A stretch of DNA of 64,000 bases from a bacterium (GCA_965221165.1 CBDCRP010000003.1:1984001-2048000), one strand, 5' to 3'; positions 1 to 64,000 are shown, counted from the stretch's first letter. Notes: generated from the sequence alone by a model not told the origin. Numbers and translations: made by a program.

Positions 1-517
1 TCGGACGAACCTCGTGTTCGGGGTGGGGAACCCGGCGGCGGACCTCGTCATCGTCGGGGAAGCGCCCGGGGCCAACGAAGACGCGGAGGGAATTCCCTTC
101 GTGGGCCGGGCGGGCCAGATGCTGACCAAGATGATCGAAAACGTCATCGAAGTCCCCCGCCAGGATGTCTATATCTGCAACATCTTAAAATGCCGCCCGC
201 CGGGCAACCGCAATCCCGAACCGGATGAGATCGACTGCTGCGAACCCTACCTCCACAAGCAACTCGCCATCATTCGGCCCAAACTCATTCTGGCTTTGGG
301 GAAATTCGCCGCGCAGTGGCTGCTCCAGACGAAAACGCCCATCGGCAGGCTCCGGGGAAAATTCGGACGCTACCAGGGAATCCCCTGTCTCGCGACGTAC
401 CATCCGGCATACCTGCTCAGAAACCCGCGCGACAAACGCCTGGTGCTGGACGACCTGCTAAAAGCGAAAGCGGTGTACCACGGAGAGACGGAAGCCGAAA
501 TCGAACTTTTCCGCTAG
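1..517 (+). CDS. Uracil-DNA glycosylase family 4 (5' partial)
   Basis: GEAPG motif, KCRPPGNR with Fe-S cysteines and HPAYLLR motif; ORF runs off the window start. Confidence 0.93.
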   Translation, partial: RTNLVFGVGNPAADLVIVGEAPGANEDAEGIPFVGRAGQMLTKMIENVIEVPRQDVYICNILKCRPPGNRNPEPDEIDCCEPYLHKQLAIIRPKLILALGKFAAQWLLQTKTPIGRLRGKFGRYQGIPCLATYHPAYLLRNPRDKRLVLDDLLKAKAVYHGETEAEIELFR

Positions 518-542
518 ACCCAAGATAATCAGGCGAGACGGT

Positions 543-970
<428 letters not shown>

Positions 971-1197
971 CTAAACAAATGATTGTCCGCCAGATTGCAC
1001 AAGCAGCTTTCCGGGGATTGTTTTTCTCGATTTTCAGGTAATCCCGCTTTCGGGGCAACCCCTGGTGATGGAACTCGCCACTTCCGAAGCGTCGGGGATG
1101 CGCGTTTGATTTCCCATACGAAATATAAGATAAGGTCTTTGCATTTTCGCCCACAAATCACCGAAATCACCTGCCCGACCAAACAGGAGGAGCGTCG

Positions 1198-1977
1198 ATG
1201 GGGGAGAGACCAGCGGCGAGCCTGAGTGGCAAGGACCGCCTTATCGTTGCGCTGGACGCGCCGACGCACGAGGAAGCGCTCACACTGGTTGAAAAACTGG
1301 AGAACGTCTCTTTTTTCAAGGTCGGTCTTGAACTCTTTCTCGCGGGAAACCTGCTTGGATTCATCAAGGAACTTCAGGAGCGCCGCTCCGGCGAAAGCGG
1401 GGTGTTCGTCGACCTGAAGCTCTCGGGAGACATCGGCAACACGATCTCCAGGTTCATCGAGGGCTGCATGGCACTGAACGTCAAGTTCGTTACACTTACC
1501 GAGTCCATGCCGTATGTGATGACGACCAGGACGATTGAAACCGCGCTGAAAACCCGCGGGGAAGCGGAGCACCCCAAACTCTTGATGGTGCCGCTGCTTT
1601 CGAGTCTGAGTGACGATGATTTGCGCAGCGAAGGAATTACAGGAACGGATTCAACGCAGTACATTCTCGATCGGGGAGAAAAGCTGCTCGTTGAGGGTTG
1701 TGACGGGTTGATCGTTTCAGGCGACGCCATCAAGGCCTGCCGCGAAAGATTCCCGAATGCCGATATCGTAAGCCCGGGAATCAGGCCGGCATGGGCCGGA
1801 TCCGATGATCACAAACGACACACGACACCGGCGGAAGCCATTCGCATGGGTTCTGACTATCTCGTCGTGGGCAGGCCCATCACGAAAAGCGACGACCCGT
1901 TCAGTGCGGCCAAGGCGATCATCGACGAGATGGATGAAGCGCTTGAGCACAGAAATTCCGTCGCCGCGTTGGGTTAG
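1198..1977 (+). CDS. pyrF: Orotidine 5'-phosphate decarboxylase (divergent)
   Basis: LIVALD, FFKVGLEL, DLKLSGDIGNT, SPGIR and YLVVGRPI motifs; GGAGGAG RBS. Confidence 0.85.
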   Translation: MGERPAASLSGKDRLIVALDAPTHEEALTLVEKLENVSFFKVGLELFLAGNLLGFIKELQERRSGESGVFVDLKLSGDIGNTISRFIEGCMALNVKFVTLTESMPYVMTTRTIETALKTRGEAEHPKLLMVPLLSSLSDDDLRSEGITGTDSTQYILDRGEKLLVEGCDGLIVSGDAIKACRERFPNADIVSPGIRPAWAGSDDHKRHTTPAEAIRMGSDYLVVGRPITKSDDPFSAAKAIIDEMDEALEHRNSVAALG

Positions 1978-2118
1978 TCTTTCGCGCCGCTGGATATTCC
2001 AGGAAAACCTCCCTCCGCTGAACATCCAAGTTTACCTTGATGTGGGAATTTGATTCAGAAAATTATTTTTGAGACGCCAGTTTGATTCGGTCGTCTTCAG
2101 ATGCACGCCCCCGTGTGT

Positions 2119-2565
2119 CTATCCGGTTCTTTCCAGCAATTCCCGAAGCGCCTTCGCGCTATCCTCGGTGCGTTCGATCAACGCATCCGTCGCTTTCGCG
2201 CCATTCTCGACGCGTTCGATCAACGCCTCCGTACTGGCCCCGGTGCGCTCGATCAACGCATCGGTCGCTTTCGTGCCACTCTCGACACGCTCGATCAGTG
2301 CCTTCCAACTACCCTCGGTGCGTGCAAGCGTAGCTTCCAGCGATTTCGTGTTGACTGCGGTGCGCTCGAGCAAGGCATCAAGCGCTTTCGTTTGGTTGTC
2401 CAGCGCTATGGTCTGATTGTCCAGAACCCTGTCTCTATGTTTTGACGCCTTGTGCATCATGAAAAGCCCGCATCCTATCAAGGCGCACTGGGCGATGCCG
2501 ACTCCAGCGGCAACATAAATGCTCCACCCTTGCAATTCGAGCGTCGCCATCTGGAATTCCGTCAT
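2119..2565 (-). CDS. Membrane-anchored coiled-coil repeat protein (ALIER repeats), unknown function
   Basis: N-terminal hydrophobic helix followed by 11/14-aa repeats ending ALRELLERTG; GAGGGA upstream of ATG 2565. Confidence 0.75.
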   Translation of the reverse strand: MTEFQMATLELQGWSIYVAAGVGIAQCALIGCGLFMMHKASKHRDRVLDNQTIALDNQTKALDALLERTAVNTKSLEATLARTEGSWKALIERVESGTKATDALIERTGASTEALIERVENGAKATDALIERTEDSAKALRELLERTG

Positions 2566-2690
2566 TTCTCGTTCCCTCTCGCATTTCAATAAAGCGGCAA
2601 CAGAAATATCTCCCGATGCACTGGAAATGTCAAAATGGGATCCCCATAGAGGAAAAGCATAGCGACTCGGCTCTTAAGTATATTTCCCCA

Positions 2691-4142
2691 TCATTTATCC
2701 TTCCGCCTCGCCCTTCTTCCCGGCATGGCGGGGTCGGTGGGCCGGCGGTCGTCCATGGATTTCTCATCGGGTATGTTCAAGCGCTCCCCCAGGCGTTCGT
2801 TCAGTATCTCCTCGCGCCTGTCGAGTCTTTTTTGCACCTCCGCCTCGTAGCCCCGGGAGGTGGGATGATAAAACCGCGTCCCCTGCAACCCCTCCGGCAT
2901 GCCCTCCATCTCCACCACCGCGTCGTCGAACTGGTGCGCGTGCCGGTAGCCCTCGCCATAGCCCAAATCCCGCATCAGGCCGGTCGGCGCGTTTCTCAGA
3001 TGATGCGGTACGGGGCGCGCGTCGTGCTCGCGCACGGTGCGCTCGGCGGCCCCGAAGCCACGGTAGACCGCATCGCTCTTGGGGGCTTGGGCGAGATAGA
3101 CCACCGCCTGGGCGATGGCGAGTTTCCCCTCGGGGGGGCCGATGAAATGAAACGCCTGCTGGGCGGCGGTCGCCACGCTCAGCGCATCGGGGTCCGCCAT
3201 GCCGACGTCCTCGGAGGCGAACCGCACGATGCGCCTCAATATGTACATGGGGTCTTCTCCCCCATCGAGCATTCGCGCGAGCCAATAAAGCGCAGCGTCG
3301 GGGTCGGAGGCGCGCATGGTCTTGTGAAGGGCCGAGATGAGATTGTAGTGCTCCTCGCCCGATTTATCATAAAGAAGCGTCTTGCGCTGGGCGGCCTCTC
3401 CCACGAGGTTCAAGTCGATGCGGCCGTTCGCACCGGCGAGGGAAGCGGCGGCCTCGAGAATATTGAGGGCCGAGCGCGCATCTCCGCTGCTTAGGCTCGC
3501 GACCCGGCGCAGGGCCTCATCCTCCGCACCGAGGCCCATGCTCCCCAAACCCCGCTCTCTGTCCTTCAGGGCGCGATGAAGCAGAGCGACGATGTGCTCT
3601 TCCTTCAACCCCTCCAGCACGAACACGCGCGCGCGGGAGAGCAGGGGGGCGATGACCTCGAAAGAGGGGTTTTCCGTCGTCGCGCCGATGAGAACCACCG
3701 CCCCGCTTTCCACGTGCGGCAGGAGGCCGTCCTGCTGGGCCTTGTTGAATCGGTGAATCTCGTCGATGAACAGTATCGTCCGGACGTTCCTGCGCCTCAT
3801 GCGCTTCGCCTCGTCCACGGCGGCGCGCAATTCCTTGACCCCGTGGAGCACCGCGCTCAGCGTGATGAAGTGCGCGTTCGTCCTCCCGGCGATGATGCGC
3901 GCGAGGGTCGTCTTCCCCGTGCCGGGCGGCCCCCAGAAGATGAACGGGCGCAAGGCGTCTTCCTCCACGGCGCGCCTGAGCACGCGGCCCGGGCCGATGA
4001 GATGCTCCTGCCCCAGTACCTCGTCGAGCGTTTTGGGGCGCATGCGCTCTGCCAGGGGGGCTGCGGAGTCGACTCTTGCTTCCGGCGCTTCGCCCGCGCC
4101 GCTTTCGTCGTCTTCCGCCGGGTCGAACAGGCTTCTCTCCAA
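2691..4142 (-). CDS. rarA: Replication-associated recombination protein A (RarA/MgsA AAA+ ATPase)
   Basis: [46 protein letters not shown]. Confidence 0.96.
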
Positions 4143-4278
4143 TGTGCGCTCCTTTTTAAGAAACGACCCATTGTAGCACCCGTTTTTCAGGTTTCAGAAA
4201 ATTATTTTCATTTTGCCGCATGGAATACGTGGAGGGGCTGAGGCACGGTTCCGCCCATGCGCAGAGCGCGATGGTTTC

Positions 4279-4489
4279 GTAGGGGCGCTTCGTGAAGCGC
4301 CCGCCTCCTCCGTCAAGGGCCGTGCGCGAACGCGGGACGACCCCGGGGAGGGATTCGTTCCCTGCGCCCCCCGGCGCATCGTTCTCCCGGATTTCGAAAT
4401 TCCTCCCTCTTCGGTAGGGACAACCCCCCGTGGTTGTCCTTTGTCAGGCCCGGCGTGGACCGCGGACAGGCACGGGGGCCTGTCCCTAC
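4279..4489. repeat. GTAG-family REP palindromes: single at 4279-4302, inverted pair at 4414-4439/4464-4489
   Basis: GTAGGGGCGCTTCGTGAAGCGCCC; GTAGGGACAACCCCCCGTGGTTGTCC ... GGACAGGCACGGGGGCCTGTCCCTAC. Confidence 0.85.
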
Positions 4490-4549
4490 GATTAACCCTC
4501 CCGCATCGGTCGGAATTGATCCTCCTCCCCGTCGGAAAACCGCAGTATT

Positions 4550-4838
4550 CCCCTCCTCGGGGCGGGGTGACCTTAAAGGGTGGTCGCCACTTGCCCCTCA
4601 TCGGTCGCAAACCCTCCTTCCTCAGTCGGGTTTGACCCAGCATTTGCCGTTATCGTCCGGGCTTGGGGCCATGCCGGAACGGCGCCGCGGGCCGGTGCGT
4701 CGGGGCCACCCGGAATTGGTGAAAAAAGGGAAAAAATAGTAAAAAAAGGCGAAAATATCTGAAAATAAGTGAAAATTTATCGCGTTGTTTTCAAATGACT
4801 TACAGGGAATCTGCCCCCGTTTGGCCGCACAGGGGGGC
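4550..4838 (+). repeat. Left copy of long composite inverted repeat (partner at 51506-51766)
   Basis: Shared blocks 4550-4607 (58 bp, 1 mismatch), 4611-4629, 4699-4716 and 4720-4779 (60 bp, 1 mismatch) match the reverse complement of 51709-51766, 51662-51680, 51627-51644 and 51564-51623. Confidence 0.95.
4721..4802 (+). promoter_or_regulatory. Phased A-tract (curved DNA) array plus IHF-like site
   Basis: gaaaaaaggg aaaaaatagt aaaaaaaggc gaaaatatct gaaaataagt gaaaatttat gives six A-tracts at a 10-bp period, followed by TATCGCGTTGTTTTCAAATGACTTA. Protein binding is inferred. Confidence 0.6.
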
Positions 4839-4976
4839 CGGGAGTTTCTCACGCGCGTCATCTGTGGGATATTCGGAGGGGGCGTCTCCGGCTCGCCGAT
4901 ATGGGCGGAAAAGATACCGGAAGGCTTCTTTTGCGTTTTCATGGAACATTGCTTTTCCAGCACCCAGGGGGTATTC

Positions 4977-5366
4977 ATGGAAAAAAAGGTCATTCATACC
5001 GACAAGGCCGCATCCGGCAAGGTGCCGTTATCCCAGGCCATTCAGATTGGAGAGTGGCTCCACTGCTCGGGGCAGTTGCCCATCGATCCCAAGACGGGAG
5101 AACTCGTTCCGGGTGGCGCAGCCGAGCAGACGCGCCAAATCATCGAGAATCTAAAAGCTGTGTGCGAGGCAGGCGGCACTTCCTTGAAAAATGCCGTAAA
5201 AGTCACTATTTTCATGGAATATCTGGCGGATCTGCAGGAAATGAACGCAGTGTTCGAGGAATATTTCGGGACGGAAGACCCACCGGCGCGAACGACTTTT
5301 CAGGCGTCAAAAATCATCGCAGGCGCGAAACTCGAAATCGAACTGCTGGCGTTCATCCCCCAATAA
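4977..5366 (+). CDS. RidA/YjgF family enamine deaminase
   Basis: LSQAI, SGQLPIDP, VKVTIF, PARTT, LEIE motifs. Confidence 0.9.
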   Translation: MEKKVIHTDKAASGKVPLSQAIQIGEWLHCSGQLPIDPKTGELVPGGAAEQTRQIIENLKAVCEAGGTSLKNAVKVTIFMEYLADLQEMNAVFEEYFGTEDPPARTTFQASKIIAGAKLEIELLAFIPQ

Positions 5367-5398
5367 TATTCATTCCCCGATAGCAAGAGGAGAACCTT

Positions 5399-6028
5399 TT
5401 GGCCACAAGAGCACCCCAGGTTGGAATACTGATGGGAAGCGCATCGGATAAACCCGTGATGGAAGAAGCCGTCAAAGCGCTGGATATTTTCAACATTCCC
5501 TCCGAAATGAGAATCTTATCGGCCCACCGCACGCCCGACGCCGTTCATAAGTATGTAAAAACGGCGCCTGAGCGCGGAATCCGGGTACTGATCGCAGGAG
5601 CAGGCATGTCGGCGCACTTGGCGGGCGTCGTAGGCGCCGCCACGGATCTGCCCGTGATAGGGGTTCCCATCGACAGTTCCTCGCTCGGCGGCCTCGACTC
5701 TCTTCTCTCCACAGTACAAATGCCTCCCGGCATTCCCGTGGCGACGATGGGAATCGGCGGCCCCGGGGCCAGGAACGCAGCCCTTCACGCCACTCGAATA
5801 CTCGCTTTGACCGACTCGAAACTAGCGAAGGAATACCGACGTTTCGCGCAGCAGCAAACCGAGAAGGTCCTGGCCGCGGACGCCGCGCTCCAAAAAGAAA
5901 TCTCTCCTCCAACCGTCCAAACGCAAAAAGACGGCTCGGCTCAACCCAAGAGTGACGCCAGAAAAAGTTCCGGGCAAAAACCAAGACCCAAGCGGAGTCG
6001 CCCCAAGAGAACATTCCGGAAAAAATAG
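5399..6028 (+). CDS. purE: N5-CAIR mutase with basic C-terminal tail
   Basis: MGSASD, SAHRTP, AGAGMSAHL, VQMPPGIPVAT. Confidence 0.96.
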   Translation: MATRAPQVGILMGSASDKPVMEEAVKALDIFNIPSEMRILSAHRTPDAVHKYVKTAPERGIRVLIAGAGMSAHLAGVVGAATDLPVIGVPIDSSSLGGLDSLLSTVQMPPGIPVATMGIGGPGARNAALHATRILALTDSKLAKEYRRFAQQQTEKVLAADAALQKEISPPTVQTQKDGSAQPKSDARKSSGQKPRPKRSRPKRTFRKK

Positions 6029-6031
6029 ACA

Positions 6032-6682
6032 GTGGGTAGAATCCTCTCGGTGAACCCTGATTCACCAGAAGAAGAAGTCATTCGGCAGGCCGGCGAAGAG
6101 CTGATTTCCGGAAACATCATCGCTTTGCCCACGGATACGATTTATGGGCTATGCGCACGCGCCTTCGATGAAAAAGCCATCGAGAGACTCTACGAAGTAA
6201 AGGGAAGAAAAGATGAAAAGGGCGCCCCTGTCCTTATCGGGCAACGCTCCCAGTTAAAAGGCCTTGCCAGCGACATCTCCACGCGCGCAGCGCGCTTAAT
6301 CGATAGTTTATGGCCTTCAGGGCTGACTCTGGTTCTGCCCGCATGCCCTAAACTCTCTCCCCGACTCTCTGAAGGCGGCATGAACATCGCCGTTCGCATG
6401 CCCGCTCTTGCGCTTTGCCATAGCCTAGCCATGCAGGTCGGCCCGTTCGTGGCAACAAGCGCGAACCTATCCGGTGAGCCTTCACTCAATAGCGCTCAAG
6501 AAATCTCGGCTCGATTTCAAAACAAGGTGACGTTGGTTTTAGACGGCGGGAAAATAGAGAATACCTTGCCTTCCACCGTGGTGGACGCAAGAGGAGAGAA
6601 ACCAAAGCTCTTGCGCGAAGGTATGGTCGATTTCGCATCGGTGGTTCAAGTCTGGAATAAAGCGGAAGAGCAGGCGCCCTGA
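6032..6682 (+). CDS. tsaC: L-threonylcarbamoyladenylate synthase (Sua5/YrdC)
   Basis: PTDTIYGL, KGR, WPSGLT, TSANLSG, PSTVVD. Confidence 0.92.
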   Translation: MGRILSVNPDSPEEEVIRQAGEELISGNIIALPTDTIYGLCARAFDEKAIERLYEVKGRKDEKGAPVLIGQRSQLKGLASDISTRAARLIDSLWPSGLTLVLPACPKLSPRLSEGGMNIAVRMPALALCHSLAMQVGPFVATSANLSGEPSLNSAQEISARFQNKVTLVLDGGKIENTLPSTVVDARGEKPKLLREGMVDFASVVQVWNKAEEQAP

Positions 6683-6685
6683 ATT

Positions 6686-6985
6686 TTATTCCGGCGCCGG
6701 CATATTCAATACGATTCGGCCTTCTCCTTCGACGATACACTGACAAGCCAGCCGATATTCATCCGGATTCCATCCATAGGCATCCAGCGTATCTTTTTCG
6801 TCTTCTTGTTGTGGAGAGAGAAACTCGGCTCCCGAAATCACGACCACCTTACAGGTAGAACACGCACAATTACCGCCACAATCACAGGTATGGTCAACAC
6901 CATTATCCATATCCGCGTCAAGTATGGAATCTCCAATCTCCGTCTCATATTCAGCATCCAGGTTCTCGTATCGAATAACGCTCAA
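6686..6985 (-). CDS. 2Fe-2S ferredoxin
   Basis: CGGNCACSTC...RLACQC; TTG start at 6985 behind a GGAGG RBS. Confidence 0.9.
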   Translation of the reverse strand: MSVIRYENLDAEYETEIGDSILDADMDNGVDHTCDCGGNCACSTCKVVVISGAEFLSPQQEDEKDTLDAYGWNPDEYRLACQCIVEGEGRIVLNMPAPE

Positions 6986-7206
6986 AAAACAACCTCCCGA
7001 AAAAACAGTAAAATAAAATTTCCGAGACAGTACGCTCATAAAACGATTTTCGCAGGCATGGGGATTCTACGAAATCCCATCCTCCCCGGGCCAAATTTAT
7101 TACCCTTTTTCACGCTATTCAACAAGCGCCTTCAAGAGTTTTTACGTTGTATCTTAAACAATGGCGAGCCTGAACATGCAGATTTGCGGGAAGACGGGGA
7201 GATACG

Positions 7207-7938
7207 CTAGACCATGCCTTTCGGCGGAAGAACCACCATCGATTCCGTCCACGCCCTGCGAGACTGAGACAGCAAAAACTCAATGGATTCCGCCACCAGA
7301 TCCGGAGGAATCATCGCCTCAAAATCGAACTCGCCTGGAATGGATTTCCACATATCCGTTGCGCAAGCTCCAGGCCGGAGGATGGTGAGCCGTATTCCCT
7401 TGGGCCTCAATTCTTCCACCAATGCCCTGGATAATCCCTCCAGGCCAGCTTTAGCGGCGCAATAAGCCGATGCCCCCGGAAAACCCGACACAGCGCTAAT
7501 CGAAGATATATTGATGACCTCACCTTCCGCTGCTTCGAGCAGGGGACAAAGAACCCGCGTCAACATGAAAGGGGCGATGAGACACACCGAGACAGTGGAA
7601 TGAAATTCATCTACCGAGAGGTTTTCGATATCCTTGAAAACACCAGAACCCGCATTGTTTATCAGCGTATCCACACCCTCTAGCCGTTTTCCGGCCATTT
7701 CAGCGAGCGCTTCAACTTCATCGGCTTTCGTCACATCGCAACTGTGCGGGAAAATCTGTCCCACGCATCCTTTCGAATCAAAAGCCAGTCTCGCCAGGGC
7801 ATCGGCATCCCTCGAAACGGCAAGCACTTTCGCTCCCGCTTTTGCGAGACGAAGCGCGCTCGCACGGCCTATTCCCCGAGAAGCCCCTGTAAGGACGATT
7901 CGTCTCTTCTCCAAATTTCTGGGCTCACCGAATGCCAT
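7207..7938 (-). CDS. SDR family oxidoreductase (possible sepiapterin reductase-like)
   Basis: TGASRGIG, NNAG, YCAAK; start overlaps the end of the PTPS gene. Confidence 0.88.
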   Translation of the reverse strand: MAFGEPRNLEKRRIVLTGASRGIGRASALRLAKAGAKVLAVSRDADALARLAFDSKGCVGQIFPHSCDVTKADEVEALAEMAGKRLEGVDTLINNAGSGVFKDIENLSVDEFHSTVSVCLIAPFMLTRVLCPLLEAAEGEVINISSISAVSGFPGASAYCAAKAGLEGLSRALVEELRPKGIRLTILRPGACATDMWKSIPGEFDFEAMIPPDLVAESIEFLLSQSRRAWTESMVVLPPKGMV

Positions 7939-8353
7939 CGGGACTTTCTCCATAATAATCCACGAAATTTCGCTCGTTCTCATATAAACGAACGCGAAAA
8001 AGAATCTCCGCATCTATATATTCAGCCAAACATTCCCAAATCGAAATCACAATGTTCTCTGCTGTGGGGATTCGATTTTTCATAAACCCCGCCGCATCTT
8101 CATTCAGATTCTTGTGATCTAGCGCTTCTACAACTTCTCGTTTCATAATCTTCTTCAGATCGCCGAGATTATAAGCCATTCCCGTTTCGGGGTTTACGGG
8201 GCTTCTCAAGGTCACTTCAAAAACATAATTATGCCCATGGAAGTGCGGATTGGCGCATTTTCCATACATGGCTTCATTGCGTTCATCACACCAGTCGGGT
8301 CGAAATAACCGGTGCGCCGCGGAGAATTCTTCTTGTCTTGTTATTTCAATCAT
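7925..8353 (-). CDS. 6-pyruvoyl-tetrahydropterin synthase family (COG0720), PTPS-II-type motif
   Basis: FSAAHRL, C-ANPHF-HGHNY (C-X5-HGH), LDHKNLN, PTAEN. Confidence 0.9.
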   Translation of the reverse strand: MIEITRQEEFSAAHRLFRPDWCDERNEAMYGKCANPHFHGHNYVFEVTLRSPVNPETGMAYNLGDLKKIMKREVVEALDHKNLNEDAAGFMKNRIPTAENIVISIWECLAEYIDAEILFRVRLYENERNFVDYYGESPDGIR

Positions 8354-8359
8354 CTACCC

Positions 8360-9571
8360 TCAATCCTTCGCTGAAATCGGCTCGATGACGGAAACATCCG
8401 TTTCAATCATGTCCGCATATTTCAAGCCTGTGGCCGTATTAAATGTCACGATGCGCTCATCACGCCCGATGTCGCCTCGCTCAAGCAAAACTTCCAGGGC
8501 CGAAATACATGCCCCGCCTTCCGGGCAAATTAGAATCCCCTCAGAAGCGCCCATTCTACTTTGGGCTTCGAACATCATCTCATCCGAGACGGCAATCGCC
8601 GTGCCACCACTTTCCCGGATGGCCTGAAGACATAAGAAATCCGCCAGAACCTTTGGCGCGCACAATCCGGATACCACCGTCGTAGGGTTGTCCCATAAGG
8701 AGGAAACATCTTCTTTGTTCTTATACGCCCGCACGAGCGGGGCGCAACCTTCGGCCTGAACGCAAATCATGCGAGGTCTTTTTTCCCCTATCCAGCCCAA
8801 CCGCTCAAGCTCATCAAAGGCGCGCCACATCGCCACCAGTCCCGTCCCGCCACCGGTGGGATAGAGGATCACGTCTGGAACATCGCCGCCGAATTGCTCA
8901 ACGAGTTCGTAGGCCATCGTTTTTTTACCTTCAGCTCGATATGGCTCCTTGAAAGTGGATAATTCGAACCAACCTTCCGCCGGTGTTTTTTCCGCCACAA
9001 TTTCCGCACAGTGATGGATATAGCCATTTACAACGGTCACATCGGCCCCCGCTAGAGCGCATTCCACCTTATGCACGCTTGGCGCTTTTTCCGGCACATA
9101 AACGAACGCCTTGATTCCCGCTCGTGAGGCGTAAGCCGCCGCCGCGCCACCCGCGTTCCCAGCTGTCGGAATGGCGATTTTTTTTGCTCCCAGATACCGC
9201 GCCATCGTGATTGCGACAGACAATCCTCTCGACTTGAAACTTCCCGTAGGGTTCAAGCCCTCATCTTTCACCAGCAGGTTTGAAAATCCCAAAACCTTCT
9301 TAAGACGAGGGACCTCCAATAGGGGCGTCATGCCCTCGCCGAGCGTAACGATGGAGCTTTCGTCGGGGGCCGGGAGCATTTCATGATAGCGCCACATGGA
9401 ATGGGCGCGGCTCGCCATATTCCTGATGTTCAAAGTCCGCGCGGCGGCTTCGGTGTCATATCGCGCCAGTAACGGAGCACCGGAGGGGCTTAAATTCATC
9501 AAGCCGCCGGGCTCGAATTGTTCTCCTGTTTTTGAACATTCAAGACCTATGAACGCGGAATAAGAATTCAT
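8360..9571 (-). CDS. thrC: Threonine synthase-like PLP enzyme
   Basis: TLGEGMTPL, NPTGSFKSRG, TAGNAG, EGKKTM, PTGGGTG. Confidence 0.85.
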   Translation of the reverse strand: MNSYSAFIGLECSKTGEQFEPGGLMNLSPSGAPLLARYDTEAAARTLNIRNMASRAHSMWRYHEMLPAPDESSIVTLGEGMTPLLEVPRLKKVLGFSNLLVKDEGLNPTGSFKSRGLSVAITMARYLGAKKIAIPTAGNAGGAAAAYASRAGIKAFVYVPEKAPSVHKVECALAGADVTVVNGYIHHCAEIVAEKTPAEGWFELSTFKEPYRAEGKKTMAYELVEQFGGDVPDVILYPTGGGTGLVAMWRAFDELERLGWIGEKRPRMICVQAEGCAPLVRAYKNKEDVSSLWDNPTTVVSGLCAPKVLADFLCLQAIRESGGTAIAVSDEMMFEAQSRMGASEGILICPEGGACISALEVLLERGDIGRDERIVTFNTATGLKYADMIETDVSVIEPISAKD

Positions 9572-9692
9572 CTCATAAATCCATTCATGAGGTTTTGTTT
9601 CTCGATATTGTTGCATCCAAGGTACTTTGGTACTTTCTCATTAATTTTCATCACGATATCGTCATAATCGCTGCCCCCGCAAGGAGAAAAAG

Positions 9693-10571
9693 ATGGCACG
9701 CAAAGCAAAGGCACTGCCAGGCCCAGCAAACACCCGAGGATTCGTTCAAATCGCAGAGGGTATACATGTATTTGTTGGAGGAGACGGCGCGACGAACTTC
9801 GGCCTCGTGCTTACGGACGAAAAACCCGTTATCGTCGATAACGACATTCGTATAAGAAAAGCTTTTATCTCCGGAATGAAAGAGATCACCCGAAAATCAC
9901 CTGGTTTGGTACTCAATACCCACCATAATTTCGATCACACCTCCGACAATGGCTATTATCATAAACGAGGGGCCGTTTCCGTTGGTGAAGAAAACATACG
10001 CCTGGAGATGGAACGAGAGGAAAACGCAGGCATCTGGGTAAAGCAAATGGCGGGCAGGCCGCAAAAAGTGGAACACCTGATTGGCAAACTCCACATAGCG
10101 CCTCCTATGGTGACATTCGAAGGTGAAATTTCCATTCGTTACGGAGGGAGACTATTCGAGATGATTCATATAGGCCATTGCCACACCAAGGGAGACGCCG
10201 TTGTGTGGATGCCAGAGGAGAGAATTCTATTTACAGGAGATCTGCTCGACTACCGAACCCACCCGGTGGCAAGGCTAGGAAATTTTACCAACTGGATAGA
10301 TGCGATTCCCAAACTAAAGAAGTTTCCCGCCAAGTTCCTCGTCCCCGGCCATGGGCCTATTCCCACTCAACCCGCCTCAAGTGTATGGAATGAATTCAGG
10401 GGATATATGACAAAATTGCGCTCTCGCACCGCCGCCGCCTTGAAAAAACACCGAACACCGACGAAGGCGGTCCCGCACGTTCACATGGATGAATATCGCA
10501 ATTGGCTTCGGTCGAACCTTGTTCCGCAAAACGCGATGTTAATGGCCAAGGAATTAAGAAAAAAAAGGTGA
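9693..10571 (+). CDS. MBL-fold metallo-hydrolase (cyclase-like)
   Basis: THHNFDH, HTKGD, FTGD, PGHG. Confidence 0.88.
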   Translation: MARKAKALPGPANTRGFVQIAEGIHVFVGGDGATNFGLVLTDEKPVIVDNDIRIRKAFISGMKEITRKSPGLVLNTHHNFDHTSDNGYYHKRGAVSVGEENIRLEMEREENAGIWVKQMAGRPQKVEHLIGKLHIAPPMVTFEGEISIRYGGRLFEMIHIGHCHTKGDAVVWMPEERILFTGDLLDYRTHPVARLGNFTNWIDAIPKLKKFPAKFLVPGHGPIPTQPASSVWNEFRGYMTKLRSRTAAALKKHRTPTKAVPHVHMDEYRNWLRSNLVPQNAMLMAKELRKKR

Positions 10572-10576
10572 AAATT

Positions 10577-11140
10577 TCACACCCACTCGATTGGCGGTGC
10601 TTCTCCCTGGAAATACCCGGGGGGGACATTCCCTCGCACTCGACGGGTGATCAAGCGCTTTTTCGTCAATGAAAAACGACTTTCCACTTCGGCCGATGAA
10701 GACCACGGCTCTTCATCATGAAAACCACCCACCCGAATTTCTCCTTCTACAATCAAGACGCCATTCTCTACCCGGGGGGTATTTCGCACTACTCCTGATT
10801 TTTCATCCCAAAATTGCACGGTGCCATCTCTTGCGCCGAAAGCATAAACAGAACCTCCTCGCTTCCAATCCACTGTTGCAAACGGCCCTCCTTTTTCTTC
10901 TCTCCTCATTTCCGCCCTGCTCGTACCCACGATATACAAATCCTGCCAGATGAGAGGAGGCGCTATCACCCAGCCCGCCGTGTTCTCCACTCGCCAGCGA
11001 AAATTACCGCTTTCTCGATCCACCGCAAAAAAATGGCCCTTTTCCTGGTCATTCAGAACAGCGAAAATTCCCTTTTCATCCGTGGCATACAGCGAAGTAT
11101 GAACTCCCAAGCGCTCAAGAAGCTCATCGGGTGGAATCAT
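10577..11140 (-). CDS. PQQ-like beta-propeller repeat protein
   Basis: FAVDRESGNFRW and YAFGARDGTVQFW repeats; GGAGAGG RBS. Confidence 0.6.
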   Translation of the reverse strand: MIPPDELLERLGVHTSLYATDEKGIFAVLNDQEKGHFFAVDRESGNFRWRVENTAGWVIAPPLIWQDLYIVGTSRAEMRREEKGGPFATVDWKRGGSVYAFGARDGTVQFWDEKSGVVRNTPRVENGVLIVEGEIRVGGFHDEEPWSSSAEVESRFSLTKKRLITRRVRGNVPPGYFQGEAPPIEWV

Positions 11141-11357
11141 CACGCAACCTACCTCTCCATGAGTGCCCATCAATAAAAGCCAATTAGTAACATTCAGCCT
11201 TAGGATACTCCATGTCGCAGGCGTCATTCACCTCTCGTTCGCCAAGTACCAGAAATAAGTCGCTGCTAATTAAGGTCGTGCGTCATAATTATTTTTGATA
11301 AGCTTGAGTGAAAGAAAACTGTAGAAAATAAGCATTCCATTGAAAAGGAGATTTCAC

Positions 11358-11930
11358 ATGGCCGTCGTCACTATTTCACGTCAATACGGAACCGGTGGAA
11401 TTTTCATTGCGCACAAGCTTGCGGAAAAATTGAACTATAGTTTTCTGGGACGCGATGAACTCGTCGAAGTTTGCAACCAACGAGGTTTGAACTTGGATTT
11501 AGAGAAAATCGAAGGACGCGCCCCAACAATCTTGGAGCGTACTTTCGGCGTGAGACGAGACAGCTTACGAGATGTTTTGTCTGAAACCATGTATGAAGCG
11601 GCGGATAAAGGGAACGTCGTTATCGGCGGGTGGGGAGGACAAGTACTCCTCAAGGATCGATCCGACGCCCTCCATCTGCGGATCGTCGGCAGCGTGGAAG
11701 CCCGTATCCGGCACTTCATGGAATCATCAGGCGTAACGAGAACAGCCGCAGAAGAAACTATCAAGAGATCCGACCGGGATCAAGGTTTGTTTTCCCAGTA
11801 TTTTTTTCATATCGATTTCGCCGACTCAACTCTTTATCACGGCACATTGAACATCGAGCAAACATCGCCCGACGGCATGATCTCCATCATCGAATCAATG
11901 ATTGAAGAAAAAGAAAAGGCGGCTTCATGA
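11358..11930 (+). CDS. Cytidylate kinase-like family protein
   Basis: VVTISRQYGTGG...VIGGWGG...LHLRI. Confidence 0.88.
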   Translation: MAVVTISRQYGTGGIFIAHKLAEKLNYSFLGRDELVEVCNQRGLNLDLEKIEGRAPTILERTFGVRRDSLRDVLSETMYEAADKGNVVIGGWGGQVLLKDRSDALHLRIVGSVEARIRHFMESSGVTRTAAEETIKRSDRDQGLFSQYFFHIDFADSTLYHGTLNIEQTSPDGMISIIESMIEEKEKAAS

Positions 11931-12202
11931 TCAGGAACGAGAGATCGAATTTCCGTGTCATATCCTGCCTACTAGATTTTGAGCTTATAAGCCCCGCCTC
12001 GTCGTGCACTTTTGGTACAGGAAAAGTGGTTTCAAAGCGCGTGAAATTTTAGAGGAGGGGTTTTCATTTGAAACAATGGAGACAGGCCGCCACCCCAGTT
12101 CATCCATGAGAACATTCCTCGAAAAAATGCCGCTGCGAAAAGATGTCTTCACCTCAATACAACCTTGAGATGCGCCGGTTTCGTGACAACCGTCTGGAAA
12201 AA

Positions 12203-13438
12203 TCAACCTTTTCTTCTCTTTGCTTGAGAGGATGCCGCCGCCACGGCAATAAGTGACAACACCTGAACAGCCAACACCAGAATAAACGCCCAATAATAGC
12301 TTCTCCATAAATCAAAAAAGTATCCTGCAAGCCAAGGTCCTACGGCTGAGGCCAATCCTCCTCCCATTTGGCTGAACCCCAGGATTCGACCAAAGTTTTT
12401 GCCAGCAAAAATGTCCGCCTTGATCGATACGAAAATAGCGCCACGAGCCCCGGCACCGATGCCATACACCAAAACATAAGCATATCCCAGCCAAACACGG
12501 TGTTCAGATAAATTCATCAACAAAAAAACGCCCGACATGGCAATTACGCTGAGCAGATAAAAAGTTCGGGTTCGTCCAATTCTGTCCCCCACCCAGCCAC
12601 CCAAAATACCTCCCAAGGCCCTGATTACGGCCAGACCTCCAATGAGAGAGGCGGCTTTCATCGTGCTCATTCCCACATCAACCATGTGCGCAGCCTGATG
12701 TACGCCGACCACGCTGAAACCAACACCATTAAATATTCCCGCCAGAAACAAAAGCCAAAAAACCGAATCGGATAAGGCTTCTTTCAATGTCCAATTCGAC
12801 CCGAGGTCGTCTCCTCTTCTTAGTTCCGTTACATCGGCGCGGCGGCGATGTAAGAACACATTCAAGGGAACCAATAAAACGATGATGCCAATAGCCAACA
12901 AAACATAGGCCGCGCGCCATCCAAAAGTCGCGATTAGATAAGCGGAAACCGGAACCATGACAATGCCGCCACAACTCCTTCCCGATAAAGATATCCCCAT
13001 CGCCACGGAGCGGCGTCGCACAAACCATTGACTAACGACGGTGCTTGTAGGAATAAACCCAAACATAGTAACGCCTAGGGCGACGATGCCTCCATAGAAA
13101 AAATATAAGGTGGGTAAGCTGGAAACCATTGACATCAAAACAAGGCCGGTGCCTAGAATCGTGATTCCCGTGGGAATGATCACCCGCGGTCCCCAACGGT
13201 CCACCATTGCCCCAATAAAGCCGGCGGAAATCGCAAACGTGGCCATTGAAAAAGAAAATGCTAAGGCAGTGTCCGCCCGAGACCACCCAAATTCATCAAG
13301 AAAAGCCACATAAAAAACAGGAAAAGTTCCGACGATAGAACCGCCAATAGCCATGGTGAAAAAGGTGAGGCCAACTATCACCCAGCCATAATAGCGACCT
13401 GTATTCTCACTGGCCTTCTCTGAAAAATAGGGCACCAT
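12203..13438 (-). CDS. MFS transporter
   Basis: About 12 hydrophobic segments; GAMVDRWGPR and GWVGDRIGR MFS loop motifs. Confidence 0.93.
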   Translation of the reverse strand: MVPYFSEKASENTGRYYGWVIVGLTFFTMAIGGSIVGTFPVFYVAFLDEFGWSRADTALAFSFSMATFAISAGFIGAMVDRWGPRVIIPTGITILGTGLVLMSMVSSLPTLYFFYGGIVALGVTMFGFIPTSTVVSQWFVRRRSVAMGISLSGRSCGGIVMVPVSAYLIATFGWRAAYVLLAIGIIVLLVPLNVFLHRRRADVTELRRGDDLGSNWTLKEALSDSVFWLLFLAGIFNGVGFSVVGVHQAAHMVDVGMSTMKAASLIGGLAVIRALGGILGGWVGDRIGRTRTFYLLSVIAMSGVFLLMNLSEHRVWLGYAYVLVYGIGAGARGAIFVSIKADIFAGKNFGRILGFSQMGGGLASAVGPWLAGYFFDLWRSYYWAFILVLAVQVLSLIAVAAASSQAKRRKG

Positions 13439-13576
13439 TTCGCTGAATTCGCAACGGAAAAATACGGGCGCTCTCGTCAAGGAGGCGCCCCAGAAAAGAT
13501 GATTCGCGAAATATTTCCATTTTCGAGGAAACTTACTACAGAAAATCAAAACCTTTGAACAAAACCCAATGAATGT

Positions 13577-14734
13577 TTAGACACGCATCGGCATTACAAC
13601 ATATGTATACCCACCCGAGTCTTTGGGGGAAATCACACCAGGGCTCAGCGAATCTTTTAGCTCCATGCTGATTTGCTCTTCTTCCAATATGGAGAGCGCA
13701 TCGAGGCAATACCTAGAATTAAATCCAATCGTAATATCAGTCTGCGCGTTCGATTCGATGGTTTCCTCGGCCTCTCCCGCCTCTGATCCGTTCGTCGTCA
13801 ATTTCAACTGACCCCGGGAAAACTCGAACTTCACCATGCGTGTTTCATTCGTGAAAAGAGAGACTCGCCTGAGCGCTTGCGTTAAACTCTCCCGATTCAT
13901 CAAAATCGAATGCTCATTGTTATCTGGAATCACTTGCCTGTATTTCGGGAACTCGCCATCTATCAACCGAGCCGATAATGCAATATTCTCCATTTGAAAA
14001 ATAATGTGGTTTGGAGTGAGGGAAGCGGACGCTTCGCCTCCTGAAAGAGATAAACCCTGACCGCTTGGAACGTGGGTAAGAGAAACGGATACTTCACCCT
14101 CAACGCCTTGTAAGAGTTTTACGAGTTCTCCCAAAGCTTTTTTGTGGACAATGACTCCCTCATCAAGCACTAACCCTTCACTCGCGCGCTCAATCATTGC
14201 CAATCGATGGCCATCCGTGGCGACGAGGCGCAGCGTGTCGGCTTCGGTTTCCATGAAAACGCCATTGTAAGTGTAGCGCGTCTCATCCTGGGATATCGCA
14301 AACATCGTCTTGCGAATCATTTCGGATAAAACCGAAGCTGAAATCGTATGCATTTTCGATTCTTTTGACTCCGGAAGTGCAGGAAACTCTGAGGGCGGCA
14401 ACCCCGGGAAACGAAATTTCGAGCGCTCGCAGCGCATTTCAATCCATTGCCCATCTTCTTCTGTGAAACGAACCTCAGCTTCGGGAAGCTCCCGAACAAT
14501 ATCAAACAATTTCCTTGCATTCAGCGTTACACTGCCTGTTTTCTCTACTTCGGCCTCGAACATTCCCCGCATACTTATATCAAGATTCGTGCCCAACAAG
14601 CGGATATTATTTTTGCCTTCTGTCTCGACAAGCACGTTTTGCAGTATTGGCATTGCGCTGCTTCTGTTTTCGACAACACCTTGTATCGTCTGAAGGGCTT
14701 TGAGCAACGTATCCCTTGAAATGGCTAACTCCAC
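13577..14734 (-). CDS. dnaN: DNA polymerase III beta sliding clamp (with ~20-aa insertion)
   Basis: MPILQNVL, ARKLFDIVREL, VATDGHRL, LIDGEFPKY, IGFNSRY, VVMPMRV; GTG start behind AGGAG. Confidence 0.96.
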   Translation of the reverse strand: MELAISRDTLLKALQTIQGVVENRSSAMPILQNVLVETEGKNNIRLLGTNLDISMRGMFEAEVEKTGSVTLNARKLFDIVRELPEAEVRFTEEDGQWIEMRCERSKFRFPGLPPSEFPALPESKESKMHTISASVLSEMIRKTMFAISQDETRYTYNGVFMETEADTLRLVATDGHRLAMIERASEGLVLDEGVIVHKKALGELVKLLQGVEGEVSVSLTHVPSGQGLSLSGGEASASLTPNHIIFQMENIALSARLIDGEFPKYRQVIPDNNEHSILMNRESLTQALRRVSLFTNETRMVKFEFSRGQLKLTTNGSEAGEAEETIESNAQTDITIGFNSRYCLDALSILEEEQISMELKDSLSPGVISPKDSGGYTYVVMPMRV

Positions 14735-15077
14735 AATACCGACTCCTTGTAATGGAACAGGACTTAATGAATCATCGACAGCATCAACCCGTGCTTTAGG
14801 GTTTGATAATAACAAATTCTAGGATATTCAGGGTCTTACTTTCCATATAAACCAAAGATGCGCACGGGGCAAGGGGATAAGTTTTTTGAAACAGATACTT
14901 CGATTGTTCTGTGAAGGTTGATCACATGAAAATTTATTACACCTCTCTGCTCGTCTCCAGAGGAACTTTCACCTCGGTTCAAACACTGAAGCAGTGCAAC
15001 AATTCTTGAATCATTCATTCGAAATGGTAATATGAAAACCTTGTTTATGCGGAGGCTCTCCAACTAATCTCTATATT

Positions 15078-15830
15078 ATGAATAAATCGAACTCCAAGCA
15101 TTCCCTACTACACATTTACGCACATCCGGATGATGAATCTTTTGGAAACCCAGTCACATTCACATTCTACGCAAACCAAGGCGTGCGAATGGGCCTCCTT
15201 ACCCTCACACGAGGAGAAGCAGGTCTTACAAACGGCGTATGCAAGCCTGATGAGTTAGGCGATGTCCGGGAAGAGGAACTGAAAAACGCCTGCCAGGTAC
15301 TTGGCGTTGAAAACATGACGCTCTGGAACTACCCAGATGGCGGATTGAAATCCATCGAAGATGCAGAAGTCCTGCCCCACATCGAAAAATTTATCCGAAA
15401 CTTTTCCCCCGATGTGGTCGTAACGTATGGCGAAGACGGCGTTACAGGACATCCTGATCATATTGCCGTCGGCCGCTGGGTCACAAAGGTTTTCCATCGG
15501 CTTGTCAGAGAAAATCCAAATTCCGCCCCCAAACGCCTGTACCACCGAATATCGCCAGAGAAAAGACGTACTCTTTATAACCGCTCCGACCTTATTTATC
15601 GAGATGACTACACAACCATTGTCGATGGACGGAACTTTCCACATGTGAGATTAAAAGCGCAAGCATGCCATCGCTCCCAAAAGCAAATTACGGATTACAC
15701 TCAACCAAAAATGTTTGAAGTAGGATTGGTAGATTATTATTTCAGGCATTACCCTGCTTGGTGTGGAGGACCCCTGGAGGCTGATCTGTTCGGTGAGTCC
15801 TACCATGCCGATGAAACCAAATTGCCCTGA
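15078..15830 (+). CDS. PIG-L family deacetylase
   Basis: AHPDDES, TRGEAG, GHPDH, HRSQ. Confidence 0.92.
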   Translation: MNKSNSKHSLLHIYAHPDDESFGNPVTFTFYANQGVRMGLLTLTRGEAGLTNGVCKPDELGDVREEELKNACQVLGVENMTLWNYPDGGLKSIEDAEVLPHIEKFIRNFSPDVVVTYGEDGVTGHPDHIAVGRWVTKVFHRLVRENPNSAPKRLYHRISPEKRRTLYNRSDLIYRDDYTTIVDGRNFPHVRLKAQACHRSQKQITDYTQPKMFEVGLVDYYFRHYPAWCGGPLEADLFGESYHADETKLP

Positions 15831-15831
15831 A

Positions 15832-16476
15832 CTACACCACCCTGCCATACGCGAGTCGCACATTTTTTACTGAAAGAGAATTTGCCCACTCTGGTATATG
15901 AGTGCTCACAACCAAAGTGATTCCAGAGACAGCTAAATTTTCAATCAGCTCGACAATTAGTTTGCTATTTTCTTCGTCTATATGGGAAATGGGCTCATCT
16001 AAAAGAAGGGTCTCCGCTCCCGCCGCTAACACTCTGGCAATTGCTACACGTTTTTTCTCTCCCCCGGAGAGTTTGGCGGCATCTCGATAAATCAAACTTT
16101 CGCATCGCGTCTTGAGGATGGCTTCCTCAGCCTTTTCGTTGGCCTGCGATACATTTATCCCGCGCGCGCGGGCTCCGTAGGAAACATTCAAAAGAACATT
16201 TCCTTGGAAAAGATATGGCTCCTGGGCGAGAAGCGTGACTTTTCTTCTGTGTTTGAGGCCTGACTTGCCGAAAATAACAGATTCACCCTTATAGTTGATG
16301 ATGCCATCCTCAGGCTTAAGTAAGCCCGCCATTACGCGCATCAGAGTTGTTTTCCCGGAACCGTTCGCTCCGGTGAGCAGCGTCACTGCACCAGCTGGCA
16401 CCTCCATCCTCTCAATGTCCAAGACTAAATCTGACTCAAATCGAAATTTCACGTTTTCCAGAAAAAACACTTCCAT
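15832..16476 (-). CDS. tupC: Tungstate ABC transporter ATP-binding subunit
   Basis: GANGSGKTT, LSGGE, LLLDEP; operon with tupAB. Confidence 0.85.
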   Translation of the reverse strand: MEVFFLENVKFRFESDLVLDIERMEVPAGAVTLLTGANGSGKTTLMRVMAGLLKPEDGIINYKGESVIFGKSGLKHRRKVTLLAQEPYLFQGNVLLNVSYGARARGINVSQANEKAEEAILKTRCESLIYRDAAKLSGGEKKRVAIARVLAAGAETLLLDEPISHIDEENSKLIVELIENLAVSGITLVVSTHIPEWANSLSVKNVRLAYGRVV

Positions 16477-16477
16477 T

Positions 16478-17164
16478 TCAAGACCTTTGGATATAGCGAG
16501 AAAGCAGATTCGTCACGAAAATAATCGCCAAGAGCACAACGCCCAACGCGATCCCGAAACCAAATTCTCCTTTCATGCTCTCAAGCGCAATAGCCGTGGT
16601 CAGGGTTCGAGTATATCCTTCTATGTTCCCTCCTAGCATCATGGCGATCCCTACTTCCGAAGATACGCGACCAAATGCCGCCAACACCGCCGCCACCATC
16701 CCGAAGCGGGCTTCACGCAGCACCGTCCAAGCCACAAGCCCATTGGATGCGCCCAAGGTGAGTGCTGTTTCCCGAACCCTTTCATCAACCGATGCGACAG
16801 ATGTCATGGAGAATACTGCTACGAGTGGAATCGCCAGCACGACCAACCCGATGACAATGGCCGAAGGAGTGAACAGCAAGTCGGCAAATCCCAAGGGCCC
16901 TCGCCTGGAGATGAAACCATATACGAGCAACCCGATGACGACAGTTGGGAAGCCAAGTGATGTTTGAAGCGTCGTGACGGCTAAACCGCGCCCTCGAGAA
17001 CGGCTCGTCCCCAACAAAAAGCCAACGGGCAAGCCAATGAGAGACGCGAGAACCGTAGCCCAAAAACCTACCTTGACAGTTACCCAAGCAGCGCGCATTA
17101 CTTGAGGGTCTGCCCTAAGCACCCGCATCAATCCATCGGTAAACCCATCGAGTAAATATTCCAA
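16478..17164 (-). CDS. tupB: Tungstate ABC transporter permease
   Basis: PTVVIGL, SRRGPLG, EVGIAMMLGGNI, TRTLTTAIALE. Confidence 0.9.
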   Translation of the reverse strand: MEYLLDGFTDGLMRVLRADPQVMRAAWVTVKVGFWATVLASLIGLPVGFLLGTSRSRGRGLAVTTLQTSLGFPTVVIGLLVYGFISRRGPLGFADLLFTPSAIVIGLVVLAIPLVAVFSMTSVASVDERVRETALTLGASNGLVAWTVLREARFGMVAAVLAAFGRVSSEVGIAMMLGGNIEGYTRTLTTAIALESMKGEFGFGIALGVVLLAIIFVTNLLSRYIQRS

Positions 17165-17189
17165 AACGCTTATCCTCTACGGAAAGTCA

Positions 17190-18017
17190 TCAATGTGTTC
17201 TTTTCGCGTTTGGATGAAAGAGAGGTTTTCCCTTAAGGCGAAAATCATGGATGATTCTTTGCCCCTCGGCAGATGTGAGAAAATCGATATATTTCAGCGC
17301 CAAGTTAAACTTCACATGCGAATGGCGCTTTGGGTTCACGGCAATTACACTATAGGGGTTGTGTAAACGTTTTCCTCTAGGACCTTGAATCTTGAGGGAA
17401 ATCTTTCCGTTCTCAACAAGAGCGATGTACGTGCCTCTGTCCGTAAGCGTGTATCCATTTTTTTCATCCGCCGCCATCAAAGTTCTACCCATTCCCTGGC
17501 CCAAAGCGCGATACCAGGGGCCAAACACGCCCACGCCGGCACCCTTCCAAAGATACATTTCCTTTTTGTGCGTCCCAGAATCATCCCCTCGGCTGAACCA
17601 AAAACTTTTCGAATTCTTTATTCTAAGCAACGCCTCGGACACATTGAATGTTCTTAATACCCCGGCAAAATCCGATGCCGGGCCTACAATCACAAAATCG
17701 TTATACATGACAGCTCTTCTGTGAACGCCATAGCCTCGCTCCATAAATAAATCTTCCGCTTTTTTCGCATGGACAAGCACAACGTCCACATCCCCATTTT
17801 GGCCCAAGCGCAACGCCTTTCCAGTGCCTACGGATATCGTATGCACGAAAACACCATGCTTTTTCTCAAATACCGGATGCAATTGTTTGAGTAAGCCAGA
17901 ATTCTCCGTGCTCGTCGTAGTCGCAAGTTTCAATCGCTCCAAAGCGAGGGAATTCGTCCAAAATCCCAAAACCAACAAACCCGCCAGGGATAACCACAGG
18001 AGAACACACCTCATCAT
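17190..18017 (-). CDS. tupA: Tungstate ABC transporter substrate-binding protein
   Basis: Signal peptide; LATTTSTENSGLL, GTGKAL, SRGDDSGTH. Confidence 0.92.
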   Translation of the reverse strand: MMRCVLLWLSLAGLLVLGFWTNSLALERLKLATTTSTENSGLLKQLHPVFEKKHGVFVHTISVGTGKALRLGQNGDVDVVLVHAKKAEDLFMERGYGVHRRAVMYNDFVIVGPASDFAGVLRTFNVSEALLRIKNSKSFWFSRGDDSGTHKKEMYLWKGAGVGVFGPWYRALGQGMGRTLMAADEKNGYTLTDRGTYIALVENGKISLKIQGPRGKRLHNPYSVIAVNPKRHSHVKFNLALKYIDFLTSAEGQRIIHDFRLKGKPLFHPNAKRTH

Positions 18018-18028
18018 TGGGATGTCCT

Positions 18029-18352
18029 TTATGTTCTTGGTTGTTCTGAAGCTCCGAAAGGAGGCGCGGAATCCAACACTTTGAGGTCGATTTCTTGCGA
18101 GAATGCCTCGAGAAGAGCTTTCATCTCAACTTTCGTATCAGTAGTTGAAGTCAGCCGCGCAAGCGACATGGGTTGGCCATGTTCGTTTTTCTCAATACAA
18201 GCATGAAAAGTTTGGTAGTAGCCTAAATCGCCATAACCTTCCAGTATCGCTTGTAAATAATTTTGCTCTGATGTCGGTACATGCAACCACCAGATGAGAG
18301 AGCCCTCGCATGGCTCAGGGTTGGGCCTCTCACCTTTTCGATGGGGGTTCAT
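18029..18352 (-). CDS. Hypothetical protein (DUF4911-like)
   Basis: YLQAILEGYGDLG motif; overlaps the upstream stop. Confidence 0.55.
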   Translation of the reverse strand: MNPHRKGERPNPEPCEGSLIWWLHVPTSEQNYLQAILEGYGDLGYYQTFHACIEKNEHGQPMSLARLTSTTDTKVEMKALLEAFSQEIDLKVLDSAPPFGASEQPRT

Positions 18353-18753
18353 TTGTCCGGATAAATTCGGTCTGCCGCCCGTTGGACTATCATGGGCATT
18401 TCTCTCACAAATAACGAACGAGGCATCACTCGGTCAAAACCCGCCCGCTCCGCCGACTTGAGCAACTCCGGCTCAGTATGCTTGCCCCAAGCGATGGAGT
18501 ACACATCTTTGTTTTTTTCACTGGCTTTTAGTTTTTTGACAAGTTCGCTTGCTCTTTCGCCACCTAGTTCGTGGTGATGCAAATCCAACATGAATAATAC
18601 GGAGTGAAATTTTTTGAGCGCTTCATCAAATTTTTCCTCTGAATCGATAAATTCCAACATAACCCCTTGCGAAGCCCCCGCTTCCCGAATGCCAGCGGAG
18701 AACATCAAATCAGAGCAAACGACAAAAATTCTTTTCGCTTCTTCTACCATCAT
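18349..18753 (-). CDS. Atypical stand-alone receiver-like protein
   Basis: DLMF...LDL...HTEPELLKSAERAGFDRVMPRSLF pattern. Confidence 0.65.
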   Translation of the reverse strand: MMVEEAKRIFVVCSDLMFSAGIREAGASQGVMLEFIDSEEKFDEALKKFHSVLFMLDLHHHELGGERASELVKKLKASEKNKDVYSIAWGKHTEPELLKSAERAGFDRVMPRSLFVREMPMIVQRAADRIYPDK

Positions 18754-19145
18754 TAACCGTTTTTATTCTCATGCAAAAATTCATTTTTAGACTCGCCCAG
18801 ATAGCCGGGTAAATAGTCGATGCGTCCCGAAGATAAAATTTCAATGTATTTCGCACCTTCAGGTCCCACGCCTGTTGCGCTATGGAACACCCCGCCCGGG
18901 ATGGAGGCGAATCCACCAGGCTCCAGCCATTTTTCTACACCATTGATGTGCATTTTCAATTTGCCCTCTAGTACAACGATAAACTGATCCTCAGGGTGCC
19001 GATGAATCGTTCGCTCATCAAATATCGTGCCAGGGGCTATCTCGCCACGCTGCATCGTCAACCCATCCAACGCAGCCACTCGACGCATGGTGCCTTTACG
19101 AAGATTTTGATTTTCAGGAATGTCTTCCCAACGATGAAAACCCAA
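18753..19145 (-). CDS. Cupin domain protein
   Basis: HRHPEDQ...GVFHSA. Confidence 0.85.
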   Translation of the reverse strand: MGFHRWEDIPENQNLRKGTMRRVAALDGLTMQRGEIAPGTIFDERTIHRHPEDQFIVVLEGKLKMHINGVEKWLEPGGFASIPGGVFHSATGVGPEGAKYIEILSSGRIDYLPGYLGESKNEFLHENKNG

Positions 19146-19208
19146 TTTTCTGTCCCTTGCTTATCAGTCCCATGGACGGCAGACGCGCAACTGGTGAGGG
19201 AAAAATCG

Positions 19209-20615
19209 CTAGACTTCCACTTTCTCGCCTAAGAGCTCGATAAGGCCATGGATATTTTCGAGCGTATCGATTTTATAGAGCATCGCCTCAATCATGGCGA
19301 TTTGATCGCTCTCGTACACCAAACTGCCACATTCCGTGAATTTCTCGAAAAGCTCCTCACGATCCATGGGACGCTGAGGAGTGCCACGGGAGATTTCTGA
19401 CATTTTCTCATACACCGCACCGTCTTCGAGCTCTATCGCCACCTTACCGCGGATGAGAGCGTAACCTTGGGCCTCGATTTCATCGTCCTTGAAAGCATTG
19501 ATCTTCTTCATCATCTCCACGACATCGGGACGCCTGACGACTTCGTCTTTGTATTGAGCGATGCCGGCTGCTCGCTCTAACAACAAGACGGCAAAACCAA
19601 ATTGCAAAGAAAATTTCGCTTCCAGTTCGTTTTGTGGTTCTTTGTAGCGCAGAGGCTCCAACACCCGCGAGGTGGTGCCGAAACGCAACTCTTTCACCTG
19701 GTCAGGTTTGATGTCGTTTTCTAAAATCAGGTCCCTGGCAGCGTCCATGGCGGGGTGAGAAAGGGAACCACAAGGGTAAGGTTTAATTGACACCCCCGGA
19801 TCCACCGCCGACCAGGCGTTACCGAGTTTTCCAACGATATAATCTTGATCACAGCCACCACCCATGATCTGGAAAAACCCCCATTGCCCATCGAATATCG
19901 TTGGATCCGAAGAGTAGCCGCCCGAGGCCAATCTTGCCGCCACAACGCCGTTTTCCGCCGCGCGGCCACAGTGGTATGGCTTTGTCATCGTTCCAAAATT
20001 CGCACGAAGTCCAGCGCTTTCTGAACAAACGATGCCGTAGCACATGCGCAACTGGTGCTCATCCAATCGCATCAACTTCGCCGCGGCAGTCGCCGCTCCA
20101 ATGGCGCCGATGGTGCCCGTGGAATGAAATCCTTTTATATAATGATCCGGCCGAATCGCCTCCGCCACCTTACATTCCACTTCGAAACCCAGTGCAAATG
20201 CGGTAAGCAACTCCTGCCCCGTTGAGCCCAGCGCTTCGGAAAGGGCGAGTGCAGCGGGCATCACTGGACATGTAGGGTGAGTCAACAAGCCATACACACG
20301 ATCCGGATAGCTGCTCAACTGGGTATCGTCATAATCCATTGCATGTCCCGCAATGCCATTGGACAAAGCGGCAAGATGCGCAGGCACCGTCATGTCGGTT
20401 CCTATTACCCGTGCCTCTGGTTCTCCTCCGATTTCCCTGAGGTAGTTTTGAATAATATGGCCACTCTCCTCTGTGGAACCCGCAACCATCAAACCAACAC
20501 CATCCACGAAACAGCGGCGCATGATTACCCTTACATCTTCAGGAATGTCTTCATATTCCGTCTCCAAGACAAACTCAATGATAGCATCTGTGATGAGAGA
20601 ATCTGAATCAGTCAT
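19209..20615 (-). CDS. MmgE/PrpD family protein
   Basis: HAMDYDDT, HP, GFHSTG, GTMTKPYH, KPYPCG, AKFS. Confidence 0.93.
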   Translation of the reverse strand: MTDSDSLITDAIIEFVLETEYEDIPEDVRVIMRRCFVDGVGLMVAGSTEESGHIIQNYLREIGGEPEARVIGTDMTVPAHLAALSNGIAGHAMDYDDTQLSSYPDRVYGLLTHPTCPVMPAALALSEALGSTGQELLTAFALGFEVECKVAEAIRPDHYIKGFHSTGTIGAIGAATAAAKLMRLDEHQLRMCYGIVCSESAGLRANFGTMTKPYHCGRAAENGVVAARLASGGYSSDPTIFDGQWGFFQIMGGGCDQDYIVGKLGNAWSAVDPGVSIKPYPCGSLSHPAMDAARDLILENDIKPDQVKELRFGTTSRVLEPLRYKEPQNELEAKFSLQFGFAVLLLERAAGIAQYKDEVVRRPDVVEMMKKINAFKDDEIEAQGYALIRGKVAIELEDGAVYEKMSEISRGTPQRPMDREELFEKFTECGSLVYESDQIAMIEAMLYKIDTLENIHGLIELLGEKVEV

Positions 20616-20649
20616 AACCTCACCTTTCTGAAAAATCCTTGGCAATTGA

Positions 20650-20844
20650 TCAATTTTTTTGTCGTCCCGTTTCTTTGGACGTAGGATTCGGTGGAGCCGT
20701 TATTAATTTCAGCCGGGGTTTAGGACAAAAATATCCGGTTAATTTTGGAAAAATCAACGTATTCGAGCAAATCCCATTTAGCGCAAAAATTAAAGACCCC
20801 GACAAAACCAATGCGCCCACCAACCAAATCACACCACGGCTCAT
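20650..20844 (-). CDS. Small hypothetical membrane protein
   Basis: N-terminal hydrophobic helix, purine-rich upstream sequence, co-oriented with the prpD-like gene. Confidence 0.4.
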   Translation of the reverse strand: MSRGVIWLVGALVLSGSLIFALNGICSNTLIFPKLTGYFCPKPRLKLITAPPNPTSKETGRQKN

Positions 20845-21301
20845 GATGAATTCCCCGAAACCTCCGGTTTCCTTACGCGAAACGGATGCAGATTAAGGAG
20901 CCAGATCGGACTCTGGTTCAAATAAACAAAAACGAGTCGTCTCGCCCGGCGACCCGCGATTCGAACCAATTGACAGGGAGATGATTTTCGCCCACCGCGT
21001 TATCAATAACCCAAAGTAGAAACCTCAACCACGAAACCTAACAAAAAGAATACCAATCGGCAAGAAAAAATCACATTTTTCTCTATTTCTATTTTACTTA
21101 TCCTTATAAGGCATGGAATAATAAGGTATAGAAAGGGGGTAGGAGAACGCATGTCCCAAATCACACTTTATTCGCCAGGAGTGCCGATATCGATTTAACC
21201 GGAGCCCTTATTTTTTATCCGCGCTTGTGATTTTTTGCGCAAGCAAGGCAAGCGCCCAATGTACGGACGACAAGAAGCGTAGTATTGTGACATTTCCATA
21301 A

Positions 21302-22426
21302 ATGGAGCTTGAAATGATTTTAGATATTGAAGCCGGTGACATCCTTCCAGCAAAAGATGCCATCGCTTTAATGGACCAAACAGACCTCGGGCCTTCCATC
21401 GATGTTCCTGAAATCCCCGAAAACGCACACCCCGAGAACATCACGGAAGAGGAGAGGGAATTTCTGCAAAATGAGGTCAAGCGACTCAAAAAAGAGAAAA
21501 ATGCACTCATCCTGGCCCATAATTATGTGCCCGAAGATATTCAGGATGTATCTGATATCATAGGTGATTCATTGTTTTTAGCCCAACAAGGCGCCGCCTC
21601 GAACGCAGATTACCTCGTCGAACCATCCGTATTGTTCATGAATCAAATTTTGGCAGCGCTCAAAAAACCGCATCAGACTGTTTTGGCCCCTAGCCTCAAG
21701 GCGCTTTGCTCTTTGGCCGCTCATGCCGATGCCGATAAAATTCGGGAATGGAAAAAAGCGCATCCTGACGGAATTGTCATCAGCTATGTGAATACCTACC
21801 TGGAGGTAAAAGCGGAGAGCGATTACTGTTGCGCGTCCGCCAACGCGGGCAAAGTCACCCTTCACATCCTTGAAAACTCCAAGCCCGAGCAACCTATACT
21901 GTTTTTGCCCGATGTATTCTTGGGTTTCTACGCGGCCAAGCTCTTGGAGAGCAAAGGGCATTCCTTGGATCGTCTTCATCTCATGATGGGCGCGTGTCAT
22001 GTACATGAGAGGATTCGCCCGCATCATGTCGTGGAGCAGCAACAATTACATCCCGAGGCCATTACCGTGGTTCACCCCGAGTGCGGATGCACCAGCGCCT
22101 GCATGCGTCAAGTGAACGATGGCATCGTACCTGAGAACATGCTCCAGTTCCGATCAACCCAAGGCATGATCAAGTTGGTAGAGGAAGTCCCACATCCCGA
22201 AGTCATCGTGGCCACCGAGGTCGGAAACCTCCATCCCATGGCCAAAGCGGTTCCGGATAAAGTCCTAATTCCCGCGAGCCGAGAAGCTCTTTGCGCCTAC
22301 ATGAAACAGAACACATTACAAAACCTGTATGAATGCCTACGCGATCTAAAACATGAAATCACTGTGGACCCGGAACTGGCTCGGCGCGCGCGAATACCCA
22401 TCGAGCGTATGCTTGAAATCGTATAA
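21302..22426 (+). CDS. nadA: Quinolinate synthase
   Basis: LAHNY, GDSL, CSLA, YVNT, CHVH, HPEC, CAYMK. Confidence 0.93.
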   Translation: MELEMILDIEAGDILPAKDAIALMDQTDLGPSIDVPEIPENAHPENITEEEREFLQNEVKRLKKEKNALILAHNYVPEDIQDVSDIIGDSLFLAQQGAASNADYLVEPSVLFMNQILAALKKPHQTVLAPSLKALCSLAAHADADKIREWKKAHPDGIVISYVNTYLEVKAESDYCCASANAGKVTLHILENSKPEQPILFLPDVFLGFYAAKLLESKGHSLDRLHLMMGACHVHERIRPHHVVEQQQLHPEAITVVHPECGCTSACMRQVNDGIVPENMLQFRSTQGMIKLVEEVPHPEVIVATEVGNLHPMAKAVPDKVLIPASREALCAYMKQNTLQNLYECLRDLKHEITVDPELARRARIPIERMLEIV

Positions 22427-22449
22427 CCTAAACAAATATCATTTGGCGT

Positions 22450-23334
22450 ATGGACATCCGTTCTAAAATTCGTGAGTGGCTCCTAGAAGACTTTGGAGGC
22501 GCGCCTCTCCAGTACGAAGCCGAAAATGAACCTTTATGCGTGGCTGAGTTACGCTCGAAAACCGATGCTATTCTCGCTGGTTCCCCATTCTTCGTTCATA
22601 TATTGGAAGAAGCCCAAAACCTTTTGGCTCTTGGGAAAAATCAATCACCCGAAGTCAACTGGCAAAAAAATGAAGGCTCTAGAGTTTCCAAAGGTGAGTT
22701 ATTGGCATACGTTTCCGGGCACACACAGACCATTTTGAAGGCGGAACGCACCGCTCTCAATCTCATTTCTCATATCTCTGAAATCGCCACGCATACGGCC
22801 CATACATTGGCTCGGTTCGGAGATTTTCCCAAAACCCTCAAGGGGATTATCGATACCAGAAAGAACCGGCCGGGCTTGCGTTATTTTGAAAAATACGCGG
22901 TTCGCACAGGTGGTGGTCAGAATCACCGCCTCGGTTTTTTCGACGGCGAAATGATAAAGGACAACGACATTGTAGCTGCCGGTTCCATACCCGCCGCCAT
23001 CGATAGACAATTCGGCAACCGCTACATGACGGAAACTCAAATCGAAGTGCAAAACCTAACGCAGCTAGCAGAAGTCATCGAAGACGGGCGAGTACACATG
23101 ATTCTGCTTGATAATATGGACATCGAAACACTCCAAAAAGCCGTTTCCCGCGCGCGGGAAGTTGGCACCACTTCGAAAACACAAAAACCCTATGAACTCG
23201 AGGCCTCCGGCATTGGTGACGCCAACATGAGGAGCCTCGCGGAGACGGGGGTGGACTATATTTCCACCAGTTCACTCGTCCGGTCCGCCCCTCCACTTGA
23301 CTTTCATATGAAGATCACAAAAGTAGATTCATGA
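22450..23334 (+). CDS. nadC: Quinolinate phosphoribosyltransferase (divergent)
   Basis: ERTALN, DTRK, NHRLG, IKDN, IEV, LLDNM, EASG, GVDYIS; follows nadA. Confidence 0.88.
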   Translation: MDIRSKIREWLLEDFGGAPLQYEAENEPLCVAELRSKTDAILAGSPFFVHILEEAQNLLALGKNQSPEVNWQKNEGSRVSKGELLAYVSGHTQTILKAERTALNLISHISEIATHTAHTLARFGDFPKTLKGIIDTRKNRPGLRYFEKYAVRTGGGQNHRLGFFDGEMIKDNDIVAAGSIPAAIDRQFGNRYMTETQIEVQNLTQLAEVIEDGRVHMILLDNMDIETLQKAVSRAREVGTTSKTQKPYELEASGIGDANMRSLAETGVDYISTSSLVRSAPPLDFHMKITKVDS

Positions 23335-23412
23335 TATCTTTAAAGGATCGTTTTTGCCTATTTGATCCTGAAATGTTGTTTTTTCAATTTCAATCACTTC
23401 CGAGGAAAAGCT

Positions 23413-23937
23413 ATGTCTTTAGAAGTCGATTCTAAAAGCGTGGACTATTTCAAGGCTTCCGATGGTCGCATCATCGCCATCCACATCAAAGGGGACTTCA
23501 ACGATTACGCCAAATTCCCTCCTTATCTGGGTAGTGATGAGGCTAAAGAACATATTCGCACCGCATACGCCGGCCAAGACATCGAAGCGGAGCGCAACAC
23601 CAAAGCCCACATGACAGATGATGACGTACCCCTTCAAATCATCGTTTTGAACAGGCCCAAAGGCGCCATCACCAAAGCGCATTATCACGTGGTGGAAGAG
23701 AGAACCACGAATACCACGCGGCACCAGATTCTCTTGTGCCAGCGTGGCAAGGTTCGGGTTGGCGTATTTACCAAGGAGGGGGAAGCCTTAGGCGATGCGA
23801 TTTTGCATCGTGATGATCTCATTTTGATGTACGAGGGACATGAGGTTGAATTTTTAGAAGATGATTCAAAACTCATCGAAATCAAAGAAGGTCCTTTTCC
23901 AGAAACAGACGAGAGGGACAAGGTCGATTTGAAATAA
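23413..23937 (+). CDS. Cupin-like hypothetical protein
   Basis: AHYH...GHEVEFLED...IEIKEGP; GAGG RBS. Confidence 0.7.
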   Translation: MSLEVDSKSVDYFKASDGRIIAIHIKGDFNDYAKFPPYLGSDEAKEHIRTAYAGQDIEAERNTKAHMTDDDVPLQIIVLNRPKGAITKAHYHVVEERTTNTTRHQILLCQRGKVRVGVFTKEGEALGDAILHRDDLILMYEGHEVEFLEDDSKLIEIKEGPFPETDERDKVDLK

Positions 23938-24127
23938 AGAGATCTACATTGCTCTTTTCCTGGGTTGTTATTATAGAATTCCACGATCGAGCAGTGTAGG
24001 ACCGTATGGAAACTAACACTCGGCCGCAAGCATAACGAAAAATCTTGACTCTGGATCATTGTGGCGCAAAACACCTTAAAAGCATGAGATGGACAACATT
24101 AAAATTTAGCCTTCCTGGAGAAACACT

Positions 24128-25144
24128 ATGAAACTTTGCACCTTTGAGGTACGAACACCCCTCGGCCCATTCGAACGTTTAGGCGCTGTTGTATCGAAAG
24201 ACGATGATTTCAGATACGTCGATCTCAATTTCGCGGCGGCGTCGGAGTTCAAACAGCGTGGTTCTTTACGCCCACAAGACATGGCGGACGCTCTTATCCC
24301 ATCAGAAATGCTCGCTCTTGCAGCATCGGGCCAAGGCGGTATCGAAGCCGCCGAAGAAGCGCTCGAATACGCACTCGAACATGAAGACATTACCGGCCCT
24401 CGCGGGGAGCAAATCATATATGCGGCAAGGGAAGCCCGGCTTCTCGCACCGATAAAACAACCCCCACTCATTCGTGGCTTTGCCGGATTCGAGCGCCACC
24501 TCAAAAAAACATTTGAAGTAATGAACCTTGAAATTCCACAAACTTGGTATGAGCGCCCTCTTGCCTTCAAGGCCAGTTGCGCCCATATGGCCGGACCCGA
24601 AGAAGAAGTTCCCTGGCCCAGTTTTACTGATAAAATGGATTTTGAACTCGAATTCTGCTGCGTGGTTGGTGTGCCGGGGCGGGATATTTCAGAAGAAAAT
24701 GCACATAAACATATCTTTGGTTATGCGATATTAAACGACTGGAGCGCCCGGGACGCTCAAGGGGGCGAAATGGCAATGGGAACCGGACCATACAAAAGCA
24801 AGGACTGGTGCTGGAGTTTTGGCCCCTGGATAGCCACACCCGATGAGATCGGAGATCCAAAAAACATTCCCATGGCCGCGAGAGTCAATGGAGAAACATG
24901 GGTGGAAACCACGCCTGGAGAAATGTATTGGACTTTCTCTCAAATAATCGCCTACACCGCCAGGGACGAGAATCTCCTAACGGGAGATCTAATGGGATCA
25001 GGTACCGTTCCCGGAGGATGCGGCATGGAAATAGACCGCTGGATTCAACCAGGGGATATCGTGGAAATCGATATGGGCCCCCTGGGAGTCATGAGAAACA
25101 AGGTTGGCGAAAAACCCGAGCCCAAACCTTACACGTACAAATAA
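24128..25144 (+). CDS. Fumarylacetoacetate hydrolase family protein
   Basis: FERH, DFELE, NDWSARD, GSGT. Confidence 0.92.
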   Translation: MKLCTFEVRTPLGPFERLGAVVSKDDDFRYVDLNFAAASEFKQRGSLRPQDMADALIPSEMLALAASGQGGIEAAEEALEYALEHEDITGPRGEQIIYAAREARLLAPIKQPPLIRGFAGFERHLKKTFEVMNLEIPQTWYERPLAFKASCAHMAGPEEEVPWPSFTDKMDFELEFCCVVGVPGRDISEENAHKHIFGYAILNDWSARDAQGGEMAMGTGPYKSKDWCWSFGPWIATPDEIGDPKNIPMAARVNGETWVETTPGEMYWTFSQIIAYTARDENLLTGDLMGSGTVPGGCGMEIDRWIQPGDIVEIDMGPLGVMRNKVGEKPEPKPYTYK

Positions 25145-25146
25145 TT

Positions 25147-27516
25147 TTACGATTCTTTTTCCTGGTCGATTTCCTGTGGATTCATAAGGTGAACGACTCT
25201 TTGCGGGAAGGGTATCTCGATGCCTTCCTCTCGAAGCCGACGCTCGATCTTAAATCTCAAATCACTCGCAACCCTCAATCGACTCATCACATCCGGAGTG
25301 TAGCAGCGTAGTTCAAAATCCAGGCTGCTTGAACCGAAATCACGAAAAATAACATTGGGTTCAGGAAAATCGCTCACCTGTTCATTCTTCTCGGCGACAT
25401 CCAATAAAATTTCTCGAACTTTTTGCACGTTGGAGCCATACGCCACACCAACTCCCACTTCCACGCGACCATACTGATCCCGATGCGTCAGATTGGTGAC
25501 CGATGTCGAAATAATCTCCGCGTTCGGGATGATCACCGAAGCGCGCTGCCAGGTTTCAAGCTCCGTCGCTCGAAACTGTATTCTTTTCACAATTCCCTCA
25601 TCGTTTCCCACGCGAACCCAATCCCCGACTTTGATAGGCCTTTCAACCAAAAGTATCAACCCGGAAACAAAGTTATTCACCACATTTTGTAGCCCAAAAC
25701 CGATCCCGACCGAGAGAGCACTGGCAACCAGCGCGAGGTTCGAGAGATCTATTCCTGTTACGGAGATGCTCAACAAAGCCGCAACAATCACACCTGCATA
25801 GCCAAATCCCGCGTTTAGAGAGTGGCTTATACCGGAAGGCAGATTCGTCCGTTCAAGCAGCCTCACAGACAATTGCCTTTGCAAAAACCTTGCTACCACC
25901 ATCGCGAGAAAAAATACGGTAATGGCCAGAAAAATATCGAGAATAGAGATGCGTATGTTCCCTAGTTGGAACCCTGATAGGATTTGTAGAGTCCAGCGAA
26001 TCAGATCATCGAACGGCACTCCCCAAATGGGCACGATGAGAATGATGCCGAAAATGAAAACTACCGGCTCGACAATGACCCGCTCCCAGGTGCGAAGCGT
26101 TTCGAACAGGCGCAAAGGAAGGTGCAACTTCTCTTGTATGAATTGAGATTGCGTCGACCAAGATACTAGTTCGTGTATGACCCTACGCAACAAAACCATT
26201 ACCCACAGCAGAAGGCCAGTCAGAACAAGGTTGGTGATGAGGCGCTTGCCGAATACACCATAACCGACAAACAATGCGACAATACCAACTACCGCAAGCA
26301 CTCTCGCAATGGGACGTATAAACCTCCACATCTTTCCTTGTTCCAGGGTTTCACCTTCTTGGGCCACTTCGGTTCGCCAAAGTTCTTCCCGCCCCAGCTT
26401 CACAAAAAACCAACCCTCCAGGATGCCAAACACCGCTGAATAGATAGATATTGCTTCAGTGGAGCCACTCTCCTCGCCCCTGAGATTTGAAAAAAACATG
26501 TCGATTGAGAAAACAGCCCACAGAATGAAAATCAAGCGATACGCGCTTTGCGCATTTTTTGAAGATTGTCCCGTGAGCCGCCAGGCCGGCTGATCGGGAG
26601 AGAGAAAAGACCTTGCAAACGCAACCACCAAACAAAAGGCCAAGATGGAAAGAAGAAAAGACGTGAGTGCTTCTGCAAACAGACCACTTACCAAAGCGCC
26701 CGGTCGGGTCACCCACAAATAAAGAGCAATTAAAACGGTCCCTGGCAAAATGCCATTGCCAATACCTTCTGCGACAGCGCCTCCAAACCGTCTCGGGTAT
26801 GAGGGTTCCAAGATGCTAGGGTCACGACCGAACATACCCAAAATGCTTCGTCTTATTCTCCGTCCTAATAATACGCCTAGAACCAAAATCACTGCCCCTG
26901 GCAACAACGCAGCGCTACCACCAACTCCAGGAGGCAGCTTTGCGCGCCAATCAAATGGAGAACGAAGAATTCGCCCGAGTTCAGCTATGATTTCTGGAAC
27001 ACCCTTTGTGAGGACGGCCGGTGCAATGGGGATCGGAGTTCGTCTAGACATATCCCCCAAAAGCCGCTCTAACTTCGCTCTGGACAAGGTTTCTTCTAGT
27101 TCCGTTGCACGAACAATCGCCAAGTCAGCTTCAGCAATTCGAGCTCGAGCGGTCGTGATTTGACGGTTGTACCTCTCTCTTTTATCGGCAATCTCCTTTG
27201 CTTCCGGCGGGCCGCCCTTTGTGGGCAGAGGGCCAATGGCCTTAAGTAGTTTTTCAGATAGGCGGAGGTTATTTTGGAATTTCGTTTTGGCATTATCCGC
27301 GCGTGTGCGGATTTGTCGCACTAATGACAAATATCCCTGAGTACGGCCAGGAATTTTTTCGCTGCCCACAACGTAAAGGGCCGCTTCTCGCAAAACGATC
27401 GCCCAATCTTTCGCCTCTGTTGTTTCGCTTGAAGCAATATTTGCGGCATGGACTACAGAAGAGAAAAAAAGCGAAATCACAAAAATGAAACGAAAGTAAC
27501 CCATTTTTTCGTTCAT
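25147..27516 (-). CDS. MscS-family mechanosensitive channel, large MscK-like
   Basis: GIGFGLQNVVNNFVSGLILLVERP, GVAYGS, IPFPQR; periplasmic coiled N-domain. Confidence 0.93.
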   Translation of the reverse strand: MNEKMGYFRFIFVISLFFSSVVHAANIASSETTEAKDWAIVLREAALYVVGSEKIPGRTQGYLSLVRQIRTRADNAKTKFQNNLRLSEKLLKAIGPLPTKGGPPEAKEIADKRERYNRQITTARARIAEADLAIVRATELEETLSRAKLERLLGDMSRRTPIPIAPAVLTKGVPEIIAELGRILRSPFDWRAKLPPGVGGSAALLPGAVILVLGVLLGRRIRRSILGMFGRDPSILEPSYPRRFGGAVAEGIGNGILPGTVLIALYLWVTRPGALVSGLFAEALTSFLLSILAFCLVVAFARSFLSPDQPAWRLTGQSSKNAQSAYRLIFILWAVFSIDMFFSNLRGEESGSTEAISIYSAVFGILEGWFFVKLGREELWRTEVAQEGETLEQGKMWRFIRPIARVLAVVGIVALFVGYGVFGKRLITNLVLTGLLLWVMVLLRRVIHELVSWSTQSQFIQEKLHLPLRLFETLRTWERVIVEPVVFIFGIILIVPIWGVPFDDLIRWTLQILSGFQLGNIRISILDIFLAITVFFLAMVVARFLQRQLSVRLLERTNLPSGISHSLNAGFGYAGVIVAALLSISVTGIDLSNLALVASALSVGIGFGLQNVVNNFVSGLILLVERPIKVGDWVRVGNDEGIVKRIQFRATELETWQRASVIIPNAEIISTSVTNLTHRDQYGRVEVGVGVAYGSNVQKVREILLDVAEKNEQVSDFPEPNVIFRDFGSSSLDFELRCYTPDVMSRLRVASDLRFKIERRLREEGIEIPFPQRVVHLMNPQEIDQEKES

Positions 27517-27880
27517 GAGTTTGTCGCCTTCAAAATCTTTCATCCCAGCTTTCGTTAAAGTGAAAAGCAGATTTAATGTCCTCCACTTCCACCATATATA
27601 CTACCGAGTTTTAACTCCATACGGTCATGAACGCCACCATCCATTTAAGACATCCTTGAATCAATCGCTTTTAATTGACGAAGTTTCTGTAGAATCATTT
27701 CGCAATCATACCTGCCTCTCGTCTCAGCAAGCCATACGGAAGGATATCTCCGCACGGGTGTGTCGAAGTTACACCTCATCGCGTAGAATCGCTGCAAAAG
27801 CCGACACAGGATTTGTCGGCTTATTCATGCTCGTTTGTCGCTAAACCAGGTTTTCCATGCACTCCTGTTTTTCTCACCCA

Positions 27881-29257
27881 TTAAAGTTTTGCTTCCGCGT
27901 GCGAACCTATTCCTCTTCGGCGGCTCCAAACAAAAAACCAAACCAAAAGACATACACCTCCCATAAAATGACTTATCGTCATCGCGCCCCACACACCTGC
28001 GGCACCGAACTCCAATGGCAGGGCGGCCATATATGCAAGTGGTATCTGAAAACCCCATCGGATGAAGGCCTCTACAATCATCGGTGGCTTTGTGTTGGCC
28101 GCTCCTTGAAAAGCGCCTGCCAACATTCGCCGAATAGCCTCAAATAAAGCGCCGATAGTAAGTATCCGGACACAAATGACGCCAATGTCGATTCCCTCGC
28201 CTCTCATCCCGAAGATTAAAACAATTTCCCGGGCGTAAAAATAGAAAAGAATTGTCACGCCACACATCATGACAAATAAGCCAGCCATGGCGAGGTGCAC
28301 GCTTTTTAGCGCCCGTTCCGGCAGATTGGCACCTACATTTTGCCCCACCATCGTCCGTACGGCGGACTGAATACCAAAGCCGGGCAACCGAGAAACTGTC
28401 CCGAGTCGATTGCCGATCGCCCATGCGGCCAGTACCAATGGGCCAAACGACGCCAAAATCTTCAGCAAGATAAGAATAGCGCCTCGCTCAAGTATATTTT
28501 GCGCCGCCGCCGGCCAACCCAAAAAAATGATGCGGCGCATGGTCTCTGCATGGGGCTTGAGATGAAGCAACCTTATACGGAGGCGGGAACGCCCTGATGT
28601 CAAAATCCATAAGACGACAAAAATTCCAATGATACGACCTAATCCAATACCAAAAGCTGAACCCGGAAGCCCCAATCCCGGGAACGGCCCCAAACCAAAA
28701 ATGAAGAGGGGAATAAAAGTGATAGACATAAACGTCGAAATTCCAAGAGCAATCAAGGACTTTCCTGGTTCGCCAGCCGCCTTCAACTGATGGGAGACCG
28801 TAAAAATGCCATCTACGAACGCTATGGTGAGAAACGATGCCTGTAAATACCCAACGCCCACTCGTATCACGGCAACGTCAGAGGTTAAAAGGCCAAGCAA
28901 AGGCGCTGATAACATACAACCTAGAATACTAATAGTGAAGTAATATCCGCCCGCAAGTAAAAAAGCTTGTCCTGCCGCATAGCTTGCGCTCTCAGGTTCT
29001 CCCGCCCCGATTCTCTGAGCCACCAAAGCGCTGCTCGCGATTCTGATGCCAAAGCCAACTGCGCGAAAAAAGAATATGATCATGAAGCTTAATGACACGG
29101 CAGCCAAATATTCGGGACCCAAGCGACCCACCCAAAAGATTTCGACCAGCGTATCGGCGTTCCAGGCTATCGGCTCCAAGCATGAAGGAACAGCCAGGCG
29201 AAATAATCCAACTCCGATAGAACCTTTTGTATAGTCATATCTTTTTATGGCACTCAT
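27881..29257 (-). CDS. MATE family efflux transporter
   Basis: About 12 TM segments; VAQRIGA and VGQNVGA repeats. Confidence 0.92.
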   Translation of the reverse strand: MSAIKRYDYTKGSIGVGLFRLAVPSCLEPIAWNADTLVEIFWVGRLGPEYLAAVSLSFMIIFFFRAVGFGIRIASSALVAQRIGAGEPESASYAAGQAFLLAGGYYFTISILGCMLSAPLLGLLTSDVAVIRVGVGYLQASFLTIAFVDGIFTVSHQLKAAGEPGKSLIALGISTFMSITFIPLFIFGLGPFPGLGLPGSAFGIGLGRIIGIFVVLWILTSGRSRLRIRLLHLKPHAETMRRIIFLGWPAAAQNILERGAILILLKILASFGPLVLAAWAIGNRLGTVSRLPGFGIQSAVRTMVGQNVGANLPERALKSVHLAMAGLFVMMCGVTILFYFYAREIVLIFGMRGEGIDIGVICVRILTIGALFEAIRRMLAGAFQGAANTKPPMIVEAFIRWGFQIPLAYMAALPLEFGAAGVWGAMTISHFMGGVCLLVWFFVWSRRRGIGSHAEAKL

Positions 29258-30438
29258 GTAGAATGGCGTTCAATCCTTGATGACGCTCCTTCAAATATTC
29301 CCGCTACTACACGTCTTATGGCTTCAAACCCAAGACCTACGCACATTATTTGCAAACAAATAACTGCGTGGGGCAAGGCTGCACCTTTCACTCCGAAAAA
29401 AGAAACGACTTCTTTGGTCCAAATACCAAAACTGGTGATGACAACAACCATGATCGAAACAACCGCCCTCACTGTTACCCAAGCACTGCGTATCGCTCGC
29501 TCGGGCTTATTCGCGCCGATGTTTTGGCCCACCATTGTCCGCACTGCCCCTTGGAGGGAAAACCCGGGCATTCTTCCCATGTTGTTGACACGGCTACCAA
29601 GACCCCATGCCGCGAGGGCCAAAGCGCCAAACGGAGCAAGCATCCACACCAATACCAAGTTAGCGCCTCTCTCAAAAAACATCTGTCCCCAAGCGGGCCA
29701 CCCTAACTGCAATATACGCTTCATCTCTAAAGAGTGTGGAGCAAGGTGCCTACATTTCAGATGTATTCTAGCATTTCCCTTAAAAAGAATGAGTAACATG
29801 ACAACGGAACCAGTTAGCCTGCCCACGCCTAAGCCAAGATATACGCCAGACAGGTGTAACGGAGGAATCGGCCCAAATCCAAAAATAAGGGCAGGCATAG
29901 TTATGAACGTAACACATGAATTGATGATCATGCCGAAAAGTGAATACTTAGGCTCACCAGCACCCCGAAATATATTCGCAAGTGTGAATATGCCATCTAT
30001 GAACAAAAGCACGACAAACCCGGCGCGAAGATAGCTTGTCGCCAAATGCAAAAGCCGCGCGTCAGACGTCATCCATTTCATCAAATAAGGCGCAAGTACA
30101 TATCCCACAACACACAAGGGAACGAAGAGAAGCGTTTGAAGCAAAATACATTGGCCTGCGATAAAAGCAGCTCCTTCTTCGTCATCCGCGCCAATTCTTT
30201 GCGCAACCAGCGCTTGGCCCGCTACACGAATTCCCATACCCACAGCTCTCACCATCATGGGGATCATAAATCCTAATGACATCGCTCCTAGCGCACTCGA
30301 GCCCAATTGGCCCACCCAGTAGATTTCAACGATGGTATCGATGTTCCAAGATATCAATTCTGCGAAAATTGGCAGGGAGAGCACCACTAAACCTCGCCCG
30401 ATAGGGCCTTTGGTGTAATCATATCTTTTGGTTTCCAT
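29254..30438 (-). CDS. MATE family efflux transporter, C-terminally truncated relative to its neighbour
   Basis: Paralog of 27881-29257; stops shortly after GIFEGA and lacks the last ~60 aa. Confidence 0.8.
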   Translation of the reverse strand: METKRYDYTKGPIGRGLVVLSLPIFAELISWNIDTIVEIYWVGQLGSSALGAMSLGFMIPMMVRAVGMGIRVAGQALVAQRIGADDEEGAAFIAGQCILLQTLLFVPLCVVGYVLAPYLMKWMTSDARLLHLATSYLRAGFVVLLFIDGIFTLANIFRGAGEPKYSLFGMIINSCVTFITMPALIFGFGPIPPLHLSGVYLGLGVGRLTGSVVMLLILFKGNARIHLKCRHLAPHSLEMKRILQLGWPAWGQMFFERGANLVLVWMLAPFGALALAAWGLGSRVNNMGRMPGFSLQGAVRTMVGQNIGANKPERAIRSAWVTVRAVVSIMVVVITSFGIWTKEVVSFFGVKGAALPHAVICLQIMCVGLGFEAIRRVVAGIFEGASSRIERHST

Positions 30439-30607
30439 TCACAAACGAGCCATGCATAAACCTTATCCCAAGGAAAATAAAGCAGGTGTCTCGGCTTGTT
30501 GAGCGGGCAGGTTTTCTTGGAGGGCTGGAAAGTTTTCGCTCCACAAGATAGATTTGTTCCTAAACGATGGATATACCCTCAATACAATCGGAGTGTTCGG
30601 CGCATCT

Positions 30608-31387
30608 ATGCTCGAATTCATAGAAAAAACCCTGAAAGATGCGGGCAAGTTGGCTTTGTCATTCGCAAGCAATGCCAAAGGCGTCCAAAAACGAGACCGG
30701 AGTTTGGTGAGCGAAGCCGATTTTGAAGTAGAAAGATTCATCATTTCTCGTCTAAAAACATTTTTCCCGAACGACAATGTTATTGGAGAAGAACTCGGGG
30801 GCAAAGAGGCTCGATTTCAAAAGCGTTCGCGTCTTTGGGCGGTTGATCCCATTGATGGAACAAATCCTTTTCTTCATGGACTGCCCACCTGGGGCATATC
30901 CATTGGCATCATGGAAAATGGGAAACCCATTGCCGGAGGATTCTACATGCCCGTTGTACATGAGATGTTTCTTGCCCTCGAAGGAGGAGGCGCCACGAGA
31001 AACGGGAAAACGCTTCCACGCCTAGAAGGTATGGAAATTACGAATCAAACCGTGATGCTTGGCCCTTCATCTCGAAAACGTTTTTACAAAATGGATTATC
31101 CAGGAAAATCCGTCGCTTATGGAAGCGCCTCCGCACATGTGGCATATGCAGCAACCGGAGGCATCATCGTCGCCTTGGTCGATAGGCCTCAAATTTGGGA
31201 TATCTTAGGCCCTCTCGCCGTATTACAAGAAGTGGGAGGAGGCGCATATCATCCAGATGGCCACTCTCTTGATCTCCAAAAACTCGCGAATGGCGAAAAA
31301 GCTGAAGGACCCATCTTTTTTGGCCTAAAAGAAAATACGGAAAAAATATTTCCTCATATCGAAGTGTACCCTAGGCCCAAATCTTAA
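30608..31387 (+). CDS. Inositol monophosphatase family protein
   Basis: GEE, WAVDPIDGT, WD motif. Confidence 0.92.
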   Translation: MLEFIEKTLKDAGKLALSFASNAKGVQKRDRSLVSEADFEVERFIISRLKTFFPNDNVIGEELGGKEARFQKRSRLWAVDPIDGTNPFLHGLPTWGISIGIMENGKPIAGGFYMPVVHEMFLALEGGGATRNGKTLPRLEGMEITNQTVMLGPSSRKRFYKMDYPGKSVAYGSASAHVAYAATGGIIVALVDRPQIWDILGPLAVLQEVGGGAYHPDGHSLDLQKLANGEKAEGPIFFGLKENTEKIFPHIEVYPRPKS

Positions 31388-31389
31388 TT

Positions 31390-32575
31390 TTACCCCTGAA
31401 ACCCCGTTCCGAAAACACTTTTCATCAAGTTCCCTTCACCAAAGCGTGCAAGACGATAGTCCCTTGTGTCAGGCTCTTCGCAAATTCCCGTCATAATAAA
31501 CTCCGCCATCATCTCCCCCACGGGCGGGCGCCAATTTGAAACCATGGCCGCTCATCCCGGTGCAAATGTAGTACCCTGGCACTTCCGGGTGTCGATCCAG
31601 AATGGGCATCCAATCAGGCGTAATGCAGTATAAACAGCCCCAGCCTCGGAAGAGTTTCGCATTTTTAAAATCCGGCCAGCGTTTTTGCATTCTCTCTAGA
31701 ACATCAAGCACAAATTCCATATCTTCTTTTTTATTGAAATTGTCAGGATCCACATATTCAGGCTCTATATTGTCACGTCCGATGAGGAGCAAATTTCGCC
31801 CTTCCGGGCGGTAATATAAGCGTGTCGGGCCATCATAAACGACGATCTCAACCCTCTCTCCATTTTTACCCACAGCATCAAAGACCGTGTCTTGCTCTCT
31901 AATGGCCTCCGCTGGAAATCGGTACCCGCTCAGAGCGGCCACCTTGTTCACCCAAGCACCCGAAGCATTCACAACGACCGGGATCTCGATAACATCCCGA
32001 GCAGTCTCTACCCGGTTCAGTCCGCGGCTATCGATGTTCAGTCCAATTACGGGACAATTTTGTCGAATCCGCGCACCATATCTTTTAGCGCCTTCCGCAA
32101 ACCCAGATGTTACTCCATGTGGATCCGCATACCCACTCCTGGGTTCGTAGGCCCCACCGACAATATCATCCAACTTGGCCCATGGGGCGTAGCATCGAGA
32201 AATTTCTTCTTTTCCTATCCAGCGAGTCTCCACCCCGAGGGATTGCGCAAGTTCCACGTTCTTTCTCACACCATCACGAAGAGAAGCATCCGACAGCACC
32301 AAATATCCGGTTTGGATGAAACCTGCCTGCCCGCCCTCTGAATACTCCTCGAATTCCTCAAACGCCAATAGAGACCGCCAAGCCATCTGAATGGTGCTTT
32401 TATTAGAATAGTGCATTCGGATCAGGGCCGAAGATCCTCCGGTGGAACCAGACGCAATGCCATCACGCTCACATAGGATAACTTTTCAAAATCCTCGCTT
32501 CGCCAACTGATAGGCGATGGAGCATCCCATGACACCACCACCAATAACGACGGCATCAGCTGTTTCTTGTGTCAC
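31390..32575 (-). pseudogene. FAD-dependent (sarcosine oxidase/DAO-like) oxidoreductase, disrupted
   Basis: VIGGGVMG start, in-frame TGA at 32486-32488, and a +1 frameshift near 31522 after GHGFKLAPA. The restored frame continues VGEMMAEFI... to the stop at 31390. Confidence 0.85.
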
Positions 32576-32584
32576 AACCACTCC

Positions 32585-34450
32585 TTAGACATCCACCCAA
32601 ATAGGGCTCGACCAAGCAATTTCCCCATCATCCTGCATCAAGCGGAAATAATAATAATCCGACTCTCTCTCCATTCCATTCGAATCGACCCACTCAAAAT
32701 AAACCGACTCTCCCTTCGGCGTATCTACATGAATTTCTTTCGCATTTTTGACGATTACAACCTTATTAACCGGGGAGCAGGTTTCTGCTCGAATCTTGAG
32801 TTTTCTCTCTGCCGATACATCCAATTTCACCTCGGAGCCCATCGGCGCATCGTTCAAGAAAAATTCCAGTACAATTCGCGCTCCCGTCGTACCGTAGCAA
32901 CGACGTTCCCAAAGGGCCCTGAATATACCTTCTCGATCAAAGGTTTCTGCCCATACACAGGCTAGTCCTCCTTTCCAAGCATTTTTGAGCCGTAAGCGAT
33001 TCGAAAACCCAGGTTGAGATGTATGCGTATCCGAGCCGGCGATAATGCCCAAGCGGTATCCTTTCTCAAGCGCATCTTGCACACTTTGTTCTTCATAACG
33101 CGCCGGATTTACCAAAGGTCTCTCACAACCCCTAGCTTCGGAGTTCCCCCAACAGGAATATATTTCGACAAGGCGTTGAAATCTCGGATCGTGCCAGCGC
33201 CAGCGCGTGCCAATTACAGCGCTCACCGAATGATGGGGAACCGTCATCGCGCGACCTTCAAATCTCTCGAGTTGTTTCCAAAGTTTTTCCGGATGATTGG
33301 AGTCTGAGCTGCGAGAATCTAGTTTTGGGATATCTTGATCATCCAAGAAATAGACGTTTTTGTTCCCATCTTGCTCCAGCATGCCAAACCATTCATACGC
33401 GGGAAGGGCCACGTATCTCCCCTCCTCTGAAAAACGATTCGCCGCCTCAGTAACCTCTTTCCACTGCTCCTCATCCATTCGCATGGCCAAAGAGGTGCAG
33501 GCGGCAAAATCCACGCCGGCAGAATCTCGTGCATATGTGTGGACGTATTCCACAATTTCACGAGCCGTGGATGGCCTCGGATACTCCCCTACACACAACC
33601 CGCTCATACAATGCGGGTCTCCAAAAAGAAGAGTCCGGGTAGGAGGTTCATCTAAAACCTCTACCGGGGGCGTATAGGCCGTCGGCAAGCCATCCGCTAA
33701 AACTCTTAGCCGATGAACTCCCCGCTCTCTTAACACCACATTTTCGTAAATAAAAATTCCGGGAGACTCCTGACGAAAAGGGACATTACTCTCATCGGAT
33801 AACTGAAGTTTGGGAATCGACGATCCTCTCGTCGCTACATTATGAAAACAATCCCGCACCACTGCCCGTACGGAAAACGCCTGTCCCGCGACCACCTGAG
33901 CCGGTGACGTCACCGAAAGAAAGGATGGATCCTCGGGAAGCACGTCAAACCTCGGGGGAGCCAAAAGAAGCTCCCAATCACCTTTACCACCGGAATCTAC
34001 GGATAAAGTAAACTCTATGGGCATGGCCAAGGTTTGCGCTTGCACACCCGGGATGCCGGATGGCGTCCAACCGTAATCGATTTCAATGAAATCACCTTCC
34101 ACCAGAGAAGAACCCAGAACCTTCAAATCCAGGCTGGCTGGCAGGAAAGTATAGCCGAGCACGGGTTCTATCAATGAGGAAACTAAAAGAACATTCTCGT
34201 TCGAACATCGAAACTTACAATATCCGGGGGTCGTCATTTCCTTAAATTGGGGCTTGCTGAATCCATTTGGCGGCGTGAAGCGAAGGCCTCCGCTACAATT
34301 GACTCCGCGAGGGCCAACTTGGTAGATAATGCGCCAACTACCCATTTTGCCCGCTGCAATCGGGCCTTCAGGCTTTATCGTCGCTTGGCCAATATCCTCA
34401 CCATAAAAATACTCTCGCAGCGCACCAATCCCCTGTTGAGGGGCATTCAT
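32585..34450 (-). CDS. DUF3604/PHP-like metallohydrolase domain protein
   Basis: FGDPHCMS, YEW, VPHH, VEIYSCWG, GSDTH, YGTTG, AWSSPIW. Confidence 0.8.
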   Translation of the reverse strand: MNAPQQGIGALREYFYGEDIGQATIKPEGPIAAGKMGSWRIIYQVGPRGVNCSGGLRFTPPNGFSKPQFKEMTTPGYCKFRCSNENVLLVSSLIEPVLGYTFLPASLDLKVLGSSLVEGDFIEIDYGWTPSGIPGVQAQTLAMPIEFTLSVDSGGKGDWELLLAPPRFDVLPEDPSFLSVTSPAQVVAGQAFSVRAVVRDCFHNVATRGSSIPKLQLSDESNVPFRQESPGIFIYENVVLRERGVHRLRVLADGLPTAYTPPVEVLDEPPTRTLLFGDPHCMSGLCVGEYPRPSTAREIVEYVHTYARDSAGVDFAACTSLAMRMDEEQWKEVTEAANRFSEEGRYVALPAYEWFGMLEQDGNKNVYFLDDQDIPKLDSRSSDSNHPEKLWKQLERFEGRAMTVPHHSVSAVIGTRWRWHDPRFQRLVEIYSCWGNSEARGCERPLVNPARYEEQSVQDALEKGYRLGIIAGSDTHTSQPGFSNRLRLKNAWKGGLACVWAETFDREGIFRALWERRCYGTTGARIVLEFFLNDAPMGSEVKLDVSAERKLKIRAETCSPVNKVVIVKNAKEIHVDTPKGESVYFEWVDSNGMERESDYYYFRLMQDDGEIAWSSPIWVDV

Positions 34451-34532
34451 AGCAATCTCCTGCTTCAAGTCCAATTGCAATTTGAAAATTCAGGACCACG
34501 AAAGCGATAATACTCTAAAGGAATGAACGCAT

Positions 34533-35204
34533 TTATTCCCACCTGAGCATCGCGGCATACCCATCTCTCGGCACAGTCGAGCGAATAGACAAACCTTTGA
34601 TTCGCTTAAACTCTTGAACGGTGATCAAGTGCACATACGCCTCCCACAATATATGGCGAAACGTACATTCAAGCGTTTGGTAATACAGAAAAGGATCTTT
34701 TCCGTCTTTACGAAAACCCCTTTCATGTGCGGGGAGAACAAGGTTTTGAAGATAATCCATCACTCGTTCACCGTTTGACCACGTTTTGTCTGGAGAATAT
34801 TTCCTGGGCAACTCCTTTTTTCTTAACGTGGCGAGCGTTTCTTTTGATAAAACCTCTCGACACAAAGCGCACGCATCACCAAGTGCAGCCAGGACATCGG
34901 AATTTTCGGGAAACCGGACCGGATCCAACATTCTGTCCGCACCACCTGTATCCACCAGAGAGTTATCTCGCGGCAAAGAGTCCGGATACAGAACAGGCGG
35001 CCAGAATTCCAGGAAAAAAAGATAAGGTATCCAAGCTGTATGGCTGATTTGCTCTTTGATAGACCAAGCTCCCCAGCTCTTCTCGGGCAATCTCCATTCC
35101 CATAATTCCTGCGGAAGTCCGTGCGTTTCTTCTCGAAACAAATCCGCCAAATTTCTATATTCCGGAAAAACGTCCTGCCCCGGGGTAGATAAATTTTCTG
35201 GCAT
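34533..35204 (-). CDS. DinB-superfamily-like protein
   Basis: WSIKEQISH...RHILWEAYVH. Confidence 0.65.
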   Translation of the reverse strand: MPENLSTPGQDVFPEYRNLADLFREETHGLPQELWEWRLPEKSWGAWSIKEQISHTAWIPYLFFLEFWPPVLYPDSLPRDNSLVDTGGADRMLDPVRFPENSDVLAALGDACALCREVLSKETLATLRKKELPRKYSPDKTWSNGERVMDYLQNLVLPAHERGFRKDGKDPFLYYQTLECTFRHILWEAYVHLITVQEFKRIKGLSIRSTVPRDGYAAMLRWE

Positions 35205-35221
35205 GTAGTTTCCTCAAAGTA

Positions 35222-36121
35222 TCAAACATCGTCCACTTTCATCGGCAAGCGCTTCGCATACACCGCCGCCGCTTGTTTTGGTGACAAGTTCTTGTTCATG
35301 GTCTCTAAAGTTTGTTTCGCCAAAGGCGTCGTCGCGAGATGGGAATAGATGGCCGCTGCTCCTTGATGAAACTTCGGGGTGACACCGGCTGTCTCAAAGG
35401 TCTGCGTTATTTGTTTCATCTCATCGATATACCGCCATGCCACGACGGGAAGACGGGGAGCACTTGAGGTCATCTGTTCGTAAGAAGCCTCCTGGCTTGT
35501 TTGAAATTCATGACATACTTCCTCGGTGAGACCAAGTGCTTCGGCCAGAGTGATAACAGCAGTTTGAAGGGCATGGGTTCCCTTCGTGAGGGCCGCGTAA
35601 CACATTTTAATTCCAGACGCCCGGCCAATCTCTTCCCCAAGCAAACGAACCACGATCCCCTTTCCATCCAATTCCGATAGCAAAGCCGCCCGCTCTCCGC
35701 TGAAATAAAACCTGGTATTGCTCCGCACCCCACTCGGTGGAGGACCCAATATACCCCCATCGATGAAATCCGCCCCGGCATCTAAAATCCTTTCCGCGAT
35801 GGTTTTTGCCGTTTCCGGCGAGACGGCGTTGCAGTCTGCATATGGAGGACAAAAACCCGAGACTGACATGGATTCCGCCACTTTATGCGCCACCTGAGCG
35901 GCCAAACCCGGAGGCACGATGGATAAAACGAGATTCGCACGCTCTAACATTTCGGCCATTGTCGAGAAATCTCGAATGCCCCCTTCTGCGGCCAAACGCT
36001 TCGTCCGTTCACTTCTGTTCGAGAGACAAGAGATCACTTCAATTCCATGCGAACCCAGCATTCGACCCACCGCATGTCCCATATCTCCCGGACTGATAAT
36101 GGCAACGGTTTCAAGGGCCAT
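35222..36121 (-). CDS. NAD(P)-dependent oxidoreductase, 6-PGDH-like with DUF1932-type C-domain
   Basis: SPGDMG, DCNAVSP, KMCYAALTKG, WRYIDEM. Confidence 0.85.
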   Translation of the reverse strand: MALETVAIISPGDMGHAVGRMLGSHGIEVISCLSNRSERTKRLAAEGGIRDFSTMAEMLERANLVLSIVPPGLAAQVAHKVAESMSVSGFCPPYADCNAVSPETAKTIAERILDAGADFIDGGILGPPPSGVRSNTRFYFSGERAALLSELDGKGIVVRLLGEEIGRASGIKMCYAALTKGTHALQTAVITLAEALGLTEEVCHEFQTSQEASYEQMTSSAPRLPVVAWRYIDEMKQITQTFETAGVTPKFHQGAAAIYSHLATTPLAKQTLETMNKNLSPKQAAAVYAKRLPMKVDDV

Positions 36122-36253
36122 GTGAGCACCTCCTCTCGCTCGAAATTAGAAATAAACAATATGTATTCAGTCTAGCAGAAATGAAGCTCTTCAGAGAAAA
36201 GGAGTTGGCATTTGATGTATTTGGCTTCAGATATGACTAGCTTTCTGAAAAAA

Positions 36254-36760
36254 CTACTCTTTCCAAGTACATTTTTTAACTTTTGGAGAATACACCATCG
36301 CACCCACAGGCTCGCTGTTTGTTGAGTCTTTTGTCATGCGCAGTAGATTCACAAAGAGAATTACGTTCTTTGCTCCCGCACTCTCCAGCATCTCGCCCCC
36401 TAGACGACAAACTAACTCTCCTCTTTGTCTTCTTTTTTTTGCACTCACCTCCGCCCACGGCAACAGAATATCAATAGACAAATTGTCAGGAGTTGAGTCG
36501 GAAACACGAATGTCCGCACGACTGGTGTGCTTTGAGGCATCCAAATATTCCTTGAGAATACCACCTACGTTTTTTGTGATAACCCCTGGAGGTATTCCTC
36601 TCAATTTCTTTGCTTCTGCCATCAATGATACTTTTACGCCTGTTTTGTAAAGAAATAGTGGTTGAGAAAAGAACAAAAGAACGCCCGCCACGGATGCAAA
36701 TGAGATGAACGAAAACCAAAAAAGGAAATTCGCTCTAGATGGATTCGGGATTCTCATCAA
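36254..36760 (-). CDS. Hypothetical membrane-anchored protein
   Basis: N-terminal TM helix; overlaps the upstream stop. Confidence 0.6.
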   Translation of the reverse strand: MMRIPNPSRANFLFWFSFISFASVAGVLLFFSQPLFLYKTGVKVSLMAEAKKLRGIPPGVITKNVGGILKEYLDASKHTSRADIRVSDSTPDNLSIDILLPWAEVSAKKRRQRGELVCRLGGEMLESAGAKNVILFVNLLRMTKDSTNSEPVGAMVYSPKVKKCTWKE

Positions 36761-37440
36761 GAAACTGGATAAGCGGAGACATAACCGCCCACGGGGGCAT
36801 CGGGATAAACAGGCGACAAACCCAAGGCTTCACGGTGAAGCCTAATGGAGCGCAAGTGAATCAGATCATCCCAAAGCACATGCCGCAGAGTCGCCAAAGG
36901 CGTCATTCGAAAGCCATGTGCGTGTTCTGGATCCATCGCAAACCCATCTGGATGGCATTTCATACAACGATTCCACAAATCAACCGAACGCTCCTCGCTC
37001 ACGCCTACGACTGATGATTCCGCAAAAACAAACAAGAGTGAGTTCTCAGCCGAATCCTCTTCCTGCCGCTTTTCAATTTGGGTTGCCATTGCTTCACATG
37101 CCTCGAAAAAGCGTAAATACAGCCATTCCGGATCCCCATACCGATCCGAGGAAAAGCGACGGTCATCATCGCGCGTATTGATAAACGTACCGAACTGGCT
37201 CATGTCCACCGTCCGCCACGGCAAGCGCGTAGCGCCGTAGAGAACCATGAACCACCTCGTGGTGATGTAGGCCATGTGGCTAAGCTGCCTTCTTGGAGAC
37301 CAGCGCGCCCATACTTCCGCGCCTGTTCTATCCAATTGTGCCTCGGACAAATCGGCGAGTTCACCCTTGGTCCATATGGGTATTTGGCGATATACCTGGG
37401 CGATTTCGCTCGGCGTAACCGGATATAAAGATTCATTCAT
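36757..37440 (-). CDS. DinB-superfamily-like protein (paralog of 34533-35204)
   Basis: WSPRRQLSH...RHVLWDDLIH. Confidence 0.65.
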   Translation of the reverse strand: MNESLYPVTPSEIAQVYRQIPIWTKGELADLSEAQLDRTGAEVWARWSPRRQLSHMAYITTRWFMVLYGATRLPWRTVDMSQFGTFINTRDDDRRFSSDRYGDPEWLYLRFFEACEAMATQIEKRQEEDSAENSLLFVFAESSVVGVSEERSVDLWNRCMKCHPDGFAMDPEHAHGFRMTPLATLRHVLWDDLIHLRSIRLHREALGLSPVYPDAPVGGYVSAYPVS

Positions 37441-38207
37441 ACCCTAACGCCTGCATCCAAGATTTCACAAATCCTCTCCTTGTTCTCCAGGGTAGCGAAA
37501 AGAAAATCCGGAGAAGCGTTCGCTAACTCGTAAAGAGAATCACCGCCAGTAGCCACAGCCATCGTCTTCGCCCCACATGCGCGACCCGCCGATACATCGC
37601 GCCATGTATCGCCTATCACCCAACGAGCAATAGATTTACGTGGGAATTCCTTTTGAATGATTTTCTCACCTCGCTGAAATCCTGCTTCCAGCAACGCCGC
37701 CCTATCTCCGGAGTCGGACCCAAAACCGCCGAAAGAGAAAAATTGGTTCAGCCCACCACGCGAGAGTTTGATTCGCGCGCCTTTCTCGATATTTCCCGTC
37801 CCTAACCCCATGAATACATCTTTTCGATTCTCCAGATACGAAAGCAAATCGGGGATTCCCGGCATAAGATGAAAGTTTTTAGAATCCATAACAGTCACAG
37901 GCAGAATTTCCACATATTTCCTCAAAAGAATCTTTACCTCAGACTCTCTCCCGCAACGTCCAAGATGAGAATGAAACATCTCCTGTACGATGAGCTCATC
38001 CGTCTTTCCGTGCGGCTGAACATGGCGCATCGCGTTCGGTACTCCATGTATGCGCTCAAAAGCGACATTCAACGCTCTTGCCCCTGCTCCTCCGCTTAAA
38101 AGTAGCGTTCCATCGACATCGAAGAGGATCAAATGAATAGAATTCAATCGCTTTTTTCCCAATGCACATTCGTGAACATATTCAGAACGCGAGACGCTTT
38201 CCTCCAT
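37437..38207 (-). CDS. HAD family hydrolase
   Basis: LFDVDGTL, GKTD, TGN, GGFGSD, IGDTWRD; start uncertain. Confidence 0.9.
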   Translation of the reverse strand: MEESVSRSEYVHECALGKKRLNSIHLILFDVDGTLLLSGGAGARALNVAFERIHGVPNAMRHVQPHGKTDELIVQEMFHSHLGRCGRESEVKILLRKYVEILPVTVMDSKNFHLMPGIPDLLSYLENRKDVFMGLGTGNIEKGARIKLSRGGLNQFFSFGGFGSDSGDRAALLEAGFQRGEKIIQKEFPRKSIARWVIGDTWRDVSAGRACGAKTMAVATGGDSLYELANASPDFLFATLENKERICEILDAGVRV

Positions 38208-38309
38208 GATATAACATGTGGATAAATTGATTCCATAATCATTTCCCGGGTGAATCACGTGAGATCGGGGAAAATTTTGCAGTGAACCATAAAACAAAGG
38301 AGATGAAAG

Positions 38310-39014
38310 GTGCTTGGTCAAAAAATTGCCGTTGTAACGGGCGGTAACAAAGGTATCGGTTTTGGAATTTGCCGAGCGCTTGCAAAACAGGGAGTCCAAA
38401 CCATCCTGACGGCGCGGGATATTTCCAGAGGTGAAATCGCTAAAGAGCAACTGCAAAAAGAGGCGCTGGAAATCATATCCCACCCCCTGGACGTTACCGA
38501 CCGACGCAGCATCGATTCTCTAGCCAGGTTTTTGACGAAAGAATTCGGCCAACTAGATATTTTAATCAACAACGCAGCCATCAGAAAAGACGCAGGAATG
38601 ATGGGGATGGACGTTCCCATCGAGATCGTCCGCGAAATGATGGAAACCAACCTCTACGGCCCCCTCATGATGTGCCAAGCCCTGGCTCCTCTTCTAAAGA
38701 AAAGTTCAGCCGGCAGAATCGTGAACGTCTCAAGTGGCATGGGCTCTCTCGCCAACATGGGAGGAGGCTCTCCCGCTTATCGAATCACCAAAACTGCGCT
38801 GAATGCGATGACGAAACTCCTCGCGAATGAATTCCGAGGAACCGGAGTGCTGGTGAATTGTTGCCATCCCGGATGGGTGAGAACCGACATGGGCGGCCGG
38901 GGTGCCTCAAAATCAATTGACGAAGGAGCAGACACGCCTGTATGGCTCGCTTTATTGCCGAAAGATGGGCCTACCGGAGGCTATTTCCAGGACAGAAAAC
39001 CCATGCCGTGGTAA
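38310..39014 (+). CDS. SDR family oxidoreductase (carbonyl reductase-like)
   Basis: TGGNKGIG, NNAA, YRITK, HPGWVRTDMGG. Confidence 0.92.
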   Translation: MLGQKIAVVTGGNKGIGFGICRALAKQGVQTILTARDISRGEIAKEQLQKEALEIISHPLDVTDRRSIDSLARFLTKEFGQLDILINNAAIRKDAGMMGMDVPIEIVREMMETNLYGPLMMCQALAPLLKKSSAGRIVNVSSGMGSLANMGGGSPAYRITKTALNAMTKLLANEFRGTGVLVNCCHPGWVRTDMGGRGASKSIDEGADTPVWLALLPKDGPTGGYFQDRKPMPW

Positions 39015-39154
39015 CCAACGTGCCCATTTTCATATGGATGTGGATGTTCTTGTGGAGGGGGTAGTGAACGAGTCTATCGACAAAAATGAGTGTGGCGACT
39101 GCTTCCGTATAAAATTACTGATGGTAGGGTATGCGCATCGCCTGTTTCTGTAAA

Positions 39155-39730
39155 CTAATCAGATATTTTCGCATAATCCCATCCTGTAGTAAACGATTTC
39201 ACCTCACCAGTTGATTCCTCATACTTAAAACGGGGTATCTTGGCGAGATTACCACCATATACATGGATACCCACCACGGGCTCGGACGAAGCGCAACTAA
39301 CGCGGTGCACGTCATTATCCTGCGTGCAGCAGACAAAGACATCACCGGGCCCGGCCAAGCGTTTCCCTTGGGGGGTGAGCTTTGCGCAGGCGCCACTCTC
39401 ACGAGGGCCTTCACGCAAAAAACTCTCTTCGTTCTCCATTCCGCGGTAAATGCCTATCACCCCCCAGGTACCGTGATCGTGAATCGGAGTGGTCTGGCCC
39501 ACATCCCATATACCGACGCCCATGGAAAAACTCTCGTCCGGTTCGATGTGAATCTGATTGAGCGTAAAGCCTTCTTTTTTCACCAACAGTTGCTCGGCGC
39601 TCAACAAGTTCGGATCATCCAAAATCGGTTCAAGGCTCACCGCCACCCGGGCGGTTATTTCCTCTTCGGTGCCACCTGTTTTTACAATTTCGCGCACACG
39701 ATCGATAAAATCATTCATCCGTTTTGACAT
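39155..39730 (-). CDS. Cysteine dioxygenase-like (thiol dioxygenase) cupin
   Basis: WDVGQTTPIHDHGTWG...VHRV...IHVYG. Confidence 0.82.
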   Translation of the reverse strand: MSKRMNDFIDRVREIVKTGGTEEEITARVAVSLEPILDDPNLLSAEQLLVKKEGFTLNQIHIEPDESFSMGVGIWDVGQTTPIHDHGTWGVIGIYRGMENEESFLREGPRESGACAKLTPQGKRLAGPGDVFVCCTQDNDVHRVSCASSEPVVGIHVYGGNLAKIPRFKYEESTGEVKSFTTGWDYAKISD

Positions 39731-39780
39731 TTTTTCCTCCCGCGCTATTCCTTAGACGACGCTAGACGCCATCACATCAC

Positions 39781-40332
39781 CTAATTTTTATGATTCATCT
39801 CATGGGCTAAGAGCGCCGCCTTCAGCGACACGCTGCTGGCGAATCCGCCGAGCTCGCCCGAGCCCGCGATGACCCGATGTCAGGGTATTACAAGAGGAAC
39901 GGGATTTCTATGCAGCGCCTGGCCGACGGCGCGTGAGGCTTTCGAGTTTCCGATCTGCCTCGCCACCCAGCCGTAGGAGCGCGTCTCCCCATAAGGAATT
40001 TTTTCCGTCTGCCTGAGCACCTTTTCCATAAAAGGCGTAAGAGAAGAAAGGTCCGTTTTCAGCCTAAAACTTTTTCGGGCACCTTCCAGATATTCTTTTA
40101 TCTCCTTTGAAGTTTGCAGACTCAACGGCGTTGATTGCTCACTCGCATGATCAGCCACGAGGGGTTTTTCCACGCCATTCAACATTCTTATTTCCGCAAT
40201 CCCCTTATCGGAAACAAAAACAGAGAATTCCGCACGCACTTTCTTCAGCCAATATGCAACATGGGTTTCTAGCGATTCCCCAGCTTCATGGAACAATTCG
40301 TCTTGCCGCCACTCATTCAGCCAGCGCTTCAT
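39781..40332 (-). CDS. ogt: Methylated-DNA--protein-cysteine methyltransferase, probable selenoprotein (UGA at the active site)
   Basis: IPYGETRSY, RAVGQA, NPVPLVIP-TGA(39880-39882)-HRVIAGSGELGGF...K..LL.HE* in frame; hairpin downstream of the TGA. Confidence 0.85.
39849..39866 (-). promoter_or_regulatory. Putative SECIS hairpin of ogt
   Basis: CGGGCUC-GGGC-GAGCUCG; 7-bp stem starting at +14 after the UGA, loop begins with G. Confidence 0.55.
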
Positions 40333-40355
40333 CTTGAACACCCCTTCTCATGACG

Positions 40356-41552
40356 CTAAAAAGCGGTGGCTAAGCCTTTCACGTAGGCTTGCGCCGTTCT
40401 TAACCGCAAAATCTGATTCGTGCCGTCGGAGTGCAAAAACGTGCTGGCATCGCGAAGATATTTCTCCATGGGAATGTCGTGCATAATGCCCGCGCCGCCA
40501 AATATCTCCATGCCCAGGCGTGCGCAGTCAAAGGCGACCTCCGATGCAAAAACCTTGCACTTCCACCCTTGCGTAAAATCATAGGGTTTTTGATGATCCA
40601 CAGCCCAGGCGGTGCGCCATATGTATGTGCGCGCAATGTCCAAATTCATCGCCATATCAGCCAACATGGTTTCTATCGCCTGATGCTGGGCGATGGGCTT
40701 GCCCCCTTGAACACGTTTTCGGCTGTAATCGAGCGCTTTCTCGAATGCGGCGCGCCCGACACCCAGAACTGTTGCGGCTGCTTCTGGTTTACCCATCGCC
40801 AGGAGGTTGCCCCTGATTTCAAACATGCTTCCTTCGCCCAGGATAACGTGGTTCTCGGGAATCTCGACATTTTCGTAAAAGATTTCCGAATTCATCGAAA
40901 GGCGTTGACCTATTTTTTCATGCACATGGCCAATCGATACGCCAGGAGTGTCTCTCGGAACCAGAAAACCGGTTAAACTCTCTCTTAAATTTTTACTGAG
41001 GTCGATCCTGGCCGCTAAAATGTACAACGACGCCACAGGGCCGTTGCTGATGTAGCGTTTTTGCCCATTGATGATCCACTTGCCGTTTTTTTTCTCCGCA
41101 CGCGCGTAAAGCGCGATGGAGGGATCGTCATAATATCCTTGGTGATCGGTTCCCGCTCCTTCTTCCGTCATGGAAATCGCAACCAGGAATCTTGGTTCCT
41201 CACACAAGCGTTTTATCCAGGGGTCTCTGAGTTCAGGCTCTACTTTTTCCAGTATATGGGACAGCTTCCAGGTCTGATCCAGATTTACCGCAAAACCCAT
41301 ATCGCCCACGGAAAGTTCTTCTCCCGCCAGACAACACGAAAGGACATCGGCGTCCATGCCGCCATATTCTTTGGGATAAGGCAGTTGCCTGAGGCCCAAA
41401 GCGCTTGCCTTTTCCGTCAAGTCCCACGGCATCCGTTCTTCCCAGTTCTGAATCCGATCACGCTCGGGAGCCACCGGGGCCAGTTCTTCATAGGAAAATT
41501 TTCTGGCTATTTGCTGAATTCGCAACTGCTCTGCATTTAACGTGAATTCCAT
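40356..41552 (-). CDS. Acyl-CoA dehydrogenase family protein
   Basis: MTEEGAGTD, NGQKRYISNG, RVQGGKPI, IFGGAG, DGTNQILR. Confidence 0.93.
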   Translation of the reverse strand: MEFTLNAEQLRIQQIARKFSYEELAPVAPERDRIQNWEERMPWDLTEKASALGLRQLPYPKEYGGMDADVLSCCLAGEELSVGDMGFAVNLDQTWKLSHILEKVEPELRDPWIKRLCEEPRFLVAISMTEEGAGTDHQGYYDDPSIALYARAEKKNGKWIINGQKRYISNGPVASLYILAARIDLSKNLRESLTGFLVPRDTPGVSIGHVHEKIGQRLSMNSEIFYENVEIPENHVILGEGSMFEIRGNLLAMGKPEAAATVLGVGRAAFEKALDYSRKRVQGGKPIAQHQAIETMLADMAMNLDIARTYIWRTAWAVDHQKPYDFTQGWKCKVFASEVAFDCARLGMEIFGGAGIMHDIPMEKYLRDASTFLHSDGTNQILRLRTAQAYVKGLATAF

Positions 41553-41628
41553 CTATACCCCTCCCGCTAATCATTCCCCGAAAGCGAGGCAACGATTCGG
41601 CTACCTTCAAGGAAAAACAAAAAGCGCA

Positions 41629-42012
41629 TCATGAAGAATAAAACAATACGCGATTGGCTGCATCCATCTCGATAACGCCAGGCGGTCTGCCAACACCTTC
41701 GACGAAAGCGGCATCCGTTCTCGCCATTTGGAGTTGAAGAACAGCCTCGTTCAAATCCGCGTTTGCAGATAAGGATATTCCTCGCCTTGCAGGCATTCCC
41801 CTCTCGGCAACCTCTCCCACTCTTTGAAAAACCTCGGGCACACGGATAAACTCATCAATGTCTTTTTTATTCAAGATGCCCACTAGGCGTTTATCATCAA
41901 AAATCGCAGCCCAGGGTGCGTTTATCCTGTTCATGGCCACCCACGCCTCTCTGGCGTCTTCCTCCACTCCAACAATCGCTACTGCCTGTAAAAAACACTC
42001 CCGAACTTTCAT
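41629..42012 (-). CDS. CBS-domain-like protein
   Basis: MKVRE...LVGILNKKDI pattern. Confidence 0.6.
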   Translation of the reverse strand: MKVRECFLQAVAIVGVEEDAREAWVAMNRINAPWAAIFDDKRLVGILNKKDIDEFIRVPEVFQRVGEVAERGMPARRGISLSANADLNEAVLQLQMARTDAAFVEGVGRPPGVIEMDAANRVLFYSS

Positions 42013-42710
42013 CGTTCGAGTCTCTCGGCTACCGATAAATGCCCAAAACGCGGCATCATCTCCACTTTCAAGAATCTTGATTTCATCGCTTTTAGTCTTT
42101 CCAGCGGATTTTGGGCAATTTCGCCGGCCAGAGCGCCAGCTTCCGCCATCAAGTCTTCCCTGGATGTGACACGATTCAACAATCCTAAGTGATATCCCTC
42201 TTGCGCATCAAACCTTCTGCCAGTGAGCACCAAGTCTTTTGCGGATGGAACAAAAATCTGCCGCGTCAGGCGAACGGTAGCATCTGCCCCCGGAAATACC
42301 CCCAATGCAGTCTCCGGATACCCCAAAACAGCATCATCCACGGCAATACGAATGTCACATGAGAGCATCAATACCATTCCCCATCCAAAAGCTGGGCCGT
42401 TTACCGCTGCAATCGTCGGGATAGGCAACTCACGAAGGATTACGCTCCACCTCTCGCCCAACATCATGAAACGCTTTGCTTGTTCTTTGGTATGAGTGGC
42501 GCTTTCCTTCAGATCGCGTCCTGCCGAAAAAGAACTTCCTGCGCCCGTCACAATAAGGACTTTAATGTCCCGTCTGCCCTTAATTCCAGCCATCTCCCTG
42601 CACATGGCCTCCATTAGCGGCGTGTTGAACGCATTACGCGTTTCCGGGCGATTCACTGTGATGCTCGCGACATTCGAGTCAGTATGTGTGATGAGGAGGT
42701 CTTTGTTCAT
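42009..42710 (-). CDS. Enoyl-CoA hydratase/isomerase family protein
   Basis: NRPETRNA, FSAGRDL, AAVNGPAFGWG, PETALG. Confidence 0.92.
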   Translation of the reverse strand: MNKDLLITHTDSNVASITVNRPETRNAFNTPLMEAMCREMAGIKGRRDIKVLIVTGAGSSFSAGRDLKESATHTKEQAKRFMMLGERWSVILRELPIPTIAAVNGPAFGWGMVLMLSCDIRIAVDDAVLGYPETALGVFPGADATVRLTRQIFVPSAKDLVLTGRRFDAQEGYHLGLLNRVTSREDLMAEAGALAGEIAQNPLERLKAMKSRFLKVEMMPRFGHLSVAERLER

Positions 42711-42785
42711 TTTCCGCCTCAATAAGCAAAAAGCCCATCCTCAGGGGGGCAGGCTCGGTATTTCAGGCAAAATTTTTGACGACTT

Positions 42786-43568
42786 TTATTCTCCTGTAAA
42801 ATTGGGCTTCCTCTTCTCTTTGAAAGCCGCCAGCGCTTCAGCGAAATCCTTGGTGTGATTCAACGGCAACCTGAGGGCGTTGGAAAACTCGACAGCCTGA
42901 GAGAGCGGCATATCGAGTGTTTGGTCGATTACTTTCTTCGCGCCACGGACCCCCAAGGGGCCATTATCCCTTATTTTTTCCGCCACGGACATCGCTTCAT
43001 TCATGAGCCCATTCAGGGGATGCGCTTTGTTCACCAAGCCGATGCGCTCGGCTTCTTTTCCATCGATTCTCTTGCTCGTGAAAACCAGCTCTTTCGCCTG
43101 ACCGGCCGGCATGATTCTTTGTAGCCTGACCACTCCACCGGCTCCCGGGAAAATACCCAGGCTGCATTCCGGCAAACAAAGAGTGGCTTCTTCCGCAGCC
43201 AACCTGATGTCGCACCCCAAGGTAATCTCCACGCCCCAGCCGAACGCGTGGCCATTGATGACGGCTATAGTAGGCATGGGCAAGAGTTCCCATAGTGTAG
43301 TCGTCGCCATCACATGGCGCTGGTATTGGTCAGCCATCTCCTTGGTATGCGTAGCGCTTTCTTTGAGGTCACGTCCCGTACTGAAAGCGCGCCCCTCTCC
43401 AGTGAGGATAACCACGCGCACATTCCGCGCGGCGGCTAAGGTTCGCGCCAACTCCACGAATTCTTCCGCCATCTTGAAGCTGACCGCATTCAAACTCTCC
43501 GGGCGGTTGAGCTTCACTACGGCCAATCCATCCTCTTCCGTATAGAATATCGTTTCGAATTCGCGCAC
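42786..43568 (-). CDS. Enoyl-CoA hydratase/isomerase family protein (paralog)
   Basis: NRPESLNA, FSTGRDL, NGHAFGWG, PECSLG, EKRKPNFTG. Confidence 0.93.
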   Translation of the reverse strand: MREFETIFYTEEDGLAVVKLNRPESLNAVSFKMAEEFVELARTLAAARNVRVVILTGEGRAFSTGRDLKESATHTKEMADQYQRHVMATTTLWELLPMPTIAVINGHAFGWGVEITLGCDIRLAAEEATLCLPECSLGIFPGAGGVVRLQRIMPAGQAKELVFTSKRIDGKEAERIGLVNKAHPLNGLMNEAMSVAEKIRDNGPLGVRGAKKVIDQTLDMPLSQAVEFSNALRLPLNHTKDFAEALAAFKEKRKPNFTGE

Positions 43569-43607
43569 CTACCCCTCCTGAAAAATACCTTTTCGTTTCG
43601 GCTCGGA

Positions 43608-44138
43608 TCAGCTTTTCAGATGGCTGGCAACTTCTTCGACAAACTTCAGCGTCGTTTCTCGCATTTCCTCGGGCTGTAAATTGCTGACCGGATGGGGCAA
43701 TTGGATATACGGGTGCCCCTCCATGCCCTTGCCTCGAAATTGAAAGTCCGCCGCGTTCTTGAACGCCTCGGTGATGATGGTGGTCGAAGGAACGCCTCGT
43801 TTTTCAAATTCAACCGTGTCGTGCACACTGCACAACGTGCAAGAGCCTCAGCCCCCTAATGCGGCTATCGCCACATCCACCTCCTGGGCCATTTCTTCAA
43901 TCATTTCATCCGTGGCGGGTTTCGAGTAATGCTCCTTGCGCAGCGAGACGACTCTGGCCACGTCAAATTGCTCACGAAGAGCATTTCCCAGAGTGTCCAA
44001 AATAATATCCGCTTGCTCTTTCGTGTTGTCGAGGAGTCCTACCACCTTGCCAGAAAGATCGCCGGGTCGTTGCGCCAGCTCAATTTTCGCGGCTGAGCCA
44101 CCCGCCGTCGGGTCGATAAATCCCATTCCGTTCGCCAT
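43608..44138 (-). CDS. UGSC-family selenoprotein (one gene, split into two ORFs by UGA)
   Basis: ...AIAALGG-TGA(43848-43850)-GSCTLCSVHDTVEFEKRGVP... in frame; LLDNTK motif; SECIS-like hairpin. Confidence 0.88.
43818..43836 (-). promoter_or_regulatory. Putative SECIS hairpin of the UGSC gene
   Basis: GUUGUGCA-GUG-UGCACGAC; 8-bp stem starting at +12 after the UGA, loop begins with G. Confidence 0.55.
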
Positions 44139-44345
44139 GGCTTTCTCCATATGATATGTGAATTCAACCGTATCTAAATCATATCTCGCTAATCTTTCCT
44201 TGTCTACGATATCCGACCATTCGATTTCTCTTGTCGATTCTCTCTTGAAAATACGAATGATATTTTATCCGCTTCTCAGATTCGCCGAATTTTGGCAAAA
44301 TCAAGTCCAATTCACGAAAATCCTCTTTTCTTAAGGAGTAAACAA

Positions 44346-46607
44346 ATGGCCGATTACGATATCATCGGCAAGTCAAATGTTCGATACGACGCTATTCCGA
44401 AAGCGGATGGCTCTATGCCCTATGGAGAAGACGCGATACCCGCAGGCGCATTGCAGTGCGGCGTATTGTTTACGCCCATCCCCGTAGGCCGCTTGAAAAA
44501 ACTTGACACTTCAAAAGCCGAAAAAATTCCGGGCGTAGCCGCTATTTTGACCGCAAAGGATATTCCGGGCATAAACGCGCGATTCGGCTCCGGCACGACG
44601 GGCCTGCCCCATCAGCCAGTGTTGGTGGAAGATAAAATTGAATTTACCGGAGACGCTCTCGCCATCGTAGGCGCTGAAACCAGAGAAGCGCTTGATGCTG
44701 CGATAGCAGCCATCGAAGTGGAAATCGAAGCGGAAGAGGGCGTGTGGACAACGCGTCACGATGAAACGAGCGCCGAGAAACGACAGGCGTGTGATTTCGA
44801 GGTAACCCGAGGAGATACAAAAACCGCGTTTGACGAAGCCGATGTGGTGATTGAGAAAACATACACCACGCAACTCGCCGAACACGCATTTCTGGAACCC
44901 GCCTCCGGCACTTCCTGGATGGAAGAAGACGGCGTCATCACAATCCGTGTCGGCACTCAGCTTATTGAATACTATCGCGCCATAGCGGCGATCTTGGGAA
45001 TCTCGCAGAGCCGTGTCCGACACCTCGGAACTTACGTCGGCGGCGGTTTCGGCGCCAAAGGCATGCTGACCGTAGAACCTTACCTGGCACTGCTCACTTG
45101 GCATACGCAAAGGCCCGCCGTAATGGTGCTGGGTCGCGAGCACGGCATCAGAAACACCTCGAAAAAACATCCTTTCTATATGAAATACAAAACAGGAGCG
45201 ACCAAGGACGGGAAAATTTTGGCCGTACAAGCGGATATCGTGGGCGACGCAGGCGCCTATCCGTATAAATCCAATTTGTTCCTCCTGGGCGCGATGTGCA
45301 TCGCCGCAGGCCCTTACGATGTGCCCAACGCAAAAATTCGTGCGCACGGCTATCTCACCAACAATCCTATCACCAACGCGATGCGTGGCGTTGGCTCGAA
45401 CCAGGTCTGCTTCGCATATGAGACCCAAATGAATCTGGTTGCAGACTCCATCGGGATGGACAAATACGAATTCAGGAGGAAAAATTTCATCCAGAAAGGC
45501 CAGGAACTGCCCACCGGGCAAAAAATTCCTTATGAACCGAACCTGGAAGGATGCCTCGACAGCGCGCTTCAGGCCTTGGGCGAACCCACAGAACCAGGCC
45601 CGGGAAAACGTATTGGCCGGGCGGCAGCAGCGAACATCACCGGCTACGGAAGGCCAAATGACGATGCGAATGCGGCGGTTCACCTTGAGCCGGATGGCAG
45701 CGCCGTGGTTCGCGTGAGCGCACCAGATATTGGAGCAGGGCAGGGCGCTACGCTTCAAAGCATCACGGCTGAAACCCTGGGACTCAGGCTCGATCAGGTT
45801 TCCACCCGTCTATCCGATTCCGCTACTACGCCGCTCTCGGGCATCACTGCCGGGTCCCGCCAAACTCTCATGGCTGGGCACGCCGTTCAACTTGCCGCAG
45901 ACGAGGTTAGGAAAACCGTGACTAAAGGCGCCGCTTCATTGCTCGAGGCTGCTGAAGAGGACATTCGCGTGGGTGGCGGCGAGGCGTGGGTGTCCTCCGC
46001 TCCCGAGAGGAGAGTTGGCATCGGTGCTGCGGCTGGCGAAGCCAAAAAAATGGGTGAAGCACTACATTGCACCCATGGCTACAACATGCCGGGACATGAA
46101 TATGAGAATCCTAAGCGATACATGAACGGCATGGGCGGATGGTCGGACTACACCTTTGGCGTTCACGCAAGCGAAGTGGAAGTCGACATCGAAACCGGTG
46201 AAGTGAATCTCTTGAAGCATGTCGCCAGCCATGATGTCGGGCGAGCGCTGAACCCTCAAAGCGTGGAAGGGCAATTTGAAGGGGGCGCGGTAATGGGGAT
46301 TGGCTACGCTCTACACGAGGAAATCACCATGGTGGAAGGAGACTGCCGATCGCAAAGCTTTCACGAATATCTAATCCCCACTTCCTCGGATATCGGCGAG
46401 TTTGAGTCTGTCGTTCTTGAGTGTGGGGAAGGCGCGGGTCCGTATGGCGCACGCGGCGTTGGGGAGCCACCATGCAATAACGCGCCAGCCGCAGTCGCCC
46501 TCGCCATAAACGATGCGATAGGCACGGAAGTCTACGACCTGCCCATTACACCCGAGCGCGTCTGCTGGGCTGTAATGAAGAAAAACGGCAAAAGCAACGG
46601 CCATTAA
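44346..46607 (+). CDS. Xanthine dehydrogenase family molybdopterin-binding subunit
   Basis: EHAFLEP, VGGGFGAK, AMRGVG, DIGAGQG, AGSRQT, GQFEGG, GVGEPP. Confidence 0.93.
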   Translation: MADYDIIGKSNVRYDAIPKADGSMPYGEDAIPAGALQCGVLFTPIPVGRLKKLDTSKAEKIPGVAAILTAKDIPGINARFGSGTTGLPHQPVLVEDKIEFTGDALAIVGAETREALDAAIAAIEVEIEAEEGVWTTRHDETSAEKRQACDFEVTRGDTKTAFDEADVVIEKTYTTQLAEHAFLEPASGTSWMEEDGVITIRVGTQLIEYYRAIAAILGISQSRVRHLGTYVGGGFGAKGMLTVEPYLALLTWHTQRPAVMVLGREHGIRNTSKKHPFYMKYKTGATKDGKILAVQADIVGDAGAYPYKSNLFLLGAMCIAAGPYDVPNAKIRAHGYLTNNPITNAMRGVGSNQVCFAYETQMNLVADSIGMDKYEFRRKNFIQKGQELPTGQKIPYEPNLEGCLDSALQALGEPTEPGPGKRIGRAAAANITGYGRPNDDANAAVHLEPDGSAVVRVSAPDIGAGQGATLQSITAETLGLRLDQVSTRLSDSATTPLSGITAGSRQTLMAGHAVQLAADEVRKTVTKGAASLLEAAEEDIRVGGGEAWVSSAPERRVGIGAAAGEAKKMGEALHCTHGYNMPGHEYENPKRYMNGMGGWSDYTFGVHASEVEVDIETGEVNLLKHVASHDVGRALNPQSVEGQFEGGAVMGIGYALHEEITMVEGDCRSQSFHEYLIPTSSDIGEFESVVLECGEGAGPYGARGVGEPPCNNAPAAVALAINDAIGTEVYDLPITPERVCWAVMKKNGKSNGH

Positions 46608-46622
46608 CTGGTAATCAACTAC

Positions 46623-46655
46623 AAAAAAGCCCCGGCAAGCTGCCGGGGCTTTTTT
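46623..46655. terminator. Bidirectional rho-independent terminator
   Basis: AAAAAAGCCCCGGCA-AGC-TGCCGGGGCTTTTTT between convergent genes. Confidence 0.9.
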
Positions 46656-46743
46656 CTTCAGAAAAACACTAAACCATTCCTAGCTTCACAAAGGCTTATA
46701 CGAACAAGTGGAACATGAGATTTTGTCACGCCATCAAGCTATT

Positions 46744-47793
46744 TCACACACTAAATTTTTTTATCACGGCCCGGCACGCCACGGTAATTCCGTGCATGAC
46801 CATGCTGGAGGGCGACCCCCTGCTTCCTGCGACGATCAAATGAAGATCCTCGGGATCACCTACCGCAGGCACAAAAAAATCATCATCATTCACATCCACG
46901 GGAAACGGCCAACGATCCGCGCCTTTCTCGCCTCGCCATATGCCGCCACGTTTTATGTCCCCGATTTTGCGGCCTCCCATTTCCATCAATTTTTGATGAA
47001 CATCGGAGCGGCTGAGCCCGGCGTCAGAGCAAAGGTGCGCATGTTGCGCGCCCAGGACAACCGCCATGTCCGCTTGTCGATACATATTGGGGCCGCCTAA
47101 AGCGGACATCATGTCAGCAACTGTCGTAAGAAGCCGATCCGGAGTCAGGCTCGCATCGTCCCATACCTGCACGGGCCCTTCGAGGGGAATCATGGTTACC
47201 GCATTATCATTTTTTAAAAACCCTTTCGATTCCGCATATGACTCCCAGGGCGATTCCTCCTCGTTCTCCAAGATGCAAAAAGTGTTTCGCCAGGGACCTC
47301 CAAAACCGCCTAGACAGGTAACCCCGGGAATTCCGCCACCCACGTTCATCATGATGAGCCTCACGGCGCGGCCGATGGTCAGATTTGCGCGAAAGCCGGG
47401 ACCCATACAGCCTACCCCTCCGTGCAATCCGATTTCCTTGGCGTAGGGACCATTGACCAGCAAAAAAGGAGCGCCCGCGCTCGTCGTGGCCTGAATCAGG
47501 TTTACGTTAAACTGCTCATCGAGAAGCGCTTCCAGTCCTGCTATCAGTACCGGCATGTATTCAGGCTTACAGCCCGCCATCACGGCATGGGCCGCAACGC
47601 TTTGGATGCTGAGTTCGCCCCCTGCCGGAGCTACGTCGCCTATAACTTCACCCGGCTCTCTTTTGGTTCCTGAGAGCATCATATCGATTCTCTCTTCCGT
47701 CGGCGTCACTACAGGCAAGCCGTCCGACCATTCTTTTTCAAAGAAAAACTCGAATTCGTCCATACGCTCATCCTCAAAAGTAACCCGACTCAA
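46744..47793 (-). CDS. Uncharacterised 'DGLPV-x-PT' protein (UGSC-associated family), paralog 4
   Basis: WSDGLPVVTPT, HAVMAGCKPEY, VNGP, GPGFRAN, ENEEESPW; start TTG 47793 or ATG 47763. Confidence 0.85.
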   Translation of the reverse strand: MSRVTFEDERMDEFEFFFEKEWSDGLPVVTPTEERIDMMLSGTKREPGEVIGDVAPAGGELSIQSVAAHAVMAGCKPEYMPVLIAGLEALLDEQFNVNLIQATTSAGAPFLLVNGPYAKEIGLHGGVGCMGPGFRANLTIGRAVRLIMMNVGGGIPGVTCLGGFGGPWRNTFCILENEEESPWESYAESKGFLKNDNAVTMIPLEGPVQVWDDASLTPDRLLTTVADMMSALGGPNMYRQADMAVVLGAQHAHLCSDAGLSRSDVHQKLMEMGGRKIGDIKRGGIWRGEKGADRWPFPVDVNDDDFFVPAVGDPEDLHLIVAGSRGSPSSMVMHGITVACRAVIKKFSV

Positions 47794-47797
47794 ATGC

Positions 47798-48814
47798 TTA
47801 TAGTTGATAATCAGTCGAGACCGCCTCACTGCCATCCACCCAACCTGGCATGACGGCCGTCACCGGTCCGGGCGTACCCCCTGCGACGACAACAATCAGA
47901 TCGTCTTTATCCTTAATCGCCGGAACCATAAACGAATCATCTTGCGGATCGATATCAAATGGCCACTTCTTTATCATCTCCTCGCGCCAATAGCCCGATT
48001 TTCTCAGCTCTCCAAGGGGTCTGCGCGCAAGTTCCATTAGTCGTCGATGGACATCTTCTTTACCAAGCCCCGCTTGCGCGCACATGCGTGCATGATCCGG
48101 ACCAAAAGCGACAACCACCTGAGTCTTTAGCCAGATGTTCAGCGAACCAAGGGTGGATATTTTATCCGCTAAACCCACGAAAAATGATTCCGGCTCTTTT
48201 GAATAATCATCGATATACCCTTGAGGCGCTTCTGTCATCACGGCGGTTACAACATCGTCATTTTGATGAAATCCTCTCGTGACGGAAAATGGCTCCCAAG
48301 GGCTTTCTGCTTCATTCTCGGCGATACAAAACGTATATCTGGCAGGTGAACCGAAGGTGCTCATAGAGGCGAAAACCGGTACACCGCCGCCCAGGTTCAT
48401 GAGAATGAGCCTGATGGCGCGACCAATCGTCGCGTTCGCCCGAAAACCCGGCCCAAAGCATCCTGTACCGCCATGAAGACCGATTTTATTCGCATAAGGT
48501 CCGTTCACAATAATCAAAGGGGCTGCGCTATGCATGGTGCCCTGCACGCCGTTCAAGTTTAGTTCTGGGGTTAAGAGCGCCCGGAGGCCAGCTATAACGA
48601 CGGGTAAATACGAGGATTCACAGCCCGCCATTACGGCGTGCGCGGCAACCGCTTCGACGCTGGCCTCCCCCATGAGGGGCGGCACCAAGCCAATGACTTC
48701 CGAAGCCTCAATTCTTGCGCCCGAGAACATAGCGGCCATTCGTTTTTCGGTAGGGGGGATTACCGGAAGACCATCCGACCAGGATTTTTGAAAGAAAAAC
48801 TCGAATTCATCCAT
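47798..48814 (-). CDS. Uncharacterised 'DGLPV-x-PT' protein, paralog 3
   Basis: Same motifs; the RBS-supported ATG at 48842 is out of frame by 1 nt. Confidence 0.85.
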   Translation of the reverse strand: MDEFEFFFQKSWSDGLPVIPPTEKRMAAMFSGARIEASEVIGLVPPLMGEASVEAVAAHAVMAGCESSYLPVVIAGLRALLTPELNLNGVQGTMHSAAPLIIVNGPYANKIGLHGGTGCFGPGFRANATIGRAIRLILMNLGGGVPVFASMSTFGSPARYTFCIAENEAESPWEPFSVTRGFHQNDDVVTAVMTEAPQGYIDDYSKEPESFFVGLADKISTLGSLNIWLKTQVVVAFGPDHARMCAQAGLGKEDVHRRLMELARRPLGELRKSGYWREEMIKKWPFDIDPQDDSFMVPAIKDKDDLIVVVAGGTPGPVTAVMPGWVDGSEAVSTDYQL

Positions 48815-48855
48815 TGGGATACGACACCGCTTTCTCTGTCATGGAGACTCCGGCG

Positions 48856-49890
48856 CTATACTTCATAGGCCCCATGAACGGCGCGGCTGCCGCCACTCCA
48901 GCCATGACAAACCGCGCTGCCGGAACCCCAGCCGCCCGCGACGATCAAATGGAGGTCGCGGGGGTCTTTGATGACGGGGACAAAAAACTCATCATCATCG
49001 GGATCCACATGAATATACATATCCAGCGCGCGCCTGCGTCGCCAGTTGCCGCCGCGCTTCAGATCTTTCACCTTATGTCCGGCCAACTCGCACAGGCGCT
49101 GGTGCACGTCCGCACGGGTAAGGCCGCCACCAGAGCAAATTTTCGCATGCTGGGGATTCATGGCGACGACCATGTCGGTCCTGGGCGCGTGCATGTTCCA
49201 GGAACCCAGGCCCGTCATCGCATCTGCGATTCCTCGGAGCAGGCGCTCGGGCTCCTCACTGACATCATCGAAAGTCAGGCGCGGGCTTTCCACCATGGCC
49301 ATGGTGATCACATTTTCATCCGCCCCGTATCCCCTGGATACAGCGAGCGTCTCCCAGGGGTGAAACTCCAGGTTCTCCGTGATGCACGCGGTATAGCGCA
49401 GCGGCGTGCCGAAAATCGTCATCGAAGAAACACCCGGGATGCCGCCACCCAGATTCATTAAAACCAGGCGAATGGCTCGGCCAATGGAAGCGTTGGCCCT
49501 AAAACCGGGACCAAAACAGCCATTTCCTCCGTGAATGCCGATATTCTCGGAATAAGGGCCATTCACGATCATGAGAGGCGCCACACCATGCATCGTGCCC
49601 TGCACGCCGTTCATGTTGAACTCATCGCGAAGCATGAGGGAGGTAGCGCCGAGAACGACCGGCAAGTACTCGGGTTTGCAGCCGGCCATCACCGCATGAA
49701 CTGCCACGCTATGGACCGTGGCCTCGCCCATGGCGGGAGGAACGTGGCCGATGAACTCATCCGGATTTCTCTTCGTGCCGGAAAGCATGCGCTCTATGCG
49801 CTCTTGCGACGGAGTGACGACGGGCAAACCGTCCGACCATGGTTTTTCCAGGAAAAACTCGAATTCATCTAGAGGATCGTTCAAAACCAC
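48856..49890 (-). CDS. Uncharacterised 'DGLPV-x-PT' protein, paralog 2
   Basis: WSDGLPVVTPS, AVMAGCKPEY, GPGFRANASIGRA. Confidence 0.88.
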   Translation of the reverse strand: MVLNDPLDEFEFFLEKPWSDGLPVVTPSQERIERMLSGTKRNPDEFIGHVPPAMGEATVHSVAVHAVMAGCKPEYLPVVLGATSLMLRDEFNMNGVQGTMHGVAPLMIVNGPYSENIGIHGGNGCFGPGFRANASIGRAIRLVLMNLGGGIPGVSSMTIFGTPLRYTACITENLEFHPWETLAVSRGYGADENVITMAMVESPRLTFDDVSEEPERLLRGIADAMTGLGSWNMHAPRTDMVVAMNPQHAKICSGGGLTRADVHQRLCELAGHKVKDLKRGGNWRRRRALDMYIHVDPDDDEFFVPVIKDPRDLHLIVAGGWGSGSAVCHGWSGGSRAVHGAYEV

Positions 49891-49916
49891 TCACCCCCTG
49901 AAATATACGAGTATCA

Positions 49917-50948
49917 TCAGGATTCAAATGAACGGGATACACAGCGGCTGCTTCCATTCCAGCCGTGCATCACGGCCGTCATCGGCCCCGGAATTCCTCC
50001 CGCCACGATCAAGACCAGTCGTTGGGCTTCCTTGATCGTCGGAACGAACGCATCGTCATCATCCAGGTCGACGGAAATTGGAAAATCATTAATCCGATTT
50101 TCCCTGTAATGGCCTCCCGTCTTGAGTTCACCCACCGTGCGGCCCGCGATTTCACAAAGTCGTCCATGGACATCCGCCTTGGAATACCCCCGCTTTGCGC
50201 AAACCGCCGCCTGTTGCGGGCTCATCGCCACCACCAAATCGGTGCTGGCCCAACAATTCCAGGCGCCCAAATGCGACATGGTGTCCGCAATGGAGGGGAA
50301 CATGCGCTCAGGGTCGTTACTCACGTCATCCCAGACCATGACGGGGCCTTCCACGTGCACGGCGGTAACGACGTCCTCGTCCGCGCCAAAACCCTTCGTC
50401 ACGGCAAAAGAATCCCAGGGGCTTTCTTCTTCGTTCTCGGCGATGCAGAACGTGAACCTCCCCGGTTGGGAGAAGGTGCTCATCGAGGTGATGCCCGGTA
50501 TTCCGCCGCCGATGTTGAGAAGCAAAAGTCTGATGGCGCGGCCAATCGTCGCGTTTGCTCTGTTTCCGGGGCCAAAACAACCAAGTCCGCCATGTAAGCC
50601 GATTTCCCTGGCGTAAGGGCCGTTCACGATTAAAAGAGGGGCCGCGCAGGAGAGCGTCGCCTGCACACCGCCCACATTGAATTTTTCCTCTAAAATAGCC
50701 TCCACGGCCCCGATGAGAACGGGCATATACTCCGGTTTGCATCCGGCCATGACGGCATGAACGGCGATGGTCCGAACATCCGCCTGGGCCAGCAGCGGGG
50801 GTACGTCCCCGATGACTTCTTCCGGAGTGCGGCTCGTGCCCGCCAGCATGAGCCCTAGGCGCTCTTCCGTCGGGGGGATGACCGGCAGGCCGTCCGACCA
50901 GGGTTTCTCAAAGAAATAATCGAACTCATCCACAGGAAGAGCGCTCAT
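49917..50948 (-). CDS. Uncharacterised 'DGLPV-x-PT' protein, paralog 1
   Basis: WSDGLPVIPPT, AVMAGCKPEY, GPGNRANATIGRA; GGAGG RBS. Confidence 0.88.
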   Translation of the reverse strand: MSALPVDEFDYFFEKPWSDGLPVIPPTEERLGLMLAGTSRTPEEVIGDVPPLLAQADVRTIAVHAVMAGCKPEYMPVLIGAVEAILEEKFNVGGVQATLSCAAPLLIVNGPYAREIGLHGGLGCFGPGNRANATIGRAIRLLLLNIGGGIPGITSMSTFSQPGRFTFCIAENEEESPWDSFAVTKGFGADEDVVTAVHVEGPVMVWDDVSNDPERMFPSIADTMSHLGAWNCWASTDLVVAMSPQQAAVCAKRGYSKADVHGRLCEIAGRTVGELKTGGHYRENRINDFPISVDLDDDDAFVPTIKEAQRLVLIVAGGIPGPMTAVMHGWNGSSRCVSRSFES

Positions 50949-51119
50949 GAAATGCCTCCGGAGAAACGCTAAGATGCGCAGGATACGCTTGCCATCGAAA
51001 ATGTTGAACAAATATACATGGGCGCTGGACAGATTGCGAATCCATGCCGTTAGAATGGGCCTTACATCCAGTTTTCCGATCACGATGGAATCACCACGTC
51101 ACCCACAGGAGCCCATTTC

Positions 51120-51506
51120 ATGCCGATATACAGAAATCTCGCCGGACAGGACCAGGGAAAAGCCGCCGACTACGTTACCGCAAACGCCGCCTGGGTCGAT
51201 GGCGCCCACACCACCATCGGTTTTTTCCGGATGGAGGCGAACGGCCATTCCAACCCGCACTATCACCATGACGAGCAATTCCTCTATCTCTTAAGGGGCA
51301 GTCTCCGCATCGCCGTGGAAGGAGAAGTCCTGGAGGCCGCACCCGGTGATCTGGTGCAGTTCCCGCCCGGAGAAGTGCATGAGATCATGGCGCTCGATGA
51401 GCCCGTGGAGCTCCTGCTCACGAGAAGCCCGGCGCGCCCGAGTCTCGACGTGCTCGCCGTGACGCCAGAAGGCGACAAGGCGAGGAGCGTGCTGCGCGCG
51501 GGCTAG
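51120..51506 (+). CDS. Cupin domain protein
   Basis: PHYHHDEQ...PPGEVHE; AGGAG RBS. Confidence 0.85.
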   Translation: MPIYRNLAGQDQGKAADYVTANAAWVDGAHTTIGFFRMEANGHSNPHYHHDEQFLYLLRGSLRIAVEGEVLEAAPGDLVQFPPGEVHEIMALDEPVELLLTRSPARPSLDVLAVTPEGDKARSVLRAG

Positions 51507-51766
51507 CCCCCCATAGCGCTCCCAAAGGGGAATTTGCGCATAACCTTATATATTTCAACAAGTTAAATTTTCACTTATTTTCAGATATTTTCGCCTTTTT
51601 TTACTATTTTTTCCCTTTCTTCAGATATTCCGGGTGGCCCCGACCGATAAGGGAGGGGCTGCCGACTGAGGAAGGAGGGTCGATTCCGCCCGAGGAGGAA
51701 GGAATTGACGACCGATGAGGGGCAAGTGGCGACCACCCTTTAAGGTCACCCCACCCCGAGGAGGGG
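51506..51766 (-). repeat. Right copy of long composite inverted repeat (partner at 4550-4838)
   Basis: See left copy. Includes the phased T-tracts 51564-51623, IHF-like TAACCTTATATATTTCAACAAGTTA (51541-51565) and four ~22-bp iterated motifs at 51640-51726. Confidence 0.95.
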
Positions 51767-51769
51767 TTC

Positions 51770-52075
51770 CGTCCCCTACGGAACGCCTCCCGTATTGGTC
51801 GGGTTTGACGCCACCATGCCGGGGTTGCAGATCACTCCCGGCCGATGAAGGTCCTCGTAGGGACAACCCCCCGTGGTTGTCCTATGTCAGGGAAGGGATG
51901 GCCCCAGGACAGGCACGGGGGCCTGTGGGGCGGCCCCGAGGAGGGAAGCTGCATAGGGGCGGTTCGCGAAACTGTGGGGCAGTCCCGATGAGTGACTGCC
52001 CCTGCTACTGGGGAAACATCGACAGGGTGGACACACACGAGCTTCCCCTTTTCGGGAAAGCCCGACGCCCCTACG
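51770..52075. repeat. REP cluster (GTAG family)
   Basis: GTAGGGACAACCCCCCGTGGTTGTCC at 51857 identical to 4414; GGACAGGCACGGGGGCCTGT at 51907; degenerate CCCCTAC ends. Confidence 0.8.
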
Positions 52076-52128
52076 GGTCAAAACGTGGTTTCGGGAATCA
52101 CAATCCCTTTCTTCCCGGTCGGGTTTGA

Positions 52129-52599
52129 TTATTCGTTCACGCGCCAGACGTCTTTCATCGCGCACCCGCTGGCCTTGTACAAATTGTACACCGGGCACCT
52201 GCGGAAATACTCGGCCTTGAGCGCCTCCACCTGCTCTTCGCTCGCCTCGATCTCAAGCCAGATTTCGCTATGCGCCTCGCTCGGGTTCGATTGGTAGCCC
52301 TCCTGGCCCGCAATGCCCCTCGGACTGTAGACGATGGTGGATTTCACCTTGAGTGAGCCTATCTCGAGTTTCGCGTCTTTCGCGCATCTCTCGAGAATCA
52401 CCGCGGTGCAGCCCGCCAGCGAGGTCACGAGATAGTCCATGGGCGAGGGCCCCTCGCCCGAGCCGCCCAGGTGCTTGGGCTCATCCATCACCAGGGTGTA
52501 TCCGCGCATGAGGGTCACGATGCTCTTCGCATGACCCTTGAAGTCCGCTTCCGCCCAGTTCTCCGTGGTTTCGGGTAATTCTTTCGGCCGAATCGCCAT
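52129..52599 (-). CDS. OsmC family protein
   Basis: DEPKHLGG, GPSPMD, LAGC, RCPV. Confidence 0.9.
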   Translation of the reverse strand: MAIRPKELPETTENWAEADFKGHAKSIVTLMRGYTLVMDEPKHLGGSGEGPSPMDYLVTSLAGCTAVILERCAKDAKLEIGSLKVKSTIVYSPRGIAGQEGYQSNPSEAHSEIWLEIEASEEQVEALKAEYFRRCPVYNLYKASGCAMKDVWRVNE

Positions 52600-52810
52600 T
52601 TTTATGCTGCCTCCCATGATTATAAACTAAAATTCCGTCCCGCCGGCGCATCCGTGAGGGTCGTCCGTGAAGACCCCCGATGCGTACGCGGGCCTTAATC
52701 GTCCTCGTTTTTTAGCAGGGAATTCATGAAAAGGGTAGGTGTGGGCGTAATCCGGTGTCGTTACCGGCAAAGGGGGGAGGAACAATCCCTCATTCTTCAA
52801 TCGGGATTGA

Positions 52811-53056
52811 TTATCTGGTTCGCTCGATGAGTTCGCGCAAGGCCATGCGGCTTTCCGCCTGCCCGCCGATGAGTTCGCGCAAGGCCACCATCGCCTCGTT
52901 GTGTCTGCGCTCGGAGTCGGTCATCGCCTCGTTGTGTCTGCGCTCGGAGTCGGCTGCCCGCATTTCCGCGCCTGTCGCCATGACGCGAATGCCGTAGTAG
53001 AGCAAGCTCAGGCCGCCGTAGGAGGCGAGGAGGTTCAAGTATTCATAGGTCGTCAT
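52811..53056 (-). CDS. Small membrane-anchored repeat protein ending ALRELIERTR
   Basis: N-terminal hydrophobic helix, 33-nt and 42-nt tandem repeats, GGAG RBS; similar to 2119-2565. Confidence 0.72.
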   Translation of the reverse strand: MTTYEYLNLLASYGGLSLLYYGIRVMATGAEMRAADSERRHNEAMTDSERRHNEAMVALRELIGGQAESRMALRELIERTR

Positions 53057-53228
53057 GCGCTTTCTCCCAGGAACCGGGTCCTCCGACGCATCTGAAATAA
53101 CTATAGAAAGATATTCCGGGTCTCGTCAAATCATCCCCGACCCGGCGGAGTGATAGCCCTCGTCTTGCCGCCGGGCTTCCCGAAGAGGGGTTCGTCTCTA
53201 CGACTGACACGCGTCCGTCACGCCGAAC

Positions 53229-53268
53229 AAAAAAATCGCCTCGCTCCCCGGAGAGGGAAACGAGGCGA
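53229..53268 (-). terminator. Rho-independent terminator of bcp
   Basis: TCGCCTCG...CGAGGCGA stem followed by T7 on the minus strand. Confidence 0.8.
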
Positions 53269-53288
53269 CATGGTTATGCGGAAGCTCT

Positions 53289-53747
53289 CTAAAGCGCTTT
53301 CAGCACGGCTTTCGTATGTCCATTCACCTTGACGTCCTTGAAAACCTTCTCGATGACGCCTTTTTCGTCGATGATGTAGGTGGTGCGGAAAATTCCGATG
53401 AACTTCCTGCCGAACAGGGTCTTTTCGCCATAGGCCCCGTACTTCGACGAGATGAGGCCGTCGGGGTCCGCCAGCAGGGTGAAATCCAGCTCCAGTTTTT
53501 GTGAAAACTTCTTGTGGCTGACCTCGTTGTCGGGGCTTACGCCGATGACGGTCGCGTTTTTCTTCTGTATTTTCACCAGCTCTTTGTTGAAGTCCTCCGC
53601 TTCCACCGTGCACCCGGGCGTATTGTCCTTCGGGTAGAAGTAAAGCACGACCCTCTGGCCCTTGTATCTCGACAGCCGGTGGACCTTGCCGTTCTCGTCC
53701 CTCAAGGCGAATGCGGGGGCTCTAGCTCCTTCTTTCAGTGCCGCCAT
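53289..53747 (-). CDS. bcp: BCP/PrxQ peroxiredoxin
   Basis: VLYFYPKDNTPGCT, GVSPD, RTTYIID. Confidence 0.93.
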   Translation of the reverse strand: MAALKEGARAPAFALRDENGKVHRLSRYKGQRVVLYFYPKDNTPGCTVEAEDFNKELVKIQKKNATVIGVSPDNEVSHKKFSQKLELDFTLLADPDGLISSKYGAYGEKTLFGRKFIGIFRTTYIIDEKGVIEKVFKDVKVNGHTKAVLKAL

Positions 53748-53886
53748 TTCGCCCCCCTGTCGTTGCAGTCCTGGAGTTCAAAAAAAACCACGCGCCTTGA
53801 GCCGCATGTGTGGATAAAGCAGGAATAATCGACGTTCGCCTGATTATACTGGCATAGTTTCGGGATCGAATCAAGGGCGGGCGGAG

Positions 53887-54738
53887 TTAGAGTCCCCAAT
53901 CCCTGGCGTAGCGGAAATCGCGGTCGATCGTGCGCTGGCTGATCTTGGCTATCAACGGCAGGCGCCTCTTGTACTGGCTGCGCTGCACCAGTCTCTGGAT
54001 TCCGTCCACGAGTTCGGGCGTAAAACCCTCGGAGAGCAACTCCTCGCGCGTGTAGCGGCAATCTATCATCCGGTACAAGACGGCGTCGGCCACCTCATAG
54101 CTGTAGCCGAGTTCCTCCTCATCGGTCTGGCCCACCCACAGGTCCGCGCTCGGGGCCTTGTCCACCACCCGGGCCGGCACGCCGACGTGGCGCGACAGCT
54201 GGCGTACCTGCGTCTTGAACAGATCGCCGATGGGGTTCACCGCGCTGGCCATGTCCCCGAACAGGGTTCCGTAGCCGAGCAGGAGCTCGGTCTTGTTGCT
54301 CGTGCCCACGACCAGGGCGCCGAGGAGGGCTGAGTGATCATATAAAATCGTCATCCTCTCTCGGGCCATCTTGTTGCCCCGGCGGAGGTTGTCGGCATCG
54401 GGGAACTGCTCGAAATACGCATCCACCTGGGGGGAAATATCCACCACCTTGAAATGGATGCCGCTGGTCTCGGCCACCGCGCGCGCATCCGCTTCGCTCC
54501 GGGGGTTGGAAAGCCGGTAGGGCATGATGACGCCCGTCACGTTCTCGGGCCCCATGGCGGCGGCCGCCAGAAAGGCGGACAGCGCGCTGTCGATTCCGCC
54601 CGAGAGGCCCAGAACCAGCTTCTTCACGCCGACTTTGGAGACCTCGTCCCTGATGAAGCCCGAGAGCAGGCCGGTGGCGAGTTCGCCGTCCAGTTCCAGT
54701 TCCGCCATCGCGTCTTGGATGAGTTCTTCGTCCAGCAA
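53887..54738 (-). CDS. nadE: NAD+ synthetase (synthetase domain only)
   Basis: [41 protein letters not shown]. Confidence 0.95.
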
Positions 54739-54888
54739 ACCGAGTCTCCGCTATGAGAAATGCTTCCGCTCCCTTTCGTCTCTATCATGCCTCCCGTCCG
54801 CTCCCTCTGCAACGGCCAAGGGCCATTGACCACGCGGCACGCGGGGAATACCTTTCACTCATCCATTCATCGATTATATGGAGTCGAC

Positions 54889-55668
54889 ATGCCTTACGCG
54901 GGGAACATCGAAAATCTGAAATGGATTTACGACGAGGAAGAAGCGCTGAAAAAAGGCTCGCCCGTCTGCATCGATACGCCCAATCTCGAGGTGCGGGTCA
55001 TCGTTCTCCGGCCGGGCGTCTACCCGCCCTATCACGCGCATCACGAAGAGATGGACGAAGGCTACCTCATCTATGGCGGGCGCGGGCTGATTCACAACGG
55101 CGGCGAGACGTTTCCCGTCGGGAAGGGAAACGTTCTCTTGAACCCGCGCGGCGCGATGCACCACATGAAGAACACAGGCGAGGACGAGCTGATAGAGTTC
55201 AACTTCAGAGGGGGCCGAATGCCCTCGGGCTTCCTCATGCCGGCGGGCGACCCGCCCCCCAATCCGGATCCCGAATCCGTGAAAAACCCGCTCGCGCCGC
55301 CCGTCCCCTACATCAAGGGCGGCGTGGACGAGCTGACGGGCGCATTCGACCTCGAATCCGTGAAGGAAAAGGGCCTCACGCGCGCCATCTCCACGGAATA
55401 CCTCGAGTGCCAGATCGTCTCCTTTCCTCCCGGCGGGCGACCGCACGTCCACCGGCACCTGAACGCGATGGACGAGGCGACGCTGCTGCTCAAAGGGAAC
55501 ATGAATTTCATCATCGAAGACGAGACCATAGAAGCGTCCGCGGGCGATCTAGTACACACGCCGGGCGGGGCCTGGCACACGGTGCACAACGCGAGCGACG
55601 CCCCCGCCGTATTGTTCAACTTCCGGGGCGGCGCGCTGCCTTCAAAAACCGAATGGCGGGACGCGTAG
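54889..55668 (+). CDS. Bicupin protein
   Basis: Two cupin motifs (HAH...MDE...HH and HRH...MDE...WH), each ending FNFRGG. Confidence 0.85.
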   Translation: MPYAGNIENLKWIYDEEEALKKGSPVCIDTPNLEVRVIVLRPGVYPPYHAHHEEMDEGYLIYGGRGLIHNGGETFPVGKGNVLLNPRGAMHHMKNTGEDELIEFNFRGGRMPSGFLMPAGDPPPNPDPESVKNPLAPPVPYIKGGVDELTGAFDLESVKEKGLTRAISTEYLECQIVSFPPGGRPHVHRHLNAMDEATLLLKGNMNFIIEDETIEASAGDLVHTPGGAWHTVHNASDAPAVLFNFRGGALPSKTEWRDA

Positions 55669-56060
55669 GCCAAACCCGACTGATGAGGGAGGGATCACGA
55701 GCGAAGAGAAGGGATCACGCGTAGGGGACGCATATATGCGTCCCGCGCCCTTTCTCGCCCCCAATCGTCATTCCGGCGAATATTGGCGGCAACCTACAGG
55801 TTGACCAGAGCAGGCGTGTTCCTCATCCGCCTGGTCAATCTATCGATTGCCACCGGCATTCAGGCGCTGCGGAATGACGAGCAGGCGTAGGGGTCGTTCC
55901 ACGTTCGTGAAGATGGGCGGACAACCACGGGGGGTTGTCCCTACTTTCTTTTGGGCCGGCAACCTCGAAGAAGGCTCGTGGCTCCGTAGGGGACGCATAT
56001 ATGCGTCCCGCGCCTTTCTCGCCCCCAAAACATGGGCCGCATGTATGCGTGGGACTCCCC
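55669..56060. repeat. REP cluster (GTAG and CGTC families) with ~44-bp direct repeat
   Basis: GTAGGGGACGCATATATGCGTCCC... at 55721 and 55986; GGACAACCACGGGGGGTTGTCCCTAC; CGTCATTCCG.../...CGGAATGACG. Confidence 0.85.
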
Positions 56061-56119
56061 CGTGGAGGGAAAGTCCGGCCGCAAGGCAAGGGCGCGCAAA
56101 CGCATCCCGACGGCCCGGG

Positions 56120-57193
56120 CTAGTGGGCAACCAAGCTCCCGTGCACCCAGCGGTCCTTGTACCGGCTCTCGACGTACAGCGTCCTGCTCGTCTCGCGCGT
56201 CTCCACGTTCATGTTCCCCGGCATCGGCCTGCCGGAGGGTTTTGCGGCGCGCGCCGTGTCGATGAACGCGGCCACCTCGGCGAGCGTCGGTTGCTTGCGC
56301 TTCGGCGCATCCAGCTGCGCGATGGCTTCCGTCGCCGCCGCCTTCAACTGCCGCGGCCACACTTTCCGGAACAGGCCGGCGCTTTCGAACTCATCACCAC
56401 TGCTGATCTCGCCGTTGATGGCCAAAATATAGCCCACAGCTTCTGAATGCTGTTGCGGCAGTCCGCCCAGGGCCTTTTCATAGTCCACAAGAGCCGACCC
56501 GAGGCCCTTGTTCTCGAGCGATAGCTGGAGGCTTGAGGGCGAGCGCTCATGGGCGACCCGCTCTTTCAAGCTTCGGCCCAAACTCTTCTGCATCAACTTA
56601 ATCCCGCCCCACACCTGGCTCTGGAGGCTCGCGGCTCCCCGCCGCCGACGCGCTCTCATTTGTTCCTCCCTGGGCGCGGTCGCGCGCCGCACCCGTTTGT
56701 GTATCGCTATCCTGCCTGCCTTCGAAGGCAAGCGGTGTTCGGATACCGAAAACTCACGCATCTTCTCCCCGCCGCGCCTGGACCATCGTCCTGCCTCGAC
56801 GCAAAAGACGCCGATGGGAAGGTAGCCCGATCTCGGGGGGATGATAATACTGAAGACCAGAACGCGGTCCTGCTTGCCGCCCTTGACGATGTCGCCCGCC
56901 TGGATGAAGACGTCGCGATCACCCAGATTGCGGACCATGAGCCGGCTGACGCTGCCGGTTTCGATGACCTTGACATGGCCCCGCCTCATCGCCTCGCCCA
57001 GGGTGAGCGGCACGGGGCCTTTGTTTCGGCCCTCGCGGTGAATCAGATAGATGGCGAGATTTTTCTTTTCGTAGGATCCGGTAAGACGATAGGCCTTCTT
57101 CGCCTCCGCGATAGGCGCAAGCCCGGAAGCCAGAAGGAAAAAGCTACAAGCGGCGAGTGAGAAGACGCACGATTTTTTGAACAATTTTTTCAT
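56120..57193 (-). CDS. Secreted ARPP-1/DUF6569-like domain protein
   Basis: Signal peptide; AGDIVKGGKQDR, FCVEAGRW, QSQVW, AING; family call from memory of these motifs. Confidence 0.65.
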   Translation of the reverse strand: MKKLFKKSCVFSLAACSFFLLASGLAPIAEAKKAYRLTGSYEKKNLAIYLIHREGRNKGPVPLTLGEAMRRGHVKVIETGSVSRLMVRNLGDRDVFIQAGDIVKGGKQDRVLVFSIIIPPRSGYLPIGVFCVEAGRWSRRGGEKMREFSVSEHRLPSKAGRIAIHKRVRRATAPREEQMRARRRRGAASLQSQVWGGIKLMQKSLGRSLKERVAHERSPSSLQLSLENKGLGSALVDYEKALGGLPQQHSEAVGYILAINGEISSGDEFESAGLFRKVWPRQLKAAATEAIAQLDAPKRKQPTLAEVAAFIDTARAAKPSGRPMPGNMNVETRETSRTLYVESRYKDRWVHGSLVAH

Positions 57194-57437
57194 GACTATC
57201 TCCTATGGGAGAGAACCTGTCGGCGTTTTCGTTTGAGTTTTAATCCCGGGCGCAGGGCGCTTTTCTCCAGTCGCCCGAGGCGCCCGGGGATGTACGCGTA
57301 TTTCAGAAAACTCATCCCTCTTGCAATTTTTGGACGCAGCGGAGTTCCGAAGGGTGAGGTGGAGGCGTTACCGGAAGGGTGGTTTTCGTACGGGCCCCTT
57401 CAACGAAGAGACCGGAAAATTCGAGGTGGCGCGGATT

Positions 57438-58340
57438 TTATTTTCTTCTGCCCAGGCTATTGAAGATCGTCTGGATCCAGCGTTTCGTCGAAATAAAGCC
57501 CGTGCCCCAGCCTGCGTATTTCTGAGGAAGTCCCGCCGCTTGAATCTGTGCGAGGGTTTTGCCCGCTTTCATCTGCCCGCGCACAATGCGGGTCGTCTCG
57601 ATGAGCATCGAATGGTACGCATTCAACTCCCTAACTCCCGAGAGCGGGCCATGGCCGGGGATGATTTTGGCGTTTTTGGGTATTTGCATGATGAGTTTGC
57701 CGATATTTTTAGCAAGCCCTTCCACGTCGCCTCCGTTCCCCAGGTCCACGAACGGAAACCGGCCCGAGAAGAACAAATCGCCCGTATGAACGACGTTCGA
57801 TTTCGGGAAGAAGAGGGCGCTGTCGCCGTCGGTATGGCTGTTCGGGTAGTGAACGACGCGAATCTCCTCGCCGTTGAAATGAACGGACATCGACCCCTCA
57901 TACGTGATGACGGGGAGGCCCGCCTTCGCCTTGGGCTTTACGGTCCGGCCCAGCACGTAGCTGGTGACGGCGAGACGTTTCCGGACGTTGGCGTGCGAAA
58001 TAATGTGCGCATCTTTGCCGAATATCTCGTTCGCCCCCGTATGATCGCCGTGCCAATGCGTGTTGACCACGAAAGCGAGGGGCTTTTTCGCGCCGAGGCC
58101 CTTGAGCGCCGCTTTTATCTTGGGAGCCAGGGGAGCGAACTTGTCGTCGATCATCAAGACGCCGTCTTCGCCCGCGGATACGCCGATGTTTCCCCCTCTG
58201 CCGGTGAGCATGTGCACCGCCCCGGCAACGTGGGTCGTCTTGATTTGGGCTTCTGCGATTTGCGCGAGTCCGGGAGCCAGGTGGATGAAGGCGCAAGCCG
58301 CAAGCGTGAGGACACACGATTTTCTGGATAGTCTTTTCAT
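57438..58340 (-). CDS. Secreted MBL-fold metallo-hydrolase (cyclase-like)
   Basis: Signal peptide; GRGGNIG, NTHWHGDH, HTDGD, HTGD, PGHG. Confidence 0.92.
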   Translation of the reverse strand: MKRLSRKSCVLTLAACAFIHLAPGLAQIAEAQIKTTHVAGAVHMLTGRGGNIGVSAGEDGVLMIDDKFAPLAPKIKAALKGLGAKKPLAFVVNTHWHGDHTGANEIFGKDAHIISHANVRKRLAVTSYVLGRTVKPKAKAGLPVITYEGSMSVHFNGEEIRVVHYPNSHTDGDSALFFPKSNVVHTGDLFFSGRFPFVDLGNGGDVEGLAKNIGKLIMQIPKNAKIIPGHGPLSGVRELNAYHSMLIETTRIVRGQMKAGKTLAQIQAAGLPQKYAGWGTGFISTKRWIQTIFNSLGRRK

Positions 58341-58551
58341 GGCGGTCTCCGGTGGAAAAGAGAATCTATGGGAGTTGAAATTTCGTTTTATCTCCTGGCG
58401 GCAGAACGTTTTTCGCTGTATCAAATCCGGCATTCGCCGGAATGCGCTGATTTCAGAGGGCCGGGATGGTGGCGACCCCTCAAGGGGGGAGTGATTGAAG
58501 CCGACAGACATCTATGTCCGACCCTGCAAAAGCATGCGCATTTGCAAAAAC

Positions 58552-59412
58552 TCAACCCTCCCGCGAGCGTTGGATGCGGCGCAATTCCCGCAGGGTGAGG
58601 TGCAAGTCCTCATCCCGCAGCGTGGGGGATGCGATGCGCGCGCGCCGCACGTTCGCCGTGTCCACCTGGGAGACGAGCATCTCCTCCCTGGAACGCTCGG
58701 CCCGGGCGAGAGGCTCCCCGCTGGGCGCCAGGATTTCAGACCCCCCCCAGAAGTTGATGCCGTCCTCGTATCCCACTCTGTTGCTGAAGACGACGTGCTG
58801 GTTATAGGCCGAGGCGTAGGTTCTCGTGAGCGATTGCCAGACGCGCTGAATCGCAAGGCCTCCCTCGCCGTTCGCCTTGCTCACGCCGCGCGCGGGGCTC
58901 GCCGAGGGAACGATGAGCAAATCCGCGCCGTCGAGCGAGGCGATTCCGGCCAGGCTCGGGTGCCAGGCGTCCTCGCAAATGAGGATGGCCGCGCGACCGA
59001 AGCGGGTGTCGAAAGCGCGCACCTTGTCCCCTTTGCCGACGTAGCGGTTCTCGTCGAACAGCCCGTATGTCGGCAGATACACCTTGCGGTGCACGTGGAC
59101 CAATTCACCACCCTCGAAATAGGCGGCGGAATTGAAAAACCCGTGCCTGCCGGATTCCTCCACGAAACCGACCACCAGGGAGACCTTCTTGCTCAGGGCG
59201 GCGATTTCCTTCATGGGCCCGGTCTTGCGCCGGATGGCCACTTCGGGAACCATGTCTTTGAGGAAATAGCCCGTCAGCGAGAGTTCGGGAAAAACGAGGA
59301 GGTCGACGCCTTTTTCTTCGGCTTTTCTCACCTCATCCACCAACAATTCCCGGTTCGCGTCGAGATTCCCCAGTCTTGGGCCGATTTGGGCCGCCGCCGC
59401 CAAAAATTTCAT
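58552..59412 (-). CDS. Nitrilase-family C-N hydrolase, probable glutaminase subunit of NAD synthetase
   Basis: FPELSLTGY, HRKVYLPTYGLFDE, ICEDAW. Confidence 0.88.
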   Translation of the reverse strand: MKFLAAAAQIGPRLGNLDANRELLVDEVRKAEEKGVDLLVFPELSLTGYFLKDMVPEVAIRRKTGPMKEIAALSKKVSLVVGFVEESGRHGFFNSAAYFEGGELVHVHRKVYLPTYGLFDENRYVGKGDKVRAFDTRFGRAAILICEDAWHPSLAGIASLDGADLLIVPSASPARGVSKANGEGGLAIQRVWQSLTRTYASAYNQHVVFSNRVGYEDGINFWGGSEILAPSGEPLARAERSREEMLVSQVDTANVRRARIASPTLRDEDLHLTLRELRRIQRSREG

Positions 59413-59550
59413 GTCGTTTTCCTGTCGAGATCGAATAACGAATTCAGAATGCCGTGTCCTTCGCCGCGATAAAACGCCGCCCGCCCATCATGTCTAGCAT
59501 ATTATCGGCGACCGGAGAAAACAGGCGCGGGAAAATCGGGAGAAACCCGA

Positions 59551-59925
59551 TCAGATGAAGAGTTTGGTTTCCGCCCCTTTCGTTTTTCTCATGAATTCGG
59601 GCAGAGAGATTATTTCGTCCACGACGTCCGCCACGTCCTCGGGCGCGAGGCCCAGGAGCTTGGGCTGCGCGGCGCACGCATACACTTTCAGCTTGCCGAG
59701 CCTTCTGGCGGAATCGATGATTTCGCTCACCGGATGCGTCTTGCGCGCGTCCGCATGCGTCTCGGGCAGGCCGTCCAGGTCGTCGTCCACGAATCGCTTT
59801 AAGGCATGAAAGAACAGAATCACGTGCACCTCGTCCCCGTTCGCGGCGGCGCTCGCCGCCAGGGTGGCTACCTGGTATATGCGATCGGGCTCGCCGCTGT
59901 GGGCGTATATGACGAACTGGGACAT
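59551..59925 (-). CDS. DsrE/DsrF/DrsH-like protein
   Basis: LAASAAANGDEVHVILFF...VYAC...KLFI. Confidence 0.8.
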   Translation of the reverse strand: MSQFVIYAHSGEPDRIYQVATLAASAAANGDEVHVILFFHALKRFVDDDLDGLPETHADARKTHPVSEIIDSARRLGKLKVYACAAQPKLLGLAPEDVADVVDEIISLPEFMRKTKGAETKLFI

Positions 59926-60004
59926 GTCGGCCCTAAGTGTTGTTCCGGGAGGATGCGGCGAGACCCGGTTCGCCCGGGTAAGGAAATTTGACTCTCAAAC
60001 CGCA

Positions 60005-60274
60005 TCATTCAAAATCTTTCGGTTCTACGTTCTCGAAATCATAGTCGGGCAAATCCGAGCGGGACGGGGGATCGACGCCCTCATCCTGTAAATGAGGGGG
60101 CCTGGGGCGCGAGGCCCAAAGGTGGACGAACAAACGGTAGACGCCATACAGCAGGCAGCAGGCCACTACGAACCAGAAGGCTCCCGCAAAATCGCGTTGA
60201 TAAAAATAATACGCGATTCCAAGCCAGAAAAGAAAACCGGCCACTATGCCCGGAACCGAGCGGCCTCCTTCCAT
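60005..60274 (-). CDS. Small hypothetical membrane protein
   Basis: Two TM helices; GAGG RBS. Confidence 0.6.
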   Translation of the reverse strand: MEGGRSVPGIVAGFLFWLGIAYYFYQRDFAGAFWFVVACCLLYGVYRLFVHLWASRPRPPHLQDEGVDPPSRSDLPDYDFENVEPKDFE

Positions 60275-60312
60275 CGGCGTCCACCTCTCTTCATCGCTTC
60301 GAACCGCCGGGG

Positions 60313-60768
60313 TCAGTCCGTTTCAGGGGCGGTTACCGAAGATTCGCTCTCCTCGGGAGCCTCCTCCGTCGCCTCGGCGCTTGTTTCTTCCGTCTCTTCC
60401 GCCGCTTCGGCGCTTGCTTCGGCCGCTCCCCACTCTCCCGTCATGTGGCAGGCGCCCTCGAACACAGCCCCTTCTTCTATATATATGCTCGGCGTAAAAA
60501 TTTCGCCCTTCAAGTGAGAGCCGACCCTGATCTCGCACTTTTCCTTCGCCTCTATCTTCCCCTCCATCCGGCCCATCACGATGACGACACCGGCCTTGAC
60601 GTCGGCCTTCACATTCGCCGCGGCCCCGATGATGAAGGTATCCTCCGAGACGACCTCTCCCTCCAGGACGCCGTCCACGCGCACGGTGCCCTCGAAAGAT
60701 ATGACGCCCTTGAACTCGGTGCCTTCCCCGAGGAAGGCGCGAATGCTTTTCTCGTAGTTTTTCGCCAT
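60313..60768 (-). CDS. Bactofilin (polymer-forming cytoskeletal protein)
   Basis: FLGEGTEFKG...VRVDG...IEEGAVFEG; acidic tail; downstream of parB. Confidence 0.92.
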   Translation of the reverse strand: MAKNYEKSIRAFLGEGTEFKGVISFEGTVRVDGVLEGEVVSEDTFIIGAAANVKADVKAGVVIVMGRMEGKIEAKEKCEIRVGSHLKGEIFTPSIYIEEGAVFEGACHMTGEWGAAEASAEAAEETEETSAEATEEAPEESESSVTAPETD

Positions 60769-60779
60769 CCATCAACCCC

Positions 60780-61733
60780 TTATGAGTCCCGAGAGGGAGA
60801 CCCGGCTCGACAAAGACGCTGAATCAACCCCTCGAGCGTTTCCCTCGTGTAATACTCGATTTCAATCTTCCCGTTGTTTTCATCGCCCTGAATCGCAACC
60901 TTCGTTCCCAGCGCGCTTCTCAGCCGCTCCGCCGCTTCGCGAAGATACAAAGCCTGCGGCCCCGACGGCCCGTCTTGAGGGGTTGCCCGCCGGAAGGCCG
61001 CCTTCTCTTCGCTCTTGCCCTCGAGCGCTTTTCGGACGCGCGTCTCTAGCTGGCGCACGGAGAGCCTCTTGTCGATGGCGGCCTGGCCGTGGCGGGCCAT
61101 CTCCTCATCCGTGCGCAAGGATAACAGCGCTCTGGCGTGCCCCATGGACAAGAGCCCCGCGGCCACGCTCTCCTGAACCGGGGGGGGCAGATTGAGCAGG
61201 CGGACGTAGTTCGCGACGGTCGAGCGATCCTTGCCGACGCGCGCCGCGACCTCTTCCTGCGTGAGGTTCAGGCGCTCCATCATGCCGGCGTATGCGGCCG
61301 CCTCCTCCATGGAGTTCAAGTCCGAGCGCTGCACGTTTTCGACGATCGCAAGCTCTAGAGCCTCATCTCCCCCTGCGTCGAGCAAAATGGCGGGAATATC
61401 ATCCACAGCCGCCAGGCGGGCGGCGCGCCAGCGCCGCTCTCCGGCCACAATCTCGTATCCCCCGCTCGCGGAACGCCTGACCAGAAGGGGCTGAATCACG
61501 CCGTGGCGCTTCACGGATTCCGCCAGTTCAGCCAGGTCTTCCTCGTCGAAATCAATGCGCGGCTGGTGCGCGCCGGGCGTGAGCCTATCCGGAGAAACCC
61601 AGATCAAAATCCCCGCATCCTCGGCGGTGGTGCGCGGAGAACCCAAATCCGCCGGTGCGGGTTCATCGGCCTCACGCGAGGCAAGGAGCGCGTCCAGACC
61701 CCGCCCGAGTACTTTTTTTCTCATCGTCGCCAT
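60780..61733 (-). CDS. parB: Chromosome partitioning protein ParB
   Basis: LGRGLDAL, QPR, GVIQP, AGERRWRA, ENVQR, HTH, GHARALL. Confidence 0.96.
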   Translation of the reverse strand: MATMRKKVLGRGLDALLASREADEPAPADLGSPRTTAEDAGILIWVSPDRLTPGAHQPRIDFDEEDLAELAESVKRHGVIQPLLVRRSASGGYEIVAGERRWRAARLAAVDDIPAILLDAGGDEALELAIVENVQRSDLNSMEEAAAYAGMMERLNLTQEEVAARVGKDRSTVANYVRLLNLPPPVQESVAAGLLSMGHARALLSLRTDEEMARHGQAAIDKRLSVRQLETRVRKALEGKSEEKAAFRRATPQDGPSGPQALYLREAAERLRSALGTKVAIQGDENNGKIEIEYYTRETLEGLIQRLCRAGSPSRDS

Positions 61734-62575
61734 GTCTGGTTTTGCATCCTTTTCTTCGAGCGCGCCAGAAACTCGCTCGCCAGCGCGAGATACGCCTGGG
61801 CGCCCGGCGAGGAGATGTCGTATGTAATCACCGGCTTCCCGTGGCTCGGCGCCTCCGCCAGGCGCACGTTCCTGGGAATCACGGCCCGGAACATCAACTC
61901 CGGCAGGTGAGAGCGCAAATCCTCGCCCACCTGACGCGATAGATTCGTCCTCGAATCATACATCGTCAACAGGATTCCGCCTATCCTGAGCTCAGGATGA
62001 ACGCTCTGGCGTATCCTGTCCACCGTTTTCATCAACCGGGCCAATCCCTCGAGCGCGAAATACTCCGCCTGGATGGGGATGAGCACCTCATCCGCCGCTC
62101 GCAGGCCGTTTAAGGTGAGAAAACCAAGGGAGGGAGGGCAGTCGATTAAAATATAACGAAACCGGCTGCGAAACGGTTCGAGAGCGTTCAGCAAACGACT
62201 CTCCCTTTGCGGCAAATCCGCTATCTCCACCTCCGCGCCGGCCAGGTCGATGGAGGAGGGTAAAAGTTTTAGCCCTTTAATTTCAGTATGATGTAAGGAT
62301 TCATCGCCAAGGGAATCACCCAGCACCAGCGCCCTGTACAAAGAAGATTCAGGCGTAAATAAAGCGAAATTACTCGTTGCGTTCGATTGCGGGTCCATGT
62401 CGACCAGCAAGGTCGGCTCATCCGCCACGCCGAGACAGGCCGCCAGGTTCACGGCCGTCGTCGTCTTTCCGACGCCTCCTTTCTGGTTCACGACGGCCAC
62501 GACCGTACAAGGGCCTCCGTTCGCGCCGGCTTCGGTAACGCTCGATGAGATCGTTGCTCCGGGCCTCGTTTCCAT
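61721..62575 (-). CDS. parA: Chromosome partitioning ATPase ParA/Soj
   Basis: NQKGGVGKTTT, DPQSNAT, DCPPSLG, EYFALEG, EAPSHG. Confidence 0.96.
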   Translation of the reverse strand: METRPGATISSSVTEAGANGGPCTVVAVVNQKGGVGKTTTAVNLAACLGVADEPTLLVDMDPQSNATSNFALFTPESSLYRALVLGDSLGDESLHHTEIKGLKLLPSSIDLAGAEVEIADLPQRESRLLNALEPFRSRFRYILIDCPPSLGFLTLNGLRAADEVLIPIQAEYFALEGLARLMKTVDRIRQSVHPELRIGGILLTMYDSRTNLSRQVGEDLRSHLPELMFRAVIPRNVRLAEAPSHGKPVITYDISSPGAQAYLALASEFLARSKKRMQNQTWRR

Positions 62576-62650
62576 GTCTCGTTTTCAGAGCGGATGAAAA
62601 TAGATTCTGTAACCAAAGATTCTCACACCGCCTCGTAAAATTCAACCGAA

Positions 62651-62666
62651 AGTTTCACGTGGAACA
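62651..62666. promoter_or_regulatory. parS site
   Basis: AGTTTCACGTGGAACA, near match to the parS consensus TGTTTCACGTGAAACA, upstream of parA. Confidence 0.88.
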
Positions 62667-62693
62667 ATTTTTGGGGGATTTTTCTTGTGCGAA

Positions 62694-62709
62694 TGTTCCA
62701 CGTGGAACA
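62694..62709. promoter_or_regulatory. parS site
   Basis: Perfect palindrome TGTTCCACGTGGAACA. Confidence 0.92.
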
Positions 62710-62737
62710 ATGGGGCTCGAACAGTGCAAATTGACTG

Positions 62738-63488
62738 GTAGAGACAGGTCGCGACCTGTCCCTGCGTGTTCCAGGAAAACACGTTAAAGGCGGACGGGGC
62801 GAGGATTCTCCGTAGGGGCCGTTCGAGAACGGCCCCTACAAAGGCGCATTCTTTTCCTTGCCGCACGAGAACGATCAAAACACCGTCATTCCGGCGCATG
62901 CCGGAATCCAGGCTTTCAAAAAATGAAATATACAACGCCGGGCATTTCTGGATCCCGCATTCAAGCCCTGCGGGATGACGAGTAAGGCGAAAATCAATCC
63001 TAACCCAAAAGGGAGGAAATACCGCAACATGGGTGTTTTTCATCGGTTCTGGTCAACCTTTCGGTTGCCACCAACATGCGGCGGAATGACGGTGTTCTAT
63101 AGGGGTTTTCGGACAAGGAGAGAGAGGTTGCGGCTTTTCCGATGATGTAGGCTTCAAAACCACTCCCCCTTGAGGGTCATTGCCGACTGGGAAGGGAGGG
63201 AATGTCGCAGAAGCCTTTGCCGTAGGGACTGGCCCTTGCGCCTGTCCTGGTCGTATCCACCTCATGGAAGGACAACTACGGGGGGTTGTCCGACTACAAA
63301 AGAATCTCCCCCATCCCCTACGCCGGTGGGGGGATGTAGGGGCGGACCCGTGTGTCCGCCCGCCTCTGCTCCTCCCTTGAGGTCAATCGCGACCGGGAAG
63401 GGAGAGATTGAATTACCCCGACAGATGAAAGCAGGGATTACTCAGGGGTGGATATAAATACCGGGCGGACACACGGGTCCGCCCCTAC
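62738..63488. repeat. Dense REP cluster (GTAG and CGTC families)
   Basis: GTAGAGACAGGTCGCGACCTGTC, GTAGGGGCCGTTCGAGAACGGCCCCTAC, CGTCATTCCGGCGCATGCCGGAAT, GTAGGGGCGGACCCGTGTGTCCGCCC/GGGCGGACACACGGGTCCGCCCCTAC. Confidence 0.88.
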
Positions 63489-63532
63489 GCCAACACAAAA
63501 TCCCCTCCCCACCGACCCGAGCGATGGAGCCA

Positions 63533-64000
63533 TCAGGCCGGCGAGGGGGCCTGCTCCTGTGAATTTCCGCTCTGTTTTCGGATATACACCTCCAGCACGG
63601 CGATGGCGGCGGGCGTCACGCCCGAAATGCGGCTCGCCTGCCCGAGGGTTTTGGGCCGTATCTCCTGAAGCCTCTGGCGCACCTCGGCGGTCAGGTGGCC
63701 CACCTCGGCATAGGAGAGGCTTTCGGGTATCTTCACCCTGTCCGCCATCCTCAAATGGGAGACCTGCTGGTATTCCCTCTCGAAATACTCCTTGTATTTC
63801 ACTTCCGCCAGCACGTATCGCCGCGATTCCCCCTCCAGCGCCTCCCAAATCTCGCAGAATCCGCCTTTGTTGATGGAATCGACCCGCATCGCCAGTTCGG
63901 GACCGGCTTCGGGGCGTCTCAGAATATCGCCCAGGGTCGATGGCTTTTTGAGCGCCTTGGAGCCCGCCGCCTCCATGGCGTTTCGCACGTCCGGCTTGGG
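63533..64000 (-). CDS. mnmG: tRNA uridine-5-carboxymethylaminomethyl modification enzyme (C-terminal part)
   Basis: EVKYKEY...RPKTLGQASRISGVTPAAIAVL; upstream of parA. Confidence 0.93.
   Translation of the reverse strand, partial: PKPDVRNAMEAAGSKALKKPSTLGDILRRPEAGPELAMRVDSINKGGFCEIWEALEGESRRYVLAEVKYKEYFEREYQQVSHLRMADRVKIPESLSYAEVGHLTAEVRQRLQEIRPKTLGQASRISGVTPAAIAVLEVYIRKQSGNSQEQAPSPA

Follow-up and report, generated by a model that had tools for sequence, protein, structure and literature searches.

The 64-kb window analysed here, which is the whole stretch of bacterial DNA under study and lies on a contig of 2.15 Mb, contains a block of about 47 kb that is poorer in GC than its surroundings and carries near-identical inverted repeats towards both ends. 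A reading of the sequence alone had taken these repeats to be paired elements that define a structural or functional domain, and the question raised is whether they do so, or came to lie near the edges of the block for other reasons. The low-GC stretch is real and inherited, and is neither an acquired island nor an assembly join. As to the whole arrangement, an explanation that appears probable, with considerable room left for doubt, is that an old, native low-GC stretch is combined with mosaic repeat clusters of the REP/BIME type, the right-hand one of which was copied recently from the left.

Two inverted copies of a composite repeat

All four near-identical blocks that had been noticed at the two ends (4/4) were recovered in inverted orientation by repeat search of the window, at 4550-4787 and 51556-51766. 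Block A (inverted pair I2, 58 nt, 98% identity) occupies 4550-4607 on the plus strand and 51709-51766 on the minus strand. Block B (I1, 89 nt, 92%) occupies 4699-4787 on the plus strand and 51556-51644 on the minus strand, and takes in the 18-nt and 60-nt blocks of the sequence-only reading as a GC-rich head followed by an array of A-tracts. Between them, a 19-nt block at 4611-4629 is matched exactly at 51662-51680. Exact matching across the 64 kb found two occurrences apiece of a 23-mer core of block A, of a 32-mer from block B and of the 19-mer, and two or more matches for these k-mers were reached in none of 100 shuffles. Alignment of the two copies shows that collinear similarity begins farther out, at about 4402 and 51928, where the shared part is a pair of REP hairpins that was also scored as a direct repeat (D5, 4414-4483 and 51857-51926, 87%). 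The right copy has a 28-column gap opposite 4640-4698 (plus strand), a segment found in the left copy only. Block A itself folds no better than its shuffles (z = -0.64).

The two copies occupy different kinds of spacer. The left copy lies between the divergent starts of rarA and ridA; the right copy is in a spacer of the 3'-3' kind, between a cupin gene (51120-51506, plus strand; Pfam Cupin_2, 8e-15), whose 3' end faces the element and whose stop codon is followed 50 nt later by block B, and a convergent OsmC-like gene (52129-52617, minus strand; Pfam OsmC). Searches beyond the window gave no match of the element to plasmids by blastn, and none of the block A 23-mer in 185,579 species-representative genomes, a collection that excludes the source genome. 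The N-terminus of an ORF starting in block A found no candidate in a protein collection from which the window's own ORFs were likewise missing. Rfam returned nothing at gathering score in the window; the sole match at the left element, to a microRNA model, scored 21.8 bits against a cut-off of 104 and was taken as chance.

The array in block B comprises six A-tracts with a 10-bp period (4721-4779), about 200 nt upstream of ridA, and is predicted from its sequence to be intrinsically bent. The phased pattern occurs in the window in the two elements only, 0.02 occurrences being expected, and both copies aim it at the interior. Diverged A/T array counterparts are present at the same rarA-ridA site in two related loci, L001 and L002, described below. 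The left array is probably bent DNA and may act upstream of the ridA-purE promoter, and in its position and number of A-tracts, as in the retention of phasing in related species despite differing sequence, it resembles curved-DNA or UP-element-like promoter activators. It differs from them in that the promoter consensus is absent beside the array, the promoter scan having placed no sigma-70-like promoter in or beside either copy, and in that the second copy sits behind two convergent genes, where a promoter role would be senseless. Promoter and terminator scans gave no site inside either element. One promoter-like site lies immediately before rarA.

REP hairpins and their distribution

REPs are reported often to form mosaic BIMEs, to bind proteins and to be present in more than 100 copies per genome in many cases; their mobilisation by RAYT transposases is presumed and, with BIMEs, they have been suggested to act in chromosome organisation (PMC2817692). 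In the window, the left REP doublet (4402-4490) consists of two GC-rich hairpins in opposite orientation, like a REPIN or BIME, and the surrounding DNA (4400-4500) folds with z = -3.85, a stability equalled by none of 200 shuffles. A 26-mer from it (4414-4439) recurs exactly at 51857 and, on the minus strand, at 55919, and at 96% near 63268, giving three exact copies and one near copy in the window. The right doublet (51857-51926) belongs both to the direct repeat D5 and to an inverted pair, I7. At both doublets (4414-4490 and 51857-51926) the oppositely oriented hairpins are followed by more hairpin units and shared linker blocks, so that alternating units are joined by linkers into mosaics. 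A further hairpin of a dispersed family, at 4606-4636 on the plus strand, contains the exact 19-nt block; the family (D4) has members at 4606, 51779, 52099 and 52781, a fifth site at 55668-55708 is linked to it by inverted pair I4, and the hairpin with its margins (4597-4640) folds with z = -2.79.

The claim that the interior is free of REPs held up. Among the 25 inverted pairs listed, nine are at least 80% complementary, and all 18 of their arms lie outside the interior, in the spacer clusters 4414-4787, 51556-52128, 55668-55944 and 63048-63488. Those interior spacers that were read are AT-rich and without hairpin repeats. The heptamer CGTAGGG occurs 16 times in the window against 4.3 expected, 12 times in the flanks or elements and four times in the interior. 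The motif TCGGTCGG, tried with one mismatch as a REP marker, was not enriched (50 found, 73.6 expected) and was discarded. The short imperfect palindromes of the window are confined to spacers, and the resemblance to the REP/BIME and REPIN families of enterobacteria, pseudomonads and Stenotrophomonas extends to the GC-rich character of the palindromes, their pairing in opposite orientation, the linker mosaics, the spread of identical units over several spacers, and species-specific sequence. The differences are that the 80 ORFs of the 64-kb window include no RAYT gene and that a 60-nt array of phased A-tracts forms part of the mosaic. To our knowledge, such an array is not among the described BIME modules.

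Shape and gene content of the GC trough

The interior is indeed lower in GC, the fall between the elements being from about 0.60-0.67 to 0.46-0.51, and its edges are graded, in agreement with the sequence-only reading. In 2-kb windows the flanks have values of 0.56-0.63 and the DNA at 7-42 kb has 0.46-0.51. The last GC-rich gene to the left of the trough is a rarA/mgsA-type AAA+ ATPase gene (2691-4142, minus strand, GC 0.660; Pfam MgsA_C, AAA_assoc_2 and AAA, NCBIfam AAA family ATPase / RarA), and the first genes within it are of the ridA, purE and tsaC types (4986-6682, plus strand, by Pfam and NCBIfam), with GC graded from 0.59 to 0.54. The low-GC, REP-free core (6700-48400, GC mostly 0.46-0.53) houses dnaN, tupABC-like genes, nadA and nadC, and many metabolic genes. 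The supposed coincidence of the trough with the repeats stood at one end only. On the left, GC is 0.61-0.675 up to 4.9 kb, 0.52-0.59 up to 6.4 kb and 0.46-0.55 thereafter, so that the edge coincides with the left element; the right edge lies at about 48.4 kb, 3 kb or more short of the right copy, GC being already 0.58-0.595 from there and unchanged across the right element (51.56-51.77 kb). Four tandem paralogs of an unannotated family (46744-51083, minus strand) have GC contents of 0.545, 0.528, 0.588 and 0.586, and the trough therefore ends between the second and third of them.

The core genes named in the sequence-only reading were confirmed by Pfam and NCBIfam as dnaN (13577-14815, minus strand), purE, a tsaC type, nadA, nadC and TupA/B/C-like genes. 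The absence of integrases and transposases was likewise borne out, since none of 80 ORFs matched an integrase, transposase or recombinase family (E <= 1e-5); a recombinase or invertase family was also matched by none of the 80. The 64-kb window contains no tRNA gene. Like genomic islands, the block has deviating GC and repeats close to both ends; unlike them, it lacks an integrase, a tRNA gene and direct att repeats, its end repeats being inverted, and its genes are syntenic and orthologous in relatives. An acquired genomic island, with neither a mobility gene nor a tRNA target, was accordingly rejected. The sign of the GC skew is constant across both borders and the cumulative skew is monotonic, so nothing indicates a recent inversion. 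As an invertible segment or composite transposon the block would have suitable inverted repeats, but no recombinase was matched among the 80 ORFs, the skew sign is constant and the left junction is as in the relatives.

Comparison with related loci

Related loci were found with rarA as anchor, and 80 were kept. The closest by rarA identity, L001 (87%), L002 (88%), L003 (83%) and L004 (70%), are Nitrospinota-type MAGs; the other 76 are at or below 62%. The order rarA(MgsA) | ridA-purE ... PALP-MBL-...-MFS-dnaN is common to the window, L002 and L003, synteny with both covering the left 10 kb. In L003, ridA and purE are in the same place and a tsaC-type match is absent among the ORFs scanned, while L002 retains the order. 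Interior proteins are orthologous in both, at 90% (purE), 90% (PALP) and 94% (dnaN) identity to L002, compared with 88% for flank proteins, and at 77% (PALP and dnaN) to L003; the DNA identity of the window to L002 is equal, at about 84%, for PALP and rarA. Farther in, a DUF3604 protein has matches whose identity steps down as 91, 83 ... 60%; the few that bear a name are labelled Nitrospinae, and its relatives at 91, 83, 82, 80 and 76% sit on megabase contigs. Orthology and shared order together indicate that the left and middle parts were inherited vertically, in keeping with the earlier impression that this is no classical acquired island. Closer to the right edge, a gene of the xanthine-dehydrogenase family (44292-46607) has close relatives (97-68%) on short contigs only, followed by a gap to 47%, and the right part of the trough may have a history different from the left.

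L002, a sister species, shows a graded drop in GC at the same gene border (0.67, 0.60, 0.54, then 0.49-0.53), from which it follows that the trough predates the species split. The GC of rarA exceeds that of PALP by 0.117 in the window, by 0.123 in L002 and by 0.092 in L004; in L003, in which synteny is present and the trough absent, the difference is -0.018. The repeats tell of a shorter time. In an alignment of four spacers (the two window copies with those of L002 and L001), column identity averages only 46%, and the orthologous L002 spacer scarcely aligns to that of the window, while the window copies agree with each other at 92-98%; the repeat pair is therefore much younger than the trough. 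The segment confined to the left copy is recognisable in L002 at 9380-9450 (minus strand), which marks the left copy as the resident locus; the left copy also has a leader conserved with L002, which the right copy lacks. The sequence covered in L002 (21 kb) and in L001 (4.4 kb) contains no second copy of the spacer array, the expected site, some 47 kb away, being beyond both.

Origin of the trough and of the repeat clusters

In the favoured joint explanation, the low-GC stretch would be a native segment of the chromosome of a Nitrospinota-type lineage that has long differed in composition from the rest and was inherited vertically over at least its left two thirds; the right third, a catabolic cluster, looks patchy in its distribution among relatives. 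The cause would be a weaker GC-ward fixation bias in the segment, owing to a reduction in either biased gene conversion or recombination, as GC drifted upwards in the remainder of the genome and, in one relative, throughout the genome. The supposed boundary elements would then most likely be REP/BIME-type mosaics with a duplicated bent A-tract array. The left cluster would be the resident rarA-ridA spacer, in which REP hairpins accompany a phased A-tract array in related species too, and the right cluster a recent, partial, inverted copy of it that landed in a convergent spacer, probably after an ectopic exchange (gene conversion or recombination) between REP clusters. The clusters would seem to bracket the trough because REPs in the window occupy GC-rich spacers only, so that the innermost REP clusters fall at the edges of the REP-free stretch. 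Against this, blocks A and B are confined to these two places among about five REP clusters in 64 kb, and the chance that the pair sharing them is also the innermost pair is about 1 in 10, which is suggestive but not negligible. Concerted evolution of a conserved pair may still be the alternative to recent copying.

Structuring of GC3 along chromosomes was reportedly described by Daubin and Perriere in 2003. Gene GC is stated to rise with evidence of recombination across bacteria, and this has been offered as a cause of within-genome heterogeneity (PMC4450053). The trough resembles such heterogeneity, as attributed to biased gene conversion (Lassalle et al. 2015), in that it affects the regional GC of native genes, has graded edges and involves spacers that follow the same trend as coding DNA; it differs in its large amplitude (0.12-0.18 in total GC) over a compact stretch (about 45 kb), and in being kept between species yet erased in one congener. 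A literature search over titles and abstract openings, too narrow a basis on which to claim absence, returned no described counterpart of this layout.

The same observations bear on several rival accounts. The composite of block A, REP and block B (about 240-390 bp) could be a non-autonomous mobile element with more copies elsewhere in the genome, inserted twice independently. Its modular build, with near-identical blocks split by variable REP units, the proposal that RAYT transposases can mobilise REP/BIME clusters (PMC2817692), and the absence of the block A 23-mer from the 185,579 other species representatives, as fits a species-specific repeat family, all speak for this; yet the left A/T array and its adjoining segment have positional counterparts in L001 and L002, as expected of a resident spacer and not of an insertion, neither terminal inverted repeats nor target duplications were seen on reading and aligning both copies, no transposase family was matched in the 80 ORFs scanned, and there are just two copies in 64 kb. 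It is an unlikely account, though one to be taken seriously. An improbable one is introgression, in which a relative of lower GC would have supplied the segment, through homologous replacement, to an ancestor shared by the window and L002. This would explain why synteny is retained though the same genes are 0.12-0.18 lower in GC than in L003, why interior proteins are farther from L003 (77%) than rarA is (83%), yet no farther from L002, and the patchy distribution of the right-hand genes. On the other side, L004, the most distant relative, also combines a high-GC rarA with a low-GC PALP, the edges are graded and not stepped, no donor lineage was identified, and a shift in GC alone changes amino acids and could account for the extra distance from L003. 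An assembly artefact, with the repeats as the joints of a foreign or misplaced segment, is scarcely credible: a block of distinct composition with a repeat at either end is what a misjoin classically looks like, but the left junction from rarA to ridA-purE recurs in L002 and L003 and its spacer in L001, GC is equal on either side of the right element, interior genes fall in the same clade as flank genes, and the contig is long.

There remain the readings in which the pair marks a border. As loop anchors or insulators, limits of a protein coat, fork-control sites or the ends of an invertible segment, the elements would gain some plausibility from their inverted arrangement with inward-facing, predictedly bent A-tract arrays, from the match of the left element to the left GC step, from the REP-free interior, and from the protein binding and organisational role suggested for REPs and BIMEs (PMC2817692). 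The domain-defining role originally proposed is nevertheless unsupported on several counts and must be held very improbable. The trough is shared with L002 and older, whereas the identity of the repeats is recent; GC does not change at the right element; the copies stand in opposite transcriptional contexts, and the right one is without the L002-orthologous segment and leader; the outer modules are dispersed REP hairpins that recur elsewhere in the flanks; no recombinase or invertase family was matched in the ORFs scanned; the sign of the GC skew does not differ between interior and flanks; and the left junction is identical in three other assemblies. In a combined and still quite improbable version, the stretch would be a native, compositionally cold domain of long standing in which fixation follows a regime of its own, such as a coldspot of recombination or biased gene conversion, or an AT-rich zone that is coated by protein and closed to REP colonisation as well; the rarA-ridA border on its left would have held its place from a time before the most distant of the relatives considered here branched off, and the A-tract elements would be concertedly evolving border markers.

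If the explanation by an old trough and a recently copied REP mosaic is true, caution is advisable elsewhere, as repeats that seem to bracket a compositional block can reflect where REPs are tolerated, and a low-GC block is not necessarily foreign. The trough itself stays of interest, being compact, vertically inherited and 0.12-0.18 lower in GC. It is common to two relatives, while a third has erased it with gene order intact, and, given whole genomes and population data, this contrast offers a natural setting in which to weigh biased gene conversion, selection and local mutation bias against one another as sources of regional GC in bacteria.

Other features of the window

A replication origin was considered and rejected, as DnaA boxes (at most one mismatch to the consensus) number 14 against 9.8 expected and are scattered, and the cumulative skew is monotonic. 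In the right flank, two parS-like sites with two mismatches each are present at 62651 and 62694, and a second inverted pair of spacer repeats (55766-55809 and 63048-63091) encloses parAB in a region where GC is normal.

Paired elements and the lower-GC region

Two composite elements in inverted orientation, at 4550-4787 and 51556-51766, enclose a stretch in which GC content is lower, as a sequence-only reading had proposed: in 2-kb windows, GC is 0.46-0.51 over 7-42 kb of this interior, and 0.56-0.63 in the flanks. GC skew is negative over the whole window. The near-identical blocks that the same reading placed at both ends were recovered by a repeat search of the window, as block A (4550-4607 and 51709-51766; 58 nt, 98%), block B (4699-4787 and 51556-51644; 89 nt, 92%) and, between them, a shared block of 19 nt without mismatch (4611-4629 and 51662-51680). 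Three probes, from blocks A and B and the 19-mer, found exactly two matches apiece in the window, a number that none of 100 shuffles gave. When the elements are aligned in inverted register, collinear similarity begins farther outward, at about 4402 and 51928. Their outermost portion consists of two GC-rich hairpins (DNA fold z = -3.85); block B has a GC-rich head of 18 nt and, after it, six A-tracts at 10-bp spacing (4721-4779), and the four-tract phased pattern is confined in the window to the two elements, with 0.02 expected. The left element lies between the divergent starts of rarA/mgsA (minus strand, to 4142) and ridA (from 4986), and the right element between the convergent ends of a cupin gene (51506) and osmC (52129).

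The left GC edge begins at the left element, with values of 0.61-0.675 to 4.9 kb, 0.52-0.59 to 6.4 kb, and 0.46-0.55 thereafter. On the right, GC rises from about 43 kb, reaches 0.58-0.595 by 48.4 kb, and stays level through the right element (51.56-51.77 kb). Since the four tandem paralogs here have GC contents of 0.545, 0.528, 0.588 and 0.586, the right edge of the trough falls between the second and third of them, some 3 kb inside the right element.

Dispersed hairpin repeats

Complementarity reaches at least 80% in nine of the 25 inverted pairs listed, and the 18 arms of these nine fall without exception at 4414-4787 or past 51556. The 26-nt hairpin of 4414 has exact copies at 51857 and 55919 and a 96% copy near 63268; another family of hairpins is represented at 4606, 51779, 52099, 52781 and 55668. 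The motif CGTAGGG occurs 16 times (4.3 expected), 12 times in flanks or elements and four times in the interior. When the interior spacers at 14.8-15.1 kb and 20.6-21.3 kb were read, both proved AT-rich and neither held a hairpin repeat. The strong inverted arms being all outside, and these spacers hairpin-less, the interior is therefore free of such GC-rich hairpin repeats (REPs) within the window, which agrees with the earlier claim. The outer modules of the supposed boundary elements are ordinary dispersed REPs, and it is the confinement of REPs in the window to GC-rich spacers that makes the elements seem to bracket the trough. Published accounts describe REP/BIME mosaics as linker-containing series of palindromic units in alternating orientation that are specific to a species, bind proteins and may be mobilised by RAYT transposases (PMC2817692; PMC3333891, PMC3116915, PMC3337134), a description that the elements fit. 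A further inverted pair of spacer repeats (55766-55809 and 63048-63091; 44 nt, 86%) encloses 7.2 kb that includes parAB and shows no GC anomaly.

Relatives and inheritance of the interior

An exact search of 185,579 species-representative genomes gave no match to the core of block A, and the element had no match in plasmids. A search with rarA placed the closest loci in metagenome-assembled genomes, two of them labelled Nitrospinota or Nitrospinae: L001 (87%), L002 (a sister species, JAJDYR010000026.1, of whose 106 kb the analysis covered 21; 88%), L003 (OZ241326.1, a complete chromosome of 3.04 Mb; 83%) and L004 (70%). The other 76 rarA loci kept were at most 62% identical. In L002 and L003 the order and orientation of genes beside rarA are as in the window, running from ridA and purE to genes for an SDR, a PTPS, a PALP enzyme, an MBL protein, a cytidylate-kinase-like protein and an MFS transporter, and then dnaN; with this left-side gene order repeated in relatives, misassembly does not account for the left junction. 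Compared with the window's proteins, identity is 90% for purE (L002), 90% and 77% for PALP (L002 and L003) and 94% (partial) and 77% for dnaN (L002 and L003); the flank proteins rarA and pyrF are 88% identical to those of L002. For the DUF3604 protein of the middle interior, matches descend from 91, 83 and 82% to 73 and 60%, several of them on megabase contigs; the few that carry names are called Nitrospinae, and the window's own contig is 2.15 Mb.

Synteny, ortholog identities and the graded DUF3604 matches together indicate that the left and middle interior is native and vertically inherited. The suggestion that the region is not a classical acquired island is thus upheld for these parts, by synteny with L002 and L003 and orthologs at 77-94%, and needs qualifying for the right third of the interior, which may be accessory. 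There, a xanthine-dehydrogenase-family gene (44292-46607) has matches of 97-68% only on short contigs, the next match down being at 47%, and megabase contigs have just 43-45% relatives. In L002, a DUF433-domain ORF (11918-12613) lies between rarA and pyrF in a 1-kb patch of GC 0.446; it has no counterpart at the same place in the window, and the patch is probably a small insertion.

Resident and duplicate copies

The left copy of the element is the resident spacer, and the right copy a partial inverted duplicate of it. The left copy alone contains a stretch (about 4640-4698) whose counterpart can be discerned in the L002 spacer, and an A/T-rich array of roughly 10-bp phasing is found upstream of ridA at the same position in L001 and L002. 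Directly before ridA, a leader of about 80 nt (4905-4985) is conserved with L002 (about 8980-9070, minus strand) and absent from the right copy; it had no Rfam match, and may have a regulatory role in the ridA-purE operon. No promoter-like sites were seen next to either A-tract array. Judged only by its position and conserved phasing, the array would be bent DNA acting upstream of the ridA-purE promoter.

Relative age of the trough and the repeat pair

On the same side of rarA, GC in L002 falls by degrees, from 0.67 in rarA to 0.60-0.61 across the spacer and ridA/purE, 0.54 in the kb that follows (at the position of the tsaC-type ORF), and then 0.49-0.53; L003 retains synteny with GC of 0.65-0.71 throughout. 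The values for rarA (window 0.660, L002 0.683, L003 0.705, L004 0.673) and PALP (0.543, 0.560, 0.723 and 0.581, respectively) therefore show the contrast in the window, in L002 and even in L004, the most distant of the four; only L003 lacks it. Between the window and L002, mean column identity of DNA is 92% for PALP in the interior and equally for rarA in the flank, a two-sequence figure that corresponds to about 84% pairwise (46 mismatches by hand count in the first 300 columns of one alignment). When four spacer sequences are aligned (the two copies of the window with those of L002 and L001), mean column identity is 46% and 29 columns are invariant, whereas the window copies match each other at 92-98%. 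Accordingly, the trough is much older than the repeat pair, unless concerted evolution keeps a pair alike in each species.

This bears directly on the proposal that the inverted elements are borders defining a chromosomal domain. Given some five REP clusters in the window, blocks A and B would be shared by the innermost pair in roughly one case in ten by chance, and this placement is the main, if weak, point in favour of borders. Against it stand the younger age of the pair and the position of the right GC edge, about 3 kb inside the right element, so that the proposal is not sustained. The trough is best viewed as old regional GC heterogeneity, a phenomenon for which recombination-linked biased gene conversion has been put forward as a source (PMC4450053). 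Old homologous replacement by a lower-GC relative is a possible alternative origin.

Gene content of the window

Pfam and NCBIfam searches identified dnaN, purE, a tsaC-type enzyme, nadA, nadC, TupA/B/C-like transporter proteins and many metabolic enzymes, and no integrase, transposase or recombinase family match among the 80 ORFs scanned, in keeping with the earlier description of ordinary core genes and no mobility genes. Neither tRNA genes nor Rfam families were found in the window. The parAB genes occupy 60780-62575, and two parS-like sites follow at 62651 and 62694. A replication origin in the window was rejected: DnaA boxes are neither enriched nor clustered, and cumulative skew is monotonic. 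The dnaN gene (13577-14815) stands alone, dnaA being absent from its vicinity. Its neighbours are genes for an MFS transporter and, in divergent orientation, a PIG-L deacetylase; L002 and L003 likewise have the MFS gene beside dnaN.

Tandem repeats also occur. A 42-nt repeat at 2107-2415 (six 75-nt copies in register, mostly spaced by 42 nt) lies in an ORF without family matches, and L002 also has a 42-nt periodic array, at 14322-14689. Between osmC and a peroxiredoxin gene there is a perfect 32-nt duplication at 33-nt spacing (52889-52953).

A UGSC-family gene (43608-44150, minus strand) contains an in-frame TGA at 43848-43850. If this is taken as selenocysteine, a U-G-S-C motif results, in a protein of 180 residues that stops at the next TGA; the product is probably a selenoprotein, cut short at 100 aa by a standard ORF call. 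There is a small hairpin 14 nt 3' of the TGA, its fold not better than those of shuffles. The four tandem paralogs (46744-51083, minus strand) encode proteins of 338-388 aa with 50-54% identity to the first; none of the four has a Pfam match, nor either of the two scanned an NCBIfam match. Their Atlas neighbours are unnamed clusters, in one of which 16% of members have a UGSC domain. Because the paralogs adjoin the UGSC, xanthine-dehydrogenase-family and cupin genes, all of these may form an uncharacterised catabolic module.
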